Source: Eledone cirrhosa
Taxonomy: Eukaryota
Reading direction: 5' to 3'
Assembly (NCBI GenBank): GCA_964016885.1
Contig: OZ024748.1
Coordinates: 28,272,001 to 28,336,000 of the forward strand
DNA: 64,000 bases
The notes below the pieces were generated by a model. It saw only the letters and a program-made list of their open reading frames with translations, made no database searches and was not told where the DNA came from. Below, piece by piece: positions 1 through 64,000 of the stretch. The stretch's first letter is position 1. Every line of letters starts with the position of its first letter. Position numbers and translations under genes: made by a program.

Positions 1-37
1 TTATTGATAAACTCACACTCTCTCTCGTGTTATCTTT

Positions 38-68
<31 letters not shown>

Positions 69-1594
69 TATAGATCACCAATGATCATTACCCCGTTATC
101 TTAATTACCATACCTTTATCTAATTAGCCTCTTTCCCCATCTATCACCTCCTAATCACCCCCTCATCTCCCCCATCACCTCACCAGGAACATTGCCCTGT
201 TATAACTGAAACCCCAACCACCACCACAAGTACAATACCACTACTACTACCACTCTACAACCTCTACTACAACCACCACTTCCACTACAACAACCTCTCT
301 ACCACCATCACTACCACTACCACTCTACCACCACCACACTACACCTCACCATCACCTCATCCCACCATTATCACCACACCTTACCACCAATATACCACAC
401 CACAGCCACTGCCCAATTAACTTCCAACCCTTCACAGAACCATCATTAAATGTGTGTGTGTGTGTGTGTGTGTGTGATGCTTCTGTCCCCACTCCCTGCC
501 ATTGACCTGAGTGATGGTATTTATCCTCACACCTTCATACCAACTCTGCCACCCCCCCACTTTTCTGCTGCTACACCACCATCACCACCACCAACATCAT
601 CATATTTACCTTCACTCCAACAACCATCAGCACTAATATTTTCACTACCATAACTTCCACCACCTCAAGCTCATTACTCCCTCTATGCTACCTGACCCTT
701 TCTCTACTATACACCACCACCATTATTAGCCCCACCTCTGTCTCATCGCTGACCCTCATTGTTAATACTCTTCCATCCCACTGTTCCCCCTTTCCTTCCC
801 TGTATGTCTATTAACCCACCACTACCACCACCACAGGCAGCACTGCTGCCTCCAAGGACTTATTTATAAACCTTATTGCCATCTGATTCTGTTTGCAGGC
901 TGTGCTGTAGGGGGAGGGTATAATTATCTTCTACCACCTTGGGGTAGAGATCTGGCTGGAGTGGGGTAGGGGTGGTCTACTGCTACCACTTTGATTTCAA
1001 TGTTCTTGCTCCCTTACAGATAGATCAAGACACATTTACACATCAGGACTCGCACTCACATACACACACTCACATACACACACCCCCTTTACACATTTGT
1101 AACCATTGTAACTTACACCCATTCTGCTTCTCCCCACTATCACTCCCCAGAGATCATAGGTAGAAAAGTGAGTATTTGGTTTATAGCTGCTCTTCACATC
1201 ACTAGGTATCCCTCAACCCTCTCTCCTACCACAAGTTGTTTAAATTTCCTGGACTGACCATCAGCCAGTCCCCATCCACCCTTAGCCAACCACTCTATCT
1301 ACACCACCACTATACCATGACACAACCATCACCACCACCACTACCAGCATCTTCCCACATTTGTAAACTTTTAATGTAAGATGTTGATGTATTTTGAATA
1401 AGCTCATTTTCTTCATTAAGATATATTAATATCTACTTTTCTTTTTCTTATCCTTTCATTGAGTAAAATTATATATGAAGCTAGTTTAAAAACACAAAAT
1501 CCATATATGAGGACATCATCTTTCCTCAAAAACAGATAGTACTCTGCTTTGGTTGAATATCCTCTTCAATATTACAATGAGTCCTATGTTGGTT

Positions 1595-1625
<31 letters not shown>

Positions 1626-1680
1626 AAGAAAGCATGGTTAGAAAACCAGGTGGACCATAATGCACTAGATTACTCGATAC

Positions 1681-1719
<39 letters not shown>

Positions 1720-1725
1720 TAAATG

Positions 1726-1913
1726 TGGATTGGCAGTATCGGTAGAGGGTCGGACGCCATGCTTTGCAGCAAAGAGTTACGGCCCTTTATGGTCTAAGTT
1801 CAAATCCCGCAGGGGTTAACTTTGCCTTTCATCCTCACGAGGTCGATAAAATAAAGTACCAGTAATGCACTGGGATAATTGTCGGCCTTGTGCCAAAAGT
1901 AGAAATAATTATT
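1726..1913 (+). mobile_element. tRNA-derived SINE family A copy
   Basis: A-box-like TGGCAGTATCGG, B-box GTTCAAATCC, conserved core GCCTTTCATCCT-GGTCGATAAAATAAAGTACCAG and (ATT)n tail. Many similar copies in the window. Confidence 0.85.
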
Positions 1914-3106
1914 ATATATATATATATATATACACACACCACAAATACAAAATAACAATATGGAGTTATACGCATGCATATATATATAAATAATAATAAT
2001 AAAAGACAGTTGCTTTAGTCCATCCCTATTTATTTTATTATACATATTTCAAAGATGTATGGCTATTCAGCTCTGTAGCCGGCAAACATATACCGGGGGA
2101 GGGGGGGGGGACCTCGACCCAGGAGATATTATATGTGTGGGGAAAAATATTAAGTTAGTGTTGGCGTTTTTGAACTGGCTTAAGTATGAGATTACTGGAT
2201 TGGTCAAGTAAATAAAAAGAAAACAAGTATGGACTGTAAGTCTATTTTTAAGAACTGGTTAGGGTATCATGTTACCAGATTAAACAATTAGTTCAAAGGA
2301 AAAGATGTATGCATTATAGCCTAATTTATCATTTTATGTTAGAATTTTAGATAGATGTTAAAGTTATAATGAAGAAATATTATATAACTTATTCCATAGT
2401 CTATTTAGTATTATTTACATTTTAACAACAAATTACCTTGATAAAATTGAGTACAGGATATAGATAAAAATAATTACCCCCCCCCCCCCTTTTTTTTTCC
2501 GCATAGAAATAAACAAACAGTAGATATTAACACTAACATGCACATAGTTAATGGCAATTGTATTAATGCGGATAGGTATCCGAAACTAAAACAATAGTCA
2601 GGACAAATCGATATAACTTCTATACAACCAATAAGTTACACAAGAGAGTTAGATCCCACTCCGTTCTGTGGTATAATCCATCACTATCCATTGGAAATAA
2701 GAACTTAGCTAATCTTTTCTTTAAGACACTAGATAAATGTTTTCCTAGATCACATGAATACAGTAAAATCTTTAACCGACACATAATTAAACTTTCCTAC
2801 TCAACTACTAAAAATATGGCCACTGACACTAACTACAAATGGCCATGACAAATCTCCAATTTTCCTTCAGAATCCCCTTGACAATGGATGTGAAATCCAA
2901 AATATAGGGACCAATAAATCCATTCTAAAGTAACTTCATCTCTGGTTTTCATTTCTTTTACATTTCTCTTCCTACTGCCACCTGATTTTGTTACCTTCAG
3001 ATTTATCCATCTGCATTGTAGAGGCTTCCAAAATTAATTGCATCCGTAGGCGGTATTGCCGAATGAGCACTCAATGCTCTTGGGGAGCAGAGTATCAATA
3101 ATAATA

Positions 3107-3207
3107 ATATATAAGGAAATAAAGAATCAGTGTTGCATCATATACATATGTAATATGTAATTAAATATGTATATAATGCAGCACTGATTCTTTGTTCCCT
3201 TATATAT
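3107..3207. repeat. Imperfect fold-back palindrome, arms about 45 bp
   Basis: ATAAGGAAATAAAGAATCAGTGTTGCATCATATACATAT is inverted as ATATGTATATAATGCAGCACTGATTCTTTGTTCCCTTAT. Confidence 0.8.
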
Positions 3208-3782
3208 ATTATATAAGCAAATAGGTAAATAGATATAACAAAGCAAACGCCAGTATAATGAAGAAATATATAAGTTTAATACTTGATATAGTAGGAAAAG
3301 TGTCTTATGTTTTGGACACTAGTCTTTCATCAGAAGATAGGCTGAGAAATAAAAGATGAAATAGAAAGATAGAGTGAAAACAAAGGACAAGAAATTTTTT
3401 TTGAGAAAAAACATGTATCAGTCAGCCATTTTGGATATGCTTCATTGCCTTATAAAATTTCATTAACAATATAACCTTCAACCACTGAACACATTTCCTT
3501 TCCCTTTGAGCTTGCTTTTATCAGATTATTGGTTCTAATTAATGCCTCTGAAGATGTACTGCAATCACTGAAACTTAACTATGTTCAATGTATATTTTAT
3601 ATTTTATTTTATATCATCCTCACATTAGTACGAATTGACAGGTGTATTGAAACAATTGAAAAGTAATAAATGTTTTAAGAAATCTATTCCATCATCTAAA
3701 TTTGTTTATATATTTATATATGTCTACCAATCTATCTATTAACCTCTCCTTAATTATCTCTCTATCTTTCTATCTCTTCCAG

Positions 3783-4427
3783 TGGAGACAGAAGAACAGG
3801 CAGAACTGAGTACAACAGACAATGTAAAGTCAAAGGGATCTACGGCAACAACGCTACCTAGCAACGGCTTTCATGACAACAGCAGCCACAATCCTACAAG
3901 TGTCTTAGAAGATAGTGGAGGAGATGATGGAGCGGAAGCGGACAGCAGCAACAATAACAACAACAAAGATGGTAATGATAAAACAAAGAGGCAGGGGGAA
4001 GAGGAAAAGGAGGAGGAGGAAGAGGCAGAGGGGGGTGTTGATTCTCTAAATACCAATGCTACCACCACCACCACCACCACTACTACTACTACTACTACAG
4101 CCGCAGCAAGCAGCAGCACGACAACCCCTAGTAACACAGCAGCAGCATCACCATCATCACCATTAACAACAACAACAACAGCGGCAGCAGAAACAGCTAA
4201 CACAACAACAGCAACACCTACAAACACAACAGTTGACACTAACACATCCTCCACCACCATCACAACTATTGGTAGTACTACTGTTTCTACTAGTATTACT
4301 ACTACTACTACTACTATCAGTAGCGAAGGTGTGAATACAAATGACACTGTTGGAACAGTGGCACCAGAAGATGGCACCAGTAAAGATGGTTCCAATGAGA
4401 CTATCACACAACCAACTGTTGTCAATC
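3783..4427 (+). CDS. zfh1: Probable ZEB/zfh1 N-terminal internal exon (acidic, Thr/Asn-rich low complexity)
   Basis: Pyrimidine tract plus AG at 3781-3782 and a strong donor C|GTGAGT at 4428. The 645-nt frame is open, phase 1 in and phase 1 out, matching the next exon. There is no conserved domain, so assignment rests on splice logic. Confidence 0.65.
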
Positions 4428-4467
4428 GTGAGTACCCACTATCATTATTATTATCATTATTATTAAT

Positions 4468-4885
4468 TAGGGCGGTGGATTGGCAGTATCGGTGGAGGCT
4501 CGGACGCCATGCTTTCCAGCATAGTTACGTCCCTTTACGATCCGAGTTCAAATCCCGCCGAGGTTGACTTTGCCTTTCATCCTTACGGGGTCGATAAAAT
4601 AAAAGTACCAGTAATGCACTGGGTAATTGCTGGCCTTGTGCCTAAAGTAGAAACAATTATTATTAATTAAATAGATGCTGTGTCAGACATCTTGCTTTGT
4701 GGCATATAGCTACGGCTCTTTACATTCTGAGTTCAAATCCCACTAAGGTTAACTTTGCCTTTCATCCTTACGGGGTTGATAAAATAAAGTACCAGTAATG
4801 TACTGGGGGTCGATTTAATCAACTTTTCACTCCCCCCAAATTGTTGGCCTTGTGCCTAAATCAGAAACCATTATTATTATTATTA
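4468..4885 (+). mobile_element. Two tandem SINE family A copies
   Basis: Same head, B box, core and (ATT)n tail as the copy at 1726. Confidence 0.85.
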
Positions 4886-5291
4886 TTTATGTGAATGCAA
4901 TCTAAGAAGCAACTAAAAGGTTTGGTGTCATCAATATAACTTGAAAAACATCATCATCATCATTTTACAGGGATTGTACAGGTCATCACAGACCAAGTCA
5001 TTTCTTAATCAGAGTTACAGTCCTTTCACTGATGTCTCAGGAGCCTATATCTCCATGGCAGGATGCACTTCCTATCACCACAGCCACATTAGATTGTGTA
5101 CAGGGCGTGTTTCATTATGGCTAAAGAGGTTGTCACGTCCTTGACACAAGGAAAAAGTCCTCTCAAGGGGAGATAATTCTAAAAAATTAAGAATTAATTT
5201 CTTGAAATTAATTTACATGCTTAGGAGAAAATTTGACTTTTGTTTGTTGACAAGAGTGGTCAAAAATTCCTACATATAGAAAACAATTATA

Positions 5292-6312
5292 TCATTATCT
5301 ATAAAAGGCAGATTGTGTGTGTGTGTGTGCATGTTCCATGTTTATACATTTGCACAATTTCAAACCGATTCGACTCAAAGTCTGTAAGAATGTTGTAAAT
5401 GGTCTAACTTAGGTCAACGACTATTTATTTATTTCAAACTCACCCACAATTACGGAAATAATTGATAAAACTAAATACATGACGCTTTACCCCTCTAATA
5501 CAATCTGATTTACTCTCTCTACTCTCCTTAAAATTCGATAAAACTACATATATGCTGCAACTTTCTCTTATATACGCTTAAACTTACAAACTTCCTTTAG
5601 GAACACCGAAGAAATGGAGAGAGAGAGAGAGCGTTTGTTTTTGAGTGTGGAACGGTCAAATATTTATTTACTTCAATGACAAAGAGAACTTATTACATTT
5701 CATACCAAACAACAATTATTCAAAAGCAACAGATAAATTTATTCAACAACAAAAACAATAGCGATAAATCTTTTTTAAAACATCTCTCAACGAACGTGGA
5801 AGAAAGAAGTATCAGTTTATTTACTATACACAATAATATCCTCTATGAGGTCACTAAACCTGCTAGAAACAGCAGCTAACTCTCCCCCATATCACACCCT
5901 CCCTACTGTCTTAAATTTAGAAAACATATCCTCTATGAGGTCACTAAACCTGCTAGAAACAGCAGCTAACTCTCCCCCATACCACACCCTCCCTACTGTC
6001 TTAAATTTAGAAAACACATTAGACAACCATGCAGAACAACTCCATCGCAGCTCTGTTGTTTGGCTGGCATCATCTACGCGCGTGTTGCACAAGTACTGTG
6101 AAACAATAAATTTCAACACTTCTTTGCACAGAGATAATGTCCATAGGCAAAACTACAATTGTCACTGCTGGCGCAGCTCCTGCTTGGGCAGTCCAGGTCT
6201 GCAATTCATTCACCCAGTGCCTGGCAGACAAAAAAGTGCTGCCATAAAATGGGTGGTGCAACCTAACTTTGGTAACTTACTGACCCCGAGCAACGCCAGG
6301 CTTTAATGCTAG
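5292..6312 (+). mobile_element. Putative non-autonomous Helitron-like element with internal 90-bp tandem duplication
   Basis: 5' TC...TCTATAAAAGGC followed by a (GT)n tract. 3' GC-rich imperfect hairpin CCCGAGCAACGCCAGG followed by CTAG|T. Duplicated units at 5836-5925 and 5926-6015. Confidence 0.55.
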
Positions 6313-6745
6313 TATAACATAAATTGAATGAAGGGAACTATCTCAAATGTGCCAATGGCATGAATAAGTTATGATGAACTGAACTCTCAATATAAACAGC
6401 TTGTTATTGTATTATGTCAAGTATTAATGAATTTAAAATCTTATTTAGCTGTCTCTTTTTATGTTTCAATATTCAACACCATAGTGAATGCTAGGGGTTG
6501 TTTGATGATGGCTTATGTGTGGTGGGAGAGAGCCAGGAAATTAGTGTCATTTTGCCTGACTGTTGTTGATTGTCAGCCTCATTTGATCCTTCAATTAATG
6601 TTATCAGCTGGACATCTAATTGGTCCTTTGTTGAGTGGGATTGATGGTCAGGTGCTACTATTCCCCCCCCCCCCCCTATATATATATATATTTCATAAAA
6701 TAAAAAAAAATTTTTTTAATTTCTGCTCTACATGGCTGAATACAA

Positions 6746-6973
6746 TAAATGTAATCTGAGTTTTTCGAATATTAATAATAATATTCGATTCGTTTGCAAT
6801 TATGCAAACAGCCTTGTTTTTAAAGCCGTGTCAGTAGAATGTTTACATGCCAACACAAGAGCAAGAAATGAGGGGCTCATTTTACTGACATGGCTTTAAA
6901 AAAGAGGCTGTTTGCATAATTACAAACGAATCGAATATTATTATTAATATTCGAAAAACTCGGATTACATTTA
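6746..6973. repeat. Long inverted repeat, arms about 95 bp, spacer about 37 bp
   Basis: TAAATGTAATCTGAGTTTTTCGAATATT...GTCAGTAGAATG is mirrored by CATTTTACTGAC...AATATTCGAAAAACTCGGATTACATTTA. Confidence 0.9.
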
Positions 6974-7070
6974 TGATGATGATGATGATGATGATGATGA
7001 AAAGAATAATAAAATATATATATATATATATATATAATACATATATATATATATATATATATAATCATAA

Positions 7071-7271
7071 TTTCATTTTACGTCCGCTTTTCCCTGCTTG
7101 CAAGGGTGGGATGGGAACTGATTCTGGCATGATTTCTACAGCTGGATGCCCTTCCTAGCACCAACCTCATTTACAGTGAGTGCTGGGTGCTCTTTTGCCG
7201 TGGCACCTCCACGACCACTTTGCAGTGGAATGATAGGGACCCTAGTCCCTATCATCTCATTTCTACAGCTG
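7071..7271 (-). mobile_element. SINE family B, 3' portion only
   Basis: Nearly identical to the 3' half of the copies at 20065-20413 and 27523-27862. Confidence 0.85.
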
Positions 7272-7344
7272 TATATATATATATATATATATGTATACAC
7301 ACACACATATATACGTATATATATCAGCATTATCATTATCATTT

Positions 7345-8726
7345 AACATCAGATATCTCTGCTAAGCGCATGGAGAAGATGGAGTGACATCAGAGGTGAT
7401 GAAGAGGTGTGATTTTGATGATATCATCCTGGAGTTCTGTAACCAGGAACCGGAGAAAGGAGTTACCCCGGGTCAGTGGAGGATCGATAACATCGTCCCA
7501 GTACCAAAGAAGGGAGATCTCTCTAACACCAAAAACTACAGCGGCATCTCACTGGCATCACTTGTAGCAAAGGCTCTTAACCGGATCCAGCTTGAGATGG
7601 AGAAGAAGCTCAGGGATAACCAGAACGACTTCAGAGAGGGAAGATCAATCACCAGTCACATCCTGATGCTGAGGATTCAAGAGGGTGCTAGAGCAAAGCG
7701 CCTGCCTGGGGAAGATCTTACAGGCTTGTGGAATCTCCAAGAAAATAGTGAACCTGATATCACTGTTCTACACCAACACCAGCGCCCAAGTCATCATACC
7801 TGACGGGAAGAGTTCTTTGAGATACTGGCTGGAGTGCTCCAGAGGATACACTGGCTCCCTACCTTTTTATCATCGCAGTGGACTATTTATGTGCCTTATA
7901 CTGGAGAAACACCAGGACTGTGGCTTTACTGTAGCACTGGCTCAGAGCAGGAGAGTTAAGGCTAAAAAGGTGCTGAATTTGCTGACGACATAGTTCTGGT
8001 GACAAACACAGTGAAGGGGGTAGAGGAGTGGATGCAAGAAGTAAAGACTGTGTCAAGGTGTGTGGGGCTGAGAATGAATGAGAGTAAGATGAAGTATCTG
8101 GTGGAGAAAATTAAGGAGCCAGAGATTATGAATGTGGGCTCCCACTAGAGTTGGTTGAGGACTTCCTGTATATGGGAGCAAAGATTAGGAACACAGAGAA
8201 TGATGTGGTGGAGAGAAAGAACAAAGCCTGAGTGGTGTGTCAGTTTGAGGTCGGTGTGGAAGTTGGAGCTTCGTAAAAACCTGAATTATCGTCTTTTTGT
8301 TGCTATAGTGAAGTCTGTGCTACTGTACGGGTCTCAAATTTGGACTCTTACCAAGAGACACACTCAGATGCTGGATGGCTGCTATATGAGGATGGCTCTG
8401 AACATTAACCAGCACACACTGAGGATGAAGAACTCAGAGCTGTATGGGAGCCTTCCAAAAGTCAACTCAAAAGTGACACAGAGGAGACTGAGGTTAGCTG
8501 GACATGCTCATCGACATTCAGAGCTGACACTACACTCAGTGGTTCTGTGGGAGCCTCTACACTGACACTGGAAGAGTGAGACCAAGGATGACATATGTCA
8601 ATACCCTAAGGACAGACTCTGGTCTCTGGGATTTGTGGGACATAGTGATGATGATGAAGGACAGAGACTGTTGGAGAAAACTCATCCATGGATCTCAGAG
8701 ATTTTACCTGCCCTAGATAGATAGAT
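7345..8726 (+). mobile_element. Degenerate 5'-truncated RTE-clade LINE (reverse transcriptase remnants)
   Basis: Frameshifted RT peptides IVPVPKKGDLSNTKNYSGISL, QNDFREGRS, FADD (about 7979-7990), VLLYGSQIWTLTK and RRLRLAGH, followed by a (TAGA)n tail. Confidence 0.85.
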
Positions 8727-9179
8727 TTCCTGCTAGCAAGTGTTGGACAGGTCTACTACTGAAGCCTGGTGTATATATGTAAGAATATGACCTCCCATGT
8801 GTGTGTTATTGTACCAAGTCAAATTTGATTGAGCAGACCAGTTATCAAAGTTATCTGCATTGTGTATCTAAGACTACAATCTCCTCCGATGTGTCTTTTC
8901 TTTTTCTTCAAGACAGTAAAGTGTGATTTGAGGCAGATTCAGCTGCAATTTGTAACGTGTTGAGACACCACACTGAGGATCTTTCATTGAATCATGAGTG
9001 ATGTTGATTGGTTGTGTTTTTGTTTGTGTAGTAGTAGTAGTAGTAGTAGTAGTATATACAGCACAGTAATGTACAGTACTTAGCCTTTTTGCCAAAATGT
9101 GTGTGCAGGCAGGTGTGTGTAAGTGAAATATAAAATTATTTTCAATACACATAGTTGACATGAGCTTTACATATGAGTG

Positions 9180-9245
<66 letters not shown>

Positions 9246-10069
9246 ACAACAAAAATACTTAGGTTTTGATACACACACACACACAAACACCTGTGAGTTA
9301 TCTAATATTCTGTGTATTTTTGAACATGTATATATGTGTGTGTGTATATATACATATATATATATTTATATATATATATAATCACTCACATATACATGTA
9401 TACACAGGTATACTTACAACTACATACACACACATTTGCATGACTATACCAAAGTGGGTGTATGTTACCATTGTACTTTGTATGTATGTGTGTGTGTGTG
9501 TGACACAAAAGCTTGAGTGCTACTTCAAAGTGTTTAACACTGATTGGTGTATTCACCTATTGTTTAACATCATCCTCTTTTACCCCCTCTCCACCTTTCT
9601 CTATATATGTCTGTCTGTTTGTGTGTGTCTCTGTCTCTGTATGTGTGTGTCTGTCTATCTTTCTGTAGCTCCACATGCATTTAGCTTACACTTACATATA
9701 CACGTATGCCTACATATACACAATACACTCACATATACCTACATATACAGACCAATACACTTACATATACACATATACCTATATATATATACACCAATAC
9801 ATTCACATATACACATATACCTACATATATATATATACACACACCAATACATTCACACACTTCCTGTCATTAGAGAAAAACTCCATATTGTAATCTAATG
9901 GCACTTGAAGTTAACTGACCTGACACACACACCACACACACACACACCACACACCACACACGCACCACACACCACACACACACGGTAGACACACGCACCA
10001 CACACATATAACAAACATACATGGCAGACACTCACACACACCTGTCTGATGAGTGACAAACATTGATAA

Positions 10070-11545
10070 GTGGTGACTGACTGGCAGACGAGTGGTGACT
10101 GACTGGCAGATGAGTGGGGACTGACAGACAGACGAGTGGGGACTGACATAGACGAGTGGGGACTGACAGACAGACGAGTGGGGACTGACAGACAGACGAG
10201 TGGGGACTGACAGACAGACGACTGGGGACTGACAGACAGACGAGTGGGGACTGACTGACCGACAGACGAGTGGGGACTGACTGACAGACGAGTGGGGACT
10301 GACAGACAGACGAGTGGGGACTGACTGACAGACGAGTGGGGACTGACTGACAGACGAGTGGGGACTGACAGACAGACGAGTGGGGACTGACAGACAGACG
10401 AGTGGGGACTGACAGACAGACGAGTGGGGACTGACAGACAGACGAGTGGGGACTGACAGACAGACGAGTGGGGACTGACAGACAGACGAGTGGGGACTGA
10501 CAGACAGACGAGTGGGGACTGACAGACATGAGTGGGGACTGACAGACATGAGTGGGGACTGACAGACATGAGTGGGGACTGACTGACAGACGAGTGGGGA
10601 CTGACTGACAGACGAGTGGGGACTGACTGACAGACGAGTGGGGACTGACTGACAGACGAGTGGGGACTGACTGACAGACGAGTGGGGACTGACTGACAGA
10701 CGAGTGGGGGCTGACAGACAGACGAGTGGGGGCTGACAGACAGACGAGTGGGGGCTGACAGACAGACGAGTGGGGGCTGACAGACAGACGAGTGGGGGCT
10801 GACAGACAGACGAGTGGTGGCTGACTGACAGACGAGTGGTGGCTGACTGAGAGACGAGTGGTGGCTGACTGACAGACGAGCGGTGGCTGACTGACAGACG
10901 AGCGGTTGCTGACTGACAGACGAGCGGTGGCTGACTGACAGACGAGCGGTGGCTGACTGACAGACGAGTGGGGGCTGACAGACAGACGTGTGGTGGCTGA
11001 CTGACAGACGTGTGGTGACTGACTGACAGACGAGTGGTGGCTGACTGACAGACGAGTGGTGGCTGACAGACAGACGAGTGGTGGCTGACTGACAGACGAG
11101 TGGTGGCTGACTGACAGACGAGTGGTGGCTGACTGACAGACGAGTGGTGGCTGACTGACAGACGAGTGGTGGCTGACTGACAGACGAGTGGTGGCTGACT
11201 GACAGACGAGTGGTGGCTGACTGACAGACGAGTGGTGGCTGACTGACAGACGAGTGGTGGCTGACTGACAGACGAGTGGTGGCTGACTGACAGACGAGTG
11301 GTGGCTGACTGACAGACGAGTGGTGGCTGACTGACAGACGAGTGGTGGCTGACTGACAGACGAGTGGTGGCTGACTGACAGACGAGTGGTGGCTGACTGA
11401 CAGACGAGTGGTGGCTGACTGACAGACGAGTGGGGCTGACAGGCAGACGAGTGTGGACAGAGAGACAAGTGGGGACTGGCAGACAGACGAGTGGGGACTG
11501 ACTGACAGACGAGTGGTGACGGACTGATAGGTGAGTGGGGACTGA
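10070..11545. repeat. 22-bp minisatellite, about 65 units (GAGTGGGGACTGACAGACAGAC / GAGTGGTGGCTGACTGACAGAC)
   Basis: Periodicity is directly visible. The long minus-strand ORFs here are repeat artefacts. Confidence 0.97.
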
Positions 11546-12928
11546 TCAACTAACTGGTAGACAGACACATTAAACAAGACACTCAGGTGACTGATCAACT
11601 GACTGACAGACACATTGGTATGTTAGACTGGGGTTAAAACATTATCTGATGTAGGACTCACTAAGAAATGTGTGTGTTAAATATGTTTTATAAGAGGTGC
11701 CAAATAGTTATACCACTAAACGAGCTAAAAGAGCAATAAGTTACGCACACACACATCAATAAATGCATACACATAAACACATACATAAATACACACACAA
11801 GTTAGTCCTGTTACTGTGGAGGCAGTATATTGACAAGTTCAACTGTTAAAATACAGGTGGAACTCCAGAGGGGAGTCAACATGTAAAATAGATTTGAAAA
11901 TGGTGATAATGATGAGGATATTGAGTACTCATTTTTTTTTTGTTCGTTAATCTTAAATGTTTGTGTGTATGTATATTCTGACCACAACATCTCTGGACAC
12001 CAGATTATACATGAATATTTCAACACACACACACACACACATACCCATATAAAAATACACACATTCACCTTCACACATATACACACAAAATCTCACACAG
12101 ATACACACAAAATCTTTCCGCTACTTACAATACACATATCCACAAACACACATGTGGATACATGCATACACACACTCTTCTGATACACACGTGAAAATAC
12201 ACACACAAACACGCACACAAATAAACACACTCACATACATAGAAACAATACAAAAAGGTCACACCCATAAACATGCATAGAAAGCCATCCCTCTACAGAT
12301 AATACAAAGCTTCCAACACACACAGAGACACATACACGCGTTCATCCGACACATGTGAAAATACACACACACAGAAATGTGCACACTCACATACATAGAA
12401 ATAATAGAAAAATGTTGCATACACACACTCACACACATGCACAAAAAAACAAAGAACTCACAGACATACAGTCTGAAGCAATGCACACCTACTAATTTCA
12501 CCCCTTCGGCACACACACAACCATGGCACACCTGGACCTTCCAACTTTGGTCATCACTCCCAAATGTCAGATGTCTTGCCTACCACCCCCAACCTATCAA
12601 TTTCCTCATAACACCCTTTTCTTAATGTTCTTCTCTAACTTTCACATACTACTTTCTCGTACCTACCTATACTCTCCTTATCCAAATTTTTCTGACGAAG
12701 GACTTCCGTCGGAAACTTAGAACTCTCCTCCATTACCTCTAAGTGTGAAACTAATATGACTTTGTATTTTTTTATCCCTGTATTTATTTTGTTTCATTTA
12801 TCAACTATACATTTAGAGTCGAGCTAGATCAATACAGATTGAACCAATAGCGAAACGCGCGTCACTACTGAATAAACATAATGAAGACATAACAAATTGT
12901 CCTTTTTATTATTATTATTATTATTATT

Positions 12929-13173
12929 AGGGCGGTGGTTTGGTAGAGCGTCAGACACCATGCTTTGCAACAGAGTTATGACCCTTTACGTTCTGAGTTC
13001 ATCTTACATTACCTATTGAGTACGCTGAGATACAACCAGTCCTGGCATTGATGAATATGCTGGGTCCGTCAACCGGGATTAACTTTGCCTTTCATCCTTA
13101 CAGGGTTGATAAAATAAAGTTCCAGTAATGCACTAGGTAATTGCTGGCCTTGTGCCAAAAAGTAGAAACAATT
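12929..13173 (+). mobile_element. SINE family A copy interrupted by an unrelated insert
   Basis: Head at about 12929-13000, core and tail at about 13078-13173. Confidence 0.7.
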
Positions 13174-14929
13174 ATATATATACAATTAAGTAATTGTTTT
13201 TAATTATATATATATATATAGTTGATAAATGAAACAAAACAAAAATACACAAACACATAATATTAATGTGTGTGATCTATTTAACTATCTGCCTATCTAT
13301 CAGATTCACAGTGTGTGTGTGTGTGTGTGTGTGTGTCAGTCACCTACCAGTTCTTTACCTAATTTAACTGACTGTTCTAGTAGACCAGGAAGCTAGTTTG
13401 ATGTCTCCATCATCACCACTACCACCATTACAAACTACTACCACTATCACCAACTCTGCTACTACAGTACTTACTGTTGGCACACCTTTTCATAAGTTAA
13501 CAACTTATCTCCCTTTCCCTCTTTCCATTCCCCTCACTCTTTTTTTTAAACCCCCCCTCCCCCGGAGTTCTTTCTCTTTTTATTTCCCTTTCCTCCACTC
13601 TGCTTTTATCTATTTTCCTCCTTCTCTCCCCTCTTAAACCTACCACTTCAAATTACCCATCATTCTCTTATTCCATTTCCCTCTTTTCTATCTTAACCTG
13701 GTTGTTGTTGTCATAGAGGTGACCACTTAAGATTTCCACCACAGAATCTCCCCCCCCCCTCTCTCTCACTTTTTATCTATCTATCTATCTATTTTACACG
13801 TTTTTATTGTATGTAAACTTCCCCCTTTGTATTTGTCCCCTTCTTTTGTGCCCCTGTGGCTAATAAAGAAATCTATCTATCTATCTATACCATAAACAGT
13901 ACAACCGCCACCATTGCTCTATCACTGTTAATGTTAATACTAATAATACTAACTGGATATTATGGAACTGTTCTGCCAAAAAGCTCTGGGAATCTAACTA
14001 CCTCTCATTGTTTCTCCTCCCCCTCTCTCTCTCTCATATATATATATATATGTATACATATATATGTATGTGTGTGTGTGTGTGTACATTATAAACAAAT
14101 GTATATACTTATACACAGATAAATATATGTATACAATCAGCACAACTATCACCTCCAGCAGAACTATCACTACAACCACTACCACCAACACCATTGCTGA
14201 TAATGCCTCTGCCATAATTTCCTTTGTGACAAGGAGTGGTAACAATGGAGGATTATCTGCCACACTTTCAACTACCACCACCATTACTACAATCACCAAA
14301 CACTACTACCACCACTGTGTTTCACAACCACTTACTATTACCACTACTACCACTCCTGCTTGTGCTGCTACTACTATTACTACTACCACTGTTGTTGTTG
14401 TTGTTACTTAATTGGCACTCCTCCACCACAGCCATCACTGGACACCTGCAACCAAACTCTGTAGCTGCCATTTATTATTATCATTGGTATGATCACCTCC
14501 ACCCTCACCACCACCACAATCACTAAATGAGAGGAGCCCACTTGGTAACTAACTTGTAGAGATAGCAGCCAAAATCTCCCTTAATTCAAATAAAGTAAGG
14601 ACACCTACTACATACTCTAAAATGACAAGATAGTCATGGCAGGACTATCTTTGTTGCTTAACTCCAGGCTTGACCTGAAGTTAAACAACTACTACTTCTA
14701 TACTGCCTCTGTGTGGTTGCTTGACCTGCTAGAAATAGCAACCAACATAAATAAGGAAGGAATGTTTTATCATGTCTGTTCTATCAGGCTTACCTGGGGC
14801 TAAAATACTATTACCACCACCACCACCACTACTAAACTACCTCTATAGAGACTAATGGGAGTATAGTCACTCAACCTGCTCGAAATATCAGCCAACTTCC
14901 CTAAAATCACACTTTTGTTGTCTTTGTCC

Positions 14930-15160
14930 ACTTATTCTTGAGGGTGGGGTGGGGTGGGGGCAGAGTCCTTAAACATTCCTTCCATTGAGTCCTATCAGAA
15001 GCAACCATATCTAAAATGATCTAGCAGGATTCCCAAGTGAGACCAGTCAGGCTCATAGATATTATCCAACCATCCAACCCTCTAGCTCTTGGTCTCCTGC
15101 CAGCTGGTTTTACCTGTAAAATCTGTCCAGTGATTCTTTCCAGAGACATTCTAACCACAC
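14930..15160 (-). mobile_element. RTE-like LINE 3' end fragment
   Basis: VVRMSLERITGQILQVKPAGRRPR, homologous to the fragment at 32290-32670. Confidence 0.65.
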
Positions 15161-16255
15161 CTTTCCTTCTTAAATAAGAAGGACAAAGACAGATTAATAA
15201 TTTAGTCAGTTCTATTAGAATAACCTTAAAAGACAGGATGGTCATGGCTGGAATGTCTTTCAAGCATATAGATCGGCTCAAGTTAATGCTAACACTCCAA
15301 TGATTATTACTATCGTCTCTCATCAGTTAATGAACGAGACTGTATAGTCATTGTTCAACCTGCTAGAAATAGCAGCTCTTAATAACCCTAAAAATCACCC
15401 CAGATTTTTTTTAAGTACATGTAGTCTTAGATACACAAAGGGTTGTCTGAACTTAAAGATGGGATGGTCATAGTTGGAACACCTTTGATCACAAGATTGT
15501 TCAATGAAGGATCACTGCCATGGAACAGCAACAACAACAACCTTTGTCATTACTTCAAAACCACCATATCATTTGTTTTATATTTATTTTTTACTGTTTA
15601 GTCAGTAAAAGAAGGGCTGTCTTCATGGCCCTTTTCATGGGTTCTAAGATTAGTGGCACTTTTCATGGGTTCTGAAGGTTGGGAGGGAAAGAAGGGTTCC
15701 TCAACTTGAAAGGCTTGGCTAGAATGCTCTCAGCAGTGGGGCATGGACTAGAGCCTGTTAAAGGTAACCAAAGGCATGGTAGTTTTGGTGCTAGTAGTTG
15801 TGGTGGTAGTAGTAGTGGTGATGGTAGTAGTGGTGGTTGGTGTTAAAAAGTCTGCCCCAACACCTACCATCACCAACTACACAGGCTACCTGCCACTACT
15901 ACCACCACCATTACCAACATCCCTCCCACCACCACCACTGCCACATAAGTCAGCTCAAAGGCTTCACTTATATTCCTGAAGAGTGACATCTGTTTTTTAA
16001 CTTAAGGTGGGAGTTTGGTTTCAGCTCTCACACACTGACACAACACACAGGTTCATATATATTTACATAGGCATATATACATGGACACCTACTTACATGC
16101 AGATATGCACACACCCACACAGCACAAACATACAATCACACACATCAACATAGACACACAATATCATACAAACATACACACTCACACACAGGATATTCCC
16201 TACACTCACACACAGCTTGTGTTCCTCTCTCTCTTGTGGACACATGCATACATAA

Positions 16256-16302
<47 letters not shown>

Positions 16303-16375
16303 CTCATATATGTACATACATATATATATATATACTATTAGGTATATATATATATATTTATATATATATACCTAA

Positions 16376-16428
16376 GAGATTCTTGATGATTTCTAAAGAA
16401 TGAAACAGTTCTAGTCCTGTAGAATCTC
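16376..16428 (+). ncRNA. Type I minimal hammerhead-ribozyme-like motif, family 1
   Basis: GAGAUUC-UUGAUGA-U-UUC(UAAA)GAA-U-GAAA-CAG(UUCUAGUC)CUG-UA-GAAUCUC: 7-bp helix I, helix II, helix III and a GUA site. C3U and U-U at the base of helix II are non-canonical. Confidence 0.6.
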
Positions 16429-17219
16429 ATCTATATATATATATAATATATATATATATACACTCATATATGTACATATATATATATACACTGGACAGTC
16501 CCTATTCACAGACACATTTACTGGAACTCACACAAACAACTTTAGTTACTCTCTCTCTCTCACCTGGTACACACACATACCTTCCACCAACACCCAAGAA
16601 ATAGGTGGGTGTAGGTAGGTGACATGAGAGAGAGTGGGAGGTAGATTATAGCCAACACCCTCTTTCTCTCCTCCTCCCTCCACCTGTGTGAATGTTACTC
16701 CTCTCTATAGTTCCTCTCTTACCTGACTCACATTTTTACTCCTCCCACTACTCATTCTAATACCACCCCTCTATCACTGCAGGCTCCAGCAAACTTTAGT
16801 CTCCTCCTCCTTCTCTTCCAACTCCACTCCTTCCCCTTCACTCCCTGTCATTCTATGTGTATGTCTGTCTGTCTATCTCTCTTCCTATACCTTGCTGTTT
16901 ATGTTTCTCACCCCCCCCCATTTCCCCTCCTCTCTCTTTGTCATTCTGTATCTGTGTGTCTCTAGTGTTTACCCCTACCAAGTTCTTCCTGACTGACGAT
17001 GGCTGTAGTGGGGGATGGTGGAGGTGTTGATGGTGATGATGTGTGTGGGATATTTCCTCTCCTAGATACATACAACCTTCTCATTCAATACATCCACCTT
17101 ATTCACCCACCATCAGTCTTTAGAAAACACATCACATCACTGCCATCATCTCTCAGCTTGGCACCACCAAATATCACACACACACACACACACACACACA
17201 AACATGGATACATAAGTCA

Positions 17220-17255
<36 letters not shown>

Positions 17256-17495
17256 TCATAAAACCTCACAAGCCACAAACAACTTTTTTTTTCTTTTTAT
17301 ATCATCATCAGCCAGCAACTGACAAGCAGCACCATCATCATCATTTTCATCATCAATAATGGTCTGTAATTGCCGCTCTCACTTCAATCACTACCACCAC
17401 CATCTCTCACCATAGTACATCAAGCCTTAAATCTCTGCACCTTTACTGACATCACATCATCACCCACTCGGTCACATATTGGTCTCTCTTCCTCA

Positions 17496-17554
<59 letters not shown>

Positions 17555-18116
17555 ACTTCTTCCACCCCCCTGACGGAACCTCCTCTGTGTGATTGCCTCC
17601 ATCTGCTAAAAATAGCAGCCAAATTACATGCCGCTTCTTCTATGCTGACATGGGGGTTGGACTATCTTTAAAAATGATAAAACTAGATACACCTTTTAGA
17701 AAGGAGGGGATGGTCATGGTTAGAATATCTTTGTTCATAGGTCTGCTCAATCCGGTAGGGGGGTTGCTTTGGTGTTGAAACTAACAACAACAGTAACAAC
17801 AAAAATATTACCAACCAGCACTAAGACCATTCTCATACTATACACTCCATCACAATCATCATCACATCTTCACTAAGAACCTACACCACTATCACCTCTA
17901 AGATAAGCATCATCATCATCATCACACCTTTACTAGCATGACCAACATTCAGTGGAGGTAAAACATCAACAAGAACCTGTGTGCCAGACTCTAACAACAC
18001 CCACTGACCCCTCTCCACTTCTGTTTCCCCCCACCCTCACACCTGTATGATGATTCTAGAAAGTCTCCAGAATGGTGATCTGTTGCTTGACTGGGTTCAA
18101 TTTCTTCTCTATTCAG

Positions 18117-18350
18117 ACATTAACAACAACAACAACAACATCAGCAACAAGAAAGGTGCAACATCATCATCATCACCAACAGCAACAGCACCAGATACTA
18201 CTATGACGATGACAAAGGGGGGAGAAGGTGATGGTATTGTTGGGGTAAAGGAGGAAGAGGAGGAAAATATTGAGGAGTACCTTAAAAGAAGTGATACAGC
18301 TGTCATTTACCCACAGCCTGTCAGTGAACCAGATGAAGATGACACTGGAG
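18117..18350 (+). CDS. zfh1: ZEB/zfh1 exon with conserved N-terminal motif IEEYLKRSDTAVIYP
   Basis: Acceptor TTTCTTCTCTATTCAG and donor G|GTAAAT, phase 1/1. The peptide closely matches vertebrate ZEB2 IEEYLQRSDTAIIYPE (recalled). Confidence 0.9.
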
Positions 18351-19280
18351 GTAAATCTACTTACCTATCTACCTATTTACTTGCCTATGTCTATCTGTCC
18401 TATCTACCTATCTTTATCCACCTATATCTATCTACTCTACCTTTTTTTTTTATCTCTCTACCTGTCCATCTACCTATCTATCTATCTATCCCTACATATC
18501 CACCTATCCATCTATTTGTTTCTTCCTGATGGTCCTACAGTTTTTGTTGTTTACTGTCCCAAACCAGCTCCCGTTATAGATATCAAGCAGATATCTATAT
18601 GTATAATTAAATGGGATTACCCCACCACATTAATATATCAAAGTATCTATCCAGTGTCTTTTTTTGATTTTTTTTTTTTTGTTTTGTTTGAAGCCCATTG
18701 TGTGGTGTGAAGAATATTTCAGAATATATCTAGCATGTGTGACTATACTCCACTCTTTGACTGATGATATCAATAGTGATGGTGATGTTGATGACTTTGT
18801 ATGGCAGGCTGCCTGTCTGTGTTTATGTTTGTGTTGCGTGTATGAGATAGATGTGCTTTGAATGTTGTGCTGATATTTAGCCCCAGGTCAGCCTTCATTG
18901 AACACACCTATGATCAAATGTATTCCAGTTATAACCATTGTTTTTTTATATATATATATCTTGGGCTACATTGTCTAAAACAGTGATAGGTTATGATTTG
19001 AGGGCTGCCAGGCTCTTTGTTGGCTTGTATGTGTGTGTGTGTGTATATATATATGTGTGTGTGTGTATGTATATATATATATATGTGTGTGTATGTATAT
19101 ATATATGTGTGTGTATGTATATATATATATGTGTGTGTGTATGTATATATATATATATATGTGTGTGTATGTATATATGTGTGTGTGTGAATATGTATGT
19201 GTATATATATATATATATGTGTGTATGTATATATATATATATGTGTGTGTGTGTGTATATATATATATATGTATATATAT

Positions 19281-19920
19281 ATATGTGAAAAAATGGGGAG
19301 AAGAATACTGCAGGTTGCACATGGATAACATGTTATAAAATGAGTCCCTCATCAGTGATTTGCCAACAATCATAGATATTTCATTGCATTAAAAATCATA
19401 TACTTCACGTTGGTGCAATAATAACTAAATTAAGTTATTAGGACAATTAAAACGCGTAAAGCGAGTGAGACAAGTAAACAACAAAGAGAAAAGCTAACCG
19501 TAGATAGGAAGAGACACAAGCTACATAGTTATTCTGTCAGCATAAGCTGGGTGAATATATGAGCACGTAGAAAATAGACCTTTCGAGATGAAATCAATGT
19601 AAGAAAGAAGGAAGTTGTTTTCGTCGCGAACGGGGTGAAGTGAGAAGGGGAGAAACAGTGAGTGAGTGAGTGGAAGTGTGAGGAAGAGGTCAGTAGAGAG
19701 AAAGTGTTAACTGACATGACAGAGGGGGCGAAAGAAAGTAAGAGAAACAGAGAGAACAGTGAGAGAGAGAGAGAAAAACAGAATCGCAGTTTAGATAAAT
19801 ATATGTGAAAAAATGGGGAGAAGAATACTGCAGGTTGCACATGGATAACATGTTATAAAATGAGTCCCTCATCAGTGATTTGCCAACGATCATAGATATT
19901 TCATTGCATTAAAAATCATA
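19281..19920. mobile_element. Element with near-identical 120-bp direct repeats (19281-19400, 19801-19920), Penelope pseudo-LTR-like
   Basis: The repeats are 520 bp apart with one visible mismatch. Each carries CTGATGA on the minus strand, and the element sits in AT/GT microsatellite. Confidence 0.6.
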
Positions 19921-20064
19921 TATATATGTATATGCGTGTGTATGTATATATGTATATGTGTGTGTATGTATGTATATATATGTATGCATATATATACATG
20001 TGTGTGTGTGTATATGTATGTTTATATATGTATGCATATATGTGTGTATATATATATATATATA

Positions 20065-20413
20065 TCATCATCATCATCATCATCATCTCATTTTACGTCC
20101 ACTTTTCCCTGCTTGCAAGGGTGGGACGGGAACTGATTCTGGCTTGATTTCTACAGCTGGATGCCCTTCCTAACACCAACCTCAGTTACAGTGAGTGCTG
20201 GGTGCTTTTTTGCTGTGGCACCTCCACGACCACTTTGCAGTGGAATGATAGGGACCCAAGTTCTTATCATCTCATTTCTACAGCTGAGTAAACTGGAGCA
20301 ATGTGAAATAAAGTGTCTTGCTCAAGGAAACAACACATCACCCGGTCTGAGATTTGAACTCACAACCTTTTGATTGCAAGGCCAATGCTCTAACCACTAA
20401 GCCATGTGCCTCC
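20065..20413 (-). mobile_element. Full-length tRNA-derived CORE-like SINE family B
   Basis: A box TGGCTTAGTGG, B box GAGTTCAAATC, CORE-like CCTTGAGCAAGACACTT...CAGTTTACTCAGCTGTAGAAATG, (GAT)n tail. Confidence 0.88.
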
Positions 20414-20426
20414 ATTAAAAAATTAA

Positions 20427-20546
20427 ACGCTTACGGCACCTAGGGTTCCCAAGCGGTCACCCATCTAAGTACTAACTAGGCTCGACGTTGCTTAACTTCG
20501 GTGATCGGACGAGATCCAGTGTTTTCAGCGTGATATGGCCGTAAAT
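20427..20546 (-). rRNA. 5S rRNA, full-length dispersed copy (gene or young pseudogene)
   Basis: The minus strand reads ATTTACGGCCATATCACGCTGAAAACACTGGATCTCGTCCGATCACCGAAGTTAAGCAACGTCGAGCCTAGTTAGTACTTAGATGGGTGACCGCTTGGGAACCCTAGGTGCCGTAAGCGT (120 nt). It is followed by a T6 tract. Confidence 0.92.
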
Positions 20547-20548
20547 AA

Positions 20549-20624
<76 letters not shown>

Positions 20625-20656
20625 ACACATATATTATATAATAATATTGAGTAAAA

Positions 20657-21004
20657 TGATAGGAGGCCGGACAGGTTAAATTCCTTCATAATTTTATTTC
20701 TGCAAACACTACACATTTCAGTGGCGGCCATGTTATGTATGAACTTGGTGATGTCATCAGGTTCATAATAGTTATATACCAAAGGAATGATGTTAAATGC
20801 ATTCCAAGAGGCTTTAAGGAGGAAAAACAGAAGAAAATAATGTTTTTTGTGTGTGTGTGTGGGGGGGGGGGGGGGTTCACTTAAAGGCGGTCATGGTAGC
20901 CCGTTGTTGTCAGTTGGGCTGTATATGCAATATACATCTGATGATGTCACCAGGTGCATAAACACAAATATGAAAGAATTCAACCTGTCTGGTCTCCTGT
21001 CATA
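20657..21004. repeat. Diverged inverted repeat with CTGATGA in both arms
   Basis: ATGATAGGAGGCCGGACAGGTTAAATTCCTTCATA versus TATGAAAGAATTCAACCTGTCTGGTCTCCTGTCAT. CTGATGA-RTCACCA occurs at about 20760 (-) and 20938 (+). Confidence 0.7.
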
Positions 21005-21019
21005 CTATTATATATATTT

Positions 21020-21760
21020 AACTCTGTGGTGACCCTTTGGAGCTTGGAATCATCTGCGAAGATTCTTACGTTACTGTGCTTGATGATGCCAGTAATGTCA
21101 TTAGTGTAGATGATGAAAAGAAGTGGGCCCAACATAGTGCCTTGTGGGACGCCACTGCTGACTTTGGCAGGGCTTGATTTTACTCCTTCGACTACAACAT
21201 GCTGGGTTCTGCCTGTCAGGAAACATTTGATCCACGGTAGTAACTTTCCAGAGACACCAACGTTGGATAGTTTTTTCAGTAGAATCTTATGATCAAACCT
21301 GTCGAAGGCTTTACTGAAATCAAGGTAGATGACAGCAGTGTTGGAGCCCTCTCCCAAGGCTCTCAAAACATCGTCAAAGTGATGCAGGAGCTGCGTTAGG
21401 CAGTCCCTTCCATTACGGAACCCATGTGGGTTGGAGTTCAGCAGGCCGTTGCTTTCAAGAAAGTGGGTTATTCGTGATCTCACTACGTCTCTCAAATACC
21501 TTGATAATATGAGAGGTGAGTGAGATCGGATGGTAGTTCACTGCAAGGGAGTTATTTCCCTTTTTGAAGACTGGGACAGAAAGTTTTCAGGAATATAGCC
21601 AGTATCCAGTCAGTTCCTCCACAGATTAGCAAGAGGAGATGCAAGTTGGTGTCAACACACCTTCAGGACACAGGCAGGGAACCTGTCGGGGCCTACTGCT
21701 GAATTGTGTTTAATTTTGTTTATTGCCGCTAAGACATTAGGGGCGCCAAACATTATGTCT
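21020..21760 (-). mobile_element. Degenerate CR1/L2-like LINE reverse transcriptase fragment
   Basis: HGFRNGRDCLTQLL, VIYLDFSKAFD, SGVPQGTMLGPLLFIIYTND and IFADDSKL, with frameshifts upstream. Confidence 0.88.
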
Positions 21761-21939
21761 GATATAGTGTGTTGGGGATTAACATCACTGATACAGCCCA
21801 GATCGGCCATATCAAGATTGCTGAAAACAGAGTAGTATTGTTTAAGCAAAGAATCGCTACTTATACCCTTAACGGGATCTTCTGAAACTTATCGAGCCCT
21901 CTTTGGATTTTAGTCTTCACATTTATTATTATTACTATA

Positions 21940-22334
21940 TACGAGGGTAATCCCAGAAGTAAGGTCTCCAAAGCGAGGGGGACACAGAGAAACTTTGTAC
22001 AGCTGTTGGCAACACTGTTGTGATAGGTGCTTCCTTCACTCCCAAACAAGCATGCGCGCGCTTCGTTGGGATGCTCAATTTTGGCTTGGCAGCCGCTGAG
22101 AATGGAGCTCCCGTTGAACGCTACCACCAAGTGCGAATTTCGCGCAGTTATTATATAGAGGGCAATCCCAAAAGTAAGGTTTTTTTCCAAGGAAAACATG
22201 CGTAAAGATTGGCGGATCACTCTGGATGCTCTCTGCATTTTAGTTCCTGAGGTTTCCCGAAGCACCACCCACAGGATTTTAACAGAAAAGTTGCAATATT
22301 GGAAGGAGACCTTACTTTTGGGATTGCCCTCGTA
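21940..22334 (+). mobile_element. Internally deleted mariner element with about 30-bp TIRs and TA target sites
   Basis: TIRs TACGAGGGTAATCCCAGAAGTAAGGTCTCC and GGAGACCTTACTTTTGGGATTGCCCTCGTA. Transposase N-terminal remnants CEFRAVI and RITLDALCILVPEVSRSTTHRILTEKL. Confidence 0.85.
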
Positions 22335-22341
22335 TATATAT

Positions 22342-22457
22342 ATAGGAAAAAGTATGACCCCGACGGCAGAGCTCAAGCCGTTTCGACTGCTATTTCTGGA
22401 ATGAAATAGCCGTCGAAACTGCTTGAGCTCTGCCGTCGGGGTCATACTTTTTCCTAT
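22342..22457. repeat. Near-perfect palindrome (55-bp arms, 6-nt loop) made of two inverted hammerhead 3' halves
   Basis: Each strand reads GAAAC(G/T)GC-TTGAGCTCT-GCCGTC-GGGGTC. Two mismatches between the arms. Confidence 0.85.
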
Positions 22458-22533
22458 TTCCCACTCTACTACCCTAAGTATTGAGTACTCTGGTGCGTTA
22501 TGCTCCATCTGGTTCTTTACCACAATTCCTTTG

Positions 22534-22572
<39 letters not shown>

Positions 22573-22684
22573 CATGTGTGTGTGTATATGTAAAATTTAA
22601 GTTCTATGTATATGTTTATGTATTTTTAAAGAAGGTGCATTGCTTAGTGTTTATGGTTTTCGTCCCTCAGTCTTAGGGTGGTAC

Positions 22685-22744
22685 AGTGGTTAAATCAGCG
22701 TTCTAAATAGCTTGCATGCTATTTAGAACGCTGGTTTAACCACT
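22685..22744. repeat. Palindrome with about 28-bp arms
   Basis: AGTGGTTAAATCAGCGTTCTAAATAGC versus GCTATTTAGAACGCTGGTTTAACCACT. Confidence 0.85.
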
Positions 22745-23443
22745 TTACTTCCCTCCGAAGAAGAGATATTATCTCAAAAATTAAGGATATTTAAATAAAT
22801 TTAAAGTAAAAGACTAATTGTCAACAATATCTTTTGCATTTATATTCTATATCCATACCTGCATTGTTTTGGCTTTACAAATACACAGGTTTATACCCCA
22901 TTACACAATGCTTCAAGTGAACTATAACTTCCTCCATATATATATATATATCATCATCATCATCATCATCATCGTTTAATGTCCATCTTCCACGCTAGCA
23001 TTGGTTAGATGGGAGTTGTGCCACTTGAGGCAAGGTTGGTCGGGTGACCGTGCCTCGCTCGTATAGGACTATCTTGCAGTCTTTCTACGGCTGGATGCCG
23101 TATATTATATATAATTCTGGTGGCAGTAGTGGAGGTGGTAGTGATAGGTGTCACTTGGTTTCAGTGAAGACTATTAATTCATATATATTAATAAATGGAA
23201 ACTATCTTTATAAAACCATATTTATTTTATTATATATATTTCATTTCATGATTATTCCTGATTACTTAACACCTGTTCAATTTACCTGTTGTCCAGTTAC
23301 GCCTGTCAGGTTACTGTTGCAAGTTGGTTGCATTTACCTGATGGTTATACCTGTCATACCTGGTGGTTATACCTGTCACCTACCTGAAGGTTACTGGTTG
23401 TATCTCAGTTCTACCTATTTGAGATAAGCTGGAAAGTAGTGAT

Positions 23444-23585
23444 TGTGGTGGCAGTGGTGGTGGTGGTGGTAGTGGTGGTGGTGGTGGTGGTAGTGGTGGT
23501 GGTGGTGGCAATAGTGGTAGTGGTGGTGGTGGCGGTGGCAGTAGTGTTGGTGGTGGTGGTGGCGGCAGTAGGGGAGGTGGTAGTG
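23444..23585. repeat. (GGT)n-rich simple repeat
   Basis: Directly visible trinucleotide run. Confidence 0.9.
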
Positions 23586-24060
23586 ATAGGTGTTAGTTGG
23601 TTTCAGTGAAGACTGTTAGTTTAGTTGAATGTTCTATTACTTTTTTTCTGTCTATCTCACTCTCTCTTTTACAGTTTCTATCTTTTTCTTTTTGTCTGTT
23701 TCTCTTTCAGTTTCTCTCTCTATCTCTATCTCTCTCTCTGTCTCTCTCTCTCAACAATATGGATGTTTCATGGCTGCCATATTGACTGAGACAGACAGTA
23801 CAATAGATACATTTATACCTGTGGTGGTTTCATGTTAGTGATTGGTGTGTCATCCCTTCCCCCCCCCCCCCATCACACACACACACTCACACATGCACAC
23901 CTACACATGCAGCTAGACATGTACACACACTCACATCTTATAAACACATACTTACTTAGGTGTGTGTGTGTACATATTTACTTAACATATACCTACACAA
24001 GTACACGTTTCTTGATTAGGTGTGTCTATGTATACATATGTACTTACATTTAAAGAATAT

Positions 24061-24443
24061 GCACATGGCTTAGTGGTTAGAGCATTGGCCTTGCAATCGA
24101 AAGGTTGTGAGTTCAATTCTCAGACCGGGTGATGTGTTGTTTCCTTGAGCAAGACACTTTATTTCACATTGCTCCAGTTCACTCAACTCAGCTGTAGAAA
24201 AGAGATGATAGGGACTCGGGTCCCTATCATTCCACTGCAAAGTGGTCGTGGAGGTGCCACGGAAAAAAAGTACCCAGCACTCACTGTAAAGTGGTTGTGT
24301 AGGTGCCACGGCAAAAAAGCACCCAGCACTCACTGTAAATGAGGTTGGTGTTAGGAAGGGCATCCAGCTGTAGAAATCAAGCCAGAATCGGTTCCCGTCC
24401 CACCCTTGCAAGCAGGGAAAAAGCGGACATAAAATGAAATGAA
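24061..24443 (+). mobile_element. SINE family B with a short internal duplication
   Basis: Same head, CORE-like segment and tail as 20065-20413. GGTGCCACGG-AAAAAAG-ACCCAGCACTCACTGTAAA occurs twice. Confidence 0.88.
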
Positions 24444-24537
24444 GTAAGTTATTCCGGGTTCAATCGGGGGTAAACACAGTAAGGTACTCAATACAAAGCG
24501 GAGTATAAATGTTTTAATATAGAAAAGCTTCTACAGT

Positions 24538-24586
24538 GCTTCTTGATGATTTCTCCCGAATGAAACAGTTCTAGTCCTGTAGAAGC
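24538..24586 (+). ncRNA. Hammerhead-like motif, family 1, second copy
   Basis: GCUUC-UUGAUGA-UUUC(UCCC)GAAU-GAAACAG(UUCUAGUC)CUGUA-GAAGC. Enclosed by a 25-bp inverted repeat (24512-24536 / 24577-24601). Confidence 0.6.
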
Positions 24587-24635
24587 TTTTCTATATTAAA
24601 ATATATATATATATATGTGTGTGTGTATATATATA

Positions 24636-24687
<52 letters not shown>

Positions 24688-25170
24688 ACCCATGCTAGCG
24701 TGGAAGAACGGATGTAAAATGGTGATGATGATGATGATGATGTATATATATATATATATATATATGCATGAATAGACATGTACACACATGTTACTATATA
24801 AACTCACTCATGCATGTTTAGATGTGTGTGTACATATGCACTTATATATATATACATACATGGATAGACATGTACACACACACACACACACACACACATA
24901 CATGTTACAGTAGAAACTCATGCCTGTCAAGGTGTGTTTATGTAAGTGCACATACACACATACATGCATGCACAGATATGTACACATACACACGTACACA
25001 TGTTCCTGTATATATTCATGCCCACCTAGAAAGGTGTGTGTGTCAAAAGGGGGTGGGGGGATAAGAAGAGGTGGAGGAGCCAAACACTACAGTTGCACAT
25101 ATGTTTATGTTATTGTCTGCTGGTGATGATGTACTTCCTGTACACACCTTCTCATAAACACACCCATCTG

Positions 25171-25203
<33 letters not shown>

Positions 25204-26116
25204 TTCTCATTTATCCATCTTCACCCTCTCTTCTTCTTACATATATACACACATATATATATATATATCTCCACTTGTCCTTCTAGCTCTACCTTTCTCT
25301 CTTCCCCGTCCCCTCTCATGCCCTTTCACATCAGCCCCCCTTCCACTCTCTTCTTATCTGTCTCTTTATTTCCACTTGTATCTTGTGTCTCACCCTGTCT
25401 ATTTCCATCTCTACCACACAGTCTCACTTCATTACACACATATGTGTCTCTACCACACAGTCTCACTTCATTACACACATACACAACATTTGGTGTCTAA
25501 CTGGCTGCCCCCCCCCCTTTATATGTGTGTGTGTGTGTGCCTGTTTCAGGTTTTACAGTGGTGCCTGTGTATGTATATGGATGCATATATGAGCTTTTGA
25601 AGATGTATATGGCACACACACACTCTCTTTCTCTCTCTCTCTTCTGACTCAGCTAAACAATGGATAGTTGTACCTTTTACACACATGTGGTCATAGTGGT
25701 TGGACTCTGTCACTTTGTCCTTTTCCTTTACTCACCATAGTTGCCCATTACCACCACTCTGCTGCTAGCCACTATTGTTACTTGTGTGTATGTGTGTGAC
25801 TATCACTATACTTAACTATATATTTGTCTATCTCTTTCCTTCAGTATGTCAGTCTTTAACTATCCATCTCCCACACTGGTACTTTACTGTACAGGTGAGC
25901 TGACTAAATGACCAATTAATTTTAAAAGATATTTGACCATCTATTTTCTTGTTCTTGACATTTTTTCTCTGTCCTTTTCATATCAAACCACTTGAAATTG
26001 TCCCCTCCCCTCCCCAGTTCTGCTAGACAAAACCTTTGTTTTTAAGTGTTTATATTGATCTAAAGATAAGTCTTTAGATCAATTGTAATATTATGTAAGA
26101 ACCTTTACACTGGATA

Positions 26117-26255
26117 ATAATTGTTTCTACTTTTGGCACAAGGCCAGCAATTATCCTAGTGTATTACTGGTACTTTATTTTCTCGACCCCGTACGGATGA
26201 AAGGTAAAGTTAACCTCGACGGGATTGGAACTCATCGAGGTTAACTTTGCCTTTT
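26117..26255 (-). mobile_element. SINE family A fragment with short terminal inversion
   Basis: Reverse-complement tail and core, then an inverted TCGAGGTTAACTTTGCCTTT. Confidence 0.75.
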
Positions 26256-26793
26256 AATGGAGTTATATTATAATATATTATTTCTAAAATTATTTGAAAA
26301 TCATAGGCAGTATCTTTCATTATAAATATTGTTGCAAATGGGTGAAATTTAAATCTTGGACCAAAATCCCTTCACATGAAAATATTAAGATTTTAACTGC
26401 TAAAGCTTTTTTTTTTTTTTATTCAGTTAGAATTGTTTCTTTAAACTTTTCATAATTCTGGATTCATCATTATAATCATCATAAATTACATTAATTTTAT
26501 ATCTGCTTTTCAGTGCTGTCATGGGTTGAGTAAACCTTTCCTGAGGCAATATTATATACTGACTTTTCTAAAGTCAGTATATAAGCAGTGAGCAATAATT
26601 CCCTTGGTGCTCACCTGGAGAACTATTGGACAGGACATAAACAAACAGCACCATTGATTATTGCGATAAAATAATCCAGAACAATCTCTGTGTGTCTTGG
26701 TTTTTTAGAACAGGAGTGGGTGATGTTCTAGCTGTGAGACACAGCATTGTCAAATCCCATCCAATTCATGTCAACATGGAAAAGCAGTAGTGG

Positions 26794-26941
26794 TGTAAGA
26801 TGAAATATAATTGTTTCTACTTTTGGCACAAGGCCATCAATTACCCAGTACATTACTGGTACTTTATTTTATCGACCCAGTAAGGATGAAAGGCAAAGTT
26901 AACCTCGGCGGGATTTGAACTCATGTAAGATGAAATATAAT
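26794..26941 (-). mobile_element. 5'-truncated SINE family A with 18-bp target-site duplication
   Basis: TGTAAGATGAAATATAAT at 26794-26811 and 26924-26941. Confidence 0.88.
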
Positions 26942-27522
26942 ATCAGTCTACAACTGGGGATGGTGGGGTCAATATAATGGACTCTTTCTCCCTCCAAGTA
27001 TGTGAGCTTTGCTGCTTATGTTAGAAACACACAGAACCTGTGAAAGCTTAGGTATAAAATTTTGGCAGTCCCACTGTTAATTAAACATCATTTTCCCCTC
27101 CACCACCACTTTCTCTTTGAAGATTCAACCCCCCTCTCCCCCACTGTCCACCCACCCTCCAACTTCCTCCATGCACACATGCTCACCATCATACTCCTTC
27201 CATTACCCCCTACTCTCCAGTGGACCCTAACTCCTAGAATCAGTAGGTGGGTAGGGAGATCTCCTTATCAGCTTATCTTCATTTCTGCAGATTTGGTTCC
27301 AGACTTCTAATGTTACTGGTGTGTATGTTTGTGTGTGTCTGTATATTCCATATATTGCATACATTACTTAGTGCTTTTCTGTGTCAATTCCAGGGTCTTC
27401 TGAATGTGTGTATGAGTGTTTGTCATGTGTGTATATATATGTCTGTATATGTATGTGTGTCTAGTTACATGTCTAGCTAGATACGCCTGTACAAATAATT
27501 GTATATTTTGTGGTGTGTATAT

Positions 27523-27862
27523 ATCATCATCATCATTTCATTTTACGTCCACTTTTCCCTGCTTACAAGGGTGGGACGTGAACTGATTCTGGCTTGATTT
27601 CTACAGCTGGATGCCCTTCCTAACACCAACCTCATTTACAGTGAGTGCTGGGTGCTTTTTTTCCGTGGCACCTCCACGACCACTTTGCAGTGGAATGATA
27701 GGGACCCCAGTCCCTATCATCTCATTTCTACAGCTGAGTAAACTGGAGCAATGTGAAATAAAGTGTCTTGCTCAAGGAAACAACACATCACCCGGTCCGA
27801 GAATTGAACTCACAACCTTTCGATTGCAAGGCCAATGCTCTAACCACTAAGCCATGTGCCCC
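27523..27862 (-). mobile_element. Full-length SINE family B
   Basis: Near-identical to 20065-20413. Confidence 0.88.
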
Positions 27863-27872
27863 CATATATATA

Positions 27873-28009
27873 TATATTTGAAAAAAAGGAAAAGAATGAC
27901 TTCACTTGTAGTGTTAAAAAATGTTTGATTTAATTTTATAATATAAAATTAAATCCCCAAATGTTTAACACTACAAGTGAAGTCATTCTTTTCCTTTTTT
28001 TCAAATATA
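27873..28009. repeat. Inverted repeat with about 45-bp perfect arms
   Basis: TATATTTGAAAAAAAGGAAAAGAATGACTTCACTTGTAGTGTTAAA versus TTTAACACTACAAGTGAAGTCATTCTTTTCCTTTTTTTCAAATATA. Confidence 0.9.
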
Positions 28010-28074
28010 CCTAACTGTACCAAGGATCTCACACATTTTCCAATATATATATATATTTATAAGAAAAGAGTCAG

Positions 28075-28154
28075 GACCCCAACGGCTGAGCTCCGGCCAT
28101 TTTGACAGCTACAGCCAAGGATGGCATAAACCTAGCTGAACTTATCAAGGGGTC
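28075..28154 (-). ncRNA. Decayed type I hammerhead-like motif, family 2
   Basis: GACCCC-UUGAUAA-GUUCAGCUA...UAGCUGUC-AAAA-UGGC(CGGAGCUCA)GCCG-UU-GGGGUC. All three helices are present and the core is degenerate by transitions. Homologous to the arms of the palindrome at 22342. Confidence 0.55.
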
Positions 28155-29179
28155 AGTAGCGAAGGGTAACCTGGAAAGCAGGGCATGCAGTCCAATCGCC
28201 ATGGCGGAAAGTGGGGCTGTGCAGCCTTACCTCCCCCCCAATTCCCTCTAAATGACCCTCCCGGTCAAAGCCGCATGTAGTGTTATCTAGTGTGTGTGTG
28301 TGTGTGTTATCTTTTTATGTGTCTACGATTTAGTAAGCAGCCAAAATTCTGCTTGCTTCAACCGACGCAATTGATCAACTCAAGATTCTATAACGCGTGC
28401 ACGTACCCTTCGCTCCTGCATGGGGTACAGTCCATATATGGGCATGCAGTCAAAACAAAAAAAGCAAAAGTATCAAATCAAACAATCCTAAGAATTTGTT
28501 GTTTTTCATGTCTGTCACGGGAATGGTCAATGCTTTTGGGATGTGTGTACATTGTAAAATTCCTTCATATTGATGAGGGTGGTGGGTGGGGGCTGGACTG
28601 GCCTGTAGAACAAAGGGGAGGGACTAAGATGACATTCCGACCTGTGGGTGCCAAGCAGGTTAAGAGAGAAAATCTTTACAACTATCTCTAATAGGGGTAA
28701 GAAAGTAAATTCAGCATATGAGAATTAAGGATGGTTGTTAGAGTGAAATTAAGTATGCCAAGTTTAACACTTAGCTAGAGCAAAGCATATAGATATTAAT
28801 ACTAAATAAATTCCTAATAAATAAAATTTAGTTATCAGTTACTCTAATGCACTAGAACAGCACCACAATACAGTAATTTACTAGTATATTCTTTTATAAT
28901 GATACCCCCCCAACTATGGCTATGTGTTCGGCCGATTCTATGTATATTTAACAAGAGTGAAAATTTACCGGGTTAACCTAAGGAAGAATAGAAACTGATT
29001 ATAATAGTGTAGATAAGTAAAGATCTACCTAAGTGTAATTAGAGTGTGTAACTAATGAAGAAAAAAGAAAAAATTCTACTTCTATCTAAGTATGCTTGAG
29101 GCTTCCTCTATCTTAGTTCGTAAATAGGAAAGAGAATCAGCCGAGATCAACCCACCTGTGTCATGAGGGGGTTTGAAGG

Positions 29180-29460
29180 TAAGATATGTCCTATGTATTC
29201 TGTGTTTACACGAGGTAACAAGTTCATCCTTTTTGTTTAAGAGTTGGTCCTTTGCAAACAGCATTTGGATCGTTTCCTCCGACGGCATCTCCCGAGTAAG
29301 ATTTCGCCTTGGAAAGTATGCTTCAACTTAGATGGTAGGTGATAATGTTGTCTTGGAGGTCCCAAATATGGCCAGAAAGAGCTGTTGCGTGTCGCCGGGC
29401 CAGGTTTCTAAATGTGTGTTGGTGTTGGTAATACCGGGTCTTAAAATCACAGGCAGTTGT
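29180..29460 (-). mobile_element. Penelope-like element, GIY-YIG endonuclease C-terminal remnant
   Basis: FKTRYYQHQHTFRN...ATALSGHIWDLQ and LLNKKDELVTSCKHR match the Penelope-like element endonuclease C-terminal pattern. Confidence 0.8.
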
Positions 29461-29461
29461 A

Positions 29462-29498
<37 letters not shown>

Positions 29499-30213
29499 GA
29501 TATGAATCGAAGTTGTAGCTCGGGCTGTTGAGGCAATCACAAAGCAATGGATCGAGAAGCTAAATATTATTATCCAGTTACAAAGTGTGACACCAAGAAA
29601 AATGACTGAATGCAGTGGCCATACTTATACCACAACAACGATAAATACAAAAATGTTGAAGACTAACCTGGACCATCTCAAGTCGATTAGAATCGATAGA
29701 AATCTTTGATAGGTTTCTGGAACCATTGGGAGTAACATTACAAGTTGCATAATGCTTATCCAAATCCTGTGTGTATCTACATGATGGAAATCGGTCTGTT
29801 GATATAGGCATTTAACCATAGTAGTAATTCACCTGTGTCGTCACATGACCTTCCTTGAATGAAGAGATCGTGTTGGCCGAACTTTTGGCGGTATTTTCAG
29901 GGCATGAGAACAAAGGGATACTCACAGCCTCAAAACAAAAGCTCTCAACTACCTTTGTAAACAAAAGTAACTAACATATTATCAATTGTATACAAGAAGC
30001 TAGGAGAATAATATTACTGTTGTAGCTGCCATATAGCAGGAACTAATCGAGTTTTTTGAGGCAACCACAAACACTCAATGGATAGAAAAGCTAAGCATTA
30101 TCATCCAGAGTAATACTGAGGACAAAGGAAAAGGAGATAGGATTTTTATATGTATGTGTGTGTGTGTATTTGTGTCAGTCTTTGTGCTTTCAGTCCTAGG
30201 TATACCATTTCAA

Positions 30214-30540
30214 GGTATATATATAAGAAGTTTTGAGACTTTTATCAGAGAGACATTTCAAATCAATACAAAACTCTAGTCACCCTCAAAGTAGGATAAT
30301 CTAACTTAAATGCACTTGTTGTAGTGCTCTAGCCACTTCTAGAAGACCCTCTTGTAGTTCTCCAAAGTGAAGGTGTCCAGGGCATTTGTCACAACCTTCT
30401 TCATCTTCTCCACATCCCCTGAGCTTCTCCTTCAGCTTTGGGAACATCCAGAAGTCGCATATCGGCCAAGTAGTTGGTCACCAGGATTGATTTGTGACAG
30501 AGGACAATGTCCTGGTGCAGGTGCCACTGACATGACTTGA
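30214..30540 (-). mobile_element. Mariner transposase C-terminal remnant
   Basis: WHLHQD, DFWMFPKLKEKLRG and KWLEHYNKCI...SYFEGD, with stops and frameshifts. Confidence 0.8.
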
Positions 30541-30725
30541 AATTATTGGAGCACTGATATAAGGTTTAGTGACCCTGATATATCAAGTATTATGTCGAAA
30601 ACAAGGTATTTAAAATTAAATAAGTATTTGCACCTGGTTGATACTTCATATGCACCCCGGTAGATACTTCATATGCACCCCGGTAGAAATGAATCGAATT
30701 ACAATCCCCTCTATAAAGTTCAACC

Positions 30726-30941
30726 ATTAATTAAAATATACGGGGCGGTAGATTGGCAGTATTGGTAGAGGGTCGGACACCATGCTTTCCAGCATAGTTA
30801 CGTCCCTTTACGATCTGAGTTCAAATCCCGCCGAGGTTGACTTTGCCTTTCATCCTTACGGGGTCGATAAAATAAAGTACCAGTAATGCACTGGGTAATT
30901 GCTAGCCTTGTGCCTAAAGTAGAAACAATTAATTAAAATAT
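30726..30941 (+). mobile_element. Full-length SINE family A with 14-bp target-site duplication
   Basis: ATTAATTAAAATAT at 30726-30739 and 30928-30941. Confidence 0.88.
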
Positions 30942-30969
30942 TATCTGGAAAATTTAAAACTGTATATTT

Positions 30970-31700
30970 ACTTGGAAAAAATCTGTGTTGATGAAGCAAT
31001 GCTTGGGTATAAGAGTAGGGTACATTTCAGACAGTCTATGCCAGTTAAACCCACCAAATGGGGCATCAAGGTGTGGGAACTCTGTGAATCGGACACAGGC
31101 TACTGTACAAACTTTGATATTTATACAAGGAAAAAACATACTTCTGTGCTTCTGGCAGAGAATCTTGCCCTTGTAAAATACGTACACTTGCGGTACAATA
31201 ATGGAGAATCACAAGAAATAAAATTTTAAAAAGAGTGGACATTCTCCAGGTGCAAAAAGGGAACATGCTAGCCACATTGTTCAAAGATAAATGGCAAATT
31301 TTATTCCTATCTTCTAACCAATATATAGGTGGGTCGACAAATCTGACCAGTATTGTGCATTTTACCCAGTTGGACATCCTGGAAAGAAACGGTGGAAGTA
31401 TATTTTGTGGTTTTTAGTGAATATAACCATTAGGAATTCTTTTATTGTATTTACTAAAAGAAATAAGGATTTGCCACCACTATTGGACTACAGCCACATG
31501 AAATTTTGTGTGGACGTTGCATCTCAGCTACTTGGAGGATATACTTCTTGCAAACACAAAGCTGGCAGAAAATCAAAATTATCTGAGGTGACCAAAAAAA
31601 AAACTATTGATTTTCATAAAATATAGAGGAGGAAGGTTTGCTGAATGTGCTTTTTGCAAAGTGCCATTATGTAAAGGGTGTTTTGGCTAATTCCACGACA
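30970..31700 (+). mobile_element. Degenerate piggyBac (PGBD-like) transposase remnant
   Basis: ICVDEAMLGYKSRVHFRQSMPVKPTKWGIKVWELCESDTGYCTNFDIYT, then KRWKYILWFLVNITIRNSFI and a Cys-rich tail CAFCKVPLCKGCF. Confidence 0.85.
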
Positions 31701-32001
31701 AATATTGTCTGACAATATTGAAAAAAATATTGGAACACATATGCGAAAACACCTGTTTTCACCTGTGTCACTCCTGTTAATGAATTTATTTATTGGTCAC
31801 ATTCTGTTATGTAAATATACTGAGTACATTGGAATATTATTTTGACTGGTAACAGGGTTTTATACATTTTTTCAATAAAAAGATTTGCCTGGAATATAGA
31901 GAAAGACTAAAACTTTATACTGATTATATCTGTATTTTGAATTAATTCACTTGTTCAGAAAAGTGGTAAAATTGTTGGAAGTCAACATCTAGGTCATTAT
32001 T

Positions 32002-32183
32002 AGGCAGTATCGGTAGAGGTTCTGACGCCATGCTTTGCAGCAAAGAGTTACGGCCCTTTATGGTCTGGGTTCAAATCCCACCGAGGTTAACTTTGTCTTT
32101 CATCCTTACAGGGTCGATAAAATAAAGTACCAGTAATGTACTGGGTAATTGCTGGCCTTGTGCCAAAAGTAGAAACAATTATT
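32002..32183 (+). mobile_element. SINE family A copy
   Basis: Same as the copy at 1726. Confidence 0.85.
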
Positions 32184-32289
32184 AGATAATTTTTGTAGCA
32201 AACCTAATAGGTAAGGCAGATAAAGTTCAAATTTTTGTGTTTATCCATAAAGTCATTACTTTTACACCTGTTAATTAATTTGGATTAAA

Positions 32290-32670
32290 CTGGGATTCCT
32301 CCAAAGGGTCTTTGGACTAACGTTACTCAATAAAGTGCAGAGCTCAGAGATCAGAGAGTCACTCCAGGTAGAGACGCTACTTCTCCGAATTGAGAGATCA
32401 CAGCTCCGATACTATGGGCATGTGGTTAGAATGTCTCAGGAAAGAATCGCTGGACAGATTTTATGGGCAAAACCAACCGGCTAGTGACCCATGGGTAGAC
32501 TCCCAAGCAAGGTGGGTGGATATCATCCATGAGCTTGGCGGGTCACACTTGGAGATCCAGCCAGATAGGTTGGAGACGGTTGCTTCTGACAGGGCCCGCT
32601 GGAAGGAGTGTTTGAGGACTCTCCCCCCACGACCCTCTCAGAAATAAGTGGTTGAAGAAGAAGAAGAAGA
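32290..32670 (+). mobile_element. RTE-like LINE 3' end with (GAA)n tail
   Basis: LRYYGHVVRMSQERIAGQIL and RWVDII...ASDRARWKECLRTLPPRP, followed by GAAGAAGAA. Confidence 0.75.
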
Positions 32671-34186
32671 CAAACATAGTTGGTATCTCTTGAGTATGAT
32701 TAACTCAAAATAATGTAAATGATAAAGGGTTAAATTGTTGTAGTAGCCCGAATTTTCAACTGGGAAAAAAAAAAGGATTTAGCACGTTAGCTTATAACCA
32801 TATCAAGGATGTATTAGGGTGACAGCTACGTAGGTCAATTAAAAGTGCCTGAAAAGAAAAAGTCTCAAAACTTCTTGACTATGGTTTTGGAATTTTTTTG
32901 TGATATGCATTCTCCAGGTCATAATTGAAATGAATGCAGAAATTAATAAAATGATTTAAAGTATCATATTTGGTTTTTCACTTGAATATATCTATCTATA
33001 TAGAGGGAGAGTGAGGGGGGGCGTGCTCATGTATATGTGTGAATGAATCTATGTGTATAGACACAGCACTAATTTGATGATGACTTAAGTTTCAAACACC
33101 TGGTATATGACATTGATAACAGTCGGATTAGCAAGACTGATAAAACTAAGTCCTGCTGGTGCCACTCTGTTTCTCTCATACATATATAGATTAGCTGTAA
33201 ACAGTAACTGTGGTACCTTTACTCCTGCTACAACCTATCCCTTTGTCCTCATCACTTCATCAACACCAAAAATAATAAACATGTGACCTATGACGTCACA
33301 TATCAAGGGATTTTTGTTTTTTTCTTCTCTTTTAATTTCAATTTCAAGAAATGTGAAATGGTTTTGTTTATTATGGCTTCTTTTAATATGGCTTTTTTTT
33401 TTATATTTACTACTCAAACACAAATAGAAAAATAATCAGGAAAAAAACTTCTTTTTTTTGTTGCAATGTTGGCTAGAATACAGTATTTGTTCTGGTTCTC
33501 TGTGTTCTGATTTCAAATCCTGCCACTGTCAACTTTTCCTTTCATCCTTTCAAAGTTGATAAAGTACCAGTTGAATACTTGGGATGATTCTGCCTCTATA
33601 TTCTCTGTCTCTCTCCTTTCACTCTCTCAGAAATTGACTGTGATCCAACCTCTATAGGGGTGGCCTCTGCCAGATTTAAAATGTCCAAGATATGCTGCAT
33701 GTAACAGCGACACCCTTATGGCTTCACTGGGGAGCTAAGGGCTCATCGCATAACTTGTTGATTCAAGACATTCCAGCAATTACCATCCTGTCTATCTATT
33801 CAATGTATTTTCCTGTTTTAAGACATTAGGGTGTAATTTGAGACAGAGTTGGCTATTATTTCTATTACCAACTGTAGGAATCACAGACCAAATAGGGAGA
33901 CATTATGTAGTCACTCAATTTACTAGAATTAGCAGCCAAATCTCCTTCAAATCACATATTGTCTTTAATAAAGAAGTATACATTGAACAACATAGTTCCT
34001 AATGCATAAAAAGGCAGAATAAATAGGTTTTCTGGATCAGAGTTTTCCTGGGATTAAACAATAACACACTGAATTAAATGAAATGACATGCTAATGAAGG
34101 AGCTTCTTATGTGGTTGCTAAACCTGCTAGACATAGCAGTCAAATAATTGTTTCTTAGTTATTTCATTGTTTTGTTTTTCTTTCAG

Positions 34187-36504
34187 ATTCAGTGAACAAT
34201 ACCGATGATGAATATCTCTTGAAATGTATGCATTGCAAGGAGTCTTTCACCCAAGAATCTCGGCTGCACTCTCACATTAAGACGATGCATTCGGAGAAAT
34301 CTTTGAAATATATGTGTTCAAAATGTGAAGAGACGTTCCCACTGAAATCCCACCTTGATAACCATATGGAGCTGCATTTGGCCACATCTCAGACCTGTAC
34401 CGTCTGCAAGAAAACATTTGCTAACGTCTACCGGCTCCAGCGCCATATGATCAGCCATAACGAGAGCACGTCGCTACGGAAATTCAAGTGCGATGAATGT
34501 GGAAAGGCTTTCAAGTTCAAACATCATCTCAAGGAACACATTCGGATCCATTCTGGAGAGAAGCCATTTGAATGTTCCAACTGCCGGAAACGGTTCAGCC
34601 ACTCGGGTTCCTACAGCAGTCACATGACCTCGAAAAAATGCTGGGTCGTGAACATGAAGAGTCGCCGAATCGACCATAATGGTAATGCCAGCGACTCGGT
34701 TCCTTCATTTCCTCCAGCCCATAAAAACGGACACAGCCAGTCTTTGCAAAAATCCTCAGGCAGTCTTCCACGACAGTTAATTACATATGATAACCCCAAT
34801 TCTAGCCTTCCGAAATTCTTCACTAATAATCCTTCATTCATCTATTCCATGTACCCTCAAAAGGAGAACCTTTCCGACAGAATCACACCGCTAACCAACC
34901 AGACTATTGCACATTCTAATCCCTCAAAAGTAACTTTCAATCAGAAGCCTTCTCTAACGAAAGGTATCCAACTCTCCTCTGACATGAACTCAAGCACGCA
35001 GCCTTTATCGATGGTAGTCCTGAAGAAATCTGATAGCCCTGTCTTACCTGTGCAGCCACAAGTGACCACTCCATCCCTCGATGAACGAGTCATCAAAACT
35101 GAGCCATCAGACCAGTCGGAGGTCATCAAAGTCTTAAACACCATCAACATTAAGAAGGAAAACTCCAAAGATGGTTTTCCTGTAACCGACGTCATGCAAG
35201 AGAAGCACTCCAACTCCCCGCCTCCATCCAACTGTGTAGATGCCAAAGACGTTGATCTCACATGCCGATTTTGTGCATCAGCCTTCCGCAGCCCTGTGGC
35301 ACTGCACCAACACGAACGCTATCTATGCAAGTCTAATAAAGATATTGTGCATAGAGTTACCAACTTGGAGGTGACGTCGTGCAACAGTCCCAGCAGCACC
35401 ACTTCCTCGTCAGAAACGATCAAACGAGAGACGCCAAATGGCAGTCTAGAAAACGGCACAGACGAGGAAGAAACTGAAGAAATTTTTAAGGAGGAAAACC
35501 TCGACAAGAAATTCCGCATGCGTTCCATGATTAGCGATGACCAACTGCAGGTTCTGAAAAAATATTACCAGCTCAACCCTCGACCTCGTAAACATGACCT
35601 GATAAAAATCGGCAATGAAATTGGTTTCTCGAAACGCGTGGTGCAGGTTTGGTTTCAGAACATGAGAGCACGAGATCGTAAGAAAGGTAAAAATGTCCCA
35701 TATTTCCCCGCCATGGCTCGTTTCAAACAGCAGGAGGACTCTGCGTCGACATCTTCCACATGGAAAGAGCCGGTGAAATCCACCAATTCAGCCTACATCC
35801 CTGTGGTTCCACATTTTAATAATTCTGTCCAAATTCCTTCTGGAATTCCACCGTCATCATCGCCTTCATTTCCAGCTCATTCACACACAAAAGTAAACGG
35901 GCAGTTTAGTGCTGCCACCGAAAACCGTGATGCCTTGTTCAATAATAACCAGGACCAACCTTTAGACCTAAGTCTGAAAAGAGAACCCCCACGAGCTCAC
36001 AGTGGCCACAAACCAGTCAGTAGTAATAACTACAACTCACATCCTCCACCTGCTGCTCCTAGTCAGAATTTTGATAATCAAGTACTAAACCTAAGTTGCC
36101 GATCTCCTATCAGTGTCAAGCAAGAACATGTAGATGGCGCTAGCTCTGCTCCAAGTAGCTTTCAGGAATCTGCTCTGTATAAATATATGAAGCAAGAAGG
36201 GATGATTGTTAATAAGCCAACCCTTAACCAAGACCTGGCCTCATTAGGCAAACTCTCCCATTCCAGTCCCATTCCAGCCGCGATGCAAGAATCTCTTACA
36301 TCACCTTACCGATCCAGTGGCAAGTCTGGTGCCAACATGGAGAATGAAAATAAACCCAAGACACCAAAGTCTGAACTAAAGCAACCTGATGATTCATCGA
36401 TATCCAGCGATGGTTCTATGGACAGTATCAGCAATCGCTCCCTCGTTATTGATGAGAGTAAATTCCACAATGACAAGAGTGATGGCGAGTGTCTTTCCGA
36501 TGAA

Positions 36505-36538
<34 letters not shown>

Positions 36539-36681
36539 CCGAAGATGATTCTCCTCCGAGACTGTCAAATGGTTTGTCCGATAGTAATCTTACTCCGTCA
36601 AAGATGAGAGAAGACAACCATCAGACAAATCCAGATGGCACTAAAAAACCAAAAAGATTACGCAAAAAGTCTTGGAAACAG
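34187..36681 (+). CDS. zfh1: ZEB/zfh1 large central exon: five N-terminal zinc fingers, central finger, homeodomain (about 35509-35688), CtBP motif PLDLS (35959-35973)
   Basis: ZEB signature fingers [48 protein letters not shown] and homeodomain helix 3 RVVQVWFQNMRARDRK. Acceptor TTTTTCTTTCAG, donor CAG|GTTGGT (phase 0). Confidence 0.97.
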
Positions 36682-37049
36682 GTTGGTGTTTCTTTGATTA
36701 CTATAATTGTTGTTATTGTTGTTGCTGTTTTTTTTACTAATTACTAACCAAGATATAGCTTTGTCACGTTGTAGATATGATATGGTATATATTATTTTAC
36801 TTTACAAGGAAAACGTTAATAGTGAGGGACTTCAAAGTTTCGCTAGTGGTCAATCACATCGACCATTTTTCCTTGTAAAATAGGATCTATACTATATTAT
36901 ACACATATGTATTGAGTGCTCACTCAATGTTTGATTGTTATTATGTCTGATTACATACAAAATACATCCATTGATATACATCAGGTTATCTCATAAGTAA
37001 TATTTTTTTATTTTAGGTTTTAAAGAGATAAAAAAAACACAAGTTACTA

Positions 37050-37935
37050 ATTTAATAAAGTTTATATTCAATAACATTCTTCCTCCCCTGTAAAAGGTTT
37101 CTTATGCCATTTCTATAGAAATCAGACAGTTTGTGGGAGAAAAAGCCACGTAGGTCCATTTCAAGTTCTTCTAAGGAATTGCACTGTTTTCCATTAATAA
37201 AATACTGCAAATATTGGAATAAATGTAAATCTGATGAAGCAAGGTCAGGAGAATATGGGGGATGTGGAAGCTTTTTTCAAGGAAATACTCTTCAATTGTG
37301 GAACATGTAATCTATGCACTATGAGGCCGAGCATTGTCATGATGGAAAATGGCACACTTTTGATTGACTAGAGAGTACCTCCTTTCTCTCAATGTTCTAT
37401 TCAGTCCATAGGGTTATTCAGAGTACACTTGAGCTGTGATTGTCTGATTATGTTGCAAGGTGAGGGTTCAGTGTGTATTACCACTGTCATATCTCACCAA
37501 ATACATCACAAAACTTTCTGAGGAGGAAGATTTTGCTTGTTATCCTGATTGAACCCACTGCTGTCATTCTTATAGAGTATCCACTTTCCATCAGTTACAA
37601 GACAGTTTTCACTCAGTTCATGTAAAATCTATTTGCCAACCTTTGACACCATTCCAAGTTCCTATAAATGGTGTTGGATAGTTGATGACACTAAATTAAC
37701 CACTTCTGCTAATTCTTTAACAGTTGCATAGTTTCTTTTTTTTATACAATAGCAGCTTTCAGCATATTATCAAAAGAGACGGCACCCAGAGTAATGGCTA
37801 TCATCCAAGTCAAAGTACCCTTGTTGAAACTTATGAACATTCAAAACAACTTCACCATACACTTTTTACACATTTTACAGTATACGTAGCACAGTTGCCT
37901 TTTTGAACTTGTAAAGCACGATGTGTCTTATGTCC
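37050..37935 (-). mobile_element. Degenerate near-full-length mariner transposase
   Basis: Minus-strand remnants IRHIVLYKFKK, DGKWILYKN, IFHHDNARPHS and LPHPPYSPDLASSD (the mariner DD34D motifs). Confidence 0.82.
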
Positions 37936-38124
37936 TCTTCTGTGACTTCCATTTTCTGGAAAGATTATTAAAGCAGCAAATTAAAACTTGTGTCTGCAAG
38001 CCACAAATTAGCCTTTCTCCACAGTATTTTTACAACTGTGAAAAAATCTTGTTTAAACATGCTGGAACATGTTTTAAAAAGTACAGCATAAAAATTGACA
38101 TTACTTATGAAGCAAGATCAAGAG

Positions 38125-38200
<76 letters not shown>

Positions 38201-39770
38201 CCCATGCTACCTTGGAAAATGGACATTAAACGATAATTATTACGCACACATGCATACACGAACAATTTTAAGACATTTTGCCTGTTCAACATCAAGGCAA
38301 TATTTTATGGCTGGATACCTAATCAGGATTGAAGGTTCATTTTAAAAGATAAGCATTTGTCCCTAAAGATGTGAAACCTAAATAAATCACTTCCGAACCA
38401 TGTTCCAAGTATTACCCTTACCTGTTGCATCTGTGTAGGATGTTAAGAGGTAATCCCAATACCAAGTCCTTGGCTGCTTTTAGTGCACCATTCATGTCAA
38501 GGCTTCAATTTAAGGATACTTTCCTCCCAGTATCTCCCCAATCTTGGATGCCAGGATATATTAAGGGTGAAAGGCACTGCCCTTCCCTGCTTGATTAGAC
38601 TGTTAAAATATAAAAAAAAACAGTCTTTGCACCAGTTCAAACCAGACCAGACAGTAACCACATAATGTTATTAGTTTTCTGAGATTAACAAAAACGGAAG
38701 GAAAATAAAAACAAAAACAAAAATTGCTTCCTCGAATTTGGTAAAATGGGAGAATTCCTTTGTCTCTTCAGCTTCTTCCCCTCCTCTTCCTCCAATATTT
38801 TGACAACTTTATCTGATGTAAAATAAAGTTTGAAGTGTAGGAAGGAACACACACACACACACTCATATATATATACATACACACACTCTCTGTTTTTCTC
38901 CAATCTGAATTCTATATCACATGGAATTACCAAAATATTTTAAAGGGAGGGATGGAAAAAAGGTCACTTTGTTTTTGTTTTTTTTAACTGTCTTCCAAAA
39001 AGTAAACTAGGCTCTCTACATCTGTCACCTCCCCTTTTCTTCTCCCCCCTCCACCACCACCACCACCACCAGTACCACATTCTAAACTGCCTCTAGAATC
39101 TCTTACACAATACAATGTGAAGAGACAAGCATGTTACTTTCAAGCAATGACTACTGTGTGGGTGTGAATTATTCTTCATAACACTGCATGGTTCTGATTT
39201 TGATTCCAGGGTATATGTGTACATCTTGCTCATATATCACATATTATGGCATTGTTTCTGCAATGGGTGCCCTTCCTAATGCCAACCACTGAGTGTAGTT
39301 ATGTAGAAATTAGTTCAAAGCCAGCCAAAACAGAGTGGGACCTTGGTTAGGGTTTTACTAATTACAATACCAATTTTATATCTCAATATGTGTAGAGTGC
39401 TATCCTAAACTGCAATCTTCCCAGTTTCTGTACCATAAGCACTTCACATACATGTGTATGTGTATGTTTATATTTTTTGCCAATGTATATTAGTGTTAAA
39501 ATATATAAATCAACTAGTTTAATTAATACATATGCTATAAGATATGTTCTATAGTTTTTCCCTATGGATCTAGCGTTGACACGCACACACACACACAGAC
39601 ACACACACACACACACACACGTATGTTTGGGGTTCCAATCAATCCAGGTTTGTATAGGAAATTTTACTCTACAACCAGTATTGGATCTCACTCATCCCAT
39701 CCAGTAAATGTTTATTTATAATCCAATAAATCAACAGTCTCATCATTAACATACAAATATACATAAAGAG

Positions 39771-40043
39771 TAAAGAGCCCCTTTGGTTGCGAATGACATG
39801 GGATTTTAACCTGGAACGTTCCTCTTCCACAGCACAAGTCTGGGCAAGGTTGTTTATGGATGACCAACAGTCTCCCTGCTCCATGATACCAGTGAAATCA
39901 CAATTCATTTCTACAGCAGAGTAAACTGGAGCAACATGAAATAAAGTGTCTTGCTCAAAGACACAATGCATCACCGTTTGAGAATTGAACTCACAACTTC
40001 ATGATTGCAAGCCCAATGCTCTAACCACTTAGCCATGCACCTC
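39771..40043 (-). mobile_element. CORE-like SINE sharing the family B head and core but with a different 3' body
   Basis: Head and CORE-like segment as in family B, then diverges after GCTGTAGAAATGA. Confidence 0.75.
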
Positions 40044-40370
40044 AAATATACATATATATATACACACACACACCTGCATAAGGACCCTAAATTCTTTCTG
40101 TTTTCCTTTGTGTATTTTTTTGTTTTTTGTGTGTTAAAATTCTAAATTAACGTTCCAATAAACTACATGATATATTATATATACTCATATATAAGCCGAA
40201 AAATATTTCTTTTAATGGGTATATTATATAAACAGAGAGATAACGCTATTGTTGTCTGCCACCCCCACCCCACCCCCAAGCAAAATATTCCCAGTATTTG
40301 AGTAGCCAGAAGTAAACAAAGATTTGAGAAACTTGTTGAAACTTTATAAAATGAATGAAATGGTAAAATT

Positions 40371-40550
40371 GATTGGCAGTATCGGTAGAGGGCCGGACGC
40401 CATGCTTTGCAGAGTTACGGCCCTTTATGGTCTGAGTTCAAATCCTGCCGAGGTTAACTTTGCCTTTCATCCTTACGGGGTCGATAAAATAAAGTACCAG
40501 TAATACACTGGGATAATTGCTGGCCTTGTGCCAATAGTAGAAACAATTAT
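40371..40550 (+). mobile_element. SINE family A copy
   Basis: Same as the copy at 1726. Confidence 0.85.
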
Positions 40551-40740
40551 GTAATGGAGTTGCTTAACAACACTTAAAACATTTTATAAATCAAAATATT
40601 AAAACTTCATAAATATTTTATCCACTCATAAGAATTTCAAAACCATGCCATCTAAACTTGTGTTGATTAACTACCTAGGCTAATTTCCCAAACATAAAAT
40701 AGGAGTGAGGGCATGGGAATCATCTTATATTCAGATGAGC

Positions 40741-42400
40741 TTATATCATTATCTAACAGCCTGGTACTCCCTATCATGGTATATCATTATCTAACAGCCT
40801 GGTACTCCCTGTCATGGTATATCATTATCTAACAGCCTGGTACTCCCTGTCATGGTATATTACTATCTAACAGCCTGGTACTCTCTGTCATGGTATATCA
40901 TTATCTAACAGCCTGGTACTCCCTGTCATGGTATATCATTATCTAACAGCCTGGTACTCCCTGTCATGGTATATCATTATCTAACAGCCTGGTACTCCCT
41001 GTCATGGTATATTACTATCTAACAGCCTGGTACTCCCTGTCATGGTATATTACTATCTAACAGCCTGGTACTCCCTGTCATGGTATATCTATCTAACAGC
41101 CTGGTACTCCCTATCATGGTATATCTATCTAACAGCCTTGTACTCCCTGTCATGGTATATTACTATCTAACAGCCTGGTACTCCCTATCATGGTATATCT
41201 ATCTAACAGCCTGGTACTCCCTATCATGGTATATCTATCTAACAGCCTGGTACTCCCTATCATGGTATATCTATCTAACAGCCTTGTACTCCCTGTCATG
41301 GTATATCTATCTAACAGCCTGATACTCCCTATCATGGTATATCTATCTAACAGCCTTGTACTCCCTGCCATGGTATATCTATCTAACAGCCTTGTACTCC
41401 CTATCATGGTATATGTATCTAACAGCCTTGTACTCCCTGTCAGGGTATATCTATCTAACAGCCTGGTACTTCCTATCATGGTATATCTATCTAACAGCCT
41501 GGTACTCCCTGTCATGGTATATCTATTTAACAGCCTGATACTCCCTATCATGGTATATCTATCTAACAGCCTGGTACTCCCTATCATGGTATATCTATCT
41601 AACAGCCTTGTACTCCCTGCCATGGTATATCTATCTAACAGCCTGGTACTCCCTATCATGGTATATGTATCTAACAGCCTTGTACTCCCTGTCAGGGTAT
41701 ATCTATCTAACAGCCTGGTATTTCCTATCATGGTATATCTATCTAACAGCCTGGTACTCCCTGTCATGGTATATCTATTTAACAGCCTGATACTCCCTAT
41801 CATGGTATATCTATCTAACAGCCTGGTACTCCCTATCATGGTATATCTATCTAACAGCCTTGTACTCCCTGCCATGGTATATCTATCTAACAGCCTGGTA
41901 CTCCCTATCATGGTATATGTATCTAACAGCCTTGTACTCCCTGTCAGGGTATATCTATCTAACAGCCTGGTACTCCGTCATGGTATATCTATCTAACAGC
42001 CTGATACTCCCTATCATGGTATATCTATCTAACAGCCTGGTACTCCCTCTCATGGTATATCTATCTAACAGCCTGGTACTCCCTATCATGGTATATCTAT
42101 CTAACAGCCTTGTACTCCCTGCCATGGTATATCTATCTAACAGCCTGGTACTCCCTATCATGGTATATGTATCTAACAGCCTTGTACTCCCTGTCAGGGT
42201 ATATCTATCTAACAGCCTGGTACTCCGTCATGGTATATCTATCTAACAGCCTGATACTCCCTATCATGGTATATCTATCTAACAGCCTGGTACTCCCTAT
42301 CATGGTATATCTATCTAACAGCCTGGTACTCCCTCTCATGGTATATCTATCTAACAGCCTGGTACTCCCTGTCAGGGTATATCTATCTAACAGCCTGTAT
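40741..42400. repeat. 36-bp minisatellite (TATCTAACAGCCTGGTACTCCCTATCATGGTATATC), about 45 units; first units are 38 bp
   Basis: Directly visible periodicity. Confidence 0.97.
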
Positions 42401-43574
42401 TAATATTTATTTACTCTTTTTAACTAATTTTTTCTATTTTTTTTTATTTTTTCAATAATTCTTGTTGCATCCTGCCCACTCCCTTGTTATTTTTTTCATT
42501 TTCATGATTAACATATATTAACATATCCTTCTTGTATATTCTCATCTATTGCTTTTGTGTGTTTGTCCTGCAGCATACAATGTGGTCTGACCTACTCCTT
42601 TGACCCTTCCTTCCACTATCACTGACAGCTTTTCTCAACATCACTACACCATCCTCACCACACACACTCACACCCATGCACCCACCACACATACTCATGT
42701 CCCCTACCACGCACGCACATTCTTAGCTGCTGCCTCCTTGTGAAGTGGTTGATGATGGGAAGGGCATCCAGCCATGAAGGGCTTGCCAAACAAAGTGTTG
42801 GGAGGAGCCACAGTTGTGTCAAAGATATGACAGCCTCTTCTGTGCACTAGATAGAACGAGAAACCGTACTTAAATGAGACGCAGATCTGTGGCCTCTTTG
42901 GGAGATTAGTAGCCCTGCTTCAGTCCTGACTTGGTCTATGTAGACCTGTTCAAACCTTGCCAGCAGAGAAAGTGGACATGAAAATGATGATGATATATTA
43001 AACACACATGCACACACACATATGTCTTACACTGCTTTAACTAACAGAGTGTATTAACAAAAACTGATATTTTCATTTTCTTCTCTTCTAAGCCATTTAA
43101 ATTAGAAATATCTCTTCCTACCATTATACATATATGTATTCACAAAACAAAACAAAATCAACTCTTGATTGGGAGTTCAGGTAGACAAACTTGATTTATT
43201 GACCCTGTTTAACACCAATCACCCTGTTGTTGAATGGATTTAATCTATCACCCAGTTTAACACAACCACATAGCACTTGGCTGCCTTTAGCAGAATCCTC
43301 TCTGTATTGCAAGCATTTTGGTCAGGTTCTCCGGTTTATCAATTTCCTCTTAAACAAAACAACCCCCCTTTTTTGTGTTTACAAAACAACCCCTTTTTTC
43401 TGTCTACAAAATGACAACTGAATCCCTTTTTTTTTTTTTTTACTTAGCTTTTATACCTGCTTCGTTCTTAAGACCTTCAGGATATATATGAAATCTCAGG
43501 ACTGGCCATTTCACCTTCTCCCTAAAATATATGATGGCCTCTTCTACTTAGGGAGGAGAAACTTAATACCATCA

Positions 43575-44300
43575 TCATTAATGGTTTCTTATTTAGACAC
43601 AAGGCCAGCAATTTTGGAGTAGGGGGAGTCGATTAACTTGACCCCAGTGCATGACTGGTATTTTATTTTATCAGTCTCATAAAGATGGAAGACAGCAAAC
43701 CTCGGCAGGATTTCAACTCAGAACGTAAAGTGATGTAACTAAATGCTGCAAAGCATTTGGTCCAATGATCTACCAATACTGCCAATTTACTGCCCTTATA
43801 ATAATAATAATTGTTTCTACGTTAGGCACCAGGCCAGCAATTACCCAGTGCATTACTGGTACTTTTTGTTTCTACTTTAGACACAGGCCAGTAATTTGAA
43901 GGGGAGGGGGAATAATAATAATAATAATTGTTTCTACTTTTGGCACAAGGCCAGCAATTATCCCAGTGTATTACTGGTACTTTATTTTATCAACCCCGTC
44001 AAATAAAGTACCAGTAATTCACTGAGATAATTGCTGGCCTTGTGCCAAAAGTAGAAACAATTATTTTGGCACAAGGCCAGCAATTATCCCAATGTATTAC
44101 TGGTACTTTATATAATAATAATTGTTTCTACTTTAGGCACAAGGCCAGCAATTACCCAGTGCATTACTGGCGTCCGACCCTCTACCGATAATGCCAATCC
44201 ACCGCCCTATTTATATAATAATAATGGTTTCTAATTTAGGGTCTTTATTTTACTGGCCCAAAAAAGAAGTATGAAAGGCAAAGTTGGCGTTGGCAAGATA
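43575..44300 (-). mobile_element. Cluster of stacked SINE family A fragments, including a fold-back of two tails
   Basis: Repeated TTGTTTCTAC-GGCACAAGGCCAGCAATTA-CCAGTG-ATTACTGG units. Inverted pair at about 43924-44064. Confidence 0.85.
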
Positions 44301-44824
44301 TTGTTTCTAACATAGACACATGGCCAGAAATTTGTCAGTCAGTCATATTATTCCCAATATGTCACTGAAACCCACACATGTGTGAGCCATTACTTCATGC
44401 ATAACTCTTTTTGTAGCCTACCATAGTAGATCTTATTACGAAGATGATGACTTACATGTAGAACTGTCCAGTTCCTAGACTGTCCAATAGTATGTGTTGT
44501 CTCTATTGAACCTAAATCTGTGTCAGTCCAGTTGTGTAATTGTCAACTTCATTAAATACTCTCGTGTTTCTGAATTCATCCATCTTTACATTGTAGTCCC
44601 TAGTTACTGATTGCTGCATGCTGGTTGTTTATAATTTTATATATATCACTAATGTATTTTGTGTGTGTATGTTCATAGAATTGATGTTTGAATTGCATAT
44701 TGCATTAACAATATTTCTTTTTGCCTACCTGCCCACTCCCCACTGCTTTGCAAACTAACCAACGATATATTTAAAAAAGCTATTTCTAACTTTTTAAAAG
44801 AGTCTACCCTGTATTGCATGGCAG

Positions 44825-45017
44825 ATGGCATCGGAAGAAATTCAACTCGACCTTGAAGAGACAAACACGGTCGATGAAGATCACCCACACCGGAAAAAAC
44901 GCCGATCTTGGAAGAATCACCGAGTTGACGTTGAGGAAGGCTTATACGCTTGTGATCAGTGTGATAAGATGTTTAGCAAGCAAAGTTCGCTTGCTAGGCA
45001 TAAATATGAACATTCAG
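44825..45017 (+). CDS. zfh1: ZEB/zfh1 exon with first C-terminal cluster finger ([24 protein letters not shown])
   Basis: ZEB signature SSLxRHKYEH. Acceptor GGCAG in phase 0, donor G|GTAAAC in phase 1. Confidence 0.95.
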
Positions 45018-46157
45018 GTAAACACATTTGTTGACCTAGATAACCATCATCAAAATATAAAATGTATGATATGTAGTGTTTGGGTGAGGGAGTAGGGTTA
45101 GACAGGTGGAATGGTGGAGGAGATAGTTGGGCAGGTGGTGGTGGATGAGGAGATAAGTTGGGTAGGTGGGGCCAGTTCTTAGTGTAAAGACTCTTTCAAT
45201 AATATTAGATCACCCCTGGTATTTAACATTTACATATCTCTCTGATGAATCAAAAGTTTCTATATGGTCACTTGACCTGCTAAAAATAACAACCAAATTT
45301 CCCTCAAATTACACCCTATTGTCTTTAAAAACATGGTAGGGTTACATTGGGCATACAAAAAATTGAAAGGGTTGGGATGGTCATAACTGGAAAGGGACCT
45401 TTGATTATAAGATCTACTTGAAGAAAGGATTGACCAGGAACTAAACAGTACATTCTTATCTGAGAATTCTACCATTTATTATTGATGGTCAGGTCAACTT
45501 TAGAATTTGAAAAGGTGAATGGATTTAGGTTGTCTTTTAGGAGGGAATTGGTATTAAGGAAACAAATAATATTTATTGGTAGCATGTGTGTGTGTGTGTG
45601 GGGGGGGGGGGCTGAATAGGTGGCACTTTTTATCCATGTCAAATTTACATTGAAGAAAAGAATAAAAACAAGTTTTGAACTTTTAACCTTTAGCTGACAT
45701 TAATTTCCCCTTCCCACCTCCCAGTCAACAAGTAGTTAATTTGTGTGATAGGTAAGTAGGTAGGTGAGAAATGGTAAATTGGACTTGTAAATGGAATTCT
45801 TTGTGTAAAAAGAACAAAAAATGTTCCCTGCTACTTTATTTTATCTTTCTAGCCAATGTTGATTGTTTCAGTTACTTTTTGAATATATTTTGGGGGCAGG
45901 TAGGTGAGACATGGTAAGATGGGTCCTTAAATGTCTCAGTAAAATTCCTTGCTGTGTCTTTGTGCTGTTTGTATATTTCCCTTTCTGTGTCCCCTGCCCT
46001 ACTCTACCCCAGTCAACAAGTAGTTTAATTTATGATAGTTAGATAGCTAGGTGAGAATGGTAAGATATACTGGATTAGCTGTGGTGAAGGGAGTTAGTTG
46101 TTCTTTGTGTAAAATTCTTTGCTACTTATTATTCCAGGGCTTTCTAGATTATTCAAG

Positions 46158-46212
<55 letters not shown>

Positions 46213-46218
<6 letters not shown>

Positions 46219-46409
46219 GAATAGCTTTCACCGTACTTTTGACTAAAGAAATTTTAGTCTGATAATGGGGTTTAGAAACCTCATAAATGGAAAAAGATGA
46301 GTATTGATGTACATGTACGTCAATACTCATCTTTTTCCATTTAGCTGAGGTTTCTAAACCCAGACTAAAATTTCTTTAGTCAAAAGTACGGTGAAAGCTA
46401 TTCTATTTT
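46213..46409. repeat. Long spacerless palindrome, arms about 95 bp, centred on GTACATGTAC
   Basis: AAAATAGAATAGCTTTCACCGTACTTTTGACTAAAG... is mirrored with only small indels. Confidence 0.92.
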
Positions 46410-46532
46410 CTAATTTCAAACCTGCTCACTGTTTCAAAACATACTTGTCATATATATATATTGGCTTGAATAATCTTGAATAATATTATGGAATGCTGTT
46501 GGCTTTTTGCTACAATGTTTTCTATACCTTTC

Positions 46533-46596
<64 letters not shown>

Positions 46597-46641
46597 GAGA
46601 GATAGATAGATAGTTTATTCAAGCCTATATATATATATAAC

Positions 46642-46797
46642 AAAAAACAGCATATATGTAAAAAAACAAAGGTTCACTTCTCATCACTAATCTTTCTCCT
46701 CTTCAATATCTCTTTTTCTGTGTGCTTATTGTATGAATCAGTAGATTAGTGATGGAGAGTAAACCTTTGTCTTGTTACATATATGCTGTTTTTTTTT
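46642..46797. repeat. Inverted repeat, arms about 50 bp
   Basis: AAAAAACAGCATATATGTAA...TCATCACTAATCT versus AGATTAGTGATG...TTACATATATGCTGTTTTTT. Confidence 0.82.
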
Positions 46798-47226
46798 TGT
46801 TTTTGTAAGATTCAGAAGTGGAGTAAACACACTTGTGTACTGAGGGTACTTGTGTATGTCTCCAAATGCAGGATTTGAACTGAGTTTATATAGTTGATGG
46901 AATAAACCATAGTTTTTTTTTGTGATGGGGAGAGTTTATCGTATCCCTTCCTCACTTTTATCTCTGTAGGGTTAGTATTTGTCTTTTGCAGATGCAAAGT
47001 TCCAAAAGGCTGTTGTTCTGGGGATGGGAGAATGTCTAACTTAGGGGATGAGACAGTTTTTCTGGTGAGCAAAATAGTGGGAATTGAATTTCCCGATAAA
47101 TCCAATTGGACCAGCATTTCTAGATCTTGTTCATTTGTAAGTTGGTGGAACATGTCAATTACATAATAAATGTTGATCTTCTAACTGTGATGTTGTCATA
47201 TTCATGGTACTTATATTATATTATAT

Positions 47227-47385
47227 ATTGGCAGTATCGGTAGAGGGGCGGACGCCATGCTTTCCAGCAGAGTTACGTCCCTTTACGATCTGAGTTCAAA
47301 TCTGGCCGAGGTTGACTTTGCCTTTCATCCTTACGGGGTCGATAAAATAAAGTACCAGTAATGTACTGGGTAATTGCTGGCCTTG
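47227..47385 (+). mobile_element. SINE family A copy, 3'-truncated
   Basis: Same head and core as the copy at 4468. Confidence 0.85.
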
Positions 47386-47697
47386 GTTTTGGTTTATTAA
47401 AATCCGTAATGTTCATTTCACTGAGAACTATCAGTTACGACAGCCTGAGCTTCTCAAAAGTTAAACTTGTAAAATAATGAAATATTTTGAAAAAAACCCT
47501 TAGATTTGGAAAAGGTTTATTTTTTTTAATACAGGGGGCTGCCAGACGTGGGTTGTTATTTCCTCAACAGTCGGCCCCTGATATATAATGCTCTGGCTTA
47601 CACTTTTATACAGGCTATTGAGCGCTTTCCTTTATCTACTTCACAACCAACTGACCATTAAGTGGTCCGCACATCCTTGTTCGGTTAACCCCTTACA

Positions 47698-47750
<53 letters not shown>

Positions 47751-47846
47751 TCCCGGGTTCAATCAGGGGTAACCACAGTAAGGTACTCAATACAGAGTAG
47801 AGTATAAACAATATGTATATATTCCTTTCATTCAAAGGAAATCGTC

Positions 47847-47892
47847 ATTCCTGATGATTTACTTCGAATGAAACAGTTCTAGCCCTGTAGAA
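47847..47892 (+). ncRNA. Hammerhead-like motif, family 1, third copy (canonical CUGAUGA)
   Basis: AUUC-CUGAUGA-UUUACUUCGAAU-GAAACAG(UUCUAGCC)CUGUA-GAA. Shares its upstream flank (47752-47808) with the copy at 24538. Confidence 0.55.
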
Positions 47893-47898
47893 ACCATT

Positions 47899-47930
<32 letters not shown>

Positions 47931-48148
47931 AAAACACAAACAAATGTCTGTCTGTATGTAGGTAATGCATTTCCACAGTTTCTATCCTCCATCCAATTTT
48001 GTTCAAATTTGATACATGGGTTATTTAGCTCCTGGAACATCTCATCATATAGTTTAAATCTTACACACACACATTTGCATAATTTTATATATTTGTGCGC
48101 GCATGTATGTATATATATGTATATATAATATATACATATACATACATA

Positions 48149-48600
48149 GTGAAGGCGTGTGGCTGAGTGGTTAGAGAATTGGAGGCACATGGCTTAGTGG
48201 TTAGAGCATTGGCCTTGCAATCGAAAGGTTGTGAGTTCAATTCTCAGACCAGGTGATGTGTTATTTCCTTGAGCAAGACACTTTATTTCACATTGCTCCA
48301 GTTTACTCAGCTGTAGAAATGAGATAAGGACTGGGGTCCCTATCATTCCACTGTAAAGTGGTCGTGGAGGTGCCACGGCAAAAAAGCACCCAGCACTCAC
48401 TGTAAATGAGGTTGGTGTTAGGAAGGGCATCCAGCTGTAGAAATCAAGCCAGAATCAGTTCCTGTCCCACCCTTGCAAGCAGGGAAAAAGCGGACGTAAA
48501 ATGAAATGAAAATGAAATGAATCGGGAGGTTGCGAGTTCGATTCCTGGACCAGGCGATGCATTATGTCCTTGAGCAAGACACTTTATTTCACGTTGCTCC
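48149..48600 (+). mobile_element. SINE family B (48181-48520) nested inside a related CORE-like SINE
   Basis: The outer A box lies at about 48161-48171. The outer B box and CORE-like segment resume at 48521. Confidence 0.82.
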
Positions 48601-48715
48601 TTCTACCTGGAGTTGCGACCGATAAATAGTATTAGCAATTGGAAAGACCAGCGGAAACATTGTTTCCTTGGTCCGATTTGACGAAAGTCGATCATTCCTA
48701 AAAAAAAAAAAAAAA
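48601..48715 (+). repeat. Interspersed repeat family C with poly(A) end
   Basis: Homologous copies at about 51456-51570 (-), 62107-62175 (+) and 62508-62580 (+). Confidence 0.75.
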
Positions 48716-48740
48716 CATATTATATATATATATATATATA

Positions 48741-48970
48741 TCATCATCACCGTTTTACGTCCGTTCTTCCACGCTAGCATGGGTTAGGCGGGTTGTCCTG
48801 TTGTGGGCAGTGTCTGGTCGGCTGACCATGCCTTGCTCATACAGGAACTGATTTGGCTTGATTTCTACAGCTGGATGCCAACCTCATTTACAGTGCTTTT
48901 TCGTGGTGCCTACACATCCACTTTACAGTGTGGGCTGGGTGCTTTTTTGCCGTGGCACCTCCACGATCAC
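48741..48970 (-). mobile_element. SINE family B variant with long 3' tail, partial
   Basis: The tail matches that of the copy at 57219-57600. Confidence 0.8.
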
Positions 48971-49247
48971 CTTGCGGTGGGGGCATATTGTCTATATGCT
49001 TCACATTGTACCCATGGGAGGTCGGGTACTCTGTATATATATATATATACATATATAATCAACAATTTGTGTACCCTACTCTACCCCCCCCCCCCTCTTC
49101 ATTCCTATGCTACCCCCGTTTGCTATACTACTACGCCCCCTCCTCCCCGCCCTCACTACTATACACTCTCTATTCTATGTTGACTAATTCTGTTTTCTCT
49201 TTCTTTTTTTATTATATCTGGACTTTCTGGAATGTTCTGTGTGATAG

Positions 49248-49471
49248 GTGCACGCCCGTTTGTGTGCGATGAGTGTCCGAAGGCATTCAAACACAAGCAC
49301 CACTTAACCGAACATAAGCGGCTGCACAGCGGTGAGAAACCATTCCAGTGCAAGAAGTGTTCCAAGCGCTTCAGTCATTCCGGTTCGTACAGCCAACACA
49401 TGAACCACCGCTACAAATACTGTAAACCACCGAAGCAAGGCGAAGACGATGACATCAGCACGAATGAGTGA
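49248..49471 (+). CDS. zfh1: ZEB/zfh1 last coding exon: two C-terminal fingers and stop codon
   Basis: Encodes [60 protein letters not shown]. Acceptor GATAG at 49243-49247 (phase 1), TGA at 49469-49471. Confidence 0.96.
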
Positions 49472-50650
49472 AGAACATGGGAGTACAACTAAACTACTAC
49501 TATTAATACTGCTAGTACTACTACTACTACTACTACTACCACCACTGCTGCTGCTACTACATCATTCACTGTAACAACAGCAGCAGCAGCAACAACAACA
49601 GTACCAACATCAACACTGCCACTTCATTGGACAATAGCACTATTACTACCACAACAACATCAATATATACAAGTACAACTAATACATTGACTACAACAAT
49701 TACACCACTGCCACTTCACAGATTAAACACATTAGCAACAACATGAACAAGATCACACACTACCATTATCATCATCATCATCATCATCATCACCATTGTC
49801 TTCAACAGAAATTATTGACATTAAAAGCAATAGCAGCAATATTGGAAAAATAAATAAATAAACTCCCATCCCTCCAACAAAAGAAAAAAAGAAAGAAAAA
49901 AAACTCTCAAAACAAAGAATTCAGAGAAAAATGGTTTTGGAACCTGCAATAAATATAGCAGACCTCTGCCTCCACCACACCACCTCACTACTGTCTTGCT
50001 ACACACATGTGTATGTACATTGTTGATATGTTATTGATATATGTATTCTATAAATGGGACCATAACTAAAAGAATGATGATGATGATGATGGAAGTGAAG
50101 AAAGAAGAAAAAGAAGAGCTAATATGTGTGTTTCTCTATATATATATATTAAGATATATATATATATATATATAGACCATAGTGGCAGCAGCAGCAAAAA
50201 GATTTTAAGGTATGGAAATTGAAAAAAGAAAAATTAAAAATAAATAAATAATTTTAAAAAGACAAGCCAGACAAATGAGAATTCAAAATTCTATATCATT
50301 TAATTAAAACATAAACAAGAAACATAATCAAAACCAAGAGAAGGCCTGGGGTCTCCTGTAATGATATTGTTGCGCTACCCAGCACCACCTCTGCCCTACT
50401 CCCTCCTCCTCCTCTATATCTCTCTCTGTCTCTCTGTTATAGATACCAAGATACCATCACTAACACCTCATGTTGTTATGGGAAGAGAGTGAGTACATCA
50501 ACACTATCATCATCATCATCATCATTGCCACCACTACAATCCCTCATCCTCTTTGGAATATCCTAAATATTACACTTCCTGCTGCTCCCTATATATTTGG
50601 TCACATTTTAATATAATTCTTTGAGGGGGGGGGGTACCTGGGTGTTTATG

Positions 50651-50688
<38 letters not shown>

Positions 50689-50982
50689 GATATATATCCA
50701 TATTTACACACATCTGTTTATATATGGATATATTATCTGTGTGTGTAGAATCTTTATTTTCCATCTATAAATGTCTATATTAAACCCTATTTTGAGTGTG
50801 TATATTTATACATGTGTGTATGTGTGTGTATGTATGTGTATCGAAATGCACCAGCGTTTTGTTTTGATTTGTTCTTTTTGTGAGAAATTTTGTTTTATAT
50901 AGATTTTATTTTTATCTTTTATATTTTAGTGCCTTTTTTCTTCGTCTCTATTTGTGTGGCATTAAATACATACATGCTTGTG

Positions 50983-51009
50983 TGTGTGTGTGTATACACA
51001 CATTTATTT

Positions 51010-51040
<31 letters not shown>

Positions 51041-51067
51041 CATACACACACACACACATATATATAT

Positions 51068-51145
<78 letters not shown>

Positions 51146-51146
51146 A

Positions 51147-51187
<41 letters not shown>

Positions 51188-51190
51188 AAT
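50983..51190. repeat. Compound (AT)n/(AC)n microsatellite in the presumptive 3' UTR or flank
   Basis: Directly visible. Confidence 0.9.
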
Positions 51191-51691
51191 ACACAGGCTA
51201 TATGCAACATTTACATATATTAGAGCTATATACATATAACATATATATATATCATATGTACATGTATCTATACATACCCTTATACACCCACATGCTATAT
51301 GCAACATTATGTATGTCAGATCTATATACATATATATATATATCATAACGCGTACACATATATATATGATATGGCACATATGCACATGCACTCATTTATA
51401 TATGAATATGTGCATGCATGTGTGTGTCTCTGGTTACTTTTTTTTAATTTTTTTTTTATAAAAGCGGAATGATAGGCGAAAGGAACCGGCTGTCGTATTG
51501 GACCAAGGAAGCAATGTTTCCATTAGTCTTTCCATTGCTGATACTATCTACCAGCAACTCCTGGCAGAATAGAATAAAATAAAAGCAGGAGGTGGTGAGG
51601 GTATATGATGTGGTGTGCATTATGGTCAAGGAAAAATGGTATGGGCATACACAAACACATATACGCATGCAGTCATGCATAATTCAAAGTT

Positions 51692-51725
<34 letters not shown>

Positions 51726-52665
51726 CATTATATCACCCCCATGTCTTTCCTCAAAACATCTTTTTTTTTCTTGTCCAACCACTCCCTTCCTCCTTGCTCA
51801 TCAAACCCTGGAAAATGACCAACACCAACAATAAAAATAACAGCTACACCAACAAACAACAACAGCAACTACTGCAACTACATCAATTGTCTCAAATGCT
51901 GAAAAGTGAGAAAGAAAGGCAATGATGTAAAAATATATATAAATATATACAAAAAAAAAAAAAAAAAAAAAAATTTAACTGTATAAAATTATTGATCAAT
52001 ATAAAAAAACATTAGAGAACCCTGAAAAAGAAAACAGAACTCGATGCTTTGACCTAACACCCCTAACCTGAACTTTAACCCCTTGAATTTTTTTTCCAGT
52101 AGTAAAAGAAAAACAAGTTTTAAAAAAATGAAAAAAAAAAAGGGCGGGGAGAAATAACTCCCTTCACAAATATATATATATATATATAGGGGTTTATTCG
52201 TTGTTTTTTTAAACTTTTTATGTCTAGATTGATGAAATTGTGTATAGTAAACAAAAAAGGACAAAAGAAGAAAGAAGACCGTGATTGATCCTTTAAAAAT
52301 ATATATATAAGTAAATACAGGGTCCATGTATTTCCAAATGAGTAAACAAAGATTAAAAAATGACATAGTAGGGGATTGGGCTGGGCTGGAATTCATGTGC
52401 GGGGGGGGGGGGTCTTGTTCTTTGAATTTAATGACATAATATTCACATCTCGCTTCCATTCTTTTTTTTTGTTGTTGATATTTTTTGAAAAAAAGATTTT
52501 TTTTTTTTTTTCGCTAATTTCTTCAATAATTGTCTTCCAACATAAAAGCTTAACAATTTTACAGGGATATGTGTGTTTGTGTATATATTCACATATATGT
52601 ATATGTATATATATGTGCTTGCATATGAATATATATGTGTTTGCATATGTATGTGTGTGTGTATG

Positions 52666-52697
<32 letters not shown>

Positions 52698-53041
52698 TAT
52701 GCATATATATATATATACACACACACACATATATTTATATATATATATATGTGTGTGTGTGTGAAAGATATTATGGATATGTGTTTGTATATGTTTCTAT
52801 GTATGAAATATGGACCAATGAATATGGAAAAAGTCAGCACCCCTCTTGAAGCTCCCTAAATACTATGCTCCCTCTCCCTTTTTTTGTTAAATAGGGTCCA
52901 ACAAGATTGACTAATTTTATTGGGGTTTATCTCAAAATCTTCCAATTGCTCTTCCAATATTTTTTCTATTTTTCTTGTTTATTTGTTATTGTTGTTCTTA
53001 ATTTAAAAAATGCCTGTTCTTCCACACTTCTCTCTCTCACA

Positions 53042-53086
<45 letters not shown>

Positions 53087-53752
53087 GTGTGTGTGTGTGT
53101 GTGTATAAGTATTTATATATGCATACCCGCAGATGTTGAAAAAAAACATCAGAATCAAAGAGTGGGGTGGTGGATGATGTGTTAAGAATTTAATTGAACC
53201 AAAGATTTCTTTTTATCCTTTATTTGGTTCTATTTTGTATTATCTTTAGTATATTTGTTTATTTTACTTTTAAAATGTCTTTTATGTAAAATTTAATGAT
53301 GCAAAAATCATTAAAACATTTTTCTTCGTGTTTTTAAATATGTATATTGATGTGTGCGTGTGTGGATGGATAGAAGTATGTAGTGCATATGTGTGTATAT
53401 ATGTTGTGTGTGCATATAGATAGAAGTATATGTATATGTCATGTGGTGCTACTTCTTTATATTTTTCTCTGTGTGTGTCTAGTCCTTAGAATATTTTCAT
53501 AGAATGCTTGTTAAGCTGCGGATATTGGTAGTGGGATGAGTAACTGTGTGTGTGATTGTGTATTGGAGACAGAATATGGTTACATTCACTTTAATCATGT
53601 ACACTTTCTTTGGAACAATCTTTTTTTAATCTGTGAGAAGGCCATCTACTACTGACCACCACAGTGTGGTCTGAAGTGGTGGCAATGGAAGATGGTGTGG
53701 GAGCAGAAGTTTGGGAAAGTTTTTTTTAAAATTCTTTAAGGGAAAAAAAACT

Positions 53753-53783
<31 letters not shown>

Positions 53784-55119
53784 TCTTTTTTAAGGTGGAA
53801 AAAAGGGTTTAATTTGACCAAAAAATCAGACTGACTTCTAAAACAGTGACTGAAAATCTAGGAAGGGACCACTAAAATAAACTAAACCAGTTTCAAACAA
53901 CCAACACTACATTCAAATACATTTCCAAAGAAAACAAAAAAGGGTCTTTATTTTTTATTTTTGTTCATTTTTTACTGCCTTTTTACTTTTTATTATTCAT
54001 ATTTTTATTTTATTTTCATTTATTTTATTTTTAAATATATATAAATGTTTAATTACTGTTTTTGTTTTGTTTTATTTTTTAATATTTTTAACCATGCTTC
54101 TGTCATCACCTATACCTTTCACCCCCCCCCCCCCCCCATGTAGATAAAATAAGTACCAGTTCAATTGTCTATACACACATACTTTCTCTCTGTAAGTACA
54201 AGTAATATACTACTAGAGTGAAATGGGGTCGGTCGTTTGTTTGATTGTCCATTCTCTCTCTCCTCCTGTACATAAGTTGGCCTTGTGCTTAAGTAACAAA
54301 AAATCATTATTGTTATTATTATTAATATTGTGAAAGGAAATTTCAAGATGGTGCATATGGGTAAGATTGGGGCACCCAGCTTCTTTTTACACTGTCTTGT
54401 CACATACATATACCTAGCTGTTCTGGGGTTCAAATTGTCCTCCTGGTGAGGTAGCACAGTTTACATACAAGATTGCCTTTCATACCCCCTAGAAGGGAGT
54501 CATTTTAAATAAAATCATAAATGCATGTAAGCTAGAGGAAATGGAAGAAGAGAAAGATGTAGAGTCAGGTATATTGACTATATTACTTTTGCCTTTACAT
54601 ATAAAATAAAAAAAAAAAACATTTGGGCCTTGTGCCTAGTCAAAAGAAATCATTATTATTATTATTGTAATTAAGGATATTTAGGGGTTTAAAGTATACA
54701 CATATATATGTGTGTGTGTCTGCGTGTACTTGCATTTTTGTATGTACAAGAGTGGTTTTTGTTTGATTTTTTTTATATTGCGCCTCAGTAAAAAAAACTC
54801 AGTGTCTTCTTCATAACATTTTACCTGCATGTCTTTGAAATGGTTCTGCTATTGCATGTTGCTCTCCAAACACAACACATTCTCCATTACGCCTTACTTT
54901 CTCTCCCTCTCCCCATCTTACCCAAATTTTCTCCTGTTTTTACCAGACTCTGGAACTTTTGCAATAAATACACCTCATTTCATCTTCTTCATATTACAAC
55001 TATTTTTACTGCTTGTTCAAAGAGGGAGGAAGGCCTTGGCCCATGACATCCTCCCTGTATATTGGTTTGGGCCTCTGTTTAGGGCACTTGAGGGGACCAG
55101 GTGGTGGCAGTTTTTATGA

Positions 55120-56802
55120 TTATTATTGGCAGAATCGTAAGAGCGTCAGACAAAATGCTTTGCAGCATTTAGTTACATCTTTTTATGTTGAGTTCAAATC
55201 TTGATGAGGTAAATTTTGCTTTTCATTCTTCCAGGATTGATAAGATGTAGTACCAGTCACATGCTGGGATCAATATAATCGACTTCCCCTCCTCCCTAAA
55301 TTATTGGCCTTGTGCTTGAATTAGAAACCATTATTACTATTTACTACTAGGCTGTTGGATCGGCAGAATCATTAGGGCCTTGTACATGCTTTGCTGTCCA
55401 TTCTGGATATTGTCCTACTATGGTACAACTATTGCTACTAATAAATACTAGAATTAGTATTAAATTTTAATCCAAATCAACTACCACCTCTACTACTTTT
55501 GACATTTGGCCTTACTAATAAGGCCTGCCCCACTTTCTGAGGGCAGTATATATGTTATTTTAAAGGCATTCTTTAGGGGGCCAGGTGATGGTGTATTATT
55601 ACTATTATTATAGTATTACTATTACTACTGCTAACAATACAAGAATTATTATTAAAATAAAATTCCTAGAAGCCGAATCACTTCATTACTTTTGAGAAAG
55701 GCATGATTGTCTCCAAATCTTGATCTCTCTTCCCCCTTGTTTTCTTCTCTATAAATACATTCATAGCATTGTGCCTAGGAAATCATCCTTACAGTTATTG
55801 TTATTCTCACTTTTATTAAGAATGTGAGATTTCATTATCACTATTATTATTATTATTATTACTATTATTGTAATTGATTGGTATAATGGTTAACACGTCA
55901 GGCAAAATACCTTACTGCATTTCTCCTGGCTTTATAAATTCTCAGTTCAAATCTCTCTAAAGTTAACTTTGCCTTTCATCCTTTCTGGTGGCTGATAAAA
56001 TATCAGTAACACACTGAATAAAGTACAAGTAGCACACTGGGGTCGATTTAATCTACATTCCCCTCCCACCAAATCGTTGGCCTTATGCCTAAATTAGAAA
56101 CTATTATTATTATGTCAGGGCAGTGAATTTGCAGTATCGGTGTAGGGTCGGATGCCATGCTTTGCAGCATAGTTACGCCCCTTTACGGTCTGAGTTCAAA
56201 TTCTGCCTAGGTTAGCTTTCCCTTTCAACCTACGGGGTCGATAAGATAAAGTACTGGGGTCAATATAGTCAACTGTTCCCCTTTCCCATAAAATGTTTGC
56301 GGGTTTGCGCTTATGTAAGAAATCATTATTATTATGTTTGGTGGATTGGCAGTATCGGTAGAGAGTCGGACACCATGCTTAGCAGCAAAGAGTTATGACC
56401 CTTTATGATCTGAGTTCAAATCCCGCCGAGGTTAACTTTACCTTTCATCCTTACGGGGTCGATAAAATAAAGTACCAGTAATGTACTGGGTAATTGCTGG
56501 CCTTGTGCCAAAAGTAGAAACAATTATTATGTTTATAATCATTATCAAATTTGCTAAAGTGATAGAAACAGTATATTTAGGTTATGAATTCAAGTACCTC
56601 TTGGGGGGAAGGGGTCAGTACTATAAATACCACTGATACACTTCTCTCTCTCTCGCCAGCAAAATCAAGAAGTTATTATTTTTATTTGTTTGATTTGAAA
56701 TATTGGTTACAGAATCAGTGGAACATCAGACAAAATGGTCTTGAGGGGAAGGGGGTGTTAGTTATTGATTTTTGGCATTCTGGGTCCAAATCTCAGCAGG
56801 AT

Positions 56803-56833
<31 letters not shown>

Positions 56834-57980
56834 GCTATTTCATTTAATCTTTCCAGTCAAGGGAATATATAAAATATGCACCAGTAAACCTACTGGGGTC
56901 AATTGAATCACTTTACATCACAGTCCTACCTTTCTTCTATGCAAAATGTTGTAGCCTTGATGCCTGTTACAACTCACTATTTTGATTATTATTATTAGTG
57001 GCAGTAGATTGGCAGTATCAGTAGAGCATCAGACAATATGCTTTGCAGCATATAGTTATGGCCCTTTATGTTCTGAGTTTATATCCCACAAAGGTTAGCT
57101 TTGCCTCCCATTCTTATGATAATTGATAAATACACTGGGGTCGAATGATTCAACATTCTCCTCCCCCAAAATCATTGGCCTTCTGCTTTAATCAGAAACC
57201 ATTATTATTATTATTAATGAAGGCACATGACTTAGTGGTTAGAGCATTGGGCTTGCAATCGAAAGGTTGTGAGTTCAATACTCAGACTGGGTGATGTGTT
57301 GTTTCCTTGAGCAAAACACTTTATTTCACATTGCTCCAGTTTACTCAGCTGTAGAAATGAGATGATAGGGACTGGGGTCTCTATCATTCCACTGTAAATG
57401 GTCGTGAAGGTGCCACGGAAAAAAAGCACCCAGCACTCACTGTAAATGAGGTTGGTGTTAGGAAGGGCATCCAGCTGTAGAAATCAAGCCAGAATCAGTT
57501 CCCGTATGAGCAAGTCAAGGTCAGCCGACCGGACACTGCCCACAACAGGATGACCCGTCTAACCCATGTTAGCGTGGAGGACGTAAAACGGTGATGATGA
57601 TTAAGCAGTGGATTCTTTGCAGCATTTAGTAACAGCTGTTTATGTTCTAATTTCAAATCCTGTCTGAGTCAACTTCACTTTTCATCCTTCAGAGGTTAAT
57701 AAAATACCAGTCAAGTACTGAGGGTTAGTTCTCTCTCTCTTCTCCGGCTCCAGAAAAAGTCAGCTATGTTTAGACTTAGAAAGGGCTATGCTTTGCCAGG
57801 TTTAAAAGGCCAAAGGCACACTCTGTGTGAAGAGAATATCCCTACGATTCCATCAAGTTATAAAGGCCCTATCCTTTTCTACCACTCCAATTTTGGTGGG
57901 GTCATTTATTGGATTTTCCCCTCCCCTCAAAATTGCCGGCCTTGTGCCTAAATCAGAAACCATTATTATTATTATTATTA
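55120..57980 (+). mobile_element. Head-to-tail cluster of SINE family A copies of different ages, plus one family B copy (57219-57600)
   Basis: Heads or cores at about 55125, 55875, 56117, 56339, 56998 and 57610, separated by (ATT)n tails. Confidence 0.8.
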
Positions 57981-58245
57981 TTACCAGATGAAGCAGCAAA
58001 ATTCAATGGACTTTTATTTTTTCTACATTTTGCCCTCACCACACCCCCACCTTTCCATTTCTTTCTTCGTCTTTTAGTTTCTTTTTTTACTATTCTGTTA
58101 TTAGCAAAATGGTGTGAGGGTTGTTATATTGTTACTTCTAACAATACATCATCATGATGAGAAAAAAGAAGAAAAAAAACCAAGTTTTAAAGTGCCTATT
58201 ATGTTTAAGGTAAAATGCCTTGTCTGGATTTTTACATTTTTTTAA

Positions 58246-58354
<109 letters not shown>

Positions 58355-60671
58355 ATTCTCATCCCTCTCCTCTTCTCCCTCAAAACCTCACTCATTTCTG
58401 TACATAATCTTGAAACAACAGCATCAACCTCTATACTTATGCACATACATGCAAAGTGTGCAAACATACATACATCCACATCTTATAGGCATGCATGTTC
58501 ATATGTGTGCATGCATATGCATGTATGATAGCAACACATGGGTTTAGTTACTTTAATACAGCTCACCTCGAGAAGGTCAGCTGTGACCTTCAACAAGTTT
58601 TTGATGAATGTGTTTCACTCATGCAGTTTATACACTGATACACATACTCATGCCCTCAACACACACATGGATATACATACACACTGATATACACTCGCTC
58701 ACACACACGCATACTCCTGCATACATTCACACACACACATTTCCACCTCAAGCTCTTATTGAACTCTTCAAAGTACTTTTTTCTTTCTTACATGAAAACC
58801 AAATAAACACATACGGAAGAGGGTCACCTGTATATTGGCAATGTTTAAAAAAAAAAAAAACAACTAATTATAATCACTGATAGAATTATGTTGGGTGTAT
58901 ACATATTTTTCATTTTATACATTTATTGTTTTCTGTTGTTTTTTTTAAGAATTTCCTTACATGAAAAAAACAAATATTATTATTAATTATAATTATCATT
59001 TTTGATGTTTTAATTTTGTCTATGATGGATATGTTCTGGGTTTAGCTTGATAAAGGGGGTTCAATCAATAAATAAAGTGGCTTAATTTAATGTTCTGGGG
59101 GTCAACTGTTCAAAACCTTGCTTAAAGGCTGATGAATGACTTCAGTTGTTTTATAAGAAAGAAGCACCAGATCAGATGCCTTGTGTAATTTGTTCTGTTA
59201 TTTTGTCTGCTGAGTTAAATTCTCACCAAGAGCAACTTAGCATGTCATTCCTTTGGGACGAATAAACACAAATACACTACTTAAAACCACTGGGTTTACA
59301 AAAAAAGTTGAAGAAGCTTGAAAATTTGAAATTTATTTGCTTTTGTGGTAAAATGCTGCCACAATTCATATCTTATAAAATATTCAAATAAGTCAGGTAA
59401 ATTACTCTTGGAGACAGAGACAACTGTGGGAATCATAACACATCTACCATAAGGTGCCAAGTCAAAATTGCTATTACACTAAGGTGGCCTAGTCAACTTT
59501 TCATTGCTTAATTAGAAGTCTTAACAATTGACTAGAAATGTAAATACTATTGGTCCCGGGTTTATGAAGTGTTGGTGGAATTGTTAGATCCTTCAACACA
59601 ATGCTTTATGGTATCTGTTCTGACTCTTTCTTCTCTGAGTTCAAATTATGCCAGTACATGGTGTAGTATGTAAAATGAGGTGAATGTACTCTATATCATT
59701 CCTATTTCTTTTCCTTGTCATTGCATTGAATTTTGCTCATGATTCACGTTAAGACCATTTTAGGATCTGTTCCCTCTCACCCACCATTGGGTGTCTCCTT
59801 GTTTTTCTGTTTCCATGTATTATACCCACCCACCAGATAGATTTTTAAGAGTGACCACAAATTCAATGTTTTATATGCTAATAAATATTTCAAATTTTGA
59901 AAGAGAAAGAAGGGATAAAAGTAGAGATCTCAAAATATCTATCTTTCAGTGAAATGAAATTTAAGGAAATTCTTTAAAAAATCAATTTTAAAGAAATTCA
60001 GTATATATATATAAATATATATATATAAATGTAAGTATGTATCAGCCTATATATATATATATAAAACAAAGTACCTGCAGCAAAGGTATTTCTATATCCT
60101 TTTGAAATTGGCAATATGAATTTGATTTTGATTTAAGACAAAAGAAGAAAGGTGAAGCTAAAGTTCATCATTATTATTATATCATTATTATTATTATATC
60201 ATTATTATTATTATTATTATTACTATTACTATTATTATTATTGTTATTATTCTGCTTTCTATAAAAATACATCTAGAAAGAAAATTGCAAGTTCCTCCTC
60301 ACCTCCCATTCTTGAGAAATTCTTTTAATAAGAAAAAAAAAATGTAACTTTAACTCCGGAAGCGCCTATAAATTAACCAAAATATACGTTTTTTTTTTTT
60401 TTGTCTGTTACTAAATTTTTTAAAAATTGTCTTTCACTAACTCTTTTAACATTTTTTTTCTTTCTTAATATTATGTTTCTACATTAAAATTAAATGGCTA
60501 ACCATTTATAGAGAACTTTAAATAATGAGAATTTTTGGCAGCAGTAATAAGATTTTTCTAGTTCTCTTTTATTGTTTATTTTGGCTTATTTTTTATGTTT
60601 TCTTTAAATTACAATTGAGGTGTTTATTTCTATGATTCTTAACACTCTTCAGGTAAATCTTTCTCTCTAGT

Positions 60672-61406
60672 GGAGATACAGCATGGCCAAATGGTTAAGA
60701 AGTTTGCTTTGCAATCATTAGGTCCTGGGTTCAATCCCACTCGGTGGCATCTTAGGTGTCATTTACCATAGCCTCAAGTTGAGCCATGCCTTGTGTGGCA
60801 TCTTGGGTGTCATTTTCCATAGCTTCAAGTTGAGCCATGCCCTGTGTGGCATCTTGGGTGTCATTTACTATAGCTTCAAGTTGAGCCATGCCATGTGTGG
60901 CATCTTGGGTGTCATTTACTATAGCCTCAAGTTGAGCCATGCTCTGTGTGGTATCTTGGGTGTCATTTACCATAGCTTCAAGTTGAGCCATGCTCTTTGG
61001 TATCTTGGGTGTCATTTACCATCGCCTCAAGTTGAGCCATCCCTGTGTGGTATCTTGGGCATCAATTACCATTGCCTCAAGTTGAGCCATGCCCTGTGTG
61101 GCATCTTGGGTGTCATTTACCATAGCCTCGAGTTGAGCCATGCTCTGTGTGGTGTCGTTTACCATTGCCTCAAGTTGAGCCATGCCCTGTGTGTTATCTT
61201 GGGTGTCATTTACCATAGCCTCGAGTTGAGCCATGCCCTGTGTGTTATCTTGGGTGTCATTTACCATTGCCTCAAGTTGAGCCATGCCCTGTGTGGTATC
61301 TTGGGCGTCATTTGCCATAGCCTCGAGTGGACCCACATTTACCATAGCCCCAAGTTGACCCATGTCTTGTGAAACTGGGTAGACAGAAACTATTTAGAAA
61401 TCTGTC
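60672..61406 (+). repeat. tRNA-derived SINE with an internal 51-bp segment amplified about 12 times (60744-61370)
   Basis: A box TGGCCAAATGG (60684) and B box GGTTCAATCCC (60728), then tandem GTGGCATCTTGGGTGTCATTTACCATAGCCTCAAGTTGAGCCATGCCCTGT, then a SINE-like continuation GGGTAGACAGAAACT. Confidence 0.85.
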
Positions 61407-61589
61407 AGCTGGACTATTGTACCTGTAATTCAAGGTGTGGGGGGAGGGGGGGGTCAGCTTTGTCATGCTGAATCTCTCTTTAAGAGTACATGTCTGGAAT
61501 GCTCAGCCACTTACATGTTAGATTTATGAGCAGGAAGTTTAGATAATTGAAGCTGACACAGGTCCATTCCATTCTTTCTATAATCAAGT

Positions 61590-64000
61590 AAAATCAATAA
61601 AATAAAGTACCAGTCAAGTACTGGGGTCAATTTAATTGATTAATCCCTCCTCCAATAGTTCTGGCTTTGTGCCTGTGCTAGAAATAATTATTAATAGGAT
61701 GAGGGTGGGGGGATGCAATCAGTAGAGCATCAAACAATGCTGTGTAGTATTTGTTCTGGCTCTTTGCATTATAGGTACAATTACCAGTGATTGCAACTTT
61801 GTTTTTCATCTTTCTGAGGATCAATAAAACAATTATTACCTTGATCAATATAATTGACTGTTCCCTCTCTCCCAACCACCAAATTTCTGGCCTTGTGCTT
61901 ATATTTGAAATTATTATTATTATTCAGTGTAATAATTATTATCGTACGTTGTCGTCGTGCATAACAACATCTGAGAGAAAATGGATTTCAATAATTTCCA
62001 ATAATCAATCAATTTAATGTTTTAAAACTTATCAGAAATGAAATGACATGAACATATTTAATGTGAGTTAATTAATTAGTAAACTTGTTGATAATTGACA
62101 AATCAACAGTTGCAACTGATAGATAGTATCAGCAATAGAAAGACCAATGGGAACATTGTTTCCTTGGTCCGGTTTCACAAGTTCCACCCCACTCAATACA
62201 CGAATACAGTGTGGGGTCTTGCTGATCGATTTAATCAATCAATCAAATAAGTTTTAATTTCTACTTATGTTGTTTGTTTGTTTTTTAAATTTCTCTCTCT
62301 GTTCTGAGGTCAAATGTTACTGAGGTCGACTTCGCCTTTCATCTTTTCACAGTTGATTAATAATAACCTACCAGTCCAGAAGTAGTAGATTGGCAGGGGA
62401 ATGGTTAAAGTATTGGTAAGATAGATGCCTTATGGCATCTGTTTTAGTTCTGCATGTTCTGAAGAGTTCAAATCATCTATCGCTCCTGTCACGCGAAAAG
62501 CAGTGACACTTCTACCAGACGTTGCGACTGATAGATTGTATCAGCAATGAAAAGACCAATGGAAACAGTTTCCTTGGCCTGATCTTGAAAATTAACTACT
62601 TTTCTTTTTTTTTTTTTTCCATTATTACTAGTACCGGTCAAGAACTGAAGTTGATTTAATCAACTTTGTTCTTCCCCAAAATTTGCTGGCTTTGTGCCTA
62701 AATTAGAAATTGTTATTATTAGTTGTTACAGTGTTTTGTTATGTTCTGAGTTCAAATTTCCTCCAACATTGCCTATCATCCTTCTGAAATAGATAAAATA
62801 AAGTACCAGTTAAGTACTGGGGTTGATATAATCGACCTTCAACTTCTCTCCAAATTGCTGGCCTTGTGCCAATATCAAAGAGAATCATTAATATTGAGAA
62901 TAAGGCAGTAGTTTTTAGTTATATTATTTTACATTCTCAGTTCAATTCCTGCTGAGGTGAGGTTAGTCTTTCATTCGTTTGGAGATCAAAAGAATAAAGA
63001 AGCAGTATAATTCACTCTACCACATTTCTTCTCTTCCCCTCTTCCACTGCTTTATAAATCTGATGCCTTGATTTCTTAGTAGTAAACCACCACCACCATC
63101 ACTTTTGTCATCATCATCATCATCATCATCATTATTATTGGTGGATTGGCAGTATGGGTAGGGCGTCGAACACCATGTTTTGTGGCATATAGTTATGGCC
63201 CTTTACCTTCTGAAATCAAATACTGCTGAGGTTAGCTTTGCCTTTCATCCTTACGGGATCGATAAAATAAAGTACCAGTAATGCACTGAGGTCAATTTAA
63301 TCGACTTACCCTTCACCCAAAAATTGTTGGCCTTGAGCCTAAATCAGAAACCATTATTATTATCATTATGTTTAACAAATTTGCAGTCCTCTGCTTTACC
63401 AACTGATTGCCTTTCAGCCTTCCAGAGATCGATAAAGTACCAATTAAGTATTAGGGTCAATATAATCGACTTTACCTCCTCCCCTTCCCCCAAATTGCTG
63501 GCCTTGTGCCGATGTTTATTATGTTTATATTCTGCATTTAAATCCTGTCAAGATTCACTTTGCCTTTCATCCCTTCTCCCACTTTGCGGCCTTGTGCCTC
63601 TCTAATGAAATCGTTATTGTCCTTGTAATCATTCTTCATCTATCACTCCTTGTCGCAATAAAAGAAAATATCATCATCATTGTCATTATTAGAACCATTG
63701 TAGAAACAGAATCAGTGAAGAGAACTGGGCTAAATGTCTTTCACCATTAATTTCCCACCATGGGACAAAATATATACTTTCACTTAAATTTTCTTTTTCT
63801 CATTCATTTAATTCCAGTGTTACCCCCTCCCCCATCTCCATCCCATGTAACATCCTCTCATCTGTTACCCTTGTGGCAAATAAAAGAAACCATTTTTATT
63901 ATTATGTTAGAAATTATTATTATTTGTTTTGGTTATTTATGTTCTGAATTCAAATTGCGCCGAGATTAACTTTGCCTTTCCAGTGTTTATAAAATAAAGT
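61590..64000 (+). mobile_element. Cluster of diverged SINE family A copies
   Basis: Recurring GTTCAAAT, GCCTTTCATC, ATAAAATAAAGTACCAG and GGCCTTGTGCC blocks. The best copy is at 63139-63365. Confidence 0.78.

What the first reader, a model, noticed from the sequence alone, without database searches (positions are those of the whole stretch)
16376..47892. Dispersed family of atypical type I hammerhead ribozymes with covarying helix I, all sense to the ZEB pre-mRNA
Seen: three copies (16376-16428, 24538-24586, 47847-47892) share (C/U)UGAUGA, a 12-nt helix II module, GAAA, helix III CAG/CUG with loop UUCUAG(U/C)C and a GUA site. Helix I differs but stays paired (GAGAUUC/GAAUCUC, GCUUC/GAAGC, UUC/GAA), and loop 2 varies freely (UAAA, UCCC, CUUC), as expected under RNA structural constraint. 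Known: Penelope-like retroelements and retrozymes carry type I hammerheads, often minimal and active as dimers via a palindromic loop 3 (here CUAG). Atypical features are C3U in two copies and U-U instead of the usual R-Y pair at the base of helix II. Inference: a possibly undescribed cephalopod ribozyme variant marking short non-autonomous elements. If active, the copies could cut intronic ZEB RNA.
Basis: partly seen in the sequence, partly recalled or inferred. Interest (0 to 1): 0.75.

Follow-up and report, generated by a model that had tools for sequence, protein, structure and literature searches.

The report
Truncated Hydra-Penelope ends with hammerhead
The three motifs are real hammerhead-ribozyme sequences, but they are cut-short ends of a very abundant Penelope-like jumping gene of the known Hydra group; these copies are damaged and likely cannot cut the ZEB RNA, and across the genome such short copies start at one spot that is likely the element's capped transcription start.

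Summary
The motif is real and the coordinates are right. It is not a separate ribozyme element. The pattern occurs 24,420 times in the genome and sits in both pseudo-LTRs of a Penelope-like retroelement with an intact 713-aa RT/GIY-YIG protein carrying the Hydra-clade motifs. The 'atypical' U·U is found in 14 of 25 published Hydra hammerheads. C3U is decay: 791 of 24,420 copies. Helix I covaries between subfamilies at two pairs; the third window variant is decay, not covariation. All three window copies are predicted to misfold in context, so cutting of ZEB RNA is unlikely. One extra result: 45 of 98 copies start at the first bases of helix I, about 30 nt behind a TATA box, often with an extra G. 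This suggests copying from capped, uncut RNA. The scan noted both readings before on other DNA. Cleavage and expression are untested.

The parts
16376..16436 (+). Copy 1: short end of the Hydra-type element, subfamily A. Extra G at 16376, helix I 5' strand 16377-16382, U at core position 3 (16383), predicted cut after 16421, ends in (TA)n about 15 nt past the cut site
   Evidence: (86% to the pLTR of L172); predicted misfold with U3-A17 paired
16290..16488 (.). 39-nt direct repeats at 16290-16328 and 16450-16488 (95% alike) around copy 1, likely a target-site duplication in (TA)n
   Evidence: reading as a duplication is inference
24538..24601 (+). Copy 2, hammerhead arm: GCTTC/GAAGC helix I, U at position 3 (24543), predicted cut after 24581, ends about 20 nt past the cut site in (TA)n
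24444..24536 (-). Copy 2, inverted arm: from about 5 nt before the cut site through the tail; forms a 33-nt inverted repeat with 24577-24609 that would lock the cut site in a duplex
   Evidence: (-43.5 kcal/mol)
47848..47899 (+). Copy 3, hammerhead arm: C3 intact (47851), helix I cut down to 3 bp, A·G mismatch closing helix II, predicted cut after 47889, ends in (CT)n/(TA)n
47747..47847 (-). Copy 3, inverted arm: partial core copy (47847-47826) joined to the tail (47807-47747); the partial copy would pair with the hammerhead core
18117..18350 (+). Likely ZEB/zfh-1 exon (AVIYP motif between AG and GT)
   Evidence: the motif's link to ZEB is recalled, no Pfam hit
34159..36747 (+). ZEB/zfh-1 large exon frame: C2H2 fingers and homeodomain
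44951..49420 (+). ZEB C-terminal zinc-finger exons near 44951 and 49265-49420, which bracket copy 3
   Evidence: end coordinate approximate

Best explanation
The three motifs are hammerhead-bearing ends of a Hydra-type Penelope-like retroelement, lying as short or head-to-head pieces in TA repeats at the ZEB locus, and they are damaged and likely inactive. Shown: the full element is pseudo-LTR with hammerhead, 713-aa RT plus C-terminal GIY-YIG, 2.5-4 kb of microsatellite-rich 3' region, then a second pseudo-LTR with hammerhead. Copies end about 15-30 or about 85 nt past the cut site and very often begin at the first bases of helix I. Inferred: a TATA/initiator promoter in the pseudo-LTR starts a capped RNA at the first base of helix I. 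The element's protein nicks (TA)n and starts reverse transcription at one of two sites just 3' of the 5' hammerhead. It copies 60-130 nt of uncut RNA to the cap and adds a C opposite it; two such products are often joined head to head. The ribozyme would cut slowly, as a dimer through loop 3 or with protein help.
For: Hammerhead directly before the ORF in 16 of 18 loci picked for a long open frame, and after it in 17 of 18. Protein motifs RWR, DKT, YRDD, CxCx5C, CxxC, CxH fit the Hydra description; GIY-YIG E=2e-4. 150 scored protein matches at 94-100% identity, many in 758-codon open frames. 5' ends: 45 of 98 tail-anchored copies at -48 to -37 from the cut site, 2 between -99 and -60, 3 within 3 nt of the cut site, 16 long. 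TATA box 29-33 nt before -45 in 14 of 15 reference copies (one of the 15, L197, was read at a second copy in its locus). Where the template has C, the first 100 of 2,284 non-C copies of subfamily A show 76 G, 13 T, 11 A, and the first 100 of 1,361 in subfamily E show 59 G, 19 T, 22 A; counted by eye. In L322-L325 and L211 both arms are complete and each has an extra G. In vitro, a Poseidon element starts at two internal sites, uses uncut RNA as main substrate and needs protein for hammerhead cleavage (PMC11167929). Helix III segment: duplex -12.8 against hairpin -1.4 kcal/mol.
Against: No RNA data, so start site, cap and cleavage are untested. The control one base further in also shows much G (43 G, 51 T, 6 C of the first 100 of 2,549). 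Of 20 G cases among 30 unselected subfamily A loci, 10 can be explained by the other arm and 1 by a microsatellite, leaving 9; several of the 9 fit fold-back on helix I. In subfamily E, 12 of 19 G cases were unexplained. D. virilis Penelope has a TATA-less internal promoter (PMC2377424, passages). The GIY-YIG score (21.9) is just under Pfam's cut-off (22.6), and no Pfam RT family hit the frameshifted pieces. No tree with published Hydra proteins was built. Short-copy samples come from the first part of contig C1. Two of three window copies having U3 is unlikely at the 3.2% background (p=0.003, post hoc).
Confidence: 0.85

Rival explanations
1. Same element, but the pile-up of 5' ends at helix I comes from the new cDNA folding back on its own helix I complement and switching template, not from the RNA starting there.
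For: Some junctions run from the antisense helix I strand straight into the sense 3' strand (L078). TG or ATG before the helix, as fold-back predicts for subfamily A, is seen in L294, L298, L299, L306, L307. G is also common in the control.
Against: In subfamily E fold-back predicts T, but G dominates (59 of 100; 12 of 19 unexplained). The TATA box sits at start-site distance in all subfamilies examined.
Confidence: 0.2
2. The short hammerhead-plus-tail pieces are a self-standing non-autonomous family (SINE- or retrozyme-like) transcribed from their own copies.
For: Short pieces far outnumber long ones (82 of 98 are short; contig depth about 1000-fold higher over hammerhead and tail than over the ORF, a rough measure). 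A 3-unit, 221-bp tandem exists (L320). An unlocated one-strand excess of about 2,900 copies hints at an array.
Against: Short copies lack the upstream TATA region, have varied junctions, and match the ends of intact elements. The window copies are solitary. The L320 junction occurs only 3 times.
Confidence: 0.1
3. The window copies are active ribozymes that cut or regulate ZEB pre-mRNA.
For: All three cores are sense to ZEB; copies 2 and 3 are intronic. Copy 3 keeps C3. A hammerhead with a U·U at the base of helix II does cleave in axolotl (22% in 1 h as monomer; PMC7229834, passage).
Against: U3 in copies 1 and 2; U3 is predicted to pair with A17. Predicted share of the hammerhead fold is 0.0001, 0.003 and about 0 (the intact young copy also scores only 0.03, so this measure is weak). 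Inverted arms are predicted to trap copies 2 and 3. About one copy per 120 kb genome-wide makes three in 64 kb unremarkable.
Confidence: 0.04

Closest known systems
Hydra clade of C-terminal-endonuclease Penelope-like elements (Craig et al. 2021, PMC8557442; section 11, passages and supplement part 2 read), including Hydra-1_Obim of Octopus bimaculoides
   Same: RT plus C-terminal GIY-YIG, DKT, CxCx5C, CxxC, CxH, (TA)n targets, hammerhead near the 3' end, tail, inverted 5'-truncated arms. U·U at the base of helix II in 14 of 25 listed Hydra hammerheads. Helix III ACAG/CUGU with A at the cut site as in Hydra-1_aMil, Penelope-1_NV and Penelope-1_SK (table read by eye).
   Different: A different family from Hydra-1_Obim (its hammerhead sequence differs; proteins compared by eye only). 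RWR instead of RWK. Loop 3 is 8 nt with a palindromic centre, against 1-3 nt in the listed Hydra hammerheads. 4.7-6.3 kb between hammerheads in 15 loci, against 'generally under 3 kb'. Tens of thousands of copies.
Minimal and small-helix-III hammerheads of metazoan PLEs (Cervera and de la Peña 2014, PMC4209133; parts 1-2 of 4 read)
   Same: Type I, in pseudo-LTRs, mostly as single truncated copies, often in close opposite-strand pairs, palindromic loop 3, covarying subfamilies.
   Different: Here helix III has 4 bp plus an 8-nt loop, helix II only 3 bp, and U·U replaces G10.1-C11.1. The U3 variant in that paper is compensated (U3-A8); here U3 stands with G8.
Poseidon element PAc of Anolis (Frangieh et al. 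2024, PMC11167929; parts 1-2 of 4 read)
   Same: Two 3' end points that define a tail, AT-rich targets, uncut RNA as template.
   Different: Other clade; there the ORF starts inside the hammerhead. In the parts read, no mapping of genomic 5' ends to a capped start.
Metazoan non-LTR retrozymes (Cervera and de la Peña 2020, PMC7229834, passages; bioRxiv 10.64898/2026.07.22.740005, part 1 of 5)
   Same: Type I hammerhead, PLE ancestry; L320 is a 221-bp tandem of that size range.
   Different: The window copies are solitary or inverted pairs, not tandem arrays; no circular RNA data.

Membership tests
Hydra-clade PLE | Single ORF with RT and C-terminal GIY-YIG endonuclease | tested here: met
   713 aa from L172 with YRDD; GIY-YIG E=2e-4, 21.9 bits against cut-off 22.6
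Hydra-clade PLE | RWK motif, DKT in place of DKG | tested here: met
   IRWRAF (R for K) and SDKTK against the description
Hydra-clade PLE | CxCx5C linker; CxxC and CxH in the endonuclease | tested here: met
   CNCLNKETC, CDLC, CMH
Hydra-clade PLE | Absence of the CCHH motif, CxC motif and IFD | tested here: inconclusive
   Not seen by eye; no alignment to reference PLEs was made
Hydra-clade PLE | Hammerhead in pseudo-LTRs; insertion into (TA)n; tail and inverted arms | tested here: met
   16 of 18 before and 17 of 18 after the ORF; (TA)n ends and inverted arms; 3' ends in two groups among 243 sites
Hydra-clade PLE | Placement in the Hydra clade by RT phylogeny | not tested
   Published proteins were seen and compared by eye only
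Type I hammerhead ribozyme (element family) | Core CUGANGA, GAA, NUH around three helices | tested here: met
   69 of 71 upstream-anchored sites parsed; each core position at least 64 of 69 conserved, C3 66 of 69; one subfamily varies at N7
Type I hammerhead ribozyme (element family) | Covariation of helices | tested here: met
   2 of 13 pairs change on both sides, both in helix I (A-U/G-C, A-U/C-G); 94.8% paired, slid controls 33-48%. About two events, not 25; helices II and III do not covary
Type I hammerhead ribozyme (element family) | Self-cleavage at the predicted site | not testable with these tools
   No RNA run is listed
Functional hammerhead (window copies 1 and 2) | C3-G8 pair | tested here: not met
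   T at 16383 and 24543 with G8 kept; filed as damaged copies
Non-LTR retrozyme (window copies) | Head-to-tail tandem units of 150-450 bp, each with a hammerhead | tested here: not met
   Copies are 8 and 23 kb apart, solitary or inverted
Non-LTR retrozyme (window copies) | Expressed as circular RNA | not testable with these tools
   No RNA holder listed

The most novel reading that the evidence does not exclude
In this family the capped transcript begins at the first base of hammerhead helix I, and about half of all insertions are 60-130-nt copies of that uncut 5' end, ending in a cap-derived G. The genome then holds thousands of fossil records that Penelope-like elements are copied in vivo from uncut RNA, so the hammerhead is not needed to make the template and may act as a slow, dimer- or protein-gated switch. 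The same family may also have produced a retrozyme-like array of about 2,900 units.
Probability: 0.6. Interest if true: 0.55.

Novelty: new member of a known kind. Interest (0 to 1): 0.33.

Why it matters
As a ribozyme variant or ZEB regulator it matters little: the features called atypical are either published Hydra traits or decay. The family is useful as a young, high-copy Hydra element with many intact ORFs. The role of the hammerhead in Penelope-like elements is stated as unclear in PMC8557442. If the start-site and cap reading holds, it gives in vivo support to the in vitro result that uncut RNA is the template, and a simple test (5' RACE or CAGE at one base).

Tried and rejected
Rfam scan of the window: no hammerhead among the 150 rows shown of 225. 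Sequencing runs: no RNA holder listed; 3 of 5 listed runs were laid, all contigs of unrecorded kind, which say nothing on expression or RNA ends. Prediction that GAAACC copies carry a compensating GGTTTC strand: not borne out in 30 of 646 loci. C3U as a subfamily trait: rejected, it is spread over many loop-2 types and occurs in 2 of 69 upstream-anchored copies. Minimum-energy folding gives no support for the hammerhead fold (z from +0.17 to -1.62 in 6 sequences). First truncation run used references with inverted arms and misplaced three copies; redone, and its count of inverted arms (68 of 98) is inflated by microsatellite matches and is not used. Search for the source of the one-strand excess: the L320 junction gave only 3 matches, so the excess stays unlocated. 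No covariance model or R-scape test was run. Lünse et al. 2017 is not held; I saw only a review's account (PMC6765202, passages). Paper searches: 'hammerhead ribozyme' + 'octopus', PLE/pLTR/start site/hammerhead and Penelope-like/untemplated/cap/truncated/strong-stop listed no paper whose title or abstract start describes this family or a cap signature in PLEs; the library lacks most subscription journals and Repbase/Dfam were not available, so the family may already be catalogued. Supplements of the bioRxiv retrozyme preprint and of the other papers besides PMC8557442 were not seen and may bear on novelty.
Full report
Observation. The three motifs are at the stated places on the + strand, with predicted cuts after 16421, 24581 and 47889. 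A scan with up to 3 substitutions found no other full copy in the window. The core pattern matches 24,420 places in the 3.0-Gb genome (13,328 forward, 11,092 reverse) and the reversed control none. ZEB-type exons lie on the + strand near 18.3, 34.2-36.7, 45.0 and 49.3 kb. Copies 2 and 3 are therefore intronic; copy 1 is upstream of the first exon found.

What the motif belongs to. Among the first 30 genome hits, L016 runs from the hammerhead into a retroelement frame. Extended as L031, it is a frameshifted RT plus GIY-YIG element. A search with its C-terminal 211 aa gave 150 scored matches at 94-100% identity, many in 758-codon open frames. I fetched 18 loci with long open frames: 16 have the hammerhead directly before the ORF, 17 have one after it, and the two lie 4.7-6.3 kb apart in the 15 that have both. 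The 713-aa protein has RWR, DKT, YRDD, CxCx5C, CxxC and CxH, the marks given for the Hydra clade of Penelope-like elements (PMC8557442 section 11). That paper lists an Octopus Hydra family with a different hammerhead. No tree was built, so clade placement rests on motifs and a by-eye comparison. The window copies match the pseudo-LTR of L172 at 83-89%. Copy 1 is a lone short end with a likely target duplication; copies 2 and 3 are head-to-head pairs whose tail arm is on the - strand.

The 'atypical' features. U·U at the base of helix II is kept in 67 or more of 69 upstream-anchored copies, so it is a family trait, and it occurs in 14 of the 25 Hydra hammerheads tabulated in the paper's supplement (counted by eye). 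C3U is decay: 21,549 of 24,420 copies have C and 791 have T, the T copies are spread over many loop-2 types, and G8 is unchanged. The one trait not in the published table is the 8-nt loop 3. Its segment is predicted to pair far better as a dimer than as a hairpin (-12.8 against -1.4 kcal/mol), and in one subfamily the palindrome is longer (-15.2).

Covariation. In 52 distinct copies with authentic upstream sequence (48 anchored outside the hammerhead, 4 added by hand from older subfamilies; the sample was enriched for upstream variants), 94.8% of cells pair, against 33-48% for slid controls. Two of 13 pairs change on both sides, both in helix I. This is about two events between subfamilies; helices II and III are constant while loop 2 varies. 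So the family is under structural constraint, and copies 1 and 2 do show two true helix I types. Copy 3's type is not a third: 30 of 646 GAAACC loci show no compensating change.

Activity of the window copies. In copies 1 and 2 U3 is predicted to pair with the base at the cut site. With flanks, copy 2's cut site lies in a long duplex with its inverted arm, copy 3's core pairs with its inverted arm, and copy 1 keeps the misfold. Copy 3 also has a 3-bp helix I and a mismatch closing helix II. Folding energies are weak evidence for hammerheads (the intact young copy reaches only 0.03), but core damage and trapping point the same way. Three of three sense is 1 in 8. Two of three with U3 is unlikely at a 3.2% background (p=0.003, post hoc); selection against active sense ribozymes could explain it, which I could not test without annotation.

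Where copies start and end. Anchoring on the tail, outside the hammerhead, 45 of 98 copies from the first 24 Mb of C1 begin at -48 to -37 from the cut site (helix I starts at -45), 2 between -99 and -60, 3 within 3 nt of the cut site, and 16 run on past -100. Among 33 young copies, where divergence cannot blur the end, 15 begin in that window. Where the template has C before helix I, non-C copies mostly show G: 76 of the first 100 in subfamily A and 59 of the first 100 in subfamily E. In L322-L325 and L211 both arms are complete and each has an extra G; window copy 1 has it too. Against: the control one base in has 43 G of 100, 11 of 20 inspected G cases in subfamily A have another explanation, and fold-back on helix I can add G in that subfamily. 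It cannot in subfamily E, where 12 of 19 G cases stay unexplained. 3' ends fall in two groups, 13-30 nt (116 of 243 sites) and 83 nt or more (117 of 243) past the cut site (the latter includes copies that run on into the ORF).

Mechanism. I infer a capped RNA that starts at helix I, reverse transcription primed at nicked (TA)n and starting just 3' of the 5' hammerhead, and run-off at the cap. Templates would then mostly be uncut. This fits the in vitro work on an Anolis Poseidon element: two internal start sites, uncut RNA as main substrate, protein-assisted cleavage (PMC11167929). It differs from D. virilis Penelope, reported as TATA-less (PMC2377424). No RNA run was listed, so these steps are untested.

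Earlier scan notes. My readings were noted, before the look-ups that returned notes. Those notes report Hydra-type ends in this genome and others, a tail hairpin, and cap-ended short copies in another genome. They agree but are not independent evidence. The term 'strong-stop' came from one of them.

Verdict. A real hammerhead family in a likely uncatalogued, young Hydra-type element; the window copies are damaged ends. New member of a known kind, interest 0.33; the start-site and cap reading is the part worth testing.

Noticed in passing
genome-wide: The subfamily A motif has 5,434 forward against 2,544 reverse matches, while tail and upstream anchors are balanced. This hints at a one-orientation array of about 2,900 hammerhead units; not located.
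   Followed up: partly
L320:540-1230 (G000:C1:67880200-67882000): Three tandem 221-bp units, each hammerhead, tail, 5' region and first codons of the ORF joined back to just before the hammerhead: a small retrozyme-like derivative. The junction occurs only here. In two units helix III appears to gain a fifth pair.
   Followed up: partly
window 24475-24505 and 47775-47805 (- strand); L062-L171: The tail holds a small bulged hairpin (5-bp stem, UU bulge, 3-bp stem, variable loop; variants). A similar arrangement is visible by eye in the published coral Hydra-2_Amil end. It may mark the reverse-transcription start.
   Followed up: partly
L172:4190-6900: The full element carries 2.5-3 kb of (TA)n/(TG)n-rich sequence between ORF and 3' pseudo-LTR, so it likely spreads its own target repeats.
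   Followed up: partly
L001, L005-L007, L013, L017, L029, L194, L207, L208, L210, L212: One truncated hammerhead copy with identical flanks recurs at many loci, so it was amplified inside another repeat.
   Followed up: no
window 29169-29457 (-) and 2624-2821 (+): Remnants of an older Hydra-type ORF, 42-45% identical to the 713-aa protein.
   Followed up: no
window 20428-20546 (-): A 5S rRNA match, 101.5 bits, inside a ZEB intron next to a SINE-like repeat.
   Followed up: no
window about 10000-11600, 40700-42400, 60650-61400: Minisatellite arrays with 22-, 38/36- and 51-nt periods.
   Followed up: no
L258, L261: Copies with the 5' helix I strand of one subfamily and the 3' strand of another, a likely mismatched intermediate of the compensating change.
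   Followed up: no
run X5 (organism B): A second coded organism holds the pseudo-LTR, hammerhead and tail but no contig over the ORF part laid.
   Followed up: no
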